Part shown: one piece after another, positions 1 to 64,000 of the stretch
Position numbering within the stretch: position 1 is the first letter of the stretch
Layout of the letters: every line of letters begins with the position of its first letter
From: a virus
IMG/VR virus record: IMGVR_UViG_3300046171_000110
Span: 1-64,000 of that record
Reading direction: 5' to 3' (one strand)
DNA length: 64,000 nucleotides
Made by a program: the position numbers and the translations under genes
The notes under the pieces: generated by a model
Databases searched by the model: none
Seen by the model: only the letters and a program-made list of their open reading frames with translations
What the model was told of the DNA's origin: nothing

Positions 1-5
1 AAGGA

Positions 6-116
6 GTCTAAACTGCCGTCTAAACTGCATTCCTCCGTCTAAACTGGTCGTCTAAACTGCCGTCTCCTGTTCTATAGAACGGTGTACTGCGTCATCTAAA
101 CTGGCTGTCTAAACTG
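6..116. repeat. Six direct copies of (G/A)TCTAAACTG
   Basis: Copies at 6-15, 18-27, 37-46, 50-59, 94-103 and 107-116; partial copies at 378-385 and 392-400. Confidence 0.95.
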
Positions 117-450
117 AATCCCACGGGTACGGGTCGCATGTGAGGCGTACGCCTGTCGTGCATGAGGGGCGGGCGCACATCACGCTAGGCATTCGCCTGA
201 GAATCAAAGCCCCATGCGTATGCGTGAGAGTGTGAGCGAGCCGTGTGTAACACCCGCACCAATGTGAGCCACCTGCTTGTGTGCGTCTGGGTGGGTGCGT
301 GGGTGGGTGGGGTGTGCTACGCACTCTCCCACTCATATGGGTGGAACTGTTACATACATTCATCTTCTTACGCACCCGTCTAAACCCATACATCTAAACT
401 ACTACAGGACTACGAGAGCAGGCTTTTCAGTCCACCGAATCGAGAGTTCC

Positions 451-472
451 TTTATAAAGGGGTTAAGAAGTG
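451..472 (+). promoter_or_regulatory. Conserved viral promoter, copy 1 (TTTATAAAGGGGTTAAGAAGTG)
   Basis: Archaeal TATA-like TTTATAAA; the identical 22-mer recurs at 1945-1966. Confidence 0.7.
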
Positions 473-572
473 ATGTCCCAGCAATCTTTGCTACTCCCCC
501 CTCCCCCCTCCCCTCCTTGGGGTGGTGTGGTATGGTGGGTTGTGGTATGGGTTGCACAGGAATGTGAAAGAA

Positions 573-1247
573 ATGAATACACAAACGCCAAGTTATGCAA
601 TGCAGATGAATAAAATGAACGCTACCCTAACAGGTTTCATGCGTAGTAGGAAAGGTAAGATTGACTTACCTATCAAGCGTGATGAGTTCCTGAATGATGG
701 TGCTATTGAATGGACAGTAGGATACGACAAAGAGAACACTATGAACACCTTTACTCGTGCTGAAATCGTACAAGGTCTTACCAATGCGATTGGTAGAGCG
801 AAACAATACGGGCCTAAGAAAGTCACAGGCTCCATACCTGCCGAACCTAACAACGCAGGCATCAAGAATGTCCTAGGTCTGTCTCATATCGTAGGTGGCG
901 ACGGTGTCAATGCAGGTAAGAGAGTTCCGGCTCTATTCCATTGCCTTGCGGCTGCCCGTAAGAAAATCAGGAACGCTGCTAAATCTGAGGCGAGTGCTAA
1001 CGCTCTTAGCCTAGCCCAGAAACTCGGTACTGCTGTCGGCTTCGTGACCATCACAGGTCGAGGTAAGAACAAAGTCGTTACTCTTTCCGAGCCATATGCA
1101 GACATCAAATCTGCTGTGCGTGGTTACTGCCGAACCAAGTGGACATCCTCATGGTGGGAAACAACCCCAGACATGAAGAACGCTCGCAAGGCTGAGGCCA
1201 TGAACAACATTTCCAACTACAACGACCTCAAGAAAAAGTATTCTTGA
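573..1247 (+). CDS. Basic (Lys/Arg/Ala-rich) hypothetical protein
   Basis: Long ORF; ATG at 573 (MNTQTPSY) preferred over the GT-rich upstream extension; downstream of promoter copy 1. Confidence 0.75.
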   Translation: MNTQTPSYAMQMNKMNATLTGFMRSRKGKIDLPIKRDEFLNDGAIEWTVGYDKENTMNTFTRAEIVQGLTNAIGRAKQYGPKKVTGSIPAEPNNAGIKNVLGLSHIVGGDGVNAGKRVPALFHCLAAARKKIRNAAKSEASANALSLAQKLGTAVGFVTITGRGKNKVVTLSEPYADIKSAVRGYCRTKWTSSWWETTPDMKNARKAEAMNNISNYNDLKKKYS

Positions 1248-1270
1248 GTAACCCCCCCAACCGTACCCGA

Positions 1271-1718
1271 ACCGCACCGGGTAGGCAAATATGTGCGGTA
1301 ACATCCATCTTCATGGAAAGAAGTGGCTCATAAATACACACCCCTTTCCATGACTTCCCACTCATCTATTATCACATAGGGGTGGGGCAGGCTTTTTGTT
1401 TCGGGATTTTCACCTGCCCCATCCCGTCATGGGTTGCTTCCTCATTTTCTTTCCAGAAAATCTGCCACTACGCCACAGCGAGCCATGCAACCAGACCTCC
1501 CCACCCACTACCCAAGACCTTTCCATATCCTATTCACCATCCTTTACATCTAAGGGATTCCTAAGCAGCAATGCGTTTCCATGCTGAGCAGTACCATTGT
1601 GTATTGTTTATTCAGCAACCCTCTACTCACAGGGGGAGTCCGACGAGCGCCAGTACCTACATTGAGGTAATGTGGGGGTGAGCATGATGCTCAATATCAT
1701 GTCAGTTGGACTCTCCCT
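1271..1718 (+). ncRNA. Cluster of stem-loops, candidate structured RNA(s)
   Basis: Stems at 1271-1277/1293-1299, 1311-1320/1344-1353, 1380-1391/1413-1424 and 1631-1644/1705-1718; the mismatches in these stems are G-U pairs on the + strand. Confidence 0.4.
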
Positions 1719-1740
1719 TCCATACAAACCGTAGCACTAC

Positions 1741-1919
1741 GGCTTTGTACAATCTGTTCAATGTATACTCTAGTCAGAATACAATACAAAGTAATAGTAT
1801 TGTGTATAGTAGTATCTCTATATTTATATTAATATATATTTAGACTTACTATGAACATACTATACAAACTACCTATTGTATTGTGACTAGAATATCTATT
1901 GAACAAAGTGAACAAAGGC
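1741..1919. repeat. Imperfect inverted repeat around an AT-only core; candidate replication origin
   Basis: Arms 1755-1786 and 1874-1905 match at 28/32 nt; 1819-1842 is pure A/T. Confidence 0.6.
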
Positions 1920-1939
1920 TCAGTAGCCCTTTCTCTAGG

Positions 1940-1966
1940 CTTCTTTTATAAAGGGGTTAAGAAGTG
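1940..1966 (+). promoter_or_regulatory. Conserved viral promoter, copy 2
   Basis: CTTCTTTTATAAAGGGGTTAAGAAGTG upstream of the early gene array. Confidence 0.75.
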
Positions 1967-2013
1967 TTGCTTCACCTCGGTTTGCTAACCCAGAAAAAAC
2001 AGGAAGAATAAAT

Positions 2014-2298
2014 ATGAATACGAATATGAATACGGATTATGAATTAACACCGAAACAAAAGAGCATGATAGGAGAATTAGTGTTTAGAGGCGTTGCAGAT
2101 GTGTATGCACACCCGGAAAAATTAACAGAAAACATTGTCATGTTTTGTAACGCATGGGACATGAATCAGTTTGATGTAATCACTTGTATCAATCACCTAG
2201 CATTGATGTTTGAATACGAAACGATAAGTTACGATGTGACTCATGGCATCAGGTGTTGGGAGAATGCTTACGGTGAAGTCATCTACGAGGTGAGATAA
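2014..2298 (+). CDS. Hypothetical protein
   Basis: First ORF after promoter copy 2; tightly coupled to the next gene. Confidence 0.75.
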   Translation: MNTNMNTDYELTPKQKSMIGELVFRGVADVYAHPEKLTENIVMFCNAWDMNQFDVITCINHLALMFEYETISYDVTHGIRCWENAYGEVIYEVR

Positions 2299-2299
2299 T

Positions 2300-2557
2300 A
2301 TGGGACAAGTAGCGTGCGCCTGTCAAGATTGTATGAGCGTATTCTATGGCGAAGGAAGCCAACCATATACAGATGACCATGTATTATACCATCACCCTAG
2401 ATGTAATCACATTACTGAGAAAGTACTAGACAAAATCGAATTTGAAGATGAAGTATATATCGCTGAGTATGACATATATGTCATGGAAAATGTTGTTCAT
2501 TGGCAAGGCTACAGATGCACTTGCGAAGATGAATACAAACAAGATGAGGAGGAATAA
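2300..2557 (+). CDS. Cys/His-containing acidic hypothetical protein
   Basis: GAGGTGA SD upstream; CxCxxC and CxC motifs. Confidence 0.7.
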   Translation: MGQVACACQDCMSVFYGEGSQPYTDDHVLYHHPRCNHITEKVLDKIEFEDEVYIAEYDIYVMENVVHWQGYRCTCEDEYKQDEEE

Positions 2558-2559
2558 AC

Positions 2560-2775
2560 ATGGTAAGTTTCAGTAACACTAAATCGCCCGACCAACAAAG
2601 GCGTGATGCCATAGAGGCTAGAGATAGATACTACTACGAGGTGGAAGACTTGCGAAGAAAAGTTAAGCGACTCGAAGAAGAGATAGAACGACTCAAGAAC
2701 GCTAACCAAGAGGTTGCGTATTGGAAAGATGTAGCCGAATCGCTACAAGAATACATTGACATAATGGAGGAATGA
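2560..2775 (+). CDS. Small coiled-coil protein
   Basis: GAGGAGG SD; heptad-like VEDLRRKVKRLEEEIERLK. Confidence 0.75.
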   Translation: MVSFSNTKSPDQQRRDAIEARDRYYYEVEDLRRKVKRLEEEIERLKNANQEVAYWKDVAESLQEYIDIMEE

Positions 2776-3428
2776 ATATGAAACAAGAACAAGAAAGGAA
2801 TAACACAAGCAAGCAAGAAGAAGATAGCGAGATTAGGTTTCTCGGACAAGAGGGAGGAAGAAGTGAGGGCAACATGCTCATCATGGGTGTCTACTCAGGA
2901 AACCTTTGGGAGTACACTGGTGTCAATCAAGGTACTGACTCTCACTGGTACAAGAACAAAGACTACCACAACAACGACATGCTGATGAGTAACTTCGCAG
3001 CCTACGGAATACCTATTGAACTCGCAGACCTATTCTTCGAGGCGGAGTTTGTCAATGAAGAGTATGGACTACACGGACTGTTCAAGTTCAAGGACATACC
3101 AACCAAGCAACTCGTTGTTGATTGCATGAAAGCCCACAATAAACTAGAAGGTCTGCTCAGCACCGTGAGAAAGTCAAACACATATCCAAACAAGAACTAT
3201 GTTGAACTCGGTAGACTCAAAGACGAGGTTGTATCTCGCACCGAAAGCATGGGTTGGTTCATCAAGGTTATGCAACGAGAGGACACAGTCATTCACTACA
3301 CATACACCGACGAAGATACTGGTGAACAGTGGCGTGAGGAACTACATGATGGTGGTGACTACATGTACTACATCGAAGAGATGTACCGCAGCGCAGGTGG
3401 CAAGCAATACTTTGGCGAAGAGGAATGA
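2772..3428 (+). CDS. Hypothetical protein
   Basis: 218-aa ORF with GAGGAATGAATATG junctions at both ends. Confidence 0.8.
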   Translation: MNMKQEQERNNTSKQEEDSEIRFLGQEGGRSEGNMLIMGVYSGNLWEYTGVNQGTDSHWYKNKDYHNNDMLMSNFAAYGIPIELADLFFEAEFVNEEYGLHGLFKFKDIPTKQLVVDCMKAHNKLEGLLSTVRKSNTYPNKNYVELGRLKDEVVSRTESMGWFIKVMQREDTVIHYTYTDEDTGEQWREELHDGGDYMYYIEEMYRSAGGKQYFGEEE

Positions 3429-4015
3429 ATATGACAGAACCATGTAAATGCGGAAGCACAGAACACGAAGCAATAACAAGTAAAGGACTAGCAGGCATGA
3501 CCACTATTACATCATGTCCTCTTGAAATAGAAGAGGCTCATGAGAGAATGCGTAATGCAAAGCCAACACAACCTAGAACAATAAAAGCACCAACTAGTCA
3601 TGCTTTCTTACACATTGACAAACAGTTAGATGAAGCAAGATATGGTAAGTCAAGTATTACACAAGACATGCTAGACATGCAACAACTTAAGGAGATGATT
3701 GACGCACTTGACTCTAACAACTTTGTTCACTTACTAAGGCATGACAAGCGTTTCAGTATAGAAGCCATGAAGAAGCATGTTATCAGCGACCCTAACAACA
3801 CACTAGAGAAGGAATACTATGATGTGTTCGAGAACAACAAAGAGTTAGACATGCTACTTACCACAGGGCATTATCATCCGTATAGTAAGTCGCCTCACAT
3901 TTGGAGAACGGTTCACTTGAGCGATGTTGAAAGGCACACTGTTGAAATGATTATGCTACTCAATGACATGAAGGACACATACACTATGATGATAACGGAA
4001 GGTGAAGAAGAATGA
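3425..4015 (+). CDS. Hypothetical protein
   Basis: 196-aa ORF with ATGA overlaps to both neighbours. Confidence 0.8.
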   Translation: MNMTEPCKCGSTEHEAITSKGLAGMTTITSCPLEIEEAHERMRNAKPTQPRTIKAPTSHAFLHIDKQLDEARYGKSSITQDMLDMQQLKEMIDALDSNNFVHLLRHDKRFSIEAMKKHVISDPNNTLEKEYYDVFENNKELDMLLTTGHYHPYSKSPHIWRTVHLSDVERHTVEMIMLLNDMKDTYTMMITEGEEE

Positions 4016-4593
4016 CACAAGAAACAAAACAAATACGAGAAGAAAGAATAGCAATGGGATGCTTGGGCTGTTACAATAATGGCAGACTGACATTCAAATG
4101 GATAAACGCAGACGAACTAAGAGAAGCCATCGAGGTTGGCGTAGTCAAATCAATATGCTCTCGACCACACTGTGGTGACGAGTGGCACATCCAAGACTAC
4201 GACGGTGAGATTGGTAGGTTTGGTTCTGACTTTGGTGAGTGGCCTGACCTTGAACAACTTGCTGACATCATGGACTTGGTTGATGAACACGGTCAAAGAC
4301 ATGTCGCAGGCATTGAAGCAGCAATGCAACACCACGGAAGAAGCATTCCAACTGTCGAGCAAGTAGAAGAAGCCGTTGATTTACTCTATTACATAGGTGA
4401 ATACGAGAGTGACATCAAGGACTTCTTCATGGAGTGGGCTTACTCAACGGGCGACATGAAGGAAGGACATCCCATGGAATCATACATTGACTGGGAAGAC
4501 TATGCTCGTGACATGATGCACCACTACTCAAGGATTGACCTTCGACACAGCACTTACGAGAAAAGCATCTACCTCATTGACAGGAATCGGTGA
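4012..4593 (+). CDS. ardA: ArdA-like antirestriction (DNA mimic) protein
   Basis: Acidic; DEWHIQDYDG, GEWPDLEQL, YIGEY..DF and SYIDWEDYARDM match the ArdA pattern. Confidence 0.75.
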   Translation: MTQETKQIREERIAMGCLGCYNNGRLTFKWINADELREAIEVGVVKSICSRPHCGDEWHIQDYDGEIGRFGSDFGEWPDLEQLADIMDLVDEHGQRHVAGIEAAMQHHGRSIPTVEQVEEAVDLLYYIGEYESDIKDFFMEWAYSTGDMKEGHPMESYIDWEDYARDMMHHYSRIDLRHSTYEKSIYLIDRNR

Positions 4594-4597
4594 TAAC

Positions 4598-4753
4598 ATG
4601 AAGTCGGAAACAATACAAGCACTCTTTGATGACTACAAAGAATATCAAGAATGGTATTATCAAAACCACGGATGGGTTATGGAAGAAACCTTCCGTGAAT
4701 ATGTACAGCGTTGCATTGATAATGATGAACTAGGATTACTTGAGGAGGAATGA
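4598..4753 (+). CDS. Small hypothetical protein
   Basis: ATG at 4598 (MKSETIQ) after a GGTGA SD; fills the gap in the operon. Confidence 0.65.
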   Translation: MKSETIQALFDDYKEYQEWYYQNHGWVMEETFREYVQRCIDNDELGLLEEE

Positions 4754-5400
4754 ATATGAATGAAGAGATAACACAGTACGAGAAAGAAGCGATGGACTAC
4801 TTCAAGTCCTTGATGAAAGAACAACGATACCCTAGTGACTACGGTGGTCAGGACTTCTGGGATGAAGACGGATGGTTACTCACCGTGTCATGGAATCCTA
4901 CACAGTCCAAGCAAGAAGAGATTGCTTTCGCTATACTTGATTCTTACTTAACTAAAACTGACAGCGACAATCATGATGTAGTTAGATTCAGACACTGGGC
5001 TTGTGGCCATGTCATGCAAATGAACACTCGACCAATCGTAGATGGCAGACTCACCAAAGCGGGTGAGGAAATCTACGAATACATACAAGACAATGGTTAC
5101 GACTACTTGATGCAAGCATTAGAAGAACCAGACTACATTGAATGGGAAAGGAAGATGGTCATCATGTGTATAGACAACGACGACTTAACTGATGAACAAA
5201 TGGACAGGCTAGTATCACACTTGCTCTATCAATGTGATGTCTATGTTGAGAGTGATGGTTCTCTATACTGTAACGGTGACTTGAACAAACTCATCGAAGA
5301 AGAAACTGATTACCTATTCGGTAACTCGACTAGGGCAATACAAAGAAGGGCGGCTGAACATCCCGACCAAACCAATCTGTTCACAACACAAGAGGAATGA
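4750..5400 (+). CDS. Acidic hypothetical protein (FRHWACG motif)
   Basis: 216-aa ORF with coupled junctions. Confidence 0.8.
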   Translation: MNMNEEITQYEKEAMDYFKSLMKEQRYPSDYGGQDFWDEDGWLLTVSWNPTQSKQEEIAFAILDSYLTKTDSDNHDVVRFRHWACGHVMQMNTRPIVDGRLTKAGEEIYEYIQDNGYDYLMQALEEPDYIEWERKMVIMCIDNDDLTDEQMDRLVSHLLYQCDVYVESDGSLYCNGDLNKLIEEETDYLFGNSTRAIQRRAAEHPDQTNLFTTQEE

Positions 5401-6344
5401 ATATGAAAAACACAATAGAATTGATGAAAAAACAAGCAAAAGAAATAACAGACGAAGAGATAGAATGGACATACCAGCGTAAGGTTCAGTGGGAGAAAGT
5501 TCCTGCCAATGTGAACACTTACTTGAACGCAATCAAAGGTTCAGTCAGATACTATGGTGACGCAGACACCAATGCAGAAGAGATGGTTGAAGCACTAACT
5601 AAAACCAGCCTCACGCAAGAAGATTTGCTTGAGGTTTTCGGTTGGCTGACATCTAAGAAAGACCATGTGATTACTTACAGGGAAAAGGATTGGTATGCTC
5701 GTGACTATGACTACCGTGTCACCAAGAAACCAAAGGTGGACTACGAAAGAGCGCATTGGTCTAACCCTTATCGTGGTGCAGCATCCAACTACTACCACCG
5801 TAAACATTCAGTCCAAGAAATGCTATCCAAACAGTTGGCAGGCTTAGTCAAGTACATGGCTGAATACAATCAGCACAACGATGCACATGCTATCTGGCTT
5901 GACCAACGAAACTTAGACAACATGAGGAATTTGATTGAAGGTAAAGAGAAAGATAACAAATCCATCTACAAACACGGTGGCCAAATCTACCAACACATCC
6001 TTGCTACACTTTCTGAGTATCGTAATGGCAACTCAAATTCTACACATGGTAAGTTCTCGTTTGCTCTGTCATACAACACCAGATACATTGACGGAGAAAC
6101 AGGTGAACTCATACCACTTGACCTCGCAGAAGCCACTACTAAATTCATGAACTACCAATCCAATGTCGTGCGTAACCTCAGGGCTACTCAACCAAACAAA
6201 CTGGGTGAGATACATGAGTCACTTGTTGAACAAAGAGATGCTCTATTCACACGCTGGCTGGATGCTCACAGAATTGCTTACGATGCATCTGTCTTGTGGA
6301 AGAATACATGGGATGAGTTCTGGGGCTACCTACCAACGGAGTGA
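5397..6344 (+). CDS. Hypothetical protein
   Basis: 315-aa ORF with coupled start. Confidence 0.85.
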   Translation: MNMKNTIELMKKQAKEITDEEIEWTYQRKVQWEKVPANVNTYLNAIKGSVRYYGDADTNAEEMVEALTKTSLTQEDLLEVFGWLTSKKDHVITYREKDWYARDYDYRVTKKPKVDYERAHWSNPYRGAASNYYHRKHSVQEMLSKQLAGLVKYMAEYNQHNDAHAIWLDQRNLDNMRNLIEGKEKDNKSIYKHGGQIYQHILATLSEYRNGNSNSTHGKFSFALSYNTRYIDGETGELIPLDLAEATTKFMNYQSNVVRNLRATQPNKLGEIHESLVEQRDALFTRWLDAHRIAYDASVLWKNTWDEFWGYLPTE

Positions 6345-6350
6345 TGAAGA

Positions 6351-6611
6351 ATGATTGACACAGACAAATACGAAGGACACACAGAAGCACCGTGGGATAA
6401 GTTGAGTGAATACTGCCCAGTTGGTAGCATTGACAAACAACTCATAGCAGACGCACCACTTCTCCTTGAGTTCATTCAAAAGGTAGTCGAGGAATGGGGT
6501 AAGCCTAACCAATGCAACAAAGCATTCGGTAAAGATGTAAGGCACTTGATGTTAGAGTATGGACTAATTAATTACAACGAAGAAACAAGAAGATATGAGG
6601 TGAAAGAATGA
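6351..6611 (+). CDS. MIDTDKYE-family protein 1
   Basis: Shares the MIDTDKYE start and LIxxAPL(L/I)L core with the next two genes. Confidence 0.85.
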   Translation: MIDTDKYEGHTEAPWDKLSEYCPVGSIDKQLIADAPLLLEFIQKVVEEWGKPNQCNKAFGKDVRHLMLEYGLINYNEETRRYEVKE

Positions 6612-6850
6612 TTGACACAGACAAATACGAGAACCACGACATGATACGAATTGCCAAACAACTGTTGATTGAAGACGCACCACTTATCCTTGAAGCATAC
6701 AAGCGGTTGCGTGAAGAGAGTAAGAAGAAAGGTAATGTTCTTTCAACATTAGATGAGATGATTAGAAATGAAGAGAGTCATGTTGAAATGATGAAAGCAC
6801 TTGAACAAGGATTAGACTTACCGGAAACATGGAAGGAGATGATTGAATGA
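6608..6850 (+). CDS. MIDTDKYE-family protein 2
   Basis: MIDTDKYE and LIEDAPLILEAYKRLRE. Confidence 0.85.
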   Translation: MIDTDKYENHDMIRIAKQLLIEDAPLILEAYKRLREESKKKGNVLSTLDEMIRNEESHVEMMKALEQGLDLPETWKEMIE

Positions 6851-7119
6851 TTGACACAGACAAATACGAACCGACACAGATGGATTGGATATTACATAAT
6901 ACAAGAGAACATTCACCCGATGGATGGCGTAAGTTGAGTAAGTCGTTGATTGAACTTAGTGATGATGACAGACGGTTGATTGAATATGCACCACTACTAC
7001 TCGCAGAAGTCATACGGTTGCGTGAGCAATTCAAACTTGCATACGATTGGGTGGATTATCAATTCCCCGATGGAGGAATACAAGACTTCGCAAAATACAT
7101 AGGAGATGAAGAAGAATGA
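6847..7119 (+). CDS. MIDTDKYE-family protein 3
   Basis: MIDTDKYE and LIEYAPLLLAEVIRLRE. Confidence 0.85.
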   Translation: MIDTDKYEPTQMDWILHNTREHSPDGWRKLSKSLIELSDDDRRLIEYAPLLLAEVIRLREQFKLAYDWVDYQFPDGGIQDFAKYIGDEEE

Positions 7120-7205
7120 AAACACTCAATGAATTGATAGCACACATTCTCGGTATAGAAGATTACCAAGACCCAAACAAAAAGAAACAAAACAAGGAGG
7201 AATGA
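7116..7205 (+). CDS. Microprotein, 29 aa (MKTLNELIAH)
   Basis: ATGA overlap with the upstream gene; ends in an SD-encoded EE; below the ORF track cutoff. Confidence 0.55.
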   Translation: MKTLNELIAHILGIEDYQDPNKKKQNKEE

Positions 7206-7208
7206 ATA

Positions 7209-7316
7209 ATGAAAACAGCAAGACAAAAGCAAGCACAGAACGGCAGATACAGAGCGAAGTTTAAGAAGCGATTACTTCACACTCTAAGAATGAAACATAA
7301 AGAAGAGGAGGAATGA
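7209..7316 (+). CDS. Basic microprotein, 35 aa (MKTARQKQ)
   Basis: GGAGG SD; ends in EEEE at a junction motif. Confidence 0.55.
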   Translation: MKTARQKQAQNGRYRAKFKKRLLHTLRMKHKEEEE

Positions 7317-7318
7317 AT

Positions 7319-7456
7319 ATGAGAATTAATATAAGGATAGAAGCAACACATGAGATAGACATAGCGGATTTGATGGACACAACGCTCAGAGATTACATCG
7401 AAGAGAACATCAGTGACATCATCTACAACGGAGACATTGATGTAGAGGAGGATTAA
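7319..7456 (+). CDS. Acidic microprotein, 45 aa
   Basis: GAGGAGG SD and junction motif. Confidence 0.6.
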   Translation: MRINIRIEATHEIDIADLMDTTLRDYIEENISDIIYNGDIDVEED

Positions 7457-7458
7457 GT

Positions 7459-7635
7459 ATGACAAAGTATTACATTGACAAAGAACTAATCTACCAATCA
7501 GTCTTAGAGGATATCCAACACGACATAGAATTTTGTTGCGTCAAGGATGACCTTGACTACTTCCTCAAGTGCTGGAAGGATGCAATCGAACATGCGTTAG
7601 AAAGAAACGAATATGAAATCGAGGTGAAACAATGA
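7459..7635 (+). CDS. Small hypothetical protein, 58 aa
   Basis: GAGGAGG SD; ATGA overlap with the next gene. Confidence 0.6.
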   Translation: MTKYYIDKELIYQSVLEDIQHDIEFCCVKDDLDYFLKCWKDAIEHALERNEYEIEVKQ

Positions 7636-8051
7636 AGAGAAAGATAACAGACTTAGAATACATACTGAATGACGAAGGTAAGTTCAACGAGGGAATCTAT
7701 GTGATTCCTAATTGGATTGAGAAGGGAACACAGGAAGATGAAGACAAGTGGACACTGTACACAGTTGATGGTGCAGTTAAGAGGCTGAAACAATTACAGC
7801 GAGCCAAAGGTAAGAAGCGACTAAGTATATTGTTGAAGTTTGGTGAACACTTAAGTGATTGGCACACAGTCACTTGGCCTATGTTGTTTGATATGATTGT
7901 GCATCGTGATTCAAGTTTTAGAAACTGTACAGTCAAACAGTTGTACTACATCAAAGGAGACTTAGAGAGATACAATCAAATTAGCATATGGCCAGCCTAT
8001 GTCCAAAATGAGAATGAGAACAAAGAAAACAACTGGGGCGAGGAAGAATGA
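7632..8051 (+). CDS. Hypothetical protein
   Basis: 139-aa ORF with GAGGTG SD. Confidence 0.75.
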   Translation: MKRKITDLEYILNDEGKFNEGIYVIPNWIEKGTQEDEDKWTLYTVDGAVKRLKQLQRAKGKKRLSILLKFGEHLSDWHTVTWPMLFDMIVHRDSSFRNCTVKQLYYIKGDLERYNQISIWPAYVQNENENKENNWGEEE

Positions 8052-8156
8052 AGAACACACACTTAGTAATCAAGATAGAGACTGAGGAGTATATCTATTG
8101 GGAATGCTCAGAACCGGACTACACAGAGTAACTATCATCTTTTGTGAGGGAAACAA

Positions 8157-8414
8157 ATGACAATGAGTGACCACCAAGATAGTGAACATTTCACATATAA
8201 CAAGACATGGGAAATGATTGAATCACTACTAGATGAAGCAGAAATAGAGCAAAACAAAAGATGGATAGCGTTTCAGAGTTGTCCTAAGTCGTTGCGTATG
8301 CAACACTGGAATAACTACAAGGGGCTTGAAGGAGTCATCAATACATTACGATGGGTTCTCGGTGACTTGAAAATGCCAAAAGAAAAGGTACTAGGGAGAG
8401 ATAAGAATGAGTAA
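8157..8414 (+). CDS. Hypothetical protein
   Basis: 85-aa ORF with an NYKGLEGVINTLRWVLG helix. Confidence 0.75.
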   Translation: MTMSDHQDSEHFTYNKTWEMIESLLDEAEIEQNKRWIAFQSCPKSLRMQHWNNYKGLEGVINTLRWVLGDLKMPKEKVLGRDKNE

Positions 8415-8619
8415 AGGATTAGGAATACAATTAGCGAAAGCAAGGAAAGAAATAGCAAGAATGAAGAAAAGAGAGGCAGGGTTACTGAAATCCATCATGG
8501 TCATCTCGGACAGCGTTGGTGTTGTCGAGAACGAACATCTGTTTGATTGGATAATCAGTAACGCAAGGACTTTCATTGAAGAAGATTACACGGAAGAAAT
8601 GAAGGAGTGGATGATATGA
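8407..8619 (+). CDS. Hypothetical protein
   Basis: Coupled 70-aa ORF. Confidence 0.7.
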   Translation: MSKGLGIQLAKARKEIARMKKREAGLLKSIMVISDSVGVVENEHLFDWIISNARTFIEEDYTEEMKEWMI

Positions 8620-8716
8620 ATAAAGTAATAGAAACAAGACACGGAGAGGCAGTGCCTTTCTGTATGGTAGAATATAATAACGGAACACTAGAATTGATAC
8701 TGGAGTTGATTAACGA

Positions 8717-8839
8717 ATGAAAGACTTAGAATGCAAGAGATGTAAAAGAAGAACCAGCGTTAACATTCATCCTGTCTACAAGATATGTGATGAGTGTTGG
8801 AGGTCTACCACAAAGAACCCATTTAGCAGAGGCGATTAA
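8717..8839 (+). CDS. Zn-finger microprotein, 40 aa
   Basis: MKDLECKRC...KICDECW with two CxxC motifs; not in the ORF track. Confidence 0.6.
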   Translation: MKDLECKRCKRRTSVNIHPVYKICDECWRSTTKNPFSRGD

Positions 8840-8841
8840 AT

Positions 8842-9273
8842 ATGAAGAAAGAAGATTATGAAAAGCAAATACAAGAATTAAACGAGCAAGCATTGAGACT
8901 TGAAAAGACCATGCAGACATACCGTGATTTAGAGATAGCAAAGAAAAATTATCATGAGTTTACGACACATGTTTACAGTGATAAGTTCGGTGAAATACAT
9001 TGTATAGAAGTTATTTGTACCATCACTGGTGCTAACTATCTCATCGAACCTAAGACACCTATGCAATTGGAATTTCCAAACGACCCAAGATTGTTTGGCG
9101 ATTTAGCAGGTAAGAAACTCAAAGACATTGAGATAGAAGTCGACCAACCTTCTCAAGAAACCACAGAAACAGATGAGAAACCCCCACTTCCACTGGAAAG
9201 TAGTCTCGACCCAGATGGAACATACAAAGTAGATGTGTCGAGCATAATGAACAAAAGAAAACAAGAGGAATAA
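8842..9273 (+). CDS. Hypothetical protein with N-terminal coiled coil
   Basis: 143-aa ORF. Confidence 0.75.
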   Translation: MKKEDYEKQIQELNEQALRLEKTMQTYRDLEIAKKNYHEFTTHVYSDKFGEIHCIEVICTITGANYLIEPKTPMQLEFPNDPRLFGDLAGKKLKDIEIEVDQPSQETTETDEKPPLPLESSLDPDGTYKVDVSSIMNKRKQEE

Positions 9274-9275
9274 AT

Positions 9276-9491
9276 ATGAAAGCATCGGAAAAGATAAAAG
9301 AAATAGAAGATAATTTAGTAGCATACAAAGAATTACTAGACACACTAATAGATATGGAAATGATTTATGATAACATCGTAGATTGGGTTGATATTTACAA
9401 ACCACATCATATAGATATGGAATTGACTGAAGCAATTAGAGAAGTAGAAACTAAAATACAAGAGATAGAAGATAAATTGGAGAGGATATAA
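9276..9491 (+). CDS. Small acidic coiled-coil protein
   Basis: GAGGAATAAATATG junction. Confidence 0.7.
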   Translation: MKASEKIKEIEDNLVAYKELLDTLIDMEMIYDNIVDWVDIYKPHHIDMELTEAIREVETKIQEIEDKLERI

Positions 9492-9817
9492 TGAAAGTAA
9501 GAATGAATATAGGGGCAAGTTGCCCGACAGGAACGACCCAAGATTGGTCGGATAAAATAACCATAGAGATTGATGACAGCCTTGCACAAGACTTTGTGAG
9601 TAACATCATACAGTATGCGCTTGATGAATCAAGAGCAGACCACTGGCAAACACCAGACAGTTACACTGTAAGAGTGACCTACGAAACCACAGTGCATGGT
9701 TTCAATGCCGAAGAGATTGAAGAAGCAATTTGGGTAGGCTCACATGAAATTGGTAAACTTGAACATGGCGAAGAGATAAGAGCAGATGCAGTAGATGTAG
9801 AAATAGAGGAGGCTTGA
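9491..9817 (+). CDS. Hypothetical protein
   Basis: TAATG overlap; 108 aa. Confidence 0.75.
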   Translation: MKVRMNIGASCPTGTTQDWSDKITIEIDDSLAQDFVSNIIQYALDESRADHWQTPDSYTVRVTYETTVHGFNAEEIEEAIWVGSHEIGKLEHGEEIRADAVDVEIEEA

Positions 9818-10164
9818 AAATGAGAGGAACACATAAGAAATTAGGACAGTTAATAAAAGCATACGCAGAATTGATGGATGACGAGGAAACATTTTCCTTT
9901 GAGGCATTCGGCAAACCAAGAGAGGCTATGGTGACTATTGCTGACGACGGACTGATTGAAACAGTACAGACTTGGGATGGTGAAACGCAAATCTTCACAG
10001 CGTCGGGAGCCAAGAACTTCACACCGGAAGGTGCAGCACTGCGTTTAATCAAGATGATTATTGACAATGAAGAAGAACATACCGACCACACAAAGACATC
10101 AGAAGACTTCTACTCTTTCCTTGACACAGAGGAAGGGATGAGAATATGGTCAAAGGAGGAATAA
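9814..10164 (+). CDS. Hypothetical protein
   Basis: GAGGAGG SD; 116 aa (ATG at 9820 is an alternative start). Confidence 0.75.
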   Translation: MKMRGTHKKLGQLIKAYAELMDDEETFSFEAFGKPREAMVTIADDGLIETVQTWDGETQIFTASGAKNFTPEGAALRLIKMIIDNEEEHTDHTKTSEDFYSFLDTEEGMRIWSKEE

Positions 10165-10166
10165 GT

Positions 10167-10454
10167 TTGGCTAAACAACCCGGACCCGGACAGAGAATGT
10201 CCATTCATGCAAGGCAATTGGTCGACGAAATTGTCACCGCTGAGCCTAAATCAATTAATGTAATATTAGACGAAATGATAAGCATTGCTAAAGAAACAAA
10301 TAGAACTCTTGCTAACACAATACCTGCTAGAAGTGAGTTAGCAAAATATTTACCAAAAAATTACAACAGTGTAACCATAAGCAATAGGACTAATAAACCA
10401 GTTAAGAAAAAATCTAATTTTACAACCACTTACTATTTTAAACAGGAGGAATAA
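10167..10454 (+). CDS. Putative winged-helix DNA-binding protein; paralogue of 17687-17980
   Basis: TTG start after GGAGG; ILDE, IPxRxELxxY..NY and TxYY motifs shared with its paralogue. Confidence 0.6.
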   Translation: MAKQPGPGQRMSIHARQLVDEIVTAEPKSINVILDEMISIAKETNRTLANTIPARSELAKYLPKNYNSVTISNRTNKPVKKKSNFTTTYYFKQEE

Positions 10455-10456
10455 AT

Positions 10457-10603
10457 ATGGCAAGATATATACTGAAAGATTATGCAAGCGTGGAATACGA
10501 ATATGAAGAACCAAGGGTTTATACTTTCAAAAACAAAGACGAAGTGATAGCACAACTGTTATCCTTCCTCGGTGAAGACATGCACTATGAGGTGAAGAAA
10601 TGA
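10457..10603 (+). CDS. Small hypothetical protein
   Basis: Junction motif start; ATGA overlap. Confidence 0.55.
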   Translation: MARYILKDYASVEYEYEEPRVYTFKNKDEVIAQLLSFLGEDMHYEVKK

Positions 10604-10779
10604 CATACAACGATAAGATAATGGAAGACTTGAAACATGCAATCAAAGTTTGGAGTATGGTGTATTTGGTTGAGAAAGGGATTGACCCTCGACCTCACAT
10701 TACAAACTGTGTCGGTAAGATTGAAGTCACCATTGACCCAGTAGAGACAAGACGATTTGACAGAGGCGAAGAAGAATGA
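10600..10779 (+). CDS. Small hypothetical protein
   Basis: GAGGTGA SD; ATGA overlaps at both ends. Confidence 0.55.
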   Translation: MTYNDKIMEDLKHAIKVWSMVYLVEKGIDPRPHITNCVGKIEVTIDPVETRRFDRGEEE

Positions 10780-12778
10780 ATAACATGTTAGGAGAAGCAA
10801 TTGGAGTAGAAGTCTACAAAGACCAATACGGAGAGCGACTGGCTCTCAAGTACAAGTACAACCCGGACACCAATCAGATGCTCAAAGACTCGCTGGGCTT
10901 CCCTAAGTTCAAGTGGGATAGAGACATCAAGGCTTGGAGCATACAGAACAAGAAGTCAGTCGTCGATGAAGCAGTAGCAGTACTGAGAGTCATCGGCTCT
11001 TACGACATACAAGCACTACTCTCTCATGGCAACGGGCTACCGAAAGACGAAGGTCGTTCTGGTGACTGTTGGACAAAGGTCAAGCGTAGTCGTCTGTACT
11101 TACACTGGCCTTACATCAATGACCAGTCTCTTAGAGAAAGAGTCCTCATGTGTGTAAGAAGTATCAGTAGCCGCAAGTTCCATGTCGAAGAGAAGTGCTG
11201 GAGTATACCAGTAGCGCAAGCGAGAACGCTTCACGGTGTTCTTGAGGATGTCTACGAACCACTAGCCAAAGCAATCCTTGACAACAAGGATGTTGAGAAA
11301 GATGTTGCTGAGAGCATCAGTCGTGTAGAAATCAGTAGTGCATCCGAACTGACTTCTGAGAAACTGAAAGAAATAGATGACAAACTCAAGGGAAGTTCCC
11401 CGAAGGTCTTGACCTCTACCCATTCCAAAAGGTAGCAGTGGCATTCGCTGACATGAGTAAGGGCCGATGTTTGATTGGTGATGAAATGGGTATTGGAAAA
11501 ACAATTTCAGCAATTGGCTATGCCGCTATCAATCCACAAGCGAGACCTGCTGTTGTAGTCTGTCCGTCAAATGTAAAGTTCAATTGGAAAAAGGAACTGA
11601 ACAAGTGGTTACCCAATGAGACTGTACAGGTCATGACATCTGGTAAAGACAAGCCGGAGATGGGTGACTTCATCATTGTCAACTATGACTTGATGGACAA
11701 GTTACAAGAGAAACTAATCGGACTAGTTCCACGCATGGTCATCCTTGACGAATGCCACTACATCAAGAACTCTGGTAGTAAGAACAAGCCAGTCAAGCGT
11801 ACAGTGGCAACGCTCAACCTGTGTAAGTTCGCACCGAAGATTCTGGCACTGTCTGGTACAGCGATTGCTAGCCGACCAAAGGAGTTCTTCAACACACTCA
11901 ACTTGATGAGGCCCGAACAGTTCTCATCCTTCTGGGATTTCGCTCAGCGATACTGTGACCCATGGTATGATGGATGGGGCTGGAACTTCGACGGTGCTAG
12001 TTACACCCAAGAACTCAATGAGCGTACAAGAGACCTGTGTATCCGTAGACTCAAGAGTGAGGTACTTCCCGACCTACCACCAAAGACAAGGACATTCATC
12101 CCAGTACATCTGTCCAAGAAAGACAGAAGTCCCTATGACATTGCTCAAGAAGAGTGGGATAGAAGAATCGAAGAAGCCTATGTCAACGGTGAGAAGTTAC
12201 CACCGGGTACCATGCTCAACATGCTGAACGACCTCAGACACATCTGTGGTCAAGTCAAAGTCAACTACGCAGTTGACTGGATAAAGCAATACCGTGAACA
12301 GACAGGAAAGCCAATCGTAGTCTTCACACACCACAGAGATGTTCTCAAACGAATCGCTGACAAATTTACCAATGTACAAATCATCAGTGGTGATGTATCA
12401 TCTAAGAGACGACAAGAGATAGTCGACGACTTCCAAGAAGGTCATGTCGATGTATTGGTCTGTAACACCATTGCTGCGAAGGAAGGTATCACTCTCACTA
12501 GAGCAGACACAGTTCTGTTCATCGAAAGAGAATGGGTACCTACTGACGAAGAGCAAGCCGAAGACCGTGTCTATCGTATTGGTCAAGAGAGTCAGCATGT
12601 ACACGCTGTCTACCTCAGTGTAGCAGCAAGTATTGACGAACACTTTGACAGAGTAGTTGAACAGAAGCGAGCCGTTGTCAAGGCTGTCCTTGACGGTGGA
12701 GACGCAGAACAACGACAAGGACTAGTGTCCGAACTTGTTAAGAAACTCAGACAAGAAAGAGGCTGGAGGTTCAAGTAA
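10776..12778 (+). CDS. SNF2-family helicase with two N-terminal HARP-like domains; frameshift near 11391
   Basis: KWDRDIKAWSI and KFHVEEKCWSIP repeats; after a one-base shift, LYPFQ (Q motif), GDEMGIGKT, DECH, LSGT, EGITLT and QAEDRVYRIGQ. Confidence 0.85.
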
Positions 12779-13032
12779 TGATAGACTTTAGCGAAGTGGG
12801 AACGATTGTAGTGCACCAAGTATTACAAACCCCTTGTCTACAGTTCTTGCCCCATGAAGGTAAGACTGTCGAGGATATGTTACAAGTGCTGGATGCCGGA
12901 CTCGCCAGAATGAATGATGATAGTGATGATAAGAAGCACAGAGGAATACTACTCAATAGAGAGAAATACAAAGCGTTTGGTAAAGAGTTACCAATACCAT
13001 GTGTATTCATATTTGAGGAGGAACAAGAATGA
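12778..13032 (+). CDS. Hypothetical protein
   Basis: TAATG overlap; 84 aa. Confidence 0.7.
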   Translation: MIDFSEVGTIVVHQVLQTPCLQFLPHEGKTVEDMLQVLDAGLARMNDDSDDKKHRGILLNREKYKAFGKELPIPCVFIFEEEQE

Positions 13033-13397
13033 CTGATAAAATTGACATAGAAGACATACAGAACAATGACGACCCTTACTGGTATAATAATCTCAAAGGA
13101 ATGCTTGGTATGCTCGACCAGATTATCAGACTATACGGCAGCGATGAAGAAAAACTCAAAGAAATGGCTGGTAATTTCATTTGGAAACTGACACAGTTCA
13201 ACTTACCATTTGACACCGAGGCCAGACACGAAAATGAGTTTGAGCGATGCGGCACCTTTCCTAAGTGGGCAGGTAAACCTAGTATCAGCCACTTGATTGC
13301 TGAGGCTTACCCTAGAGAAACTAGTCAAACTCGATTGTGGGATAAGCAACGCCAATCTGTCCAAGTTGTTGACGAAGATTCTTCTCTTGAAGATTGA
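13029..13397 (+). CDS. Hypothetical protein
   Basis: ATGA overlap; the 3' end overlaps the convergent kinase-like gene. Confidence 0.65.
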   Translation: MTDKIDIEDIQNNDDPYWYNNLKGMLGMLDQIIRLYGSDEEKLKEMAGNFIWKLTQFNLPFDTEARHENEFERCGTFPKWAGKPSISHLIAEAYPRETSQTRLWDKQRQSVQVVDEDSSLED

Positions 13398-14157
13398 GTC
13401 CTCTATCCATTGGCGCTACTTGCCTTGGGGTAAAGTCCTCAGCCGATTCTATGTAAGGGTCAACAAATTCATGAAACGGCAATTCTTCTAATTTACGAGC
13501 AAACCTTTCTGTTTGTTCCTCTGGTATCTGATAATCAATGCCTAATCTTCTAGGTACGCCTCTTGCTTCTAAGAACTGGTTAAGAACCTCTTGAGGCACA
13601 TTAGTTGGATTTCTGGCACCGTAGAACATCGGGTCATGGATAACTGCTTGGCCGACCCTTGAAGGGTCATCAGTTATACTTCTAACATCCAACCCCCTAG
13701 TTGGTTGGGTCATCATCCAATTACGAGGACCAATGTCAGCCAAACCCAAACCCTCTAGCATTTGAGCCTGTGGGTAATTATCGAAGACGGCACCCGCTAG
13801 TTCTTTACCACGCTGAATATCTCCTTCACCCTCTTGTAGTGGCTCTCCTCTTTCTTGAGTCGACAAAACATTGGGAGTCCCTATACCTCTCCCTTCAAAA
13901 GTAGACAAGGCTTCTAATGGCAAGTCCATAGTTTGTCTTATTGGTCTTTGACTAGCGAATAAATTAGGGTACATAGTCGCTAATCTATTTAATAAATACA
14001 TGTCATTAAGTGTCATACCATGACCTACTTTGGTAACATCAGGGTCTTCACCCATACCGTAAACCATTTGATTCGCCCCTTCCCCAATCAATTTACCTTG
14101 ACTGGGTTGAAAGACAGACTTGAGCAACAACCATGCTTGCTCAAAAGCCCCCGACAT
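13321..14157 (-). CDS. Divergent protein-kinase-like fold protein with N-terminal AFxxAWxLLKS peptide
   Basis: IGEGANQMVY (Gly loop), VTKV (Lys), LADIGPRNW (catalytic DxxxxN) and VIHD (Mg-binding Asp), in kinase order. Confidence 0.65.
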   Translation of the reverse strand: MSGAFEQAWLLLKSVFQPSQGKLIGEGANQMVYGMGEDPDVTKVGHGMTLNDMYLLNRLATMYPNLFASQRPIRQTMDLPLEALSTFEGRGIGTPNVLSTQERGEPLQEGEGDIQRGKELAGAVFDNYPQAQMLEGLGLADIGPRNWMMTQPTRGLDVRSITDDPSRVGQAVIHDPMFYGARNPTNVPQEVLNQFLEARGVPRRLGIDYQIPEEQTERFARKLEELPFHEFVDPYIESAEDFTPRQVAPMDRGLNLQEKNLRQQLGQIGVAYPTIEFD

Positions 14158-14216
14158 AATATTCCGACTGAGCCGTTTGGCTTAGTATTTGTGCTTTGGT
14201 TTCGGCCACCAAAGTA

Positions 14217-14241
14217 CTTCTTTTATAAAGGTCCTAAGAAG
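14217..14241 (+). promoter_or_regulatory. Conserved viral promoter, copy 3
   Basis: CTTCTTTTATAAAGGTCCTAAGAAG upstream of the DUF932 operon. Confidence 0.75.
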
Positions 14242-14309
14242 ATATATGGCACCTTTCGGAAAAAACCAGCCGAATAAATAAGAAAAGTAATAAACAGAAA
14301 ACAAGAGGA

Positions 14310-15788
14310 ATGAATATGAACGAAATAGTATTGATAGGAAAAATAACAGGAAGCACACCGAACATAATTGAAATGGAGTATCCGTCTGTAGCGGGTATCA
14401 ATTCAATCAGACTACCAAGAACAATGGTCGCTCGCTTTGAGCGCATTGAAGGCGGTAGAGTAGCGGTGTTAGTAAGACCAGACGATAGCAACAAGGGACA
14501 AGAACTCAACCGTGAGTTGATTTCACAGAACGCCCCACTACATGTAACCAGTGAACACATGGACATCGTCATGGCCTTTGAGAACAATGAAAGCATCAGC
14601 GTAGATGCTGACTTCGATGACGAAGTACCAGTCTGGGCTAACCAAGATACACCTAGTGTAGAAGTTGGCGGAGAAGCAGTGGGTCCGTTTGACAACATGC
14701 TGTTCTCTGGTGGAAGAAAAGAGAAGGCGACTATGGATTGGGACTTCGACCCAGTTCGCAAGCCAGCCTTTGTGATGGTAGATGACGGTAGCCAAAGCAC
14801 AGTTGCTAGAGTCAACGGTGCGAATGGTGAGCCATCGGCCTACCACATCTTCAATCCGAACTACGCTAGTGACAGTAGACCAATGGGTGCTCACTTAGGA
14901 ACATTCAGCGCATCTTACTACCCAATGCCTTACCGTGTTGGCTATGGCCCTGTATTGGACATGGCCGCTGAGAAGGGTTGGCCAGCACAAGTAATGGCAT
15001 GGAACGAAGGAAAGCAATCGGCTCTCTTCCTTGATGTGTCTAGCAATGTTGACTGGGAGAAAGCAAGTCACAGACTAGGTACCAACTGGCAAACCAGAGG
15101 CTTTGCTAACAACGGTGACTACAGAGTGGGTATCGCAATCTACAACAGCCTAGATGGCAGTAGTGCTTACAAAGTACAAGCCATTGCTGAGCGATTGGTA
15201 TGTACCAATGGTATGGTCATGGGTGACAGAGCAAATCTAATCAGTCTCAAGCACACCAACGGTGTCTTAGGCAACTTCGATTTCAGCAAATTGGCTGACA
15301 GAATACACGAAGTGATTGCGACAGCGGCTGAGGAGATACTTGTAGCGGAATCGATGAGAGACATTCAAGTCGACAGGAACATGTTTGAGAAACTCATGAC
15401 CATTTGTGAGCGAAAGGGATTGATTACCAAGCCACAAATCAAGCGTGACGACACTGGTAATGTAGTCGGTATCAACAGAGGCCACATGTGGAGACTAATG
15501 GGACAAGGATGGACTAACCCAAGCGAGCCTTGGGTTGCTGTCAACAATCAAGACAGTGGTTCTCTACTCCATGTATATAACATCTTGACTGGTGCTATCA
15601 CACACAAGCCAACTTGGACTGATGGTAAGGACACACTGACTGGTTCTACACTCAACTTCTCTACACTAACAGACAGACTACAGACAGTTCACAAGGTACT
15701 TGGTGACATGACTCGTAAAGCAGTCAATGGTACCTCAATCGATGCGCAACTATCAAAGGTCCCAATGTTCAGCGAGATTCTATACTGA
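14310..15788 (+). CDS. DUF932/DUF945-family protein with N-terminal extension
   Basis: IYNSLDGSSA...RLVCTNGM...KHT signature. Confidence 0.8.
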   Translation: MNMNEIVLIGKITGSTPNIIEMEYPSVAGINSIRLPRTMVARFERIEGGRVAVLVRPDDSNKGQELNRELISQNAPLHVTSEHMDIVMAFENNESISVDADFDDEVPVWANQDTPSVEVGGEAVGPFDNMLFSGGRKEKATMDWDFDPVRKPAFVMVDDGSQSTVARVNGANGEPSAYHIFNPNYASDSRPMGAHLGTFSASYYPMPYRVGYGPVLDMAAEKGWPAQVMAWNEGKQSALFLDVSSNVDWEKASHRLGTNWQTRGFANNGDYRVGIAIYNSLDGSSAYKVQAIAERLVCTNGMVMGDRANLISLKHTNGVLGNFDFSKLADRIHEVIATAAEEILVAESMRDIQVDRNMFEKLMTICERKGLITKPQIKRDDTGNVVGINRGHMWRLMGQGWTNPSEPWVAVNNQDSGSLLHVYNILTGAITHKPTWTDGKDTLTGSTLNFSTLTDRLQTVHKVLGDMTRKAVNGTSIDAQLSKVPMFSEILY

Positions 15789-15800
15789 GGTGAATTGAAT

Positions 15801-15932
15801 ATGGACATGCAAGAAGTATTTGATAGAGTGAAAAAGGCCAGAAATATATTGTTGTTTGATAGAAACTTATACAAGGCACATGACTTGTTGGTTGACATAC
15901 TAAATGACATGCAAAAAGAATTGGAGGATTAA
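15801..15932 (+). CDS. Microprotein, 43 aa
   Basis: GAGGTGA SD; fills the operon gap. Confidence 0.5.
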   Translation: MDMQEVFDRVKKARNILLFDRNLYKAHDLLVDILNDMQKELED

Positions 15933-15934
15933 AC

Positions 15935-16642
15935 ATGAACGAAGAAACACCAGAAGAAGCAGTGAAAGTAATACTAGAACGAATGAGAGAGGGCGGCCTC
16001 TGGCAACCGCATGGCTTAGGATTATCCTATGTCAAAGAAGGTGACCGGACTGTCAAACTTATCTCACAAGAGAACACACCCATGAGTGCACAAGCCAGAA
16101 TCCGTATGAGGATGTTGGTTGAGAGCATTGATTGGCTTGTAGACGAGAGCATCTGTGAACTGATAGATGTAGAACATCTGTCTCTTGAAGAGAAGCACAT
16201 CAAAGAGATGATGATGCGTCAAGAGATGGCACAGGGCTGGAAGTGTTCCTGTGGTACTCCATTGTCAGCCTTCCCACTTGAGGAAGGTGTATGGAAACAC
16301 GAAGGTCAGCAAGAGATGGTTCTACCTACAGGAGAGAAAGAGATGGTTGAACAGTGGCATGTATTGATTCAGTGTCCTACTTGTGATGCCGAGATACCTA
16401 CTGACCCATATGATTACGGTCTACTGGCAGGTGATGAGTCAATGCTCGTTTACAATACTGGTAAGGTTACATACACTGCTGTCGACAGACCTGCTATCAT
16501 TGATAGGGTTGACAATAAACTAGCGGAATCGATGATAATACTGGGTACATTTTGTCCGTTCAACGGTGACCTACTACCTCCTCATGTCAGAGGGGCGGTT
16601 GTTACTTTCAGAGAAACAAAAGAAACAGGTGAAGAAGAATGA
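15935..16642 (+). CDS. Zn-ribbon-containing hypothetical protein
   Basis: WKCSCG...QCPTCD. Confidence 0.8.
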   Translation: MNEETPEEAVKVILERMREGGLWQPHGLGLSYVKEGDRTVKLISQENTPMSAQARIRMRMLVESIDWLVDESICELIDVEHLSLEEKHIKEMMMRQEMAQGWKCSCGTPLSAFPLEEGVWKHEGQQEMVLPTGEKEMVEQWHVLIQCPTCDAEIPTDPYDYGLLAGDESMLVYNTGKVTYTAVDRPAIIDRVDNKLAESMIILGTFCPFNGDLLPPHVRGAVVTFRETKETGEEE

Positions 16643-16956
16643 ATATAGAAATGATACAATTAGGGGATGAGATAATGCGAGTGTTGGTCGTTGACAAAGA
16701 CACTCCCAAACAAGCGTGTGAAAACTGCGGGCAACCTTGCTACAACCATGAACTACTAGCCAAGGAAGACTCAGACTGGTGCATGAACTGTAACGATGAA
16801 GAGTACAGGGCGGGCTGGTCTGACAGAGAGATTGGTGTCTGGTGCATAGAGCAAATGGCTAAGGGACTCGCTGTGGCAGTTGTCTTGTCACAAGAGACAT
16901 GGAGGAATAGATATGAACATATTTGTATTAGACGAAGACCCAGCGCAAGCCGCTAG
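16639..16956 (+). CDS. Zn-finger protein
   Basis: CENCGQPC...WCMNC. Confidence 0.7.
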   Translation: MNIEMIQLGDEIMRVLVVDKDTPKQACENCGQPCYNHELLAKEDSDWCMNCNDEEYRAGWSDREIGVWCIEQMAKGLAVAVVLSQETWRNRYEHICIRRRPSASR

Positions 16957-17428
16957 ATACCTAGACGATGTTAGACTACCCAAGATGTGTGTAGAGTCAG
17001 CACAGATGATGGCATCAGCCTTGCGTAGACATGGTGCTACTGATGAGCAGATGCCTCTGACTAAGAAAGGAACGCCTTACATTGGTGGTTACAAGCATCA
17101 CCCATGTACAGTATGGGCTGGCGACAGTCGCTGCAATTTTGTATGGCTTGCTCTACATGCAATCGAACAATGCAAGGAATACACTCGAAGGTTTGGTAAA
17201 GAACATGCTTGTTCTGGCCCAATCAATCACATGGCTCGAATGTATAGTACTGCTAAGTTTGAAGAGAACTACATGACACCATTTGCACAGGCTATGCCAG
17301 ACGAATACAAATCCGATGATGATGTAGTCAAAGCCTACAGGTCTTACTACAAGTCTAAGGAATACAGCAAGGGCGGGGTGCGTTATATGCGTACTGATGT
17401 TCCTACTTGGTGGGAGGTGACAGCGTGA
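16913..17428 (+). CDS. denV: Pyrimidine-dimer DNA glycosylase / T4 endonuclease V-like protein
   Basis: MNIFVLD, KMCVESAQM, HHPCTVW, EYTRRFGKEH, FAQAMPDEY and AYRSYY. Confidence 0.8.
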   Translation: MNIFVLDEDPAQAARYLDDVRLPKMCVESAQMMASALRRHGATDEQMPLTKKGTPYIGGYKHHPCTVWAGDSRCNFVWLALHAIEQCKEYTRRFGKEHACSGPINHMARMYSTAKFEENYMTPFAQAMPDEYKSDDDVVKAYRSYYKSKEYSKGGVRYMRTDVPTWWEVTA

Positions 17429-17535
17429 AAGAGTTTCCATTATCACTACTACTGTGCAAGGTGGGTAAGTGCGATGGTAAGAATGCAATTGCACCCGAAC
17501 TCCCTTGTCCTCACTGCGTGGAGGTGACGGTGTGA
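17425..17535 (+). CDS. Cys-rich microprotein, 36 aa
   Basis: GTGA overlap; GGAGGTGA SD; CxxxxC...CPHC. Confidence 0.5.
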   Translation: MKEFPLSLLLCKVGKCDGKNAIAPELPCPHCVEVTV

Positions 17536-17687
17536 ATCGCTACAGTTTACAAGATTTAGATTGGCTTGCTAGTGAGCACATGGATTGCATTAAGTGGGAC
17601 ATAGATGGTCCTGTTGAAATGCAATTAGTATTTGGTCGTGATGGTAAAATAAAGTGCGCTTGTTGTGGCGTGGAGGTGACGGAGTAA
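17532..17687 (+). CDS. Small Cys-containing protein
   Basis: GTGA overlap; GGAGGTGA SD. Confidence 0.55.
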   Translation: MNRYSLQDLDWLASEHMDCIKWDIDGPVEMQLVFGRDGKIKCACCGVEVTE

Positions 17688-17980
17688 TGGCACACATCAA
17701 ATCCATGAGTGAAACCGCTAAGAAATATATCGACATCATCATGAGTGACGGTAAGGTTCGTAATGCTGGACAGATACTTGATGAGTTATATAAAAGTAGA
17801 AAGCACAGTACTAACAGATACATACCGACGAGAGGTGAATTGAAAGACTACATGCACAGGAACTATTCAAGTGAGGTTAGGAGAGAAAGACACCCGTTGT
17901 CGCTATCTGACATGGATAGCAAAACGACGAGAGTAACATATTATTGGAGGGAAATGAATGAGAAAAATACACATAGTTGA
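17687..17980 (+). CDS. Putative winged-helix DNA-binding protein; paralogue of 10167-10454
   Basis: QILDEL, IPTRGELKDYMHRNY and VTYYW. Confidence 0.65.
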   Translation: MAHIKSMSETAKKYIDIIMSDGKVRNAGQILDELYKSRKHSTNRYIPTRGELKDYMHRNYSSEVRRERHPLSLSDMDSKTTRVTYYWREMNEKNTHS

Positions 17981-18200
17981 ATCAGCAGATGGAGAAACTG
18001 AATACGAAGTGTTCTGTAAAGAATGTCACCCAGACGGTGAAGTCTGTTGTGACAGGTGCTTACACTACAACGGCTTCGAGATACCATGCAAAGCATGTAT
18101 CGGTGAGGAAGAAGAATACGACAACCTATGCTCTGATTGTAAGGTAGAAGTGGATGGCGTTATCGCTGACAGATACTGGATAGCACATGGTGAGTTGTGA
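17958..18200 (+). CDS. Multi-CxxC Zn-finger protein
   Basis: Four CxxC motifs in 80 aa. Confidence 0.7.
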   Translation: MRKIHIVESADGETEYEVFCKECHPDGEVCCDRCLHYNGFEIPCKACIGEEEEYDNLCSDCKVEVDGVIADRYWIAHGEL

Positions 18201-18475
18201 TGGCAAGAGGATTCGAGCAAACGATTCGTTGGCGAGTGCCATGCACTTCTGTCAGATGGCGGGGCAAGGCCGAGGTAGTCATGAGTGTGGCTGACCCGAT
18301 TGGCAACAGTCCTGCTATGATTGACATCAGAACCAGAAGAACAATCGAACATCACAAAGGCGAGGGCTTTACGAAAGAGGGCGTAAGGCTAACACAGGAA
18401 GATGCAATGAGTCTAGCCAAAGCATTACTACATACCCTCGAAGAACTGAGGGAAACAGATGACAAAAATAAGTGA
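18197..18475 (+). CDS. PC4/YdbC-like ssDNA-binding protein
   Basis: IDIR...FTKEGVRLT followed by a helix, typical of the PC4 fold. Confidence 0.7.
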   Translation: MMARGFEQTIRWRVPCTSVRWRGKAEVVMSVADPIGNSPAMIDIRTRRTIEHHKGEGFTKEGVRLTQEDAMSLAKALLHTLEELRETDDKNK

Positions 18476-19370
18476 TATGATAAAACAGTTAGAAGAAAAG
18501 GCTTCTAAGTATGATGAATTGATTAGCGACATAGGTGAACTTTTATCTAAGTATAACGCTAACTCCAATCCAAAAGAAGAATTGGTCCATGTAGATGAAA
18601 AATGGATGGAGGCTTTCAACAAATGTCAAAAGTGGGAACTAGAAGATAGAGGAGAAAACTGGGTATGGAAAACGGACTTAATGAAAAAGTATGGTGAGAT
18701 AAATCATATATCCAATAGAGGTACATTAAACAATAGATTCAACAAGACTGCCAAGACTATGTTTAACCATACTAAGCAAGGAATCAAAAATTTTGTTAGA
18801 CCTAGGGGTTATGAGCCAACAAAAGATACAGAAGTAGAATCCGAAACTAATAACATCGAATACCAAAGAACTAGGCCGTTATTAAAAGCCGACATTTTAG
18901 ATTATATAACCGAAGGTCAAACTGTAGATATAAAATCTAAATCATACAAGAGTGATTTGTCAGTTCAGCGCATTGAAAAGATAGTTTCTTATTACGAAAT
19001 ACCTTTGAAATTTGCTAAACGCATTGCTAGATATTCTTCATGGGAAGATATTGCACAAAGTTATCTTGAACATGAAAGACAAGGGCATCGAATTGGGGTG
19101 TGGAAAAGTAGTCAGGAATTTGAAGACGCTAATTATTACCAATATGAATACACATGCTCTGAATCAAGTGAAGGTAGAGGTAGTAGGGTTCATAGAAAGG
19201 TTGACTCGAAAGGTCGTAAAAGGAAAAAACCTTGTGGTCAAAAGGGCATTCATACAACTAAACAACCAATAACTAGTGTTTCTAATCATCAAGCCCATTG
19301 TAAAAAGTGCGGCAACAAGCCGAGATTAAATCTCGGTAATGTAAGATTACTAGGGTGGCGAGTGGTGTGA
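18459..19370 (+). CDS. Hypothetical protein with C-terminal basic Zn-ribbon
   Basis: 303 aa; YTC, KPCG and HCKKCG; visibly AT-rich codons. Confidence 0.75.
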   Translation: MTKISDMIKQLEEKASKYDELISDIGELLSKYNANSNPKEELVHVDEKWMEAFNKCQKWELEDRGENWVWKTDLMKKYGEINHISNRGTLNNRFNKTAKTMFNHTKQGIKNFVRPRGYEPTKDTEVESETNNIEYQRTRPLLKADILDYITEGQTVDIKSKSYKSDLSVQRIEKIVSYYEIPLKFAKRIARYSSWEDIAQSYLEHERQGHRIGVWKSSQEFEDANYYQYEYTCSESSEGRGSRVHRKVDSKGRKRKKPCGQKGIHTTKQPITSVSNHQAHCKKCGNKPRLNLGNVRLLGWRVV

Positions 19371-19374
19371 TATC

Positions 19375-20829
19375 ATGTTACTAGCAGAAGCAGCAAACAT
19401 TTCTGAGAGTCTCAGGAAACTGTATAGGAACTACATGACTGATGCAGAGAATCGGTCTACCCACTTCCGTCACTCGATAGACATTATCAGAGAAGCGGTT
19501 AACAATGCGCTGGACGACTTGGGTGAATTGATTGAGATATTCTATCCTAAGTATTCACGCTACCCTAGGCAGTTCATTTCCTTTAGAGAATTGAGAGATG
19601 ATGTCTGTAAGAAGTTATCAATCTCTCCCCTAGTATGGGATGAGTCCTTTGCAGGTAAACCAATGGTGCCCCTGCTATCGTTGGAGTCACCTGAATACGG
19701 AGGGGAAGGGATGACAGTCAAGCAGGCACTCAATCTTATGGCTCGTGTAAGAGATGTAGGCTTTCTCGAAATTGCCAGCAAAATGCATGAGAAAGAAGCC
19801 CTACTCTTTTGGTCAAGAGCAACTGGTGAAAGGCCAATGATGCCTATCGCTAGGTTCTTGCAGATGGTTACCTACCTTACTGACGGTCGTGCTCAAAGCC
19901 TACAGTCAATCAGACAAATGATGGAAACCATGCAGCCCGCTGAGATTATTCAGAAGTTGTTTGGTGACGGTATGACTGACATGGAGATAAGAACCATGCA
20001 GCCCGGACAGGCTTTTAGTGGTCCTATCTATCGAGCATGGGACAAACTGATAGCGCCCAGTAATGTATATGCTGAGGTCATCAGCCACCCTCGTAGGTAT
20101 CTACACATTACCGAGTTCCCCAAGGGGCAGTTCAAGGGAGTCCTCTACAACAGAGACAGGCAGGTCATCGGTAAGACTGGTAACCTACCCCTTGAGCAAG
20201 AAGGTATCTTTGAGGTAGAGGCCGAAGGTGTGGAAATAAAGTCAGTCAATGACATCATGGCACTGGGTGATGACTGGGACATCTACAAGTTAGATTACAT
20301 AGACAGGGTATCTTTCCTCGAAAGACTTAGTCTATCAGCACCAGTCAAGACAGGTAAAGTCATCGAGCCTTCTTCGGATATCAGCCAAATGCTTGAGATT
20401 CTGGAGGACAATGAAAGGCTGAGGTTGGTTTCTACCGGAGCCTTCTCCATAGGAGGAGACGGAGGCTGGTTGGTTCTCAAGGATGCTTTCCATGTTCACT
20501 TGCTAGTGAACGCTATCATGAGAGACGAAGAGTACAATGTTCACATTCGAGTATCATCCTTAGATGGATACGAAATATACGAGGTAGGACAGATGAAACT
20601 AAAGACCAATGTGGCTCAGCATGTAAGGCAGCGCTTAGCCCAACAGGGAGTTCTTGTCGGAATGAACTGGCTACCTGTAGATGAATACGCAATTGTGGTT
20701 ACCATGGAAATAAATGAGTTTGATTTGAGCGCCTTGTCGATTAAGAATTGTAAGGTCGAATATGTTGATGACAATCTTGGCTATAGTGATGTCTCACAAC
20801 TGACAGATTTGATAGAAATGGGGGCATAA
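19375..20829 (+). CDS. Degenerate ATP-dependent DNA ligase homologue (no KxDG lysine)
   Basis: Helical N-domain, then PGQAFSGP, EVISHPRRYLH, LYNR, NDIM..DIYKLDYIDR..LE and WLVLK, then an OB-like tail. Confidence 0.55.
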   Translation: MLLAEAANISESLRKLYRNYMTDAENRSTHFRHSIDIIREAVNNALDDLGELIEIFYPKYSRYPRQFISFRELRDDVCKKLSISPLVWDESFAGKPMVPLLSLESPEYGGEGMTVKQALNLMARVRDVGFLEIASKMHEKEALLFWSRATGERPMMPIARFLQMVTYLTDGRAQSLQSIRQMMETMQPAEIIQKLFGDGMTDMEIRTMQPGQAFSGPIYRAWDKLIAPSNVYAEVISHPRRYLHITEFPKGQFKGVLYNRDRQVIGKTGNLPLEQEGIFEVEAEGVEIKSVNDIMALGDDWDIYKLDYIDRVSFLERLSLSAPVKTGKVIEPSSDISQMLEILEDNERLRLVSTGAFSIGGDGGWLVLKDAFHVHLLVNAIMRDEEYNVHIRVSSLDGYEIYEVGQMKLKTNVAQHVRQRLAQQGVLVGMNWLPVDEYAIVVTMEINEFDLSALSIKNCKVEYVDDNLGYSDVSQLTDLIEMGA

Positions 20830-20834
20830 TTTGA

Positions 20835-20859
20835 CTTCTTTTATAAAGGTCCTAAGTAG
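20835..20859 (+). promoter_or_regulatory. Conserved viral promoter, copy 4
   Basis: CTTCTTTTATAAAGGTCCTAAGTAG about 30 nt upstream of the RFC start. Confidence 0.75.
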
Positions 20860-20874
20860 GTATGGTGTGATTCT

Positions 20875-21801
20875 ATGACTTTGAGGGAGAAATATAGACC
20901 GTCTACAGTGACAGACTTGGTTGGATGTAAAGAATTTACTGAGCCAGCCCAGTCTTGGACACTTGAGACTTGCCCACCAAACCTGCTATTTGCCGGACCC
21001 CCCGGTGTAGGCAAGACTAGTGCTGCCTACGCTTTAGCAAAGGATTTGCTGGGTGAGTATTTCGACCCGATGAATTTCATCGTAACCAATGCTAGTGATG
21101 ACAGAGGGATAGACTACATCCGGTCCCTCAAGATGATGAGCAAGCAGAAGGGAATTGGTGTAAGTCGTAGAATCATCTTTCTCGATGAGGCTGATAACTT
21201 TACAGCCCCTGCCCAAAAAGCACTCAGACAGATTATGGAAGAGAGTTACAAGACTACCATATTCATATTGACTGCCAACGACATATCGTCTATACACTCA
21301 GCCATCCTTGATAGATGTGTCAAGTACTCATTCAAGGGTATAGACCCAGAGGACAATGAGCGCCTCGCAATGATAATTGAACAGGAAGGAATGCCACAAG
21401 AATGGATGGCAAACCTCCCTCACCTAATCAAATTCACAGGCGGAAGCCTAAGACAGGCTATCGACATACTAGATAGTCTTCCAAGAGAGTCTGATGCACT
21501 CATCAAAAGCATCAAGCGAGATACGCAATATCTCAACAAAGCGGCTGTGCATCTTCTGGGAGAAGACTTCTCGAAGGTCACCGCTTATCTGGCACAGGCT
21601 CTTGAGTCTGGCCAGTCAAGACTGGGACTGCTCAAAGGTCTCAGATATCGTGCCAAGCCACTCATGGGGAGTGACGAAGAATGGCACAATTTCATGCTCA
21701 CATATGGCGAGTTCGTCATACTGGCTACGCAGTGGCCTGATGATGACTTGGCATTTGTCGAGTACTTTATAGCAAAACTGAAAAATAACATGGAGAAATA
21801 A
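20875..21801 (+). CDS. rfcS: Replication factor C small subunit (clamp loader)
   Basis: EKYRP, GPPGVGKT, NASDDRGID, IIFLDEAD, AQKALR and LDRC. Confidence 0.92.
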   Translation: MTLREKYRPSTVTDLVGCKEFTEPAQSWTLETCPPNLLFAGPPGVGKTSAAYALAKDLLGEYFDPMNFIVTNASDDRGIDYIRSLKMMSKQKGIGVSRRIIFLDEADNFTAPAQKALRQIMEESYKTTIFILTANDISSIHSAILDRCVKYSFKGIDPEDNERLAMIIEQEGMPQEWMANLPHLIKFTGGSLRQAIDILDSLPRESDALIKSIKRDTQYLNKAAVHLLGEDFSKVTAYLAQALESGQSRLGLLKGLRYRAKPLMGSDEEWHNFMLTYGEFVILATQWPDDDLAFVEYFIAKLKNNMEK

Positions 21802-21803
21802 AT

Positions 21804-23093
21804 ATGAGTGAAAGCAATGAAACACAATGGCCAGCAGATGTACTAGAACGACTGAGTGGTTACGGAGAAAGAGTAGGAAAGAAAGTAGGCGAAGCAGTGA
21901 ATGAATTTAGTGCTTGGTTAAAGGTTGAATACAGTGTAGACAATCCACTATCTGAAGACCCCTTCTACCTAACCCAGTGGAGTGAACAGTTCGTAATTGA
22001 AACCAGAAACTTGGGTGGCTCAAGCGGCGGTGGCCGTGAGACCGTTACCTTCGTTGGTATGTTTATTGGTGCAGAGAATGAGAACAGAGACCAAAGAGCA
22101 AATGTCATGGAAAGGGCTATGAGCGTATTCAAGTCCAACCGTAGCAGAGCAGTTGATGAAGGACACATTGGTATAGTCACCGCCAAGGGTGGCGAATGGC
22201 ATGTCAATGGACAACCTAGTGGTGAGAGGCTACAGGGTAGCGACCTACCTTGGTTCGCTTTTGAGCATAACGATGAGATACTTTGTCTACTGAACAAGCA
22301 GAATGATAGCCCTAAGCCTATTGCACCTACCAGTGTCAGCAGGACAATCTACTTCCTAGGCTCCGCTGAGGACAGTAACGAGATTAAGAAGTGGCGTGTC
22401 AATGTACAAGGTAACAACATGGATGCTCCTTACAAGCGATGGACTGCCTGTAAGATTCAAGTAGTTGAGCCTAAAGAAGACAGAGATACTCTTTACACTA
22501 ACAGAGACTTTGCTGAGAAAGTAGAGTACACAGACAAGTGGCTACCAGAAACACTACGCAGAGCATTCTCAGCGGAACGCCTGCTAACAGATGACAACAT
22601 GCACAATGAGTATGTTGACTTGGCTGACTTGCTTGAGGCTCACGGTGAAAGAAAGGTCATCGGAGCAAACGGTACTACATACAACCCAGTGGTTATCACT
22701 AAGGGTTACATCAGTCTACTCAACAAAGAACCTTCCGAGAGCACAGTTGACCCTACTGGTAGAAGTTACAGACTCAACATCACTAACCTAGGACTACAGT
22801 CAAGATACGGTAGAGACAGTTTCGCCTCTAGTGTAACTGTATGGATTCCCGGTAGAATGAATGATGAAGACCATCCGTTTGAATATGAGTTAGATGGTAT
22901 CGAGGGTAACTGGACTCCTTATGCAGAGAAGACACAAGTAATCATCGTCGGTAGATTGAGAATCCGACCTTACAAAGACGAGATGCTACCGAGCATTGGT
23001 GCTCTGGGTATCTATGTTCCACACAAGACAGCAAGACCGTCTGGCGGTACAGGTAGCACAAATCTAAATCAATTCGGAGGTGACCAGCAATGA
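21804..23093 (+). CDS. Replication-module protein, possibly an OB-fold ssDNA-binding (RPA-like) protein
   Basis: Beta-rich C-terminal region (VTVW...VIIVGRLR); sits between RFC and the ATPase. Confidence 0.5.
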   Translation: MSESNETQWPADVLERLSGYGERVGKKVGEAVNEFSAWLKVEYSVDNPLSEDPFYLTQWSEQFVIETRNLGGSSGGGRETVTFVGMFIGAENENRDQRANVMERAMSVFKSNRSRAVDEGHIGIVTAKGGEWHVNGQPSGERLQGSDLPWFAFEHNDEILCLLNKQNDSPKPIAPTSVSRTIYFLGSAEDSNEIKKWRVNVQGNNMDAPYKRWTACKIQVVEPKEDRDTLYTNRDFAEKVEYTDKWLPETLRRAFSAERLLTDDNMHNEYVDLADLLEAHGERKVIGANGTTYNPVVITKGYISLLNKEPSESTVDPTGRSYRLNITNLGLQSRYGRDSFASSVTVWIPGRMNDEDHPFEYELDGIEGNWTPYAEKTQVIIVGRLRIRPYKDEMLPSIGALGIYVPHKTARPSGGTGSTNLNQFGGDQQ

Positions 23094-24139
23094 GTGGTTG
23101 GGGAGCGTTAGCAGAAGGAAATAATCAGACAAGTTTGTCTGAGATTGAACAAGTTGTTGAGGAAGTGATGGAAGAGCCAGTACAGGCACCTAGTCCTGTA
23201 CAAGAGGCTCCTACTCAACAGCCGGTCACCTCCACCCAATTTGTCAGTAGTTTTCCTGACATAGAAGCAGAGATGAAGGCTCAATCTAACAACCCTGTCA
23301 TATCCCCTAGCAGCATCTTCTGTGGTGTTGTTGGACACGAAGGTACAGGTAAGAGTGGTGTTGTATTCGACGCTCACTTCAATCGATACCCAGATAGTTT
23401 GATGATGGCCATAGACTTCGACAACGGAGCACTATCATGCAAGCAGGCTCACTACAGGGACAGTAACAATGTCAGAGTATTCAGCCCTTGGGTAATGCAG
23501 ATGGAAGACAGAACCGCTTACAACTATCTACTCACTTTCCAAAGAGTGATGGACATTGGTAGATATGCAATTGAATATGCAGAGCGACAGCAAAAAGCAG
23601 ACTTCGATGAGCCTCTTTTGAGGACATTCTTTGTCACTGGTGTAGACCAATTCGATGCCATGTGTATTGATTGTATGAAGATTTACGACCTAGATATGGA
23701 TGCAAAGGATGCTATCGAGGCAAGCCACTCCAAGTTGAACCAAGAGGTTGGTTGGAACTGGAACATTCGTGCTACACGATTTAAGCAACTCACAGGTATC
23801 TGTAGGAAACTGAACGCTTTGGGTGTAGATGTTTACTGGGAAAGCCATCTGAAAGAAGACAAGGATAGTCAGCCAGAGTTTGAAGGTTGGAAGTTTGCTT
23901 GGCACTCTAGTGCTAACAAAGACCTATGGCAGATTGTCTGGTGTAAGGCTAAGAAAGTTAGAAACAACGACGGCTCTACTACAGGAGAAACGCAACACAC
24001 TGCTACCTTCTTCAAGTCTAAGTTGAATCCTAATTTGCACAATCAAGAAAGAGTTTACTTCGTGACCAACAAGGGAGAAGATGCCAAGTGGTATGGACTT
24101 CCTGAACTACGAGACGGAGCAATTGGAGGAGTGCAATAA
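23090..24139 (+). CDS. P-loop ATPase (AAA_24/Sak4/RecA-like)
   Basis: GHEGTGKS Walker A; IDFDNG; VYWESH. Confidence 0.7.
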   Translation: MSGWGALAEGNNQTSLSEIEQVVEEVMEEPVQAPSPVQEAPTQQPVTSTQFVSSFPDIEAEMKAQSNNPVISPSSIFCGVVGHEGTGKSGVVFDAHFNRYPDSLMMAIDFDNGALSCKQAHYRDSNNVRVFSPWVMQMEDRTAYNYLLTFQRVMDIGRYAIEYAERQQKADFDEPLLRTFFVTGVDQFDAMCIDCMKIYDLDMDAKDAIEASHSKLNQEVGWNWNIRATRFKQLTGICRKLNALGVDVYWESHLKEDKDSQPEFEGWKFAWHSSANKDLWQIVWCKAKKVRNNDGSTTGETQHTATFFKSKLNPNLHNQERVYFVTNKGEDAKWYGLPELRDGAIGGVQ

Positions 24140-24290
24140 GACAGACTCATGGGGGTTTATCAGATAATAACGGGGAAATTTTCCGACTCACTGAGATAGT
24201 GGCATAGGTTTTCTTTGGCATTTGCGTGTTATTTTCCTCTTCTCCATGAACCCGTTTCCCCCGCCTCTTCGAGGAAAACTTTCTGAAAAG

Positions 24291-24308
24291 TTCGGAAAAT
24301 TTTCCGAA
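24291..24308. promoter_or_regulatory. Perfect 18-bp palindrome TTCGGAAAATTTTCCGAA; candidate operator
   Basis: Self-complementary and intergenic, just upstream of the clamp gene. Confidence 0.5.
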
Positions 24309-24345
24309 AAAAAAGATTTCCAGTCTATAGATGAGAGTGATAATT

Positions 24346-25107
24346 ATGGTAGATTTTACAGTAAGTAGAGAAACATTCAACAACTTCTTAGGGAGTTTTG
24401 GTAAAGACCTAGGTGACTTGGTTATCAAAGTTACAGCCGAAGGGATAGTAGCGTCAGTAGGTCAACAGACCCACTACATTCGTAGGAAAGTAGATTGCGG
24501 TACTGGTCAGACAGGTAACATATATGTTAGCGACATACCGAAACTCAAGTCCTTTATTGCGACAGCGAAGAGTGCTGATATGACAATCAATCAAAGTGCC
24601 AAGACGGGTACACTACACATACAGGGTGACAAGGCTAGTCTACAACTACCTACATCATCCTACATCAAGTCCCAAGAAATGGTTGGCTTGATGGAAAGAC
24701 TCATCCGTCAATCGGAAGACAGTATGTGGCAGAAGTGGGCTAATCTATCACTTAACTACCATGCTAGAGTTGCATCCGAATCGCTGAAACCAGCAACAGG
24801 CTTCAAGAAAGTCTTGGGTGACAAGTACTCTTGTAAGACTGAGTTCGACCCACAAGGGCAGGAGTTAGTCATACGAGGAGGCAAGTCGGCTACCGGCAAG
24901 ATGTTCGTGCGGGCTCCTCTGAGTAGCATCGCTTCGCCTGAGATTTCCGCAAGGTCGGCATTTGACAAGTGGCTTCCAGAGTTATTATCTAATCTACCTA
25001 ACGGTGAGTTGAACCTGTATACAGGTGATGAGACAGTGCTTGTATTAGAGCAACCGTCTACCAACTTCCTAATGGTGATAATGGACCAAGAATACGAGGA
25101 GGACTGA
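24346..25107 (+). CDS. Divergent PCNA-like sliding clamp
   Basis: About 253 aa; PCNA-like N-terminus (FNNFLGSF..DLVIKVTAEGI); lies between RFC and PolB. Confidence 0.6.
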   Translation: MVDFTVSRETFNNFLGSFGKDLGDLVIKVTAEGIVASVGQQTHYIRRKVDCGTGQTGNIYVSDIPKLKSFIATAKSADMTINQSAKTGTLHIQGDKASLQLPTSSYIKSQEMVGLMERLIRQSEDSMWQKWANLSLNYHARVASESLKPATGFKKVLGDKYSCKTEFDPQGQELVIRGGKSATGKMFVRAPLSSIASPEISARSAFDKWLPELLSNLPNGELNLYTGDETVLVLEQPSTNFLMVIMDQEYEED

Positions 25108-25109
25108 AT

Positions 25110-25298
25110 ATGACTAACTACATACATGTGAATAACCAAAGAAGAGATGTCTGTTGGCTATGCGGCGGCAGACTCATTTGGGGCGCAGACTTTGACGCAG
25201 AAGACTACGGATACGAGGGAGATGGTATAGTGGCAACACTACATTGCTCATCGTGCGGTGCTGATGTGACTTATGTTTTGATTAATGAAGAGGAATAG
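25110..25298 (+). CDS. Zn-ribbon protein
   Basis: CWLCGG...HCSSCGA. Confidence 0.75.
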   Translation: MTNYIHVNNQRRDVCWLCGGRLIWGADFDAEDYGYEGDGIVATLHCSSCGADVTYVLINEEE

Positions 25299-25361
25299 AT
25301 ATGATTCGTGAATGGTTAGATTTGTTATTTAGACTGATTACCTTTGACTGGTGGGATTGAT

Positions 25362-27713
25362 ATGATAATTGATACCTTTCGACCAGACCCCACAGGTCCC
25401 GACCACATCTACAAGAGGTGGCGTGATGCTGAGGGTAATCTGATTGAAGAAACTGTTACGGACTTTGAACCGTATTTCTGGATTAAGGCTTCTACTCCAA
25501 AGCGAGTAATTGAGAGAGTCTTGAACAGATATCCCGGTTCCTATGTAGACGAGACAGATACAGCGGAAGCGCTGAGAACTGGCGACTCACTAATCAAAGT
25601 CTACGCATATCGCAACAGTGACATCAGAGACATGGTGAGAGAGTTTGGCTTCACATGGGAGGCTGACCTCAGTCTGGTCGATAGGTATCTCATTGACAAC
25701 ATATCAGAAATGCCCGAATGGAAACCAAGAGTATGGCACTTTGACCTTGAGTGGGACCCGAAGACAGATGAGACGACTGTCATGGCTGTCGTCGATTCTT
25801 ACAACAACCGAAAGGTGGCCTTCTGTTGGATGAAGGATAATCCTACGGACCTCTATGAGATGGATAACCACATCGAAGAAAAGGAGGTAGAGTACACTGT
25901 CAACGGAGTACCTGTTTCATTTACTTATGAGAGGCATCTGTATGGCTCAGAAGAAGACATGCACATAGCGTTCATGAATTACATGGATGAGTGCAATCCA
26001 GATGTATTCGTAGCACACGCAATCATGTGGGCTGACCTTCCTCATTTAGTCAGAAGGCTACCTGACCATAGAAAACTCAGTCCTCTTGGCAGGGTTATTA
26101 GACCGAGGCAAGACGGCTCGTACGACTATGTAGCGCAACCTATCATCGGTAGACTTTGCTTTGACACAGCCGCCCCGCTGAGAAGCGGTAGTGGTTTTGA
26201 AAGAGTGTGGAAAGACAGCGGTAAACCCCAATTGAAGAATCTAAAATTAGACACTATTGCTAGTACATTGGGCTACGGCGGTAAGTTCGACATGGATGTG
26301 TTCACTGGTTGGACTGAAAGGTTTGATGACTATGTTGACTACTGTATGCAGGATACCATCCTTCTCAAGAAAATAGATGAGGAAAACCATGTCCTCAATT
26401 TCTTCATGTCCTTACAAAGGATATGCGGAGTATCATTCCCATCATGTCACAATGTGACAAGATTCGCTAGAGGTCTTCTTAGTAGAAGAACTCATTGGAA
26501 AGCACCTTCTCGCTCTCGACAAGAGAAGCAAGAGTATGAAGGTGCTTTCATTCCGCCTCCCAAGCCCGGTAGATATGAGGGTGTGGCTTGTGTAGATTAC
26601 AAGGGTCTGTACCCAAGTATCATACTGAGCCATAATCTATCTTGGGAGACCCAAGTTCCAAGCCATCGTAAGAACGAGGCTAATGTCAGAGAACTACCTG
26701 ACGGTACATGCTGGATGCAGGGCACAGACGCACTGCTGCCTAAGATTGTCAATGAGATGTTTGACCTTCGTGATATGTACAAACAGAAGATGCGGGAGGC
26801 TTCTTCTGAAAATGAGAGAAACGGATGGAATACATTACAACTTGCAGTAAAGCGTGTAATGGCTTCCTTCTACGGTATGACCGCCAGTGCTTACTGGGGC
26901 TGGTCAGACTTCGACATAGCCAGCGCTATCACAGCCTGTGGTCGAAGAGCAATCAAATTCCTTATGGAAGAATCAGAGAATCAGGGTTACAGTTCCCTAT
27001 ACGGGCACACCGATTCTGCTTTCGTACAAGTACCGTTTGATGAGGCGCACGCCCTTGCCAAGCATTTGACTGAGACAGTTCAAAGAGAGCACGAGTCTAG
27101 TCATTTGATTGTAGAGTTTGAGGCTTACATGCCTTACTGGATTGTAGGCGGTAAGAACCTGTACTACGGTATTTGTTCTTGGCCACCAGAAGATGAAGGT
27201 AAGAAGAAGTCAGCAAGGTGGGGTAAAATCAGCACACTGGCTCCTATCTCTAAGAATCTGGAGAACGATGTACTGACAGCCATCTGTAGTGGTGCCAGCG
27301 AGGATGAAGTCATAGGTATGATTAGACCCATATCTAAACGCATCAAAAGAGGGGATGTAAAGTTGTCAGAAGTGGCTAGTACGACAAGGTTACAGAAATC
27401 TCTTAGTGCATACTCAGCGACTACTGGTGGGGCCGTAAAGGGTACTAGATACTTCAACGAACATCTGGCTACTACAGACAAATACGGTGAAGGTGACAGT
27501 GTTAACTGGGTCTATGTCATCAAAGCACCTGACAACTTACCACCCACTGATGTGGTAGTGTATCAGAAAGAAACAGACCTAGATGGATTCGATTTGGATT
27601 ATGACAAAATGGTCGATAAGTTAGTTAAGCAAAAGATGAAGGGTATCTTTGGCGCTTTGGATTGGAACTTAGAGTTCGCATCTGGTGCCGCACAGCCCAA
27701 AAAATACTGGTGA
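25362..27713 (+). CDS. polB: Family B DNA polymerase
   Basis: FDLEWD (ExoI), YCMQD (ExoIII), DYKGLYPS, KRVMASFYG, YGHTDS and KNLY. Confidence 0.95.
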   Translation: MIIDTFRPDPTGPDHIYKRWRDAEGNLIEETVTDFEPYFWIKASTPKRVIERVLNRYPGSYVDETDTAEALRTGDSLIKVYAYRNSDIRDMVREFGFTWEADLSLVDRYLIDNISEMPEWKPRVWHFDLEWDPKTDETTVMAVVDSYNNRKVAFCWMKDNPTDLYEMDNHIEEKEVEYTVNGVPVSFTYERHLYGSEEDMHIAFMNYMDECNPDVFVAHAIMWADLPHLVRRLPDHRKLSPLGRVIRPRQDGSYDYVAQPIIGRLCFDTAAPLRSGSGFERVWKDSGKPQLKNLKLDTIASTLGYGGKFDMDVFTGWTERFDDYVDYCMQDTILLKKIDEENHVLNFFMSLQRICGVSFPSCHNVTRFARGLLSRRTHWKAPSRSRQEKQEYEGAFIPPPKPGRYEGVACVDYKGLYPSIILSHNLSWETQVPSHRKNEANVRELPDGTCWMQGTDALLPKIVNEMFDLRDMYKQKMREASSENERNGWNTLQLAVKRVMASFYGMTASAYWGWSDFDIASAITACGRRAIKFLMEESENQGYSSLYGHTDSAFVQVPFDEAHALAKHLTETVQREHESSHLIVEFEAYMPYWIVGGKNLYYGICSWPPEDEGKKKSARWGKISTLAPISKNLENDVLTAICSGASEDEVIGMIRPISKRIKRGDVKLSEVASTTRLQKSLSAYSATTGGAVKGTRYFNEHLATTDKYGEGDSVNWVYVIKAPDNLPPTDVVVYQKETDLDGFDLDYDKMVDKLVKQKMKGIFGALDWNLEFASGAAQPKKYW

Positions 27714-27717
27714 TTAA

Positions 27718-27903
27718 ATGAGTAGAATAGAAGACGAAGTATGTAAGAAGATACAGCAAAGAGCAGAAGTAGGTAAAAGTAAGTATGGAGTTACTATGGA
27801 AACTGCGCCTCTATCTAGGCTAGAATGGCTTATTCATGCTCAAGAAGAGGCAATGGATTTGGCTGTTTATCTACAGAAATTAATTGAGGAGGAATCAGAA
27901 TGA
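27718..27903 (+). CDS. Small all-alpha NTP-pyrophosphatase (MazG-like) family protein
   Basis: R..VG..KYG.T...WL.HAQEEAMDLAVY. Confidence 0.55.
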   Translation: MSRIEDEVCKKIQQRAEVGKSKYGVTMETAPLSRLEWLIHAQEEAMDLAVYLQKLIEEESE

Positions 27904-28901
27904 GCAGAAACTGGGCGGCATACGCTAAATCCACATACCAGTGGGAACCGGGACATGAGAAGATGCTCCGTATCACCAAGACTAGTCTTACTAGTGATTT
28001 TGACTTTTGTCCTAAGCAATATCAATACAAGCGAATACATCGGTTACCAGAGCCATCGACAGATGCGATGATTAAAGGTACAAATGTTCACGATGCCGTA
28101 GAAGAGTTCTATGACAACGCTATGCCGGTTGTAGAAGAATTGTTCAAACTCATGCAGAGAGATAAGCGAGAGGAAGCGTTGGCTTTGGCTCTTAGCATAC
28201 TATCTGAAAAAGAATACACTCTTGGTGAACAACCTATTATTGAAACAAGAATAAAGTGGGATTTGGAAAGGTTGCTTTCTGTCGGACCAGATAAGTATCT
28301 ACCAATCATGAACGAATTAGAAGTTCATGCGTTTGTAGATGAAGAGTTTGAGTTCAACGGAGAAATGGTACCTATACCTATACACTATGCGGGAAGTATT
28401 GACCGTGGTTTCAGCGAAGAAGAGGGCGGTATAGCCATCATGGAATTAAAGACAGGCAAATGGGTGCAATCCAAAAACAAAGACGACGAATGGAACGACT
28501 CCAAGTTCAAGATGCAGTCGATGAGGACAGAGATGGCTTACTATCAATACTTACTAGCCAAAGCAGAGCATCAGTATCAGAATGTAACGCACTGGGGCTG
28601 GGTCTATCCAGCAGGCTCAGGCGCTCAATTAGATACTTACAACAAATACGGATATGAACAGAGAGCAGTTGACCGAATCGTATACGAAGCGCTGAATACT
28701 AGAACAGTCAATACTTACAGAAAAAAGATTGAGAAACTCAAGGCGGCCTTACTTACGGCTTACTTGACAGATGATTTTCCAGCAAAGCCTAGTACGGCTA
28801 AGTGTGCATGGTGCTCTTTCAAGAGCATTTGCCCAAGTTGGGATGGGAGCAATAACCCACAAGAATATTTAGATGAATATGGAAGTGACAATGATGAATG
28901 A
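27900..28901 (+). CDS. Cas4/RecB-like PD-(D/E)XK nuclease with Fe-S cysteines
   Basis: FCPKQY, GTNVH, GSIDR, MELKTG and CAWCSFKSIC. Confidence 0.85.
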   Translation: MSRNWAAYAKSTYQWEPGHEKMLRITKTSLTSDFDFCPKQYQYKRIHRLPEPSTDAMIKGTNVHDAVEEFYDNAMPVVEELFKLMQRDKREEALALALSILSEKEYTLGEQPIIETRIKWDLERLLSVGPDKYLPIMNELEVHAFVDEEFEFNGEMVPIPIHYAGSIDRGFSEEEGGIAIMELKTGKWVQSKNKDDEWNDSKFKMQSMRTEMAYYQYLLAKAEHQYQNVTHWGWVYPAGSGAQLDTYNKYGYEQRAVDRIVYEALNTRTVNTYRKKIEKLKAALLTAYLTDDFPAKPSTAKCAWCSFKSICPSWDGSNNPQEYLDEYGSDNDE

Positions 28902-29148
28902 AGACATGATAGGAAGAACAATTGAGGTGCTTTTGTCACCTCTAGTCGACAGACCAGTAGATGCTACCTTTACTAAATTAGGTAAGGATAGAAAATACTC
29001 GGTGGCTATACAGACAAGTCTGTATGAGTTTGATGAAAGTGGTGGACCAAAAGGTCCTATGTACTTGAATTTGAACAAAGACTTGCTAAGAGATGTAGAC
29101 GACCTTGTTCAGACTTTGAGAGAAATAACTGAGAAAGCAAAAGCGTGA
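28891..29148 (+). CDS. Small protein with PIP-box-like QTSLYEF
   Basis: Coupled ORF in the replication operon. Confidence 0.65.
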   Translation: MMNEDMIGRTIEVLLSPLVDRPVDATFTKLGKDRKYSVAIQTSLYEFDESGGPKGPMYLNLNKDLLRDVDDLVQTLREITEKAKA

Positions 29149-29153
29149 TTTAA

Positions 29154-30257
29154 ATGAAGATTGTATTTGATTTTCCTAGGGAGGTGATGGAACTCAGCAC
29201 CGAGAAGGGTAAGGGTTTTAGAAAACTCGTTAGGTCAAATCAAGACTTAGAGAGATACTGGGCTGGTAAGAACGGTGTATCAAATGCCTTCATGACAGTG
29301 TATGGCTATCGAGGTTTACAACAACCGCACAACAAGCGTGTTGACTTGATGACACCGATAGTCAGGCATTTCGTTATGGACTTCGACCCTAAGAATTTCA
29401 GAGAAAGGGATAGGCCAGAAGTCGAGATAGAACAGGTTTTGGAACAGACACTAAAGTTACATTACTACTTGTTAGACAAAGACATATCTCACGCCGTATG
29501 GTACAGCGGCGGTGGGTTTCATGTATGGGTCATGCTTGACAAAGAGTACATGCCCAGTGGACCTAACAGCCTATCTGCCATCAAAGAAGCAGGTATGCAG
29601 ACAGTTAACGACTGGGTGATTGAACTAGGCTTGTTCTGTTCTGACCCAGCAGTTCCGTTTGATACAAGCGGTATGATAAGGATACCCAACTCATACAATG
29701 CAAAAAGAGGACTTTGGTCTATACCTTTGTCCACTAATGATATGGAAAGGGGTATAGATTACATCATGGATAAAGCCGAAGACGCTAAGGCTGGTATGAT
29801 ATCCTATGGTAGTCAAGGGTTAGAATTGACTGTTAGAAAGATAAAGGAGAGAAGTCAAATATTCAATCCTAACTCAACACCCATTGATTTACCAACAGCG
29901 TCCATGGATGGAGTAATCATACTACCCTGTCTAAACTCAGCGGCCTGTAGGATAGGTAGTAACCCTAGTCATGATGCAAGAGTACAACTTGCCAAATTCC
30001 TATCAAAACGCTTGAGATATTTCATGCCTGCTTGGAAGTTGACTGAGGAAAACAGAGCCAAGCATACCGAAATCATTGTAGACTACATTCGCTCACTTCA
30101 ATGGGCTGACTTCAATGAAAGCACTACCCGATACCAAGTAAGTACAATCATAGGTACAGATTACCCGCAGACTTGTTCCATGCTTTGGAAGAAAGGTATG
30201 TGCCTAGGTAAGTGCAGGTACTGGGATGGAACAGGTGCAATAACGGAGGAAGAATGA
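29154..30257 (+). CDS. Archaeo-eukaryotic primase, PriS fused to the PriL C-terminal (Fe-S) domain
   Basis: MDFD, YSGGGFHVW and DTSGMIRIPNSYN; LPCL, HDAR and TRYQV..YPQTC..C...C. Confidence 0.85.
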   Translation: MKIVFDFPREVMELSTEKGKGFRKLVRSNQDLERYWAGKNGVSNAFMTVYGYRGLQQPHNKRVDLMTPIVRHFVMDFDPKNFRERDRPEVEIEQVLEQTLKLHYYLLDKDISHAVWYSGGGFHVWVMLDKEYMPSGPNSLSAIKEAGMQTVNDWVIELGLFCSDPAVPFDTSGMIRIPNSYNAKRGLWSIPLSTNDMERGIDYIMDKAEDAKAGMISYGSQGLELTVRKIKERSQIFNPNSTPIDLPTASMDGVIILPCLNSAACRIGSNPSHDARVQLAKFLSKRLRYFMPAWKLTEENRAKHTEIIVDYIRSLQWADFNESTTRYQVSTIIGTDYPQTCSMLWKKGMCLGKCRYWDGTGAITEEE

Positions 30258-30496
30258 TGACACTATACTACTGCGAAATTTGCGAGGAGCGTGTCAGAGC
30301 CACCAAAAGCATGAGAGATAGATATGAGGGTATTGATGACCCAGTAATTATCTGTCAAATATGTAGATACAAGAAACTAGTCCCAAGAAATTTACTATGT
30401 ACACGCACTATCAAAAGTGGCCGTCTATGTAACGGTGTAAGATTTGATAGAAATATAGACAAGTGTGCACTATGCAGGAGGAAAGGATATGAGTAA
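30254..30496 (+). CDS. Zn-finger protein
   Basis: CEIC, CQIC and CALC. Confidence 0.7.
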   Translation: MMTLYYCEICEERVRATKSMRDRYEGIDDPVIICQICRYKKLVPRNLLCTRTIKSGRLCNGVRFDRNIDKCALCRRKGYE

Positions 30497-31199
30497 AGCA
30501 CCTTTGATAATCGATAGTAATGAAAGAGGCCCTTTGCATGACGCAGTCATTAGGGCTGCTGAGAGGCAGGGCTTTCCTATCAAGAAAGAACACCTCCAAG
30601 GGATGGGCGACTACAAAGCAGGCAATGCTCACATAGAGTGTAAGAGTCTCTCTGACCTATTCCAATCTAGTCACAGCGGTCACTTGATGAGACAGATTGA
30701 AAACCTAGATGCAAATTGCGAAAGAGTATTCCTTGTCGTACACGGTGACATAGCCAAGTATGTAGCGCTCTCAAAGAAACAAGGTAGAAATGTATCATAT
30801 TCCAAGGTCATGAATGAACTACTAGGTACATTCGCACGAATAATGGCTGACTTCGATTGTCACATATATCGTGCTAAAGACCATTCAGAAGCGGCTATGT
30901 TCATAGCCAAACTTCACAGCAAGATGCACAAGCCTGCGAGTAGGCATGGTGCAAGAGCAGTGACAAGAGTGAGCACTAATGATGTAAGGGCTGACATGCT
31001 GATAACCATACCCGGTTTCGGCCCAGATTTGGTAGACAAGTTGCTCGCTAAGTGCGGTTCTATAGAAGAAATGCTCTTCCCAGAATCGCTCAAACAAGTG
31101 AAAGGTATGGGAACCACTTTGAGGCAGAGGTTGCTTGAAGTCTTGACCTCGGAGGAACCAGTCAAAGTCCAAAAGACATACAACAAGAGAGGGAAATAG
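30489..31199 (+). CDS. XPF/ERCC4 structure-specific endonuclease with HhH motifs
   Basis: IIDSNER, GDY and IECKSLSDL; IPGFGP and VKGMG. Confidence 0.88.
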   Translation: MSKAPLIIDSNERGPLHDAVIRAAERQGFPIKKEHLQGMGDYKAGNAHIECKSLSDLFQSSHSGHLMRQIENLDANCERVFLVVHGDIAKYVALSKKQGRNVSYSKVMNELLGTFARIMADFDCHIYRAKDHSEAAMFIAKLHSKMHKPASRHGARAVTRVSTNDVRADMLITIPGFGPDLVDKLLAKCGSIEEMLFPESLKQVKGMGTTLRQRLLEVLTSEEPVKVQKTYNKRGK

Positions 31200-31201
31200 A
31201 A

Positions 31202-32641
31202 ATGATGGAACACAGAGCAGAGAACTATGAATGCGTACACAAATATCCTATATTGAAAGGTTACCTAGACCATTTCAATCAGGTGAGTAAGAATAATGAA
31301 ATACCGGGATTACTATCCTTTTTCTTTATTCTTGGACAAGCCTCAGTAGGGTATGTAAGAATACCAGTTGGAGGGAGTAACCTCGACCCCAGAGTCAGTG
31401 TATTCTGGATTCAAGACACTAGGACTGGTAAATCAGCGTCTTATCAGATTATAGAAAAGGTGTTGAAAGCGGCTGGCCTCAAGTCAGTTGACTACAATTC
31501 TGGTAACGATGCAGCATTAGTAGGTACATTAGTGCCGGACCCCGATTCAGAAGACCCAAGAAACCCTGATATGATGGTAAGAGAAGGTATACTCGGTGGT
31601 CGTAAGGGACTTAACTTCGACGAGGGTTCTGTCTTACTAAAGGGTGGACAGCACAATGAGAACACTACTTTGTTCTTACAATCTGCGTTAAACTCAGCAG
31701 GTACTGGTCGTAATATACTAACTAAGCACATGGCAAGAGATACATTCAGTGTCAAATCCGAGGTGTCTTTGTGGATTACTACATATCCTCCAAAGGGTAT
31801 CAAAGAGCATGTACTTGACAAGGGTATCTTTCAGCGTGTGCTGACATACTGGAGGCACTGGACTCTTGACATGAAGAGAGATGTTAATCACGAACTAGCA
31901 CAGTCAGTTCACAATAAGCCTGAATTTGAGGTATCATTTGACCAAGTATCAGATTTCTTTTCTGAATTGAAAACTAAACTTAGAGACAGGGTACTGAATC
32001 TTAGCGGGTTGTCTCATTTAGAATGGACAGATATGAATGAAGACGATAAAGAAACAACAGTCATGAGTGTAATGGACAGAATGTTCAAGATAGACGCATC
32101 CTATGTACCTGCTTTGATTTCGGCCATAGACGAATACTACACACTAGTAGAACCGATGGGTCCTGAAAAGCAGGGCATCTGTGCATCTTTCATCATGGGT
32201 CTACAAAACTACACCAATGTACTAGCGCATCACATGGCTATGATAGAAGGGAGTTGGACAGTGACTGGAGACCATGTAGATATGGCTAAGGAAATATTGT
32301 TTGACTTATATCAGAACCTTATCCAATGGCTAGAGTCAGAAGTCAAAGTCGGCTCTGGCGGCAGTGAAAAGAAGAAGATGGAAGGTCACTGGAAAGACGC
32401 TTACAACCGTTGTGAAAGATTTGACTTTGATGACCATCGAGGTGTCAACTGGGTCAAGAAAGCCGAGATGTACAAGGTGTTCGGTAACCTTGCTAATCTT
32501 AGCAGTAAGGGTTCTGTTAACGGTAAGTACAACGATTACGGGGCCAAAATGTTCAAAGAAACTAGAGAAGGTGTGTCCAAATATGTCAAACTTAGAGATG
32601 ACTACATAAGTAAATCTAAGCAAGACGGGGGCAAAAAGTAA
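31202..32641 (+). CDS. Divergent MCM-like AAA+ ATPase (probable replicative helicase)
   Basis: QDTRTGKS, AALVG, LNFDEG, ITTYPP, IFQR and VTGDHVDMA; no evident N-terminal Zn/OB domain. Confidence 0.65.
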   Translation: MMEHRAENYECVHKYPILKGYLDHFNQVSKNNEIPGLLSFFFILGQASVGYVRIPVGGSNLDPRVSVFWIQDTRTGKSASYQIIEKVLKAAGLKSVDYNSGNDAALVGTLVPDPDSEDPRNPDMMVREGILGGRKGLNFDEGSVLLKGGQHNENTTLFLQSALNSAGTGRNILTKHMARDTFSVKSEVSLWITTYPPKGIKEHVLDKGIFQRVLTYWRHWTLDMKRDVNHELAQSVHNKPEFEVSFDQVSDFFSELKTKLRDRVLNLSGLSHLEWTDMNEDDKETTVMSVMDRMFKIDASYVPALISAIDEYYTLVEPMGPEKQGICASFIMGLQNYTNVLAHHMAMIEGSWTVTGDHVDMAKEILFDLYQNLIQWLESEVKVGSGGSEKKKMEGHWKDAYNRCERFDFDDHRGVNWVKKAEMYKVFGNLANLSSKGSVNGKYNDYGAKMFKETREGVSKYVKLRDDYISKSKQDGGKK

Positions 32642-32796
32642 TGTCCTCTATTTGGGATTTTGAATGCGTATTCTGTGAATCTAAGATAGGAAAAGACATA
32701 GGGGGGTACTACATAGGAATGCACTGGAAGAACCCTGTGTTGGTGTGCGACTGGTGCAAAATGTGTATGGAGGATGTTGTATGTCAAACATGTTAG
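32641..32796 (+). CDS. Zn-finger microprotein, 51 aa
   Basis: TAATG overlap; CVFC, CDWC and CQTC; not in the ORF track. Confidence 0.6.
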   Translation: MSSIWDFECVFCESKIGKDIGGYYIGMHWKNPVLVCDWCKMCMEDVVCQTC

Positions 32797-33389
32797 CCTT
32801 AGATATTGAAACAGCAAATTTCTCTCATGAGATAGGCGGCTGGGGCCACAGTCATCTGTTTGAGCCAACCGTCGTTGCTACATGGGACGGTGAAAAGGGT
32901 ACAGTTTATTCTAATGAATCAGTATCTAAATATCTACCCGAAGGTACAATTGTCAAGAAAATGCATCCTAAGATTATTGGTGATGATTTGGCAGAACATG
33001 TAGCCAAAGGCGGCATGGTACTAGGTCACAATCTGAAAGGATTTGATTTGCCAATTATCCGAGACGCTCTTGATTGCTGGACTGCCGGGGATATCATGGC
33101 GAAGTCCCAAGAGCAAGTCTTTGACACATCCGTTCTGCTGAAAAACATAGTGGGTCACGCAGTACCCCTATCAGATGCTTGCTATCACACTTTGAACAAA
33201 GGTAAACTTATGAACAGTCACGATGCCCCGATAGAGTGGCGCAAGGGTAATTACAGCAAAGTCGCTGAGTATTGCCTGAAAGACGCTGAACTTGTATACG
33301 AACTTTGGAAGCATGGAGTAGAAGAAGGTATTGTGAAAGCAAGGTGCAGAAAAACAGGAGATGTCAAAGAGTACGAGGTGGACTGGTAA
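32781..33389 (+). CDS. DEDD/RNase H-like 3'-5' exonuclease
   Basis: LDIET, GHNLKGFDLP and YCLKD. Confidence 0.85.
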   Translation: MSNMLALDIETANFSHEIGGWGHSHLFEPTVVATWDGEKGTVYSNESVSKYLPEGTIVKKMHPKIIGDDLAEHVAKGGMVLGHNLKGFDLPIIRDALDCWTAGDIMAKSQEQVFDTSVLLKNIVGHAVPLSDACYHTLNKGKLMNSHDAPIEWRKGNYSKVAEYCLKDAELVYELWKHGVEEGIVKARCRKTGDVKEYEVDW

Positions 33390-33538
33390 TGTCAATGATA
33401 GTCTGCGAAGTATGCGAAAGAGATAATTGGTCAGGGATTAGATGCTCTAAGCATAGAGTATGTACTTCCTGTATAGATTCCATATTGGATGAATATTTTG
33501 AGAGGGAAAACAATGAGCGAACAAGAACAGAGCATTAG
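33389..33538 (+). CDS. Zn-finger microprotein
   Basis: TAATG overlap; CEVC...CxxH..CTSC. Confidence 0.55.
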   Translation: MSMIVCEVCERDNWSGIRCSKHRVCTSCIDSILDEYFERENNERTRTEH

Positions 33539-35010
33539 TGCAGTAGTGCACAATATAAGAGCAGCAAAGAGAACTGTCGGTACAGTGAAAACTACACTGG
33601 GTCCGATGGGGATGGACAAAATGATGGTAGACGCTGGTGGTAATGTGATAGTTACCAATGACGGTGCTACCATATTGCAGGAGTTAGACGCAAGTCACCC
33701 TGCCGCTAAGATGGTGGTTGAGGCCGCCAACACGCAAGAAAGTATGTGCTATGATGGCACTACGAGTACAGTAGTCTTAGCAGGCGAACTACTGGGTAAC
33801 AGTGAACTCCTGTTCAACAAAGGCCTACACGCCAATGTAATCTGTAGGGGTTACAGACAGGCATCTAGGTGGACTACAGAACATCTTGAGACACTTAAGG
33901 TAGATGCCAAAGACCATCTACAGAATGTGGCTAAGACTTCAATCACAGGGAAAGCGCTTGAATCTAGCATCGAGCATGTAAGTGCTTTGTGTGTAGAAGC
34001 GGTTGAGAAAGCCGGGGGAGAGTTTGAACGAATCCGTGTTCTTTGTCAACCCGGTGGTAGCCTAGACGATTCATCATGCTTTAGTGGCGTAGTTCTCCAT
34101 AAGGAGTTCATGCTACCTGCTATGCCTATGAAACCAAACGGCAAGGCTATACTCGTCAACACTAGTCTGAGTGACAGTAAAAGCGATGACAATGTTCAAC
34201 TGAGTTTAGGCTCGGCTGCTGAATATCAACAGTACAAGCGACAGACTGGTCGTGACAACTGGGTCGAGAAGGCGCAACAAATCATCAGTATGCTACCGGA
34301 TGGCGGTATCGTGTTCGTCAGAGATAGCGTGAACGAAGTAGTTGCAGCGACACTAGCAAAACAAGGCATTTCTTTGGTTCATAGAGTTCCTGAAAGTGAC
34401 ATGACCGCTTTGTCCAAACTACTCAATACTACGATAGCCCACACTACAGAAGACCTACAAGAGGCTGTAGAGTGCGATGCAGAGTGCAAGACTATCGGTG
34501 ACATGAAGTATGTTGTAGTCAAGGGTGAAGGAGAAGTTACAACACTTATCCTAAGAGGTGCTACTAAGCAAACTCTCGATGAAACTGAGCGCGGCTTTGA
34601 AGACGCACTGGGTGTGGTCTGCTTGGCTTACACCACTCTAGGCGTAGTGCCCGGTGGAGGTTCTGCTTATCTAAATGCGGCCCTTACATCTAAGACAAAG
34701 GGCTGCGGAAGCAGGTGGTAGAGAGCAGATGGCTATCGATGCATTTGCTGAGGCTCTTGAGTCTATACCTGCCACTATTGCTGAGAATGCAGGACATGAC
34801 CCATTAGATACTGTATTGACTCTAAGAAACGAACACCAACAAGGTAACAGCGACGCTGGTCCAGATATAGAGAATGGTGGGGCTTGTTCCATGGTAGAAG
34901 CCAATGTATGGGAGCCACTTGACCTAGTCAAGCAAGCAGTACAGTCTGCTAGTGAAGTCACCATCAGCATACTAAGGATAGACGATATCGTAGTAAAGCG
35001 TGGCGAGTAG
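33513..35010 (+). CDS. Group II chaperonin (thermosome) subunit; frameshift near 34683
   Basis: TTLGPMGMDKM, TNDGATIL, DGTTS, LRG..LDETER and VPGGG; continues as AFAEALESIP..LAEN-like..EP..VK..ILRIDD in the next frame. Confidence 0.92.
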
Positions 35011-35011
35011 A

Positions 35012-35563
35012 ATGGATGATGACATCCCTACAATTGAAGTACATCTACGACATCTTAGTCCTGATGAAATGGATGATTATAGTTCTCTTAGCCATTTCAT
35101 AAAACTTTATGACCAATTCAAAGAAGAATTACACGCTGAAAACATAATAGAGAGTTTTACAATACCCGGAGAATTCTATTTCATTGTAGAGTCTGTTGAC
35201 GCACATTATGACGATGGTGAAATCGAAGGTGAAGATAATTACTTAGGGTTCATAGTGGTAACTCCTCGTCGATTTGGAGAACAATGTATAGAGTTTATTT
35301 GGATAAAGCAAGACTTCAGAAGAAAGGGTTATGCCACAGAAGCAATCAAACTTTTACAGATTGAAAAGTTAGATGTTCCTTGGTATGACTATGCTCCCAC
35401 AGAAGAATCAAAAGAGTTTTGGAAAACTACTGGACTTAAGCCTATGCTCATAAAAAATGAGAAAGGTCATTTAGAATTTTGCGAAGAAGCGAAATTAAAA
35501 AACGATTACACTAATGAAATGAGAAGACAGGCTTTTTTGAAAATGATGGAGGGGGATAAATGA
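35012..35563 (+). CDS. GNAT-family acetyltransferase
   Basis: IWIKQDFRRKGYA acetyl-CoA motif; EFWKTTG. Confidence 0.75.
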   Translation: MDDDIPTIEVHLRHLSPDEMDDYSSLSHFIKLYDQFKEELHAENIIESFTIPGEFYFIVESVDAHYDDGEIEGEDNYLGFIVVTPRRFGEQCIEFIWIKQDFRRKGYATEAIKLLQIEKLDVPWYDYAPTEESKEFWKTTGLKPMLIKNEKGHLEFCEEAKLKNDYTNEMRRQAFLKMMEGDK

Positions 35564-35655
35564 GACTATGCTCAAAAAGAGGCTGTTTCAATCTAGCCCA
35601 TCGAGGATTTAGATACTGCTTAGCGTGCCTCCGTGGAAAAGAAGAGGAAGAGTGA
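35560..35655 (+). CDS. Cys-rich microprotein, 31 aa
   Basis: MRLCSKRGC...YCLAC; last gene on the + strand. Confidence 0.5.
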   Translation: MRLCSKRGCFNLAHRGFRYCLACLRGKEEEE

Positions 35656-35663
35656 CCACTCAA

Positions 35664-36008
35664 CTATCTTCTATTCTTTATTCTACGGACTAATGCTGGG
35701 ATATCAGCGACTGGCTCCTTAACTCTATTCATGTATGTAGCAAAGCCCTTGGATTCAGGTAATTTGCCTTGCCCGCCATAGGATTGAGATTGTACCATAT
35801 GCCCATATGGTCTATACTCTTCTTCATAGAGTTGAGGAAAGTCTTCTGGTGTGATATCACCAAAAGGTCTCACTTCTGGATTAAGAAGCCTACTTTGTGC
35901 ATCATCTGATACGGGTAAAGTATTGAATCTATAAATAGGAGCAGGTAAATTCTCTTGCGCTTGCATTGATTTTAAAATGGCCCAAGCGTCATTAAATGCC
36001 CTGCCCAT
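35664..36008 (-). CDS. Hypothetical protein with N-terminal AFxxAWxILKS peptide
   Basis: MGRAFNDAWAILKS resembles MSGAFEQAWLLLKS of 13321-14157. Confidence 0.75.
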   Translation of the reverse strand: MGRAFNDAWAILKSMQAQENLPAPIYRFNTLPVSDDAQSRLLNPEVRPFGDITPEDFPQLYEEEYRPYGHMVQSQSYGGQGKLPESKGFATYMNRVKEPVADIPALVRRIKNRR

Positions 36009-36038
36009 AACACTCCTAAGCGTTTAGATGAGATAAAC

Positions 36039-36296
36039 TTATCTTCCTAACTTCTCAGCCATTTGTCTGAGATAACGGGACAAGCGACCATTGGCCTTCT
36101 TGGACAAGGGTTCAGCCTTGCGCTTACGAACACCCTTGAATCCAAGTTGGCCGTGGAACCTTATGTAGCCACAGAAGGAACACTCGTGTAATACCACAGG
36201 CTCACCTGTCAGGTATTTCCCTGAGATTGTCAAAGGTAGTGAGAGTCTGTTACAGTTCTCGCACTTATGCCTAAGCATCTCTACTAGTCTACCCAC
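36039..36296 (-). CDS. Basic Zn-ribbon protein
   Basis: CENC...CSFCG; GTG start just after the upstream stop. Confidence 0.65.
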   Translation of the reverse strand: MGRLVEMLRHKCENCNRLSLPLTISGKYLTGEPVVLHECSFCGYIRFHGQLGFKGVRKRKAEPLSKKANGRLSRYLRQMAEKLGR

Positions 36297-36300
36297 AACA

Positions 36301-37482
36301 TCAACCCTTGAACAACAGATGCCAGTCAGTGCCATCATAGACGAACCTCGCATATTGGCCGTTGGTTATATCAACGACGGCTGCCGCTGCGTTGTTGGTC
36401 TTAGCAGTGAACTTAGTGTCAAAAGAACCAGCGGTAGATATGTTCCTGACTTCTATGATATGCCCAGATGGGAAATCACCACTAGGAGTAAGTGTAGCGT
36501 CTGCACTACCACCGTTTGGATTTACTAAGAAAACATTTTCTTGGTCAAAGGTAAACGATACATTGGCTGTTAAAATAGATATTCTGTTTGGACCAAGCAC
36601 TACAGTTTCTGTAGAAGGAGTAGAGTGGACATTTCTAGGTATACCAGCGTAGATTACACCATGCTTTCCACTCGACCTATCTTCCCTATGACTATGCCAA
36701 ATACCAGCAAAAGGACTGCCTCCAAAGTCTCCGTTTTCAGGTGACGCAAAGAAGCCGTCTAAATCAGCAGCAGAGTTTACAGCGTTTGCTGTAGTCACAT
36801 CTCCTATTGCTCCATCGGTCATAGGGGTCAGATACAGTGGACTGTTCCTCAAGAATGCCCTTCTGTCAAAGATGGTAGCATTTGCGCTCAGTGAAGCGTT
36901 GATGTTAGCCGCACCACCAGTTACGGTGTATCTCAATACCGCTAGTACAGTTGAGTTGTGGTTCAAATCAGTGTTCGTTGTGATACTTGGGTCTGATAAG
37001 AAGCGGTTGGGAATCAAAGGTGTACCCGCAGAAGCGGTGACTGGAGTTCCCATCTCATACATGAGGTGGGCTTCTGGTGAACTTCTACCAACCAAATAAA
37101 TGACAACGAATACTTCACCACTTGAACTAGGTACGCTAGGTAGGTCGCCAGAAAAGTTAGTACTGGTGCCTATGGTGAATGCCTCTGTGCTTGCTGGACC
37201 GTTAGCGAACTTGTACATGATTCCATCAAGTACACAATAACCACCGTTGATAGTAACTACGCCACCACTTGATACTGTAACGAAACCGGGTGTACCTGTT
37301 ACGATACTGTTTCTCAAAGAGTCACCAGCAGCCCCGTCACCTAATCTGACGATACCGTTGCCATGCAACCCCTCGTAAAGATTGGTAAGACTAGGACTGG
37401 TAAGTCCGTCACCGTCTCTTAGTCCCTGTGAATTTGCACCGTAGCCTGTCGCACTTGTATGGCCTGCTTTTGGATTGGTCAT
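36301..37482 (-). CDS. Virion structural protein (tail fibre/baseplate-like)
   Basis: Gly/Ser/Thr-rich; C-terminal FVYDGTDW; in the late operon. Confidence 0.7.
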   Translation of the reverse strand: MTNPKAGHTSATGYGANSQGLRDGDGLTSPSLTNLYEGLHGNGIVRLGDGAAGDSLRNSIVTGTPGFVTVSSGGVVTINGGYCVLDGIMYKFANGPASTEAFTIGTSTNFSGDLPSVPSSSGEVFVVIYLVGRSSPEAHLMYEMGTPVTASAGTPLIPNRFLSDPSITTNTDLNHNSTVLAVLRYTVTGGAANINASLSANATIFDRRAFLRNSPLYLTPMTDGAIGDVTTANAVNSAADLDGFFASPENGDFGGSPFAGIWHSHREDRSSGKHGVIYAGIPRNVHSTPSTETVVLGPNRISILTANVSFTFDQENVFLVNPNGGSADATLTPSGDFPSGHIIEVRNISTAGSFDTKFTAKTNNAAAAVVDITNGQYARFVYDGTDWHLLFKG

Positions 37483-37841
37483 TGTCCCACCTCGATTATT
37501 GCTGAGAATTTAATTTCATTGTTAGCAGTCTTTTCTATAGAATTGTAAGTGTATCTACAGAAGTCAGTTGTGTCTGTAGAGTCAGTTGGATTCTTATATC
37601 TAATAACCACTTCTCTCAAAGGTAGCGTGAAACTCACATCTAATGACAGTTTTGCTTCAACCGACAGCGTGTTATCGTCTATAACCTTGACATCGGGTGT
37701 AACGACCACTGCTGGCCTACCTATACCCCCATCCTGCTGGGTGGCGACTGTTCCGTCGAACCCAAACACTACTTCGTTTATTCTCGCTCTCAATGTATCT
37801 ATCAAAAATCTGGCTCCTTCATTTAGTACGGGCACTATCAT
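37479..37841 (-). CDS. Small virion structural protein
   Basis: Coupled ORF; beta-rich. Confidence 0.7.
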   Translation of the reverse strand: MIVPVLNEGARFLIDTLRARINEVVFGFDGTVATQQDGGIGRPAVVVTPDVKVIDDNTLSVEAKLSLDVSFTLPLREVVIRYKNPTDSTDTTDFCRYTYNSIEKTANNEIKFSAIIEVGQ

Positions 37842-39490
37842 CCTCTCCTTGTCTTAGAATATTTAGTCTGAACAACGCCTATCTTGAGATAGTCGTTTCT
37901 GGATTCTGGTAAAGTGTCTGGCAGCAGGTACAGTTCTTCATTGTTTAACACTGGATGAACGCTTCTTGATTTGATAACAACTGTGGTCGCACCTATACTA
38001 GCAGCATGTATGTGACCAAGTTTGTTACCACTACTAGTATAGACTGCTTGGTTATCCGTAGTGAAAACACTGGTGGCATTTACTCCATCTACTGTAAAGG
38101 ATGTCGTACCAATTGCATAACCACCTCCGTTGTTTATCAAAACACCTGTACTTTCTAGTCTACGACCTCCATGTATAGTGTCTCTGTTAGGCTGACCAAG
38201 ATTAAATCCTACTCCTCTGTTAGAATCTACCCTTTCAGCGATTTGCCAACTGACCTTTATCTTCAAACCAAAAGATGTGCTGAATTCTTCGACGCTAAAC
38301 TGTCTATTCCTGTCAAAGTTGTCATCTAGCGTACTACTGATGTCTACTTCTTGGAATTTCTGCAAAACATCCTCAAGTGTACCGTCAACCGAGTTGACAT
38401 GAAGGTCTGACTTGCGATTTATTAAATCATAAGTGCCGCTTAGCACTATTTTCTTCTCACTGTCGTGTCTAGCCTGATAACTTACCAAATCACCGGGCTG
38501 AACGGCAGTTCCTGCCAAAACATCACTATATTTCTTAGAACCAGTGGCCTTTTTAGCCATTCTCAACATATTCTGACCTATTTTTCTGGCACTAGCCTTA
38601 GTTAGAGCAGTCGGAGCCGATATTCCACCCGGTACTTCGTTTACGGTGTCTACTTGAGTGCCAAAATCGTCTACTTGGACTACATTGTGGTCATTATTAG
38701 CCCTCGACTTACCTCTAACTACCACTCTGTTAGGTACAGCGTCATTATTGTTCTCAGATGCACCCCCAGACACTCTATTTTCATTTAAGAAGTGCTCTCT
38801 TTCTACCTGAGTCTGAGGTACATAGAGCAAATTGCCAAATCTGTCGCCTCTAGGCGAGTAATAATCGTGCTTAGACAGATATCTGAGAGCAGTAATCGAA
38901 TCAACACCGTAAAAGTCCATAGCCAAGAAAGTTCCACTGGGTGTAGCGGCCTTTATTCCGTTGATTGAACTCTTAGAGGAGTTACCTACCTTGATTGCTA
39001 GGTCAGAAGTCCGTAGCCCTACTCCCACTTTCTGAGCAAAACGGATAGTTTTGTCAGTAAAGCCTAGGTCATGTAACTTTCTACCCTTCAAGTTCTCTAT
39101 TCCGTACCTGTTACCCTTGTTTGATGTCTTGATTTCGGACATAACCAGTGCTTGGGTATGGTTCTCACTACCAACAGCCAGCGCAGGTAGCGTACTAGTA
39201 GTGGTCACTTTGTCACCATCATAAAACAAAGAGCCTTCATAGGTCATACTGTCTGTCGGATTGTGAAGCAAACGGATAGTATCTTCTTCCTCGATGAGTT
39301 TGTATCTGCGCTCAGGTGTAGGTATGAAGTCCGTTTTGGTAGGTTTGTTAGCCGCAAAGCCAGCCTTTACTTTGGTGTATTGGGCGTGGCGTACAGCGTT
39401 ATCAACAAAGCGTGGCTTACGAATCTTCTTCATCACAGTGTCCTGAGCAGCGTCTGCTCGACCTGTTGATTGATTCTTACCCAGTGCCAT
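37838..39490 (-). CDS. Tail/baseplate hub-like protein
   Basis: NRVVVRG...VQPGDLV pattern typical of tail hub proteins. Confidence 0.6.
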   Translation of the reverse strand: MALGKNQSTGRADAAQDTVMKKIRKPRFVDNAVRHAQYTKVKAGFAANKPTKTDFIPTPERRYKLIEEEDTIRLLHNPTDSMTYEGSLFYDGDKVTTTSTLPALAVGSENHTQALVMSEIKTSNKGNRYGIENLKGRKLHDLGFTDKTIRFAQKVGVGLRTSDLAIKVGNSSKSSINGIKAATPSGTFLAMDFYGVDSITALRYLSKHDYYSPRGDRFGNLLYVPQTQVEREHFLNENRVSGGASENNNDAVPNRVVVRGKSRANNDHNVVQVDDFGTQVDTVNEVPGGISAPTALTKASARKIGQNMLRMAKKATGSKKYSDVLAGTAVQPGDLVSYQARHDSEKKIVLSGTYDLINRKSDLHVNSVDGTLEDVLQKFQEVDISSTLDDNFDRNRQFSVEEFSTSFGLKIKVSWQIAERVDSNRGVGFNLGQPNRDTIHGGRRLESTGVLINNGGGYAIGTTSFTVDGVNATSVFTTDNQAVYTSSGNKLGHIHAASIGATTVVIKSRSVHPVLNNEELYLLPDTLPESRNDYLKIGVVQTKYSKTRRG

Positions 39491-39492
39491 GT

Positions 39493-42400
39493 TCACTCCC
39501 CACTATGGTCCCCTGTATTATAAGATGCATCCCCTTTGCTGCCCTTTGGATGTAGCGTCTGGCTGTGTCTTGGCTGAACACTGTAATCACCCTCATCATC
39601 ATCTATAGAACGACGACTTGCGTCGGCTCGGAAGTGCTCAAGGGTGTTTTCTGACATGACCATTCTGGCGACTGGGCTAGTGATATCTGACTTGTCGTAA
39701 CCTGTGACATCGACACCGGGTATGTTCGGCCCTTGACTGACAGGCACAGTTGTACTGGTCGCTGGGTCTACTGTATAGACAGGTGCGTAAGGTGGGCTAC
39801 TTGGTGTACCTGTTCTAGCACCCGGTGCATCACTAGTAAACATACCATACTTACCGCCAGCAGTAGCCCTGTAGAAGTTTGAGTTTTCTTGAGGGCTTCT
39901 ATATTTCAGCGCTACATAAGACCTGAACATCTGACTGTGTTTGAAGTCAAGTCCAAACGCTGGTCTGTACAAGAATTGTATGTTGCTGTCAGAGTTATTT
40001 ATGTTTTGAGATATAGGGTCGTGGTCATCATCTTGGTAAGGGTTGGAAGGGTTCCAAGTACTTTGAGATATACTGATATTATAACGAATACTTAGATAAC
40101 CCTCTACTAAATTCATCTCGGCTTCTGTTAATTTTCTATTGTAGTGTATAACTTCCGCAATTTTACCTATTAATGGTGCGGAAACTGTACCTAATGTACC
40201 TATACTTTGAGGGTCAGCAGTAGATTTGTAAAAATTAGGTGTTAAAGTTTGTACTGGTGTTCCATCAACTCTTAGCGTTTGTGCGGTTACAGTTCCACTT
40301 GCACCATTACCACCTTCTACAAACATAGTAAGTAAATCCGGTTGATTGAGAGTTATACTACCTACTGCTGATTTAGCCGCACTCCAAGATGTTTTCGCAC
40401 CAGCCCAAAATTCCCATTGATTATTACCACCCGTCATGTCTGCGTACAAATTAAAACCCGACCTTGTAACAGGAGAGGAACTTCTACTTTCATATCCTAA
40501 TTGATTAGCGTCATTATCATTAGTTACTGACATAACCATGAATATAGTAAATTCATTGGTGTTTAAATTAACATCAAAAGGAAGAGTTAGTTGGTCGCCA
40601 CCATCAAAACTTAAACATGGTCTATTATTGAATGTTGCATCGGTGGCTACAAATGTTGGTTTCTTTGAAGCAGTAGTTTGTGTGAAATCTCTACCGTCAC
40701 CACTTTGGTCTTTCCATTCGGAAATAGCATCCCCGTTGTCTACATCAATAGAGTCGGCTCTCAGCCAAAGAGCCAAACCGTTTTGTGGTATCTGTTGACC
40801 CCACCCTTTGACATCTAGGTTACCAGCGTGTTTGTTCCAGTCCATCACATAAGTACCGCCAAGTGGCCACATAGCGTGTGCATCAGAGTGTTTGACGACA
40901 CCAGTGACAGGAGCAGCGCTCCAATCAAGGGCAGTCATATCTAAGTCCTTGAGAGTTCTGCTTCCAAAGTTATATGCTCCTCTGATGTTAGTCCTTTGTC
41001 CAACTTCCCTATCTGTATGTAGACTATGGGCTTCTGTTGACATGACGATGTATTCTCTACTTACGCCGTCGTTTAGTTCAGCAATAGTATCTACATCTAG
41101 CCCCAATCTGACATCATCTCTTGATACAGGCTCGGCACCTCTAGTATCTGCGTTGACAGTTTCGATGGCCTCACCAACATGTGCACTAGGCTTGAGTAAC
41201 CCGTCATCGGAATCTAAGTCTACTCTATCGCTGATGCCTCTTTCGATTTCACCAGCCTGCAATGTCTCGTTGCTTGGTCTGACCAAACCTTGTCCGTAGA
41301 CAGGTTCGGCTGTGTTACTTGATAGTACAAGTCCAGTAGCGTCATGATTTTCGCTGACAGCCATAAGTAGACTTTCGTTGAAGACTGTAGGCCATCTACA
41401 GCCTCTACCGTCTCCTCGGTCACCGACTCTCAGCATACTTGCTGGATTAAACCAGTCAACGGTTCCCATGTTGGTGCCGTCGTTATTGACTGTATTCGCA
41501 TTACCACTTTGTCTGTCATTACCGTCGCCACCAAACAAACCATTTGCAGCGGGTCTGTGAGTGACATTCGTATCTTTGTAAGCATCTTCTGGGTCCCAAG
41601 AAGGCCGTAGCCCGAATCCTCTTACAGGGAAACGCCTGACATCTTCACCGCGAGTGTTGCCCCACCAGTCGACCATGTAATGTCTGTGGGCTTGCGACAA
41701 CTCTTCGATACCTTGTCCTTCTTCATCATTAGGGAAGAAACGAGTTACAGTAGATGCATTTCTTGCAGTTCTAACTGGGCAACCAAACGGCCCTGTCATT
41801 CTTCTACCATCACTGTATCTGACCTGACGACCAAGTTGGTCTTGTCCAAGTAGACTAGAAACTTGCGTTATTCTCTCAAGTATACCTACATACAGTGCAT
41901 TGAAATCGACATCTGTTTGACCGCTGATACTACCTACATAATCCCAGCCATTTGTCTTAGAATCTTGTTGGATTAGCGGCCCGTTGTAGTATCCAAGCAT
42001 AGCGTTTGAATTGGCTACTTCTAACCAACCACGAATGTAAGGAGACCACCTTGGTCTGTTATACAGTTGCCTAACCGCCATTCTATAACCAAAACATCTG
42101 TTTCTATCGTTGGGCAAAGATAGCGTAGCAACTCCAGTTGAGTCTTGATATGTCTCACAGTCCATGCCAAAGGTATCACTACCCCAACCCATTAGTGAAT
42201 GCCCATATGATTCGAGTCTACTAACAGCACCTGCACCGTGGCTTCCACCCGGCCAAAATCCAAAGAAATTGTATTTGTTGGAGCCGACTGTACCTCCTTG
42301 ATGCGTCAGGGCTGAATCAGCGTCGATTTCTGAAGCGGTGAACGCTTCACCCGTCCCTTCCCTTAGAGTGCTCGTTGAAATACTGATTTCCATGATTGGG

Positions 42401-45400
42401 AAACGATTAGTGGTACTGGCTCCGTCTACTCCGTTGACAGTTGATGGACTTGGGTTGTTAGACATCTTACTGTCATCAATAACACCGTAAAGAGTAGAAA
42501 CATACAATTTTGTCCCATCGTCACTCCAATCAATACCCGAAATCCAAGGAGTAGCATCACTGCCGGATTGAGAAACCGAAGCGCTTTTGTTAAGGAAATA
42601 AGTACGCAAATCAAGCGTCACATCCAAACTGAAAGTAGAGGTGTCATAAGGTGTAGACAGAGTGTACTCTCGAACATAACCGCCCGCCCCACTCAACCAC
42701 ATCTTTGTACCGTCCGAATTGAACAGTACATCGCTGATTGTATTTGCACTAATTGAAGCAGAACTACCTTCTGAATCACCACTCGCTACAACATAAGCAG
42801 TGGTTGTAGTGAATTGTCGTAAGGCAGAACCATAAGCCATGTAGTACTTACTACCGTCGTTGTTCCATGCTACGGCCCTTACTCTGCTACCACCCGATGA
42901 CTTTTGCGAACCGTTGAGTGAAATAGTTGTCAGGTCAAACGGCGTGCGAAGTGTGGCACTTCGCACACCTGCGCCGTGGAAGTTAGCAATTATCATCTTG
43001 GTACCAGTCGGGTCAATGTCAAAGCCGTCACAACTGTTAATATCGGAATCACCTATACCTGAACTCTGTTGGTCGTATGTACCATTGGTATTTGCAATGT
43101 CAATTTTAGAGAAAAGAATGTTGTCCGTATCGTAGTCGTTGTTGTTACCACGGTTAGAAGTAATGATGTCATCTCCCACTACACGAATTCCTGTCATCCA
43201 TGTGGTCGTGTTTGCAATCTGTTGGAAGTTAATACCTACACGGTTGGCAGTAATCCCTACCGAATTGGATACGGCTTGTAGTGAATATGAGTCAGTCTCG
43301 ATGACGGGTGGCTTAATCCACTTCATACCTAGCGCAAACGGACCCTTACTAGCGACATAATTGAAATCATGATAATGTATAGTCTCGAAATGCTCTGGTA
43401 CATGGTTGTACGGTTTTTGGTCTACAGGTGTATCAGCGGTACCTGCTTTGGTATAAATAGCCCTAGAAGAGTCGTCGCTGTACCAAGTAAATGGTCTACC
43501 TAGATTAGGGTGCCACATACAAAGGAAAGCGTCAGCAGGATGTAAGGAATTAGTATCTCTACTACCGTTAGCCAGTTGAGGTAAGTTTCTCGTCAGTAGG
43601 CTTGTTTCCGAATCTAAGTAAAGTGCGTCAGAAATATCATTATCGTAAGGTCTACTTAACTTCAATATAATTTCTTCACTAGTGTTTATATTTGCCCAGA
43701 AACCAGTAGTTATTTCTGTAACTCCGTCGAATGCTGCTGTTGCACCTAGGCTTCCTGTAGCAAGTGTACCTCTAACATCTGTGTAAGAAGCAGTATATCT
43801 TTTACCGTCTCTTGTATATTCTAATACTTCTCCGTAATAAGGATAAACAGGGAACAAGTCAGCGTTGTCTACCAATATTTCGCCGGAGCGTACTTCTGCA
43901 TAAAGCACTACGCAGTGAGGGTTCAAACTTCTGACTCTCTTATGCGGTTCGTATATGTCAAGGAAAGATGTAGGGTATCCGGCCAAAGTAATCTGAGCGC
44001 CAACGGCACCGTAACCTGCTCTACACAACTCGTAATAATTATCAGGTTTATACCACTCAAGGTGTTTGAATTTGCTCGCACCACTAGCAGTCGCACCGTC
44101 TTTGTGCAGTATACTCCACCATGGTATGGTCAAGGTTCTACCCGGAGTAGAACTTACAAACATACCCGGCCTGTAAGGTAGGCTTCTTCTAGTAAAGGAA
44201 GGGCTGGTAGATTCTTGTACACCAAGTGGATTGTAAAGTGCCAAAGGCGGAAGAGAAGCAAACTGACTGCCGGGGTCGGGGTCAATATCCAATATGACTT
44301 CGTTAAGTATTACTTCACATCCTCTTACATCGGCCATCATAGCCTCGGCTAAGATAAGTGCATAAGCACCTCTGGTGTCGACATTCTTTTCTATGGCAAT
44401 AACTGTGTTAACTTGCTGACCTGTCAGTTCAGTTACCTTTGCACCAGCCTCGCTAGGTGCCTTTATAGCGTCACTATGATTTTGATGGAAACCTTGTAAC
44501 TGTTGCTTAAACACATTCGGCTGAATGATAATCTGGTAAGAACCTACTTCCAGCGGGTCTGGGAAGTGATTGTTCATAGTGTATGTAGCCGCTGCTTCGA
44601 GAACAAGCGTATGCCCTCCTGCTGCGTTTATGTCACCTGCGTCAGTACCTACACTGGCTGCTATACCGTATCCTTCATACTTTAGTTTGGTCTCGGTAAG
44701 TAGCGTAAACGCACCACCGTGTATGTCACTTGGTCCATACGCTGCACTCGCTGCTGAAAACCACAACAACGGGTCTCTAGTAAATCCTTTAGTGGTTACA
44801 TCTTCTGAATCCAAACCTAGTCTACTCGCTTCTATAGTCCCAATCAAGTCACTGTCAAAGGGAGAATAACTAGAACTTTTACAAGCAGTGTGTAAGTCGT
44901 ATATTCTTTGATAAGCAGGGTGAGCATAATGTCCGGGCATCAATGCCATGCTCGGAGTGACATAGTGGTGACCCATTCTTGGTATAGGCATAGGTGTCAT
45001 TTTTGGTGCGCTGATTGCAGAGTGCGGAGTCTTAGCAGCACTTCCTAATAACTCTGAGTTATTAGTAGGTAGAGCGCTATACATCCCATGCCAATTTATT
45101 TTTTGCATATCTGGACTTGCACCACTATACTCACTGTGGTCTCTTAGTCTGCGAGCAGCAAACATTCTTGTTGTTCCAGCAGGGACATAATAAGAAGGAG
45201 TAACTTTCAATCCAGTCTTACCAGTTACAAATGACTTAAATTCAGGTGATACTACAACACCTGTGAATTTATTTGTACCCTTACCTGTATAAGATGCAAT
45301 TACACCTTTGTCAGTAGTAGGGTCGTAAACTCTTAGGAAGTATCTACTGCCGCTTTGTTCACTTGTGTCTACCCAAGTAGTATCTTCGGGAGTAGAGTCA

Positions 45401-48400
45401 ACATCAATCTCATTGTTAGTTTCGTCGTAAGCAGTAAATGACAACTCATCTAAATCGTACCGATGTGTCATAGTTGCCCCCATTCTGGTTACATGGAAAT
45501 ACAAAGACCTGTCGTGAGGTTCAAATGAAGACTTGAGAGGGTTGTTGTCGGTGTGGTCATGCCAACCTTCTTTGTTAGAAGCAGGGAACTTTAACCTACT
45601 GTTGGCTTGAGCCAACGAGATATCGTCGCTATCTTGACTGAGGTGTTCCCAACCATTGTTTTCCCATGTCGGCCAAACTCTTGGTCCAGCATATTCATGG
45701 TCGAACATTTGTCTTATCTGGGTTATATTTTGAGCAGGATGATGCAGACCGCCAGAACCAATCGTTTCGTTTTGATAAGCCTGTATTCTGTCAAATCCTG
45801 ACCTAATTACGATGTTACCCGGTACTTCGTCTGGATTTGGTAATCTAATTTTGAGATTTGGATTTACACCAGCACCGGCTAGAGCAGGTGCTAAGCCTTC
45901 TATTTCTCTGTCACTAATGTGCCTAAAGTCCATAATGACAGTACCGAAAGGAGAGCCGCCTTCTATCCTGTGCTCTTGACCTGTGTCGTCAATTACTTTT
46001 ACGCTGTCAAACTGTAAATGCTCGTTTGGTATAAGTAAGGCATTTCTTACTTCAAGAGGATGCTGCTCTGCCAACTGAGGATGCCCTAGTTCCTGTGCTT
46101 GGATGATTGGGAACATAGCGGCATTTGTAGTCTCAAAACTAAATCTTACATTACCAAGTATTTTTTCTCCTACTAGTTTGTAATCGGTAGCACTGCTATC
46201 TTTTCTTTTAACCCAAGGAATCATACCAAGACCTCTAGCATTAACAGCAGGCATGGTTAGACTACCGCCATCCATACGCTTCCAAACGACATGTTCAGGT
46301 AGGAAATTTCTTGCTGCGCTTCTCTTGTTGTAATAACCAAACAAACCAGTATGACCTTGGTTAGCGGCTGAATCTAAGTAGTGGTCTTGTCCAGTTATAC
46401 CAACGCACTCGGTAGCATAAGTACCTGCATACTCTGACAATGTATTACTCGGTAACAAACTTTCATCCCAAAACAAATCACCTGTAGGATATCTACAAGC
46501 GTTGGCTCTTACCATGTCGCCGCTTTGGAAAGCCCTGTGCCACTTATTGTCAGCCGGTAAAGCGTTTCCAGCAGGGTAATCTCCAGCGACCACTGGGACA
46601 AACTGACTGCTGTGTATCTGTACTTCTACATGAGGACCAGCAGTAGCGGGTCCGACATATCGGTCTTTGTTGTGAACTTTTCCGGTATCCCAAGCAATTG
46701 TTCCAACGCCGTTACTGCTATCTGTTTGGTTGGCAATCAGTAAATCACCTGTACAAGTTGTTCCGTTACGGTCAGCCTTGGCAATCAAAGGTAATTCACT
46801 TTCGTGACTAATCACAATCAAGTGCCTACTGGCTAAACCAGTAACACAATAATCAGATGTAAATGTATTAGCAGCAGTTTCTCCAGTAACAGTTACAGGT
46901 GCAGAGCCAGTCAAACAAGTCTCTGCTGCGCCGTATGGGTTGAAGCCTAAGAAAGGATGCCAAGCACCCAATCCAGCAGCGTAAGTATTACTACCCAAAT
47001 CTAATGAGTTAAAGTAAGAATATCTCTCACCATGCCACCCTACTGCACCCACTGGTCTAGTCCGGTCTACAGCGTCAACAAATCCACTAAAGTGAACCTG
47101 ACACATGTGGTCTCTTGAAGTGTTAGCCGAATCGTTATTATGCCTATGAGTTCCTGCCTTTGTCCAAACATAAGCCTCGTAAGTCACTCTGCTGTCATAA
47201 GTAAATGCGCTACTGTCATCAGGGTTAATTAAATTAGTAGAGCCTCCATCAGGACTCTTTGCTAATGTCAAAGTCAAGTTGGGTGAAGAATATGATGTAC
47301 TTATGTAAGGAGCATAATGGGCATCAGTGCCGTCGCTAACTCTTACCCACCCGTAATTTGGTAACTTGTCATAACTACCGTCTATAACTAAACTAGCAGG
47401 AGTGCCTCCGCTTTCAGCAGTGTAAGAAACAATAGAAGCCTTAACCCAACCATATCTATCTTGCTTGTGAGCGTTTTGCATAGAAGGCATAAATGTACCA
47501 CCCATTGCCTTAAGGGGGTCTTTACCGGGGAATGTGTTGATTGATGCGCTGATAATTGTAGCCAACTCTTCTGCGTTTTGAACACGAGTTGCGTCGACAA
47601 TCACTATGTTTTCATTGACTACCTGATTAGTAGGGGTTTCTCCATAGAAGGCTAAGTAAGCCTGTGCTAACAAACCACAGGGTCTGAATGCAGATACATT
47701 GTGAGCAGCACCGCTACCAGTATCTAGTCTTACCCCTAGAGGGTGATTAGGGTTTTTACTTACACAGTTGTCTAAGAAGTGACCGCCCGGATGATATCCA
47801 CCATCCATATGCCATACGACAGCAGATTTTCTTGTAGTTAAATGACTAGAACTACCTACCGCATTACTACTTATGTCACTAAATACATGGTTAAATGGAT
47901 GATAATGCTTAGGTAAGTTAGCAGTGGTGGCTACGCTACCATCGTAATAGAAAGCCTTAGTATTGACTTGGTTGTAATTTTTAGTAGTACTGGCATCTTC
48001 TGATGGGAAACCTTTGGTAGGTTGCCAATTCATGACATAGTTAAATCCAGTTTCATTGTTTTTCTGGAAGAAGGTAGTCATAGGTAAGTGAGCCTCGGCG
48101 CTACCTCTGTTGAAACCACTGTGCTCAGTCGAGTCACCGTTAGCCAACTGATTAGGCAAGAAGGTATCTTTAGTAGCATCGCTATTGAAATGAATAGGGA
48201 CTGCGCTGTAGCCGTTACCTAGTGTAACTATACGAGAGCCTTGTGGTTCATGCGCTGCTGTGTTGTGTGGGAAAGCCTGACCGGGGCCAAATACCATGTA
48301 GGTAGTATGGTCTGTGACATCTCCTGACGGACTATATCTAGCGTGAGGATGAGCAAATCTCAAGACAATAGGGCTAGGAATGTTTGCGTTGACAGTATTT

Positions 48401-51400
48401 ATTCCGTCAGTGTAATCTATTCCTGTGACTTTGTTATTAGCAGTCTTTGTCATATCGAATGTCAACAGAGCATCTTGGTTAAAGAAAGGTGGATTATTCT
48501 GTCCTCGATGTTGGTCGAGATAAGGTGTACCGGGGAACATTGCCAACATAGCATTGGTATCTAACAATGCGTAAGAGCCAGCCACTTCTCCTATATTCTG
48601 CATACCTGCGCTACCTGTCGGTCCAGAAGAATACGGATGCGTGTAGAACTCACTGTAATCATTTTGAGTTCCGTCGTTAATATCTACAACAGCACCGCTG
48701 AATCCGCCGCCGAAGTAAAGCGGTACCCAGTGGTCAGGGCTGTCTCTACCGCCACGGAAATAAAGGAAAGGACTGGCTTTCTTACTACCTGCTCTTCTAA
48801 CACCATCTATTTCCTTACCATACCCGTTGCTACTGTAAGACTTGAATATAACATCATGGTTGTTAGGAGAAAAGTTTGCAGACTTAGCGATGATGTTTAC
48901 ATGAGTAACGCTAGATGTACCCGGCTTGCTTCTAACCTCAGCCCAATCAGTAGTACTATACCAAATCAAAAATGGTTGACCCCAACTGTTAGCGGCGTTA
49001 GATGCTAACTTACCAAACAAAGCCCAAGACTCATTACTAGCAGCATGGACCTCAGTAGAAGTAACATTGTGTATTTCGAGACAAGGAGCATCTACTCTCG
49101 GAATGATATGGTCACCTGCTACATCGGTGAAGTTTTCTCCTCTGAGATTTCTTTGCCAAGTAGTAATATCGACCATGTTGTTTTGACTGTCAACTAATAT
49201 AGGAGTAGCAGTGTTAGCATTAGAGCCTCGGTATTTAGTAGTGATATGTAGCACAGTGCTAGGGATGTAACCGATGTCTAGTCTTGTACCTGCATCTATT
49301 TCGCCTGTGCTCAGACCACCAGTGTGCTTACTCGATACAACTGAATCAGTAGAAGCACCTTCCAACAATCCCCAGTCTTTGCTTCTTGTCACCTCGAACA
49401 ATTTACTCAAGGCCACCTTTCTGTCTGCTCTGGTATGAATTCTAATAGCGGTAGGACTTACTCCCCATTCGCCTAAAGTTTGCCCGTCTGGTGCGAACAT
49501 GTTAGTACAATCGAAACTCGTAACATCCAATCCTTTTAATCCTGAATCAGGCATATTGATGGCATATTCGACTGCTGCGGCAATCACTTCGTCGGTCAGC
49601 AAAGAAGTAAAGTTGAGTCTAGGACTCATAAACCAATCACCGTTAGTATGACTGCTAGAGCCACCAATGACTCCAAAGAACTTGTGAGTACCACTGTAAT
49701 CGTTGTGCGTTCTACTAGTATAGTAGAAATTCAGACCTTGGTGGTCATTCGTAGTATCTGTACCGTGTTTAGAAAGTTGGAACATGCCGCTTTCTGGGAA
49801 TCCAAGATAACCCAGTATGTCAGGGTGAGTTTGCATTACTGCTGGTGCACTTGTGTCGTAAGGGGCATCTAGTACCACGGTCATCGTACCGCTTGAGTAA
49901 GATGTAGCAACCTCTACTCCGACAATTGGGGCAGGGTAATTGTTCCAAAGATTACCTTTTAATTTCTTGGGCGCTCCACCTGTCTTTTCTCCACACACCT
50001 CACCAGTACCGACCATATGCCTACCGATAGTAAAACCACCCTGACCTACATCTCTATCATCAAAATGGATGATGACTTCTTCATCAAGTGTAGCAGGCAA
50101 GTATGTATTGTCGTTAGCAAAACTTTGGCCAAACTGTCTGTAAACCATTCTAATTGTATGATTGTCTCCTCGGTGGTCGACGAACCTAAAGCCGTAAAGT
50201 GGATTGTTACCTATGTTTTCTTTCTTCATATCTACTTTTGGAATATAGCCGTCGTTACTACCATCAGTAGTGACTGTCATAGCATCTGATACATTTGATG
50301 GGTTACCGTATTTAGATAGGAAATGATTTTGAGTACCATCATTATCAAAGCCCCACTTACTTACATCAGGTGCCCAACCGGGTACTCCTGCTTGGGTCAA
50401 GCCACCAAAGTTAATTCTAGCCTTGGCTCTTGTACCTATCCTGAGTCCGTCTACTAAAGTAGAAGCAGGACTCTTGGTTTCAAACGATTCATTGAGTAAA
50501 GTATTACTATTCCTTCCGCTGACAACTTCTGTATTAGCAGACACTAATGCGCCTGCACTATCAGTTCTATCTGGTCCGAAATTCAAGTTGTTCAAGAATG
50601 GGTCACTAGGATTTTCTGGAGGTAAATGCTCTTTCAATGTCGTGATAGGCGCAAACGGTCTACCGAATCTGTTGATAGGCATAGGCGCAGGATGCATATT
50701 CTCTCCAGTCATCTCATCGGGCTGGCACCAATAGTTTCTGAAACGGCCACCGTGACCTATCAAAAACTGTGGTCTGTAAGGACTCTGTGCTTTACTACTG
50801 TCTAACCAAGTACAGAAATTACGACCAGCGGCACCCGGAATAGTAGAGTGTATTACTATAGAAAAGCCCGGATTATCTTCTGAGTCAAGAACGACTCTTC
50901 CAAGATGGGCACGAACATATCCCATGTGAGTACCACGGTCATGGCTTGAAAACGCTTTACTTGGGTCCCAGAAAGGCGCAGGGTCGTGTGTTGAAGCAGT
51001 AGCAGCGAAATCAGCATGAAGGTGAGTGGCCGCTGGGTCAATGTTCGTACTATAAGCATTTGACTTAGGTCCGGGGCTAGATAAGTCAAACTTAGAACTG
51101 TCACCTAAGAATTGGTCATTTGGTCTACGAGCGTGCGTCTTACCGTTTTTGGCACCGGCTTGGTTGATTAGTCTAACCACTTCTCTAGCAGCAGACTCTA
51201 TGTTAGTCACACCGTCTTTAAGGCGTACTTCTCCTAAATCTAGGGTTAATCTTCTGACGAAATCCATATCAGTCCATTGGTCTAAATACTGCAATCTCGC
51301 CTCAGTATGTGAAGTTAAATCTAATACTGAGTTCCTAATACCTTTCATGGCTAAGAAAGCAGGTATGACTCTAGTACCGTCTGGGGTATCAAAGAAAGTA

Positions 51401-54400
51401 GAAGATTCTCTACTTGTGTCATCAATCACTTGATGTTGGATTAATGCTTCGTTTGCTGAGGCTACTGCTGGATTAGTTCTACTGCTATAACTGTCTTTGT
51501 CTATATTTGTTAGCCCACCAACATTATGCTCCGATATTGCACCAGAGTAACTTTCATTCCAATCAGATGCGTGAGCGTAACTTGCCTCGATAAAATCAGA
51601 TTTTGTAGTAGTATTCATTCTCTTGTTTTGGCTAGGGAAACCAGCCGCAACATCTAATTGGGTACCTGAATCTGTGACAGTATTCTTTACAACTCCTGTT
51701 TTGTTAGCATCCTCTTCGCTAATTCTAGCAGCGGCGGGGCTTGATTGAACCTGCATGTGTAAATCTTGGAATGCAATAAATTCACGGTCATGGCCCACAT
51801 CGTAAAGTAATATTCTAACAAAATTGTCCGTACACTGGTAAGGGTCTAAGTAAGCAACAACTGGTGCAGTTATTGAAGTTCCTACAACCTCAAGGTAGTT
51901 CAATTCGATTGTTTTGTTAATGTGCTGTACTAAGTTCTGAGCCGTTTCTATACAACTATTTCCGATGAGGAAGTTTTCTAATGGAATACTATCCCTTGGG
52001 TTAGCATCTACTTCCCCTACTCCGCCGTTAAAGCCTTTCCAAACCTCTGCTTCGTTAAGCGTTCCTCTACTCTTACAGAACAGACCTTCAACTGCGTGAG
52101 GATTGGTGTAGTGCATGTTCATCCATATTGTATCACTTTGTCTAATTCCACCCGGACAGTAAGGATGTGCCCAAGCCCTGTTTAGGAATGTCTCTTTGAC
52201 TTTTGGCCAAGTGCTTGCAGAAGTAGCGTACAAGTCTTCAACATATATTTCGTCACCTGCCGAAGGAGTAAAACCAGTATCAGGGCTGGTAATAGTTAAT
52301 GTGTTTCCTGACCTATTATTGTAAAACCCTCTCTTCACATTTCCACTAGAATCTACCCAAGCAACTCTAAAATTATAATCGCTGTCAGGACTTTTGATAG
52401 GGAAAAGGCTGGCATCGTCTAGTTTGATAGAAGTAGCAGGACTTCCAACAACCAAAACCGCCTTTGCTCTAGGTCGCTTACTGATAATCTTTGGTAAATG
52501 GGGATTGGTAGAGGGGCCAGCCCTTAACTCGATAGCACTGACATATTGCTTCATCCCGTAGTCAGCGTTACCACCTTGTGTTGTAACATTAGAACGGTCA
52601 TAGTAAAACGACCTTCTTCTTTCGTAACCAGCACTAATCAAACTTGGATTGTCAGCAATACTGTTGTAATTCATATCCTGATAACCCGGAGCAGGAGTAA
52701 TGTGTGCTCCAACTCTGATGTCTCGCAAGAAGTTTTCACTGAGATGCGTGGTCGTCTCCCGAATCGACTACGGTAAGATAGTGGTCGGAGGTGTTTCTAG
52801 CGCTGTAAGTAAACCATTCTCCGTTAGGCAAAAATGCTCTTCGGTATCTAGCCTGCCCACCTAGATTAGCAACTTCTGTAGGAGGCGCTGTTGGTATAGG
52901 AAAGATATTAGCGTCTTCTACATAGACACGATAATTACTTGAATCGTAAGGTCTGGTTACCTTGGTACCACTACGGTGCGTACCTCTTTGGATAGTGTAA
53001 GAAAACGGACCAAAAATCTCAGGGTCTTGAGGAGAGATAGCATCTGCTCTTCTACGACTGGATTAGGGTTCCAAGAATGCGCTGTATGAGTAGCGTCTAT
53101 GTGCAACTTCATACTGTTATCAGGGCCGGGGAAAATACCCTTGTCTGGATTGTCAAAGAAGAACTCCTCGAATAGAGGTATTTCAACAAGCGCACGAGTG
53201 CTTGCGTACTGACTACCTAACTGGTAATCGTGCTGAACTGTGTCTAGGCTCTGGAACAATCTGTCGTTGATTGTTGTCCCGTCATTACACATTGGACTCT
53301 TCGCTAAACTTATCATCGACATGCAGTACGCTAGTCTCATCTATTCCAGTAGCAGTAACCCAAGCGTTGAATGAATCCGCTTCTGAGCCATCCGCTAGTA
53401 CAAATGTACCTGAACCTACAAGTCCAGTACTGTTACTGAATGAAAATAAAGTACCTGCCTTACTGGTATATTCAGCACTGGCAAACTGCTTTTGTTCTCC
53501 TTGGTTACCTGATAATTCAAGATAAACTCTTCCTGTAGCAGGGAAACAATAAGTTCCCCAAGATTGTAAATCGTCAGCATTGTTGTTCAAAGGTAGCACT
53601 GATATCTGTCTCTTTGTACCTATACTGATAGTAGCATTGACTTTGGCTTGACAGTCTCTACGAGTGTTCCAAGCCAATCTGCTGAGTGGGGCTGGGTCCC
53701 AAGTCTCCTTTGTGTTGACTGCTCCTTGACCTCCACCGCCAAGAGTCATTGTCACTACCGGGGCACCCGCATGATTTCTTTGACAATGTGAGAATCTGGG
53801 ACTGGCTGAGCCTTTGACACTAACAGTTGAGGATGCTATATCGCTTATCAAACCGTGTGCCCTAAGTACAGTGTTACCATCGCTGTCATCTCCAAAAGAA
53901 AGCACTCTTGCTCTCGACATAAGGTGTTCAATACTGATGACATTACCCAAACCCGCATCAGTCACTACCTTTGATAACTGAGCAAAACGGTTCCTATCAC
54001 AAGGCTGTATGACTAAACTAGTAACATTATTTCCTTGACTTATGCTCTATAATGTCGAAATACTCATGTACGATTGTACTTTGATTAGTGCTACCTCTAC
54101 CTGCTGATTGAGGCTCTATGAATAACTCATCATCATTAACAACCGCAGCATTGGTTCCTGCACCTATGGTAATGCTGTTGGTAGTGACGGCTGTAACTGT
54201 ACCTAAATTTGTTCCGTCTGCTTTGTAAATGATGTTGTCTACCGCAACTAATTGATTAGCAGTTCCTCCATCAACTGACATAGCGCCAGTAGTAGAACTA
54301 ACATAGCCACCTGAATTATTTATTTTCAAACCTATACGGTTTCTTCTACCATTGGAAGGGTCTCTGAACTTAACGCCAGCAACTTCTGAAAAATCATTTG

Positions 54401-56900
54401 AGCCGACTAGATTAGCCTTCACGAGTACTTTGTGGAAAGTAGAAGAGCGAGATGCTAGTTCAGGCCTAGCCACTCTTATCGCTTGAGGAGTAGTTTGAGG
54501 GCTGTCAGTACTGGTGTTAGGTAGATAATTAGTCGGACAAAGGCTGAAGTCTAGTTGGTCTTCACCTACATTACCTTCTGAGTCTTCGCCCTCTAAGTCA
54601 CCGTCATTGAAACCAAACATGTCAGGAGTATCGAAAGTAACCAATCCTCCCGGCGCAACTATACCTAATGGTCTGACTGCAATTGAATCCCTTATCAAAT
54701 CAATAATACGGGTAGAGCCAACAACTGTGCTTACATCAGGTAAGGTTTTACTTACTAACAACTTAGGAGAGCCATCTGTCATTTTGACTATAGCATTATT
54801 AATAGCGGCAGTATTGAAACTGCTGTTGGTTGGCGTTGCTGAAAATACAATTGTTTTCGCAGTGTGGTCTATCTTAGCAGTTTGGTTGGTAACTGATGAG
54901 AAAGGACTGTGACCGTCAATTGATATTCTGTGAGCAGGTATGATAGCGCCGTCTACTCCGAAAGACTTGACACTCTGCAAAGTAAGGGTGGCAGTAGAAA
55001 TATTGGTAGTTAGCCTAGATGTAGCGCCGACATTAAAATGCTCACCTGTTCTATCAATAGCGTTGTAATGAATCTGTACAAACGGAGCATAGTCATAATC
55101 TTCTAACTCAGGTAAGATTAGTGTCGCTATTCTACTTTCTATAGAAGGAATGACTGACTTGATGTTTGTACTAGAATCTGTAGAAGAAACTGATTTGAGT
55201 AAGAAAGGTTCGGTATCAAATTCTGGACCACCTATCGCCAACAAACCTCTTTGACTTTCGTCTATATCCGCCATGCCATTTTCTACAAATGTAGATACTC
55301 TTGAGGAAGATACTACATCTTTCAAAGCCATTGGTCCATGTTCGTCAAAACTAGACACTATTGAATTTACAGGAATTATATCTTTGATGTTCCCAAACTG
55401 AGGGATGAATGTAGCACTTACAACATCACTGCCCGCATCTAACTTCTTCTCTACTAAATGCGATTCAGTAGGCGGCAATGCTCCCATAAACGGATGACTG
55501 CTAACATGATTGAGAATATGTCTACCCGTATGACCTATCAAGAAGTCTTGGCCCATATTTGTAGTACTGGCAGAAAACTGGTTGTATTCATGAGAGTCTA
55601 TGGCCATGCTCATAGAGAAAACAATACCGTGGTTTTCAAAGTCACTTTCATCAATTATAACTTGCCCTTGTCTTTGTGAAAACTGAGTGCCACTACCTTG
55701 TGGTTGGAATACATTACCATTTCCACCGTCTACTATACAGTCACCCGTAATTACTACGAACTCACCTGCATCGTGAGCCATTAACAGTCCTCTTCGACCA
55801 TTGCTAGAAGCAGCGAAATCAAGATGAATAGATTCGACTACTATGTTACCAGTACTACTGTCTATAGAAATTAATCTAACTCTTTCGGGGGCTTTATTGG
55901 TAGGCTTACCCGTCTTTATATCATAGCCTAAAGGATTTATCAATAGGTTGTAAGGCACCTTTGGAATAGATATGTCACTAGTAGAAGTCGCTGCATATTT
56001 TTTAATGGAGTAATTACCGTGATTTGGAACTTGGGTACTAATAGTAAAGTTGACAAAAGTTAACTCGCTTTGTCCAGTTAACTCTTCTATTAAGGTCGCT
56101 GCTGCTGTAGAACCTATAGAAATTGTAGATTGACTAGTACTCGCTGTCAAAGCAGGTGTAGTGACTCTCGTGGCAATAGGGTTGATAGGCTCTTCAAACC
56201 GCCACAAACCAAGAGTACTATCGCTTTTTATTGGAGCAAAATCACTTCGACCTGACGCTTTTGCACCTGCTGACAGATGTATAGTCTCAAGCGTTCCTCT
56301 GAAATCACCACCTCTACCGCCTAGGAACATCTGGCTTTGTTGAGGTACTAATTGATGCTCTTCTTCTAATGTCTGTTGAACTAACAAGTCGCCATTAACA
56401 TGCATACTCAATACCTTTCTATCGAATGTAACAGTGACATTGAGTAGTTCTCTTGTGCCGTCAGTAAAGGCACTGACATCGTTACTGTCTTCATCCGAGC
56501 CTAGATTAGAGCCTGTGATTACTGAATTGACTGACGGGAATAGAATACCATCCCAGTAAGCCAAATCACCATTCGCTTTGTTGACAGGCTTGGCACTAGT
56601 CAAAGTGTATACTGAGTCTCTACCAGTGTTCTTGTTCTGTAATCTGATTTCAAAAGTAGCAGGTGCAGGGCTACTTGGTGCACCTACGCTCAGCCTCATT
56701 ACATTGTCTTGCTCAAATATTGTACCGCCACAGTCGGGTACGAACCATGTTTCCAAAGTAAATGAATTCATTGTAGTCGGCAACCGCTTGCGCTCAACAG
56801 TCTGCTTGCCGTGTAAGTTAGTGTTGTTAGTCGGTACGAGAACGCTGTCGCTGATACCGTTGAATCTCATACCATATCCTGCATTTATTAGTAAACTCAT
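39493..56900 (-). CDS. Giant (~5,800 aa) multidomain tail/adhesin protein interrupted by four indels
   Basis: ORFs 54027-56909, 53285-53965, 52957-53340 and 39493-52728 join into one frame with indels at ~54035, ~53292, ~53055 and ~52743; LamG-like domains near both ends; beta-propeller repeats at ~42380-43300. Confidence 0.75.
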
Positions 56901-56901
56901 A

Positions 56902-58902
56902 TCATACACCTATCACATAGTCGGAAGCCATTAATTCGAGATTGAATGCGTAGTAGTTGTTCCCAGCATCATAACGCACATGAAGTTTCTCCGGTATAAT
57001 CCTCATACCACCATCGTTACCTCTTGCAGGTTGGTCTGTGAGAGTGACCCACATTTGCTGACCTGCTCCTACTAAGAAGCCAAACACTGCTTCTATTTCA
57101 TTTGGTATAATGGGCTCAATAAATTTGTCATACCAATTATCAGGACTTTCATCGCCCGCACCACCATCGCTCATACCCAGTAGTAAATTCTGCATAGGTT
57201 TGTTAGCAGACCTGTTATTACCCTCTGAGCCCTTGAGATTGGTTTCTATCTCACCAAAGGTCAAGAAGAAATTTCTAGCAACGCCCGTTACACCGGAACT
57301 CTGCACTAAACTGTCGTAAGGTATCTGTATACCACGAAGCAAATCTGCGTTCCTATTTGAGTTAGAAACCAAACCAACCAAATCTTGTACTTTGTCACCT
57401 GCTGACTTTCTTGACTCAGTAGGCATAGAGTTGGGGGAATGATATTCTACTCCAGTAAATAAATCAGTCAGACCGGGGCTTAGCAGATGAGGATGTTGAA
57501 TAGATAGATTAGGAATATAGTTTTGTTCAAAGAGTAAAAGAACACCCTCTTGTCTTACCGTAAACGCTGATGCCAAGGTTTTATCGCCACTAGGATTAAA
57601 CCCTGTTGTTACAGCATCTACCACATTTCCTGATATTTCAAAAGCCTCTTTGATTAAAGTCGCCATTGCTAACGCGGGGTTATTAGCCTCACCTATATTT
57701 TGGATAGGTACGCTAATAACAGCATCGAAATCAGCCACATTGTTAGATGTACCTAGTCTGACTAGACCAGCGTCTCTTAATTTTACAGGATTAGTCCCAC
57801 TTGAAACAGTAACTCCAAAATTAGAAAGTCCTGACCATTCGCTATCCACATCAAATTGTAACCTTACACCTGCTCTAGGTATACTGGTAGTATTGGTGTT
57901 GGTATTGACCAAATCTAAATTAGACCCTATGGCCATAGAACTGTCCCACAACAATCCTGTTATTGGAGGGTTCTCAAGCCAATAACTAGGAATCAACTTT
58001 ATTGTTTGAAATTTAAACATAGACTCTAGGCTTGGTTGATTGTTTACAAATATGCGGCGACCAGACAAAACCTCTGCATCGTTGGCAGCAGTTAATCCCA
58101 TGGTAAAAACAGCAGGGTCTCCGTCAACAATAGTAGGGTCATCAATTATGTAGTCTACAAATCCGATACTTTCACCAATGTGATTGAATGCTCTCAAAGA
58201 ATAATATATCCTGTCGTTTGTTGCAAGAGCCGTTGCTATATTAGTATCGAATGTTATGTTATTACCAGAAACTGACTGAACGGTTCCTATGAGAGAGCCG
58301 TCTTCCTTAACTAATCTATCACCTGTATTAATGATAACATCAGCGGGTATATTAGTTATAAAGGGTATAGAAAATATAAAACTCACAGTAATAGTGCTGG
58401 CAGAAGTGGCATAGTTAGTACTTGATTTGAACTGCGTAAACGGTCTGACATTTATTTCCTCAGTGTCACTACTCGCTTCTTCGTAATGTGACCCTACTGG
58501 TGCTCTAATAGTAATAGTACTACTTTGACCTTTAAATACATCATTTACTGGTAACCAAGTATCTTCTGATATAACGGAGCCGCCAATGAATGGGCGTGAA
58601 GGAAAGTGAAAAGAGTTTTTTCGAGTAGGTAATATTGCTCCAAAATTGATTGCGCTTCTCATTGGCCGATTGTCAAAATTAACACTACCGCCATTAGTGT
58701 TGAGACCTTCATCATCTACAAATATACCGTTGATATCTATCTTAATGGATGGCACATTCGTGTCTACAGCAAATCTTTGTAAGAAATTATTAGGTGTAGG
58801 GAAAGCGCTGACATTTCTATTGATTGACATGTCTATGCTTTGTGCGACCAAATCAATCTGGTCGTGTGCATTTGCTAGTGTAAGTCTGATTGGTATAGCC
58901 AT
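56902..58902 (-). CDS. Tail structural protein, paralogue A
   Basis: N-terminal IPIRL..R.VS.F and C-terminal KSAGDKVQDL/RGIQIPY/RNFFLT shared with the upstream gene. Confidence 0.8.
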   Translation of the reverse strand: MAIPIRLTLANAHDQIDLVAQSIDMSINRNVSAFPTPNNFLQRFAVDTNVPSIKIDINGIFVDDEGLNTNGGSVNFDNRPMRSAINFGAILPTRKNSFHFPSRPFIGGSVISEDTWLPVNDVFKGQSSTITIRAPVGSHYEEASSDTEEINVRPFTQFKSSTNYATSASTITVSFIFSIPFITNIPADVIINTGDRLVKEDGSLIGTVQSVSGNNITFDTNIATALATNDRIYYSLRAFNHIGESIGFVDYIIDDPTIVDGDPAVFTMGLTAANDAEVLSGRRIFVNNQPSLESMFKFQTIKLIPSYWLENPPITGLLWDSSMAIGSNLDLVNTNTNTTSIPRAGVRLQFDVDSEWSGLSNFGVTVSSGTNPVKLRDAGLVRLGTSNNVADFDAVISVPIQNIGEANNPALAMATLIKEAFEISGNVVDAVTTGFNPSGDKTLASAFTVRQEGVLLLFEQNYIPNLSIQHPHLLSPGLTDLFTGVEYHSPNSMPTESRKSAGDKVQDLVGLVSNSNRNADLLRGIQIPYDSLVQSSGVTGVARNFFLTFGEIETNLKGSEGNNRSANKPMQNLLLGMSDGGAGDESPDNWYDKFIEPIIPNEIEAVFGFLVGAGQQMWVTLTDQPARGNDGGMRIIPEKLHVRYDAGNNYYAFNLELMASDYVIGV

Positions 58903-58911
58903 TTTATCACC

Positions 58912-61488
58912 TCATAGAATTATATCAGCCGCTATGAACATCAGACTAAATTCATAAGCCTTCATCTCAGCATCCCTGTTGACATTGAAATCACTAATCA
59001 AGCCACTGATACCGTTCTTTTCATGTCCTTCGGAAATGTGAGAAAAGTCACGGCTTGCATGAATAGTGTTGACGCTTGACATTTTATCCGATGTCTTTGC
59101 GTTATTGGTAGTCAAAAAGAAATTTCTTTGAGCGACTTCTGAGTCAAGAGTATCCTTCCCTTTAGTTGCTAGTGAATTGTAAGGTATCTGTATACCCCTA
59201 ATATAGTCACCTTTGTCATCATCATTATTATAGACAGTTTGTTGAACGAACCCTGTGGTTACATCCAATACACTGTCAATAAAGGCAGACTTGCTATTTT
59301 GTATGTTCAAAAAGTTGTTACTGTTAGCCAATATACCAAACAAATCTTGTACTTTATCACCAGCACTCTTGACCTTTTTACCAGCCTTTCCACCAGAAAA
59401 GTCTTGGATAACAGGTATTTGACCCGCACCTAGGTTTGTAACAATCTTGTTTTTCTGACCAAGGGAAGTTGCATATTTTTGTGTAATTGCGAGCCTAGCG
59501 TTATGCCCGTTATACGATTCCGATAGCGCTACAGAATATACATTATCCATTGTGGGAGCAGTATTAGATTTGTCTATATCCCTACCTAGACGCATATAAT
59601 CAGCCGTCAGTGCTTTAGATAGTAAGAATGCTATGTATTCGTCTGTCCTTGTAATGTCAGAGCCATGAGTAGTATTTCTTGCACTACCGTCTTGGAAGTT
59701 AGGGTGAGTAGGTCCTACTGCGTCTTCTGACAAATTACCACGCACATAAGTATCTGCGTTGTTGATTGGTAAAACAATAACTGGGGCAACATCAGTGCCC
59801 ACAAAATTAGCGTTACCGTAATCAACTGGCTCAATAAAGATGTAATCGTTATCAGCATGAGTGCCACCTGTTTTGTTGAAATGAACAGTAATTGTACTAG
59901 ATGTCACAGACACTACTTCTCCGTAATAATCTTCTCCACCACTAGTTTGTCTAGTCGGATAACCTGTTTCACTTGCACTAAAAGTGATTCTGTGACCGCG
60001 GGGAGATGATGTTTCAAACCAAGTGCGAGGGTCTCCGTCAACTGTAATGGTGGATACTAATGTGTTAGGAGGACTGCCCTGATTTATTCTCATGCTGTTT
60101 ATAGCCTGTTGAGTAGTAGCCCTTCTTCTTTGGTTAAGGAAGCCGTATGATTCTACTTTTGAACCAAGTAACTTATTGTCAAAGACTACTCTAATATGTT
60201 CGACTTGATTTGAGTAGCGACCTGTTCCTGAATATTTGCCCATAATTAAATTCAAACCATATTTCCTAGCAAGGTAACCTTCTACATTTTGTCTATCATC
60301 GTCAGATAAAACAGAATTGTAAATTAACACCTCATAGATGTCACCCTTGAAATAATTACTACCGTCGTAACCTATCCTCAAAACACCACTTGATGCCCCT
60401 GTATAATCTACGCCAGAAGTTTCTGTACCTACATTCGCTCCGTTGAAAAATATTTTTACCCTATCTGATATATTGTTAGAATCAGTATCTTCCATGGTGT
60501 ACGCAAACAAGGCAGCGTCGTGCCTTCTAAGGTTGATTTTAAATGGATTGGAGTTTTGATTGTCGGCACCGCCTGTATCTATCCATCTAGCAGTAAAGTT
60601 GGAATTAGTCGCCAAACTCTGCACATCTAAAGATAAGCCGTAACCGTTTGTAGCAGAGTCAAGAATTGGTTTATCTCCCGTATCCGTAGCCCTTGCTACT
60701 ACAAATATTGTAAATTCATTAGAGTTTAAGTTAGTAGCGAATGGTATTTCTAAGTAGTCGTTAGTACCGTCAAAGAAAACACCTGTTTTACCATTAACCC
60801 CGTTTTCTCTTAATAATGGTTTATTAGCCGCAGTGGGTTGAGTAGCATTTCTAGCAAATCCGCTAGCATCTGTCCAAGTCCCATCAGAGTAATTTTCACC
60901 TTTCAACCAAAGTTGTAGATTTGTTTTGCTTGGATTGTCAAGTGCTTGATTTTGTTCTACCCAATAAGCCACAGGAAAATCGATGTATCTGGTTTGCCAA
61001 TCGTCTAACACGGTGTTACCAAGTGCAGGTATAACTAAAGGAGTACTAGGTCTACTTATGCCACCTCCTAATCCCAACCCTTTGCCTGATTCTTTGGCTC
61101 CTCTACCAGTTTGCTCGTCGCTGCTTTTCTTCTGATTGTAGATGCTCTTTTCCTTTTCAGACATACCCCCGCCTTTTCCGGCGTTTGGATTTTCTGTTAT
61201 GAGTGATTGTGGTTGGTAAAAATCGATTACTGCTTGAGACTGTACTGTTTCTTCTTGACCTGTTTCGTCAGTAAATACACCTTGTACTTCGATAGCAACA
61301 GTCGCTTGATTCAAATCTATACCCATCTTCTTTGCATCAAAGAAAGGAATACCAAAGTTACTCACTTGTCTTTCTACTACTATGTCTACACTAGTTGCGT
61401 TAAGAGAGATTGTTTCACCGTTCTCTTGAACAAGGCGAATAGGCATTCTCTCTCCCGGCTTCAAATCAACCACTCCTGTTGAAACCAC
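58912..61488 (-). CDS. Tail structural protein, paralogue B, with inserted LamG-like domain
   Basis: Same termini as paralogue A; LQLWL..FDG..NEFTIF..EGYL; true start may be 61464 or 61446. Confidence 0.8.
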   Translation of the reverse strand: MVSTGVVDLKPGERMPIRLVQENGETISLNATSVDIVVERQVSNFGIPFFDAKKMGIDLNQATVAIEVQGVFTDETGQEETVQSQAVIDFYQPQSLITENPNAGKGGGMSEKEKSIYNQKKSSDEQTGRGAKESGKGLGLGGGISRPSTPLVIPALGNTVLDDWQTRYIDFPVAYWVEQNQALDNPSKTNLQLWLKGENYSDGTWTDASGFARNATQPTAANKPLLRENGVNGKTGVFFDGTNDYLEIPFATNLNSNEFTIFVVARATDTGDKPILDSATNGYGLSLDVQSLATNSNFTARWIDTGGADNQNSNPFKINLRRHDAALFAYTMEDTDSNNISDRVKIFFNGANVGTETSGVDYTGASSGVLRIGYDGSNYFKGDIYEVLIYNSVLSDDDRQNVEGYLARKYGLNLIMGKYSGTGRYSNQVEHIRVVFDNKLLGSKVESYGFLNQRRRATTQQAINSMRINQGSPPNTLVSTITVDGDPRTWFETSSPRGHRITFSASETGYPTRQTSGGEDYYGEVVSVTSSTITVHFNKTGGTHADNDYIFIEPVDYGNANFVGTDVAPVIVLPINNADTYVRGNLSEDAVGPTHPNFQDGSARNTTHGSDITRTDEYIAFLLSKALTADYMRLGRDIDKSNTAPTMDNVYSVALSESYNGHNARLAITQKYATSLGQKNKIVTNLGAGQIPVIQDFSGGKAGKKVKSAGDKVQDLFGILANSNNFLNIQNSKSAFIDSVLDVTTGFVQQTVYNNDDDKGDYIRGIQIPYNSLATKGKDTLDSEVAQRNFFLTTNNAKTSDKMSSVNTIHASRDFSHISEGHEKNGISGLISDFNVNRDAEMKAYEFSLMFIAADIIL

Positions 61489-61876
61489 TTTGTGTTAATG
61501 AGCCGCCAATCTTAGATTTGAGTTCTTTAGTAACCATGGCGCTTATTTCTTTGGCTAAAGTACGCTTGTCTGTTTTGTCGGTAACTCCACTGACATCTAT
61601 CTTTAGATTGACTGTTACATTAGTCTCTTGATTTACTCCACCGCCTGTTACAGGTGATGCTGTTTCGCCTATACTTTGCTGCATTGGCTCGGTCTTACTC
61701 ATGTCTCTAAGAGACTTAGTTAAATCAATTGTATTCGTTTTGGTCATAGCCATTGATTTAGTGAACTTGTCCATTTGTTGCTGCAAAGCCTGCATGTTCT
61801 CTTTAGCAGTTTTGCTGTATTCACTAAAGTTTTTCATGGATTCTACTGTCCTTGGGTCTATGTTATCGTCTACCAT
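61466..61876 (-). CDS. Short protein in the tape-measure position
   Basis: Helical Met/Gln-rich N half; TNVTVNLKIDVSG plus helix at the C-terminus. Confidence 0.7.
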   Translation of the reverse strand: MVDDNIDPRTVESMKNFSEYSKTAKENMQALQQQMDKFTKSMAMTKTNTIDLTKSLRDMSKTEPMQQSIGETASPVTGGGVNQETNVTVNLKIDVSGVTDKTDKRTLAKEISAMVTKELKSKIGGSLTQSGFNRSG

Positions 61877-61883
61877 TATTTTT

Positions 61884-62087
61884 TCACCCCATCATCACTT
61901 CAAGTATACTAAACTTAGAATCTTGCTTGAATAACATTGTATATCCACATTCATTACAACTGATTGCGTTGTATTTTTTATTTGAATAATTGAATAAACG
62001 ACTCCACTTACCTTGCATGATTACAATGTCATTCTCCATATTCTGACTGTTACAAACTAAACATATCAAGTTATTCATTTCATTCAC
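61884..62087 (-). CDS. Zn-ribbon protein (DUF2082-like)
   Basis: CLVC...SRLF...ISCNECGYT. Confidence 0.65.
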   Translation of the reverse strand: MNEMNNLICLVCNSQNMENDIVIMQGKWSRLFNYSNKKYNAISCNECGYTMLFKQDSKFSILEVMMG

Positions 62088-62287
62088 TCCGTCATAGCCA
62101 CTAAGTCGTAGCCCAAATAAACTGCGCCTTCGGCAGCCTGCTCTTCACCTTGCATAGCCTGAGCCCAGTAAAGAAGTTGCTTGGCATCATCTATGTTCAA
62201 GTGTCTCACATCCTGTAGTGTCATATTGTAGTGTGTCATCAGTAAATATTCCATTGCTTGTTTCTGATAGCGAAGCCGGTCACTCAC
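62084..62287 (-). CDS. Tail assembly chaperone T-like segment
   Basis: YLLMTHYNMTLQDVRHL; the frame stays open upstream to the AGTTTTTC site. Confidence 0.55.
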   Translation of the reverse strand: MSDRLRYQKQAMEYLLMTHYNMTLQDVRHLNIDDAKQLLYWAQAMQGEEQAAEGAVYLGYDLVAMTE

Positions 62288-62619
62288 AGGTCTCCCGTTG
62301 ATGAAGAACTTGATTTGTCCGACTTCGCTGGCCGAAAAACTAACCAGTCCATGACCTGACTTGGGTCTGGTAAAAGGCTAGTAAGTTTATTGCCATCTTC
62401 TGGAGACAGGCCCTCTATGTCAATTTCTATAGATTGCCCATCTGGATTTGTGTAACTGAGCCAGTGGCTAAAAGCATGTCGCCAGTAGTCCGAAAAGTCT
62501 AGGCTACCGTGAGTCATCAGCGGGGCTACTTTCTGTATATGGTAAAAGGTCAGTCGCCGCTTACTAACTTCTATTGGTTTGCCGTCTATCGTTATCTTAC
62601 TCTTGTTCTCCTGTGACAT
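62284..62619 (-). CDS. Tail assembly chaperone G-like protein
   Basis: 111 aa; downstream of the tail tube; T-run near the 3' end. Confidence 0.55.
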   Translation of the reverse strand: MSQENKSKITIDGKPIEVSKRRLTFYHIQKVAPLMTHGSLDFSDYWRHAFSHWLSYTNPDGQSIEIDIEGLSPEDGNKLTSLLPDPSQVMDWLVFRPAKSDKSSSSSTGDL

Positions 62620-62830
62620 ACTTACTCACTTCCTCATCGGATAGTGCCTCTTCCGAGGGGCTATCCTCCAGTTTCAGGTGAGCGAATGGGTTATCACTGG
62701 CTCGCCCTGCTTCTGGGTCGAAGAGGTATTCTCCACCCTCTTCCTCTTCTTCTTGTAGATTCTCATTTATTTGCTTGTGAAAAACTGCTTCCAATACTGC
62801 ATTCATAGACCGTCTAATTCTCATCGGCAT
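62597..62830 (-). CDS. Small acidic protein
   Basis: GAGGAG SD; 77 aa. Confidence 0.6.
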   Translation of the reverse strand: MPMRIRRSMNAVLEAVFHKQINENLQEEEEEGGEYLFDPEAGRASDNPFAHLKLEDSPSEEALSDEEVSKYVTGEQE

Positions 62831-62839
62831 ATTATCTCC

Positions 62840-64000
62840 TCAGCAGTGGTAAATTGTATCTTCACTAATCACTTTGACATTCTGTGGCTTGATTTTCATT
62901 GTTGTGAACAGCAGCCCCTTGTCGTCAGGTACAGGTATTGCTAACTCAGTTATGAAGTAATCGTCTGCAATGATTCTCAAACTTGGAGTTGTACCCGACC
63001 CTGTAGTGACAGGTTTGGTGAAATGCAGCATGATAGTACCCCCGGTTGCGCCAGCAGTGCCACCGCGCTGAATGTGAGTTCTTAATTCGTGATAGAGAGA
63101 AGCATTTTCCAAAGCAATAGTGACTTCCATGTCAAAGTTTTCTTTACCTTCTCTAATAATAGATGCGTTGCGAGTACCGCCATAGGGCACCTGCTTGATA
63201 CTGAGATTATCTGAGTTTACAGTCTCAGGTATAGGGTTGCTTTGGATAGTGTGGAAAACTTCTACACCTGTCTTACCCTTCAACTCAAACGCACTAACGA
63301 ATCCTAAGTTTTGGTCAAAAGCGCTGATTGTCCCGTTGTAAAACATAAATGGTTTCTCAGAACCCTTTGCTATACCTGATGCCTTTTTCTCAGCCAGCCC
63401 TGTGGCAACATTCTGGAACATTCGGTTAGCCGTGTATCTATCACCTTTGTTAGCGCTCTCTAGTCTACCTGTATCTGTATAGCAAGAAAGAGCGTCGAAT
63501 ACAGCACGATACTTTAGTTCAGCATCTACTGTACTAGTCAATTCATACTCAACTATTTTACAGCCTTTGAAAACTCTAGTCAATTGTTTTGTGTCACCAG
63601 CCGAGCCGGGCGCTATTGTAGTCTCACCAGCACTGTTGAAAGAACCTAAGTCTCTAGTTCTCACACTGTGTTCTATAGAAAAACTAGGCACAGTTTCTCC
63701 AGAAAACAAAAGCCTTCTGACAGGGTGGAGTATTTTTCTATTAGTATCTACATGAGGGCTACCAAAATTACCATCAGTACTACCGTCAGCGTATTTTCTT
63801 AACTCAATGTCGTCAGTCGTTGTATGTTCAAACTGCCAAGGGTCGTCAACATAAAGTCTGTAATTTCCACCAGTCAAGGCTTCTATTGCAGAAATCCTCC
63901 TACATTCGCTGCTTTCCGCCCATTCAAAGTGATGAGCATCAGAAGAAAGACCTGCGCCGTTTGGCCAGTAAATATTACTACCGGCTCCTAAATCAGGCGC
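62840..64000 (-). CDS. Major tail (tube-like) protein, 5' partial
   Basis: Frame is open to the window edge; PSFSIEH, RVFKGCKI, PFMFYNG and REG..F.MEVTI. Confidence 0.65.
   Translation of the reverse strand, partial: APDLGAGSNIYWPNGAGLSSDAHHFEWAESSECRRISAIEALTGGNYRLYVDDPWQFEHTTTDDIELRKYADGSTDGNFGSPHVDTNRKILHPVRRLLFSGETVPSFSIEHSVRTRDLGSFNSAGETTIAPGSAGDTKQLTRVFKGCKIVEYELTSTVDAELKYRAVFDALSCYTDTGRLESANKGDRYTANRMFQNVATGLAEKKASGIAKGSEKPFMFYNGTISAFDQNLGFVSAFELKGKTGVEVFHTIQSNPIPETVNSDNLSIKQVPYGGTRNASIIREGKENFDMEVTIALENASLYHELRTHIQRGGTAGATGGTIMLHFTKPVTTGSGTTPSLRIIADDYFITELAIPVPDDKGLLFTTMKIKPQNVKVISEDTIYHC

What the first reader, a model, noticed from the sequence alone, without database searches (positions are those of the whole stretch)
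13321..36008. Shared N-terminal AF-xx-AW-x-LLKS peptide on unrelated late-strand genes: candidate virion cargo-targeting system
Seen: the minus-strand genes 13321-14157 (MSGAFEQAWLLLKS) and 35664-36008 (MGRAFNDAWAILKS) share a 14-residue amphipathic leader and show no visible similarity after it. They lie about 22 kb apart, both on the structural-gene strand. Each has an AT-rich box about 25-30 nt before the ATG and a similar AAACG(G)CTYAG element. Established: T4 internal proteins use a short shared N-terminal capsid-targeting sequence that the prohead protease removes. Inference: this leader is a modular tag that loads diverse effectors into the capsid for injection at the start of infection.
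Basis: partly seen in the sequence, partly recalled or inferred. Interest (0 to 1): 0.85.

Follow-up and report, generated by a model that had tools for sequence, protein, structure and literature searches.

The report
Shared address tag on magrovirus proteins
Two otherwise unrelated genes of this ocean archaeal virus (a magrovirus) begin with the same 13-residue helix; the helix heads about fifty unrelated protein families in related viruses and ends in the motif where the virus's own capsid protein seems to be cut, so it is probably a clip-off label that loads proteins (here a kinase-like enzyme) into the virus head, though neither loading nor cutting has been measured.

Summary
Minus-strand ORFs 13321-14157 (278 aa) and 35664-36008 (114 aa) both start M-x-x-A-F-x-x-A-W-x-h-L-K-S and are alike nowhere else. 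This exact motif occurs only there in the 90.8-kb contig. A back-translated pattern found 95 matches in IMG/VR. Ninety-one of them sit at ORF starts, on 48 BLAST-distinct protein families, with up to 4 per locus. All 596 Gb of prokaryote genomes gave 9 hits, in unrelated bacteria. Tag-bearing records are magroviruses (MCP 63-97% identical). Complete relatives carry 7-9 tagged genes, mostly in an island at the head of the structural arm. Our contig stops exactly where that island begins in its nearest relatives.

The tag's end (h-L-K|A/S) matches h-x-K|A-D, which is over-represented in the head genes: MCP ELLK|AD, the S78 protease before and after its catalytic domain, and the 1863-aa head protein. 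In 122 diverse MCPs this site separates a variable N-terminal stretch from a conserved body. The 278-aa cargo models as an atypical kinase fold. The 114-aa cargo has no confident fold.

Best reading (about 0.55): a T4-CTS-like capsid-targeting propeptide removed by an HK97-type protease. Packaging, cleavage and injection are untested. No paper in the library mentions the tag. This scan found the same tag earlier in eight other magrovirus genomes.

The parts
13321..14157 (-). Tagged gene 1: 278-aa atypical protein-kinase-like protein, with the tag followed by a two-lobed kinase-like domain
   Evidence: ORF. The family has 53 clusters, with the tag as its most conserved part. AF2 model pLDDT 87.6. 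Fold hits are almost all kinases.
14119..14157 (-). Tag codons 1-13 (MSGAFEQAWLLLK), with the proposed cut after K13
   Evidence: A8, W9, L12 and K13 are invariant in 26 family members down to 42% identity. The helix at residues 3-12 has low pLDDT, so it is modelled with little confidence.
35664..36008 (-). Tagged gene 2: 114-aa orphan protein with no confident fold and a basic C-terminus. It is the last gene of the minus-strand structural arm.
   Evidence: ORF. Only 2 clusters of relatives. No Pfam or PHROG match. The ESM Atlas model has pTM 0.15. The slot is variable in relatives.
35970..36008 (-). Tag codons 1-13 (MGRAFNDAWAILK)
   Evidence: Of the six shared residues whose codons can vary, five differ from gene 1 at the third codon position, so the conservation is at protein level.
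14168..14178 (-). AAACGGCTCAG element, 11-21 nt before the ATG of gene 1
36016..36025 (-). AAACGCTTAG element, 8-17 nt before the ATG of gene 2. It overlaps an AGGAGTG Shine-Dalgarno-like run.

Best explanation
The 13-residue N-terminal peptide M-x-x-A-F-(E/D)-x-A-W-x-(L/I/V)-L-K is a portable tag used by one lineage of magroviruses, which are head-tailed viruses of marine Poseidoniales archaea.

Proposed mechanism, all of it inferred:
1. The amphipathic helix F5/W9/L12 docks the tagged protein onto the inside of the assembling procapsid, either on the scaffold domain fused to the protease or on the MCP interior.
2. The HK97-type (S78) prohead protease then cuts after the Lys, at h-L-K|A/S. 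This is the motif it appears to use on the MCP (ELLK34|AD) and on itself.
3. The freed cargo stays in the head and enters the cell with the DNA.

In this contig the cargo is an atypical kinase-like enzyme and a small, probably disordered protein. Close relatives have a fast-changing island of 5-7 further tagged genes just beyond the contig's end.

Shown here: the tag exists, it is selected at protein level, it is virus-specific, it sits on unrelated proteins, and its end matches a motif enriched at domain borders of the head proteins.
For: - Tag on unrelated proteins: 95 pattern matches in IMG/VR. 91 are at ORF starts and fall in 48 BLAST-distinct families. Positions the pattern did not demand are also conserved: E/D/N at position 6 in 70/91, hydrophobic at 11 in 84/91, A/S at 14 in 49/91.
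- Virus-specific: a slightly stricter pattern found 9 hits in 596 Gb of prokaryote genomes, all in unrelated bacteria, none at a recognisable relative. 23 of 30 tag-bearing records encode an MCP 63-97% identical to ours. The three large contigs I had judged chance hits do not.
- Protein-level selection: all Ala codons are used at A4, and third positions are free at F5, A8 and K13. The two copies here differ at 5 of the 6 third positions that can vary.
- Purifying selection on the tag: A8, W9, L12 and K13 are invariant in the 278-aa family, whose mean column identity is 52%.
- Cleavage-site match in this proteome: [LIVM][LIVM]K[ASE]D occurs 6 times against 1.0 expected from shuffles. Four of the six are in three adjacent head genes: MCP 32-36, protease 26-30 and 179-183 (the two borders of the S78 domain), and the 1863-aa head protein at 1714.
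- Cleavage-site conservation: the sites are invariant in close relatives and kept in 63-74% identical ones.
- MCP junction: in 122 MCP representatives at 31-57% identity, P3 is hydrophobic in 99, P1 is K/R in 108, P1' is A/S/T in 86 and P2' is D in 95. The stretch before the site varies from 16 to 108 residues.
- MCP model: AF2 gives residues 18-34 below pLDDT 50, with confidence rising from about residue 35.
- Precedents: HK97 protease cuts at K103/S104 (PMC10275583). T4 has a roughly 10-aa N-terminal CTS (PMC9958956). The first 30 residues of P1 DarB act the same way (PMC9024508).
- Position of tagged genes: they cluster co-oriented at the head of the structural arm in relatives. One sits four genes after the MCP (L012).
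Against: - There is no virion proteome, N-terminal sequence, transcript timing or structure for any magrovirus, so packaging, cutting and injection are unobserved.
- h-h-K-A/S is a short motif. The conserved K|ADAP of the MCP could be a structural feature of the N-arm rather than a cut site.
- In this contig the kinase gene lies inside the replication arm, where it might be expressed early.
- The kinase family also conserves F16-Q17-P18 just after the tag, so the N-terminus may matter to the enzyme itself.
- The T4 CTS binds a scaffold core that has no counterpart by sequence here.
- I could not model tag-capsid contacts, because only single natural chains can be folded.
Confidence: 0.55

Rival explanations
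1. The tag is a docking motif for some other common partner, not the capsid. The partner could be a viral or host hub protein such as the virus's own group II chaperonin, the clamp, RNA polymerase, or a host protease or degradation system. The tag would then co-regulate, fold or localise a set of accessory proteins inside the infected cell.
For: It is a short amphipathic helix modelled with low confidence. The virus encodes a chaperonin and replication hubs. The kinase gene here sits in the replication arm. Nothing measured ties the tag to capsids.
Against: This does not explain why the tag ends in the motif that marks the MCP junction and both borders of the protease domain. It does not explain why tagged genes cluster at the head of the structural arm. 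It does not explain internal copies that split long ORFs into modules. The tag is absent from cellular genomes, so no host-encoded protein uses it.
Confidence: 0.22
2. The tag is only a protease-removed pro-peptide that keeps potentially toxic enzymes (kinase, nuclease) inactive until late infection, and has no addressing role.
For: The end of the tag matches the presumed protease site. Cargo includes a kinase-like protein and a PD-(D/E)XK nuclease.
Against: Prohead proteases of this family are known to act inside the procapsid (established knowledge of HK97), so cutting would still imply encapsidation. The residues F5, A8 and W9 upstream of the cut are the most conserved part of the tag and are absent from the MCP and protease sites, which points to a second function beyond cleavage. 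Many cargos are small, non-enzymatic-looking proteins.
Confidence: 0.12
3. The conserved stretch is mainly a DNA-level handle for cassette exchange by recombination, and the peptide is a by-product.
For: Leu12 is CTC in 59% of leaders against 12% in the same genes. An identical 114-aa cassette sits in a genome whose flanking genes are only 61-92% identical. An earlier same-genome note reports 23-bp direct repeats encoding the two internal AWS[ST]LMK copies; I confirmed only the peptides.
Against: Third codon positions at A4, F5, A8 and K13 vary freely. The two copies in this window are only about 55% identical as DNA. Conservation follows the amino acids. The tag is kept under purifying selection within one orthologous family.
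Confidence: 0.06
4. Chance resemblance, or two diverged paralogues whose similarity survives only at the N-terminus.
For: Within this contig alone the match is short (8/15, E 0.004).
Against: Ninety-one further ORF-start copies fall in 48 families, with conservation at positions the search pattern left free. One cargo models as a kinase-like fold and the other has no confident fold.
Confidence: 0.02

Closest known systems
Capsid targeting sequence (CTS) of phage T4 internal proteins IPII/IPIII (also IPI, Alt), removed by prohead protease gp21 (Mullaney & Black 1996, as reviewed in PMC9958956)
   Same: Both are short (about 10-13 aa) N-terminal peptides shared by otherwise unrelated, non-essential, polymorphic proteins. 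Both end in the consensus that the head protease also uses on the major capsid protein. Cargo includes host-modifying enzymes (Alt in T4, a kinase-like protein here).
   Different: There is no sequence relation. The T4 tag ends in L/I-x-Glu and the protease there is gp21 (my recollection). Here the tag ends in h-L-Lys and the protease is an HK97-type S78 enzyme fused to its scaffold. The host is an archaeon. The tag sits on dozens of families and, in relatives, also inside long ORFs. Function has been tested in T4 and not here.
N-terminal packaging signal of phage P1 DarB (first 30 residues; PMC9024508)
   Same: An N-terminal signal that is sufficient to send a large effector, or a reporter, into the capsid for delivery to the next host.
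   Different: It is known for one protein, not as a motif shared across families. No link to a protease site has been reported.
HK97 head maturation: gp4 protease (S78) cutting the MCP at K103/S104 (PMC10275583). From my recollection of Duda et al. 2013, the protease's own C-terminal tail acts as its capsid-targeting signal.
   Same: Same protease family (Pfam PF04586), cleavage after Lys, and a short peptide that addresses a protein to the procapsid interior.
   Different: In HK97 the signal is C-terminal and is used only by the protease, and no cargo family is known. Here the tag is N-terminal and sits on many proteins. The resemblance of the tag to our scaffold's C-terminal Trp-containing tail is weak.
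Propeptide-bearing ejection / inner-body proteins of giant phages (phiKZ, SPN3US; PMC7411985, PMC10052503)
   Same: Many head-internal proteins are processed by the prohead protease at one consensus and then ejected into the cell.
   Different: Their consensus ends in Glu. No single short shared N-terminal tag has been described. The viruses and the protease lineage are different.
Atypical protein-kinase-like enzymes (HipA, CotH, CtkA, AceK, OspG, actin-fragmin kinase), as fold neighbours of the 278-aa cargo
   Same: Two-lobed kinase-like fold. Conserved Gly-rich loop, Lys43, Asp141...Asn146 and Asp175 occur in the usual order.
   Different: No sequence-level match to any Pfam kinase family or PDB chain. 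Z is only 5-6.7. Activity and substrate are unknown.

Membership tests
T4-type capsid targeting sequence system (functional class) | One short N-terminal peptide shared by otherwise unrelated proteins of the same virus lineage | tested here: met
   Two proteins here. 91 ORF-start copies in 48 families in IMG/VR. 7-9 N-terminal copies per complete relative.
T4-type capsid targeting sequence system (functional class) | The tag ends in the consensus that the prohead protease uses on the major capsid protein | tested here: inconclusive
   The motifs match: tag h-L-K|A/S against MCP ELLK|AD and protease NLIK|AD and RILK|ED. The motif is enriched 6 against 1.0, with 4 copies in head genes, and the MCP junction is conserved in 122 representatives. 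No cleavage has been measured for any magrovirus.
T4-type capsid targeting sequence system (functional class) | The tag is necessary and sufficient to place a protein inside the procapsid, and cargo is delivered with the DNA | not testable with these tools
   Needs virions or a heterologous assembly system. The viruses are uncultured.
T4-type capsid targeting sequence system (homology) | Sequence relation to the T4 CTS and a gp21-type protease | tested here: not met
   The protease matches Peptidase_S78 (HK97 type), E 1.5e-10. The tag consensus bears no resemblance to the Glu-ending T4 sites. The relation is therefore analogous, not homologous.
Caudovirus prohead serine protease S78 (partner enzyme, contig 69827-71236) | Pfam PF04586 match above the gathering score, adjacent to the MCP | tested here: met
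   41.9 bits against a cut-off of 21. PHROG head maturation protease hits. The gene lies directly upstream of the MCP.
Protein kinase-like superfamily (278-aa cargo) | Two-lobed kinase fold | tested here: met
   AF2 pLDDT 87.6, pTM 0.87. The Foldseek hits with E <= 0.001 are kinase-fold proteins, prob up to 0.99. In an exhaustive VIA search 48 of the top 50 rows are kinase-like, but Z is only 4.5-6.7.
Protein kinase-like superfamily (278-aa cargo) | Catalytic motifs: Gly-rich loop, ATP-binding Lys, catalytic Asp...Asn, metal-binding Asp | tested here: met
   Invariant G27, N29, Q30, V32, K43, D141, N146 and D175 in 26 sequences, in that order. The assignment of roles comes from my reading of the motifs, not from a structure superposition.
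Protein kinase-like superfamily (278-aa cargo) | Sequence-level membership of a curated kinase family | tested here: not met
   No Pfam kinase hit for any of 26 members at E <= 5. No PDB sequence hit with the family profile at E <= 10.
Secretion signal / membrane anchor | A hydrophobic core of 7 or more residues, or a transmembrane helix, after the N-terminus | tested here: not met
   The tag has only 3-4 hydrophobic residues spaced as one helix face. None of the 48 cargo representatives has a TM-like run.

The most novel reading that the evidence does not exclude
Magroviruses, among the most abundant archaeal viruses in the surface ocean, run a general cargo-loading system. Any protein given a 13-residue tag is taken into the procapsid, released by the HK97-type protease and injected with the genome. 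The virus thus carries a rapidly exchanged arsenal (kinase-like enzymes, nucleases, small basic or disordered proteins) that acts before any viral gene is expressed. This would be the first such system in an archaeal virus, and a ready-made handle for packaging foreign proteins in HK97-type capsids.
Probability: 0.45. Interest if true: 0.8.

Novelty: new variant of a known kind. Interest (0 to 1): 0.66.

Why it matters
If the tag does what its anatomy suggests, it identifies at a stroke the proteins that magroviruses deliver into Poseidoniales cells at the moment of infection. It also gives a sequence rule for finding such effectors in uncultured archaeal viruses. The cargo is hypervariable between genomes that are otherwise 96-98% identical. 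That is the pattern expected of an arms race with host defences, about which almost nothing is known for marine archaea. The kinase-like cargo would be a candidate virion-borne host-takeover enzyme. Mechanistically, it would show that the T4 solution (address peptide plus protease site in one short tag) arose independently with an HK97-type protease. The tag could also be tried as a packaging handle. None of the magrovirus papers I opened mentions an N-terminal motif.

Tried and rejected
- Pfam and PHROGs on both tagged proteins and their neighbours gave nothing for the two proteins.
- Pfam on 46 cargo representatives left most blank. Single hits were one PD-(D/E)XK/Cas4-like nuclease, one DUF6321 and one GemA.
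- The kinase family profile against PDB sequences, and a loose Pfam scan of all 26 members, gave no kinase hit. Kinase status therefore rests on fold and motifs.
- The 114-aa protein has only two clusters of relatives. The ESM Atlas gave no usable feature hit and a poor model, so I ran no further search on it.
- The MCP against PDB sequences gave only a weak hit to one phage MCP (6j3q). No archaeal virus capsid with a known mature N-terminus was found.
- Literature searches for a measured cleavage site in halovirus MCPs found none.
I therefore could not fetch the 101-kb contig that carries identical copies of both proteins, and used IMG/VR relatives instead.
- Leaderless-promoter idea: most tagged genes in relatives have Shine-Dalgarno-like runs, and many have no AT box. 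I dropped the idea of a shared dedicated promoter.
- Resemblance between the tag and the scaffold's C-terminal tail (suggested in earlier notes): here it amounts to a Trp with Leu three to six residues later. That is too weak to count.
- Signal peptide or membrane anchor: rejected.
- I first read the 94-aa gene in the same slot of a 98%-identical genome as 'unrelated cargo, same tag'. BLASTP shows similarity through residue 41, so it is a diverged allele, and I withdrew that argument.


Full report
**1. The observation**

Table-11 ORF listing gives a 278-aa minus-strand ORF at 13321-14157 and a 114-aa minus-strand ORF at 35664-36008. They begin MSGAFEQAWLLLKS and MGRAFNDAWAILKS. BLASTP of the two aligns residues 1-15 only (8/15 identical, E 0.004) and nothing further.

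Six-frame regex scans find AF..AW and AW.[LIVM]LK only at these two places, each at residue 4 of an ORF. This holds for the window and for the whole 90,793-base contig, which was laid in the Python box. As DNA the two tag-coding stretches are only about 55% identical. At five of the six shared residues whose codons can vary, the third positions differ.

The AT-rich stretches (14181-14190 and 36031-40) and the AAACG(G)CTYAG element (14168-14178 and 36016-36025) are present. The element has three copies in the contig against about 0.4 that I estimate from its information content.

**2. What virus this is**

The + strand block at roughly 14-35.5 kb encodes a clamp-loader ATPase, family B DNA polymerase, PD-(D/E)XK nuclease, archaeal-type primase subunit and a group II chaperonin.

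The minus-strand block runs from the contig end down to 35.6 kb. It encodes, in contig coordinates:
- terminase, 81105-82586
- portal, 77992-79809
- a 1863-aa protein, 71250-76841
- an S78 prohead protease with a long C-terminal scaffold-like part, 69827-71236
- an HK97-type MCP, 68645-69814
- tail genes, including a 4411-aa ORF

This is the magrovirus layout described by Philosof et al. (PMC5434244). The 114-aa gene is the last gene of the structural arm. The 278-aa gene is a lone reversed gene inside the replication arm.

**3. The tag is general**

A back-translated pattern for M-x-x-A-F-x-x-A-W-x-x-L-K (about 33 bits; I expected roughly a dozen chance hits) found 95 matches in 82 IMG/VR stretches.
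- 91 of them lie within 90 codons of an upstream stop, on ORFs of 50 aa or more.
- Positions the pattern left free are conserved: E/D/N at position 6 in 70/91, L/I/V/F at 11 in 84/91, A/S at 14 in 49/91. Conservation collapses after position 14.
- All-against-all BLASTP of residues 16 onward splits the 91 into 48 groups. The largest (20 members) is the family of the 278-aa protein.
- Pfam recognises almost none of the groups.
- None of the 48 representatives has a transmembrane-like run, and their pI values are spread.

A slightly stricter pattern run over 596 Gb of bacterial and archaeal genomes gave 9 hits, all in unrelated bacteria. That is the order expected by chance. The tag is therefore viral, not a host motif.

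Of 30 tag-bearing IMG/VR records, 23 encode an MCP 63-97% identical to ours. The three large phage contigs whose 'tags' looked like chance hits (Phe at position 12, or far from an ORF start) do not. The other four without an MCP match are fragments.

**4. How many per genome, and where**

I fetched three relatives that CheckV rates 100% complete (G001-G003, 103-116 kb; MCP 77-85% identical). I searched them with a leader HMM and a core regex.
- They carry 7-9 N-terminally tagged genes each, including shorter forms such as M-N-P-F-x-x-A-W-x-L-L-K and M-R-A-F-D-A-A-W.
- Most are packed into an island of 3.5-6 kb.
- Synteny puts that island, co-oriented, at the head of the structural arm.

Our contig ends 240 nt upstream of the first conserved gene of that arm. 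In five close relatives (80-92% DNA identity) the alignment to our contig stops at its very last base. The 9.7 kb beyond that point holds 5-7 tagged genes in four of them. Identical copies of both our proteins occur on a 101,465-base contig.

So this contig is almost certainly truncated at the island. Its two tagged genes are the ones that lie outside the island.

One more protein of this contig lies outside the window, at 85784-87610 (608 aa). It holds two internal tag-like copies (…AWSSLMK|Q and …AWSTLMK|S) that bracket a 228-residue module (following a same-genome note). Relatives have similar internal copies in long ORFs.

**5. Selection acts on the peptide**

In 85 distinct leaders, all four Ala codons occur at A4, and third positions are mixed at F5, A8 and K13. 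The exception is Leu12, which is CTC in 59% against 12% in the rest of the same genes. This is unexplained.

Within the 278-aa family (53 clusters; 26 aligned, down to 42% identity), A8, W9, L12 and K13 are invariant while mean column identity is 52%.

**6. The link to the head protease**

The MCP reads …SGSELLK34|ADAPLLSTT…. The protease reads …SINLIK|ADNDL… just before the S78 domain and …FRILK|EDTD… at its end. The 1863-aa head protein reads …GALLK|ADVQ… near its C-terminus.
- Over the contig's 87 ORFs, [LIVM][LIVM]K[ASE]D occurs 6 times against 1.0 ± 1.0 in shuffles. Four of the six are in these three adjacent head genes.
- The MCP site is invariant in about 80 close relatives. FRILKED is invariant in 56 protease sequences.
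- In MCPs only 63-74% identical the site is kept (D-L-L-K|A-D, D-I-L-K|A-D). Their proteases have F-I-L-K|S/A or L-L-L-K|G before the catalytic domain.
- An exhaustive HMMER search gave 503 MCP relatives. In 122 near-full-length representatives (31-57% identity), P3 is hydrophobic in 99, P1 is K in 93 and R in 15, P1' is A/S/T in 86, P2' is D in 95 and P4' is P in 85. The part before the site ranges from 16 to 108 residues and is poorly conserved.
- An AF2 model of the MCP (pLDDT 82.6) has a short helix at 9-17, residues 18-34 below pLDDT 50, and rising confidence from about residue 35.

This is what a propeptide junction looks like. HK97, the type member of this protease family, cuts its MCP at K103/S104 (PMC10275583). 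The tag ends h-L-K followed by A or S, most often A-D, A-L or S. It therefore carries the same site, preceded by tag-specific residues (F5, A8, W9) that the MCP and protease sites lack.

**7. The two cargos**

*278-aa protein.* With the 26-sequence alignment the AF2 model has pLDDT 87.6 and pTM 0.87. The tag forms a helix (3-12) of low confidence.
- The Foldseek hits with E of 0.001 or better are kinase-fold proteins: AceK, PRPK, WaaP, Rio2, VRK2, CK1, and OspG just below.
- VIA re-alignment gives Z 5-6.6, led by CtkA, AceK and OspG.
- In an exhaustive VIA search of 48,161 chains, 48 of the top 50 rows are kinase-like, with HipA, CotH, CtkA and actin-fragmin kinase at the top (Z up to 6.7).
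- The Z values are middling, but the list is uniform.
- The invariant columns (G27, N29, Q30, V32; K43; D141…N146; D175) fall in the order Gly-loop, Lys, catalytic loop, metal-binding Asp.
- No curated sequence family claims the protein.

I call it an atypical kinase-like protein with about 0.7 confidence.

*114-aa protein.* It has no family and a very poor Atlas model (pTM 0.15), and it ends in a basic stretch. In a genome 97-99% identical in the flanking genes, the same slot holds a 94-aa tagged protein that is similar only through residue 41. Another genome whose flanks are 61-92% identical holds a 100% identical copy. The slot is therefore variable, and the cassette moves between genomes.

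**8. Interpretation**

The facts to be explained are these:
- a portable N-terminal amphipathic helix;
- selection at protein level;
- restriction to one virus lineage;
- presence on dozens of unrelated and fast-changing proteins;
- an ending in the motif that marks the propeptide junction of the MCP and the borders of the protease domain;
- genes grouped with the morphogenetic arm.

The most economical reading is a capsid-targeting propeptide of the T4 CTS kind (PMC9958956; P1 DarB in PMC9024508). Here it would be served by an HK97-type protease that cuts after Lys.

I put this at about 0.55, because every functional step is inferred. The rivals are given with their tests in the rival explanations: a docking motif for another hub, a pro-peptide without addressing, a DNA-level recombination handle, and chance.

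**9. Novelty**

The three magrovirus papers I opened do not contain 'N-terminal' or 'kinase'. The system is analogous, not homologous, to the T4 CTS, so I class it as a new variant of a known kind.

This scan has already met the same tag in eight other magrovirus genomes, and follow-up agents reached the same reading. Those are unchecked AI notes, not independent evidence. Two same-genome notes (the kinase reading, and h-x-K motifs at head-protein borders) agree with what I found before reading them.

What this window adds:
- a conserved tagged kinase-like family;
- a scan showing the tag is absent from cellular genomes;
- the MCP junction statistics over 122 diverse MCPs;
- the finding that the contig breaks exactly at the cargo island.

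Noticed in passing
window 6-116: Six copies of GTCTAAACTG (one with a mismatch) are packed into the first 116 bases of the contig. Only two other one-mismatch copies occur in the remaining 64 kb. This may be an iteron-like array or the repeat that broke the assembly.
   Followed up: partly
contig end (90793), outside the window; loci L197, L198, L200, L201, L215: Alignment of five close relatives to this contig stops at its last base. The next 9.7 kb holds 5-7 tagged genes in four of them. The contig is truncated at a hypervariable cargo island.
   Followed up: yes
same contig, 85784-87610 (outside the window): A 608-aa low-complexity ORF has two internal tag-like copies (AWSSLMK|Q at about 137 and AWSTLMK|S at about 365). 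They bracket a 228-residue module that contains an H-E-x-x-x-H. It looks like a cassette polyprotein.
   Followed up: partly
tag codon 12 in 85 IMG/VR leaders: Leu12 is encoded by CTC in 59% of leaders against 12% CTC among Leu codons in the rest of the same genes. Ala8 is never GCC. Other synonymous sites are free. Unexplained.
   Followed up: partly
window 13321-14157, residues 141-146: The clade containing this protein has D-I-G-P-R-N in the catalytic loop, where more distant family members have D-x-K-P-x-N. The basic residue has moved from +2 to +4, as in the D-L-A-A-R-N loop of tyrosine kinases (the comparison is from my own knowledge).
   Followed up: no
window 14194-14214 (minus strand): A perfect 7-bp hairpin (CTTTGGT…ACCAAAG, 7-nt loop) lies between a TTTATAAAAG box (14221-14230) and the kinase-like gene's start, in the 152-nt divergent intergenic region.
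   Followed up: no
window 35000-35563 (+) and 35664-36008 (-); loci L028, L071: The GNAT acetyltransferase gene next to the 114-aa gene has no counterpart in G001-G003, L028 or L071. The slot where the two arms converge is a variable insertion site.
   Followed up: partly
locus L012 1920-2177 (-): An 86-aa tagged gene is inserted between the homologues of contig genes 65343-66923 and 66968-67252, four genes downstream of the MCP. Our contig has only a 45-nt gap there.
   Followed up: no
window 39493-52728 (-): A 4411-aa ORF sits in the tail block. It is 41-59% identical over parts to relatives. The neighbouring 858-aa protein (58912-61488) has a Laminin_G_3/ConA-like domain. These are probably host-recognition proteins.
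   Followed up: no
same contig, 71250-76841 (outside the window): The 1863-aa protein between portal and protease has a sub-threshold ATP-dependent DNA ligase domain hit (residues 1438-1533, E 1.5e-4) and an ALLK|AD site at 1714.
   Followed up: no
scaffold part of protease homologues, loci L219-L222: A G-N-x-x-V-I-K-(Q/G/E) motif recurs once to twice in the scaffold region. These may be further protease sites. The C-terminal tails share a Trp-containing helix (D-G-W-x-A-x-E-D-L, M-S-W-D-E-V-H-R-L).
   Followed up: no
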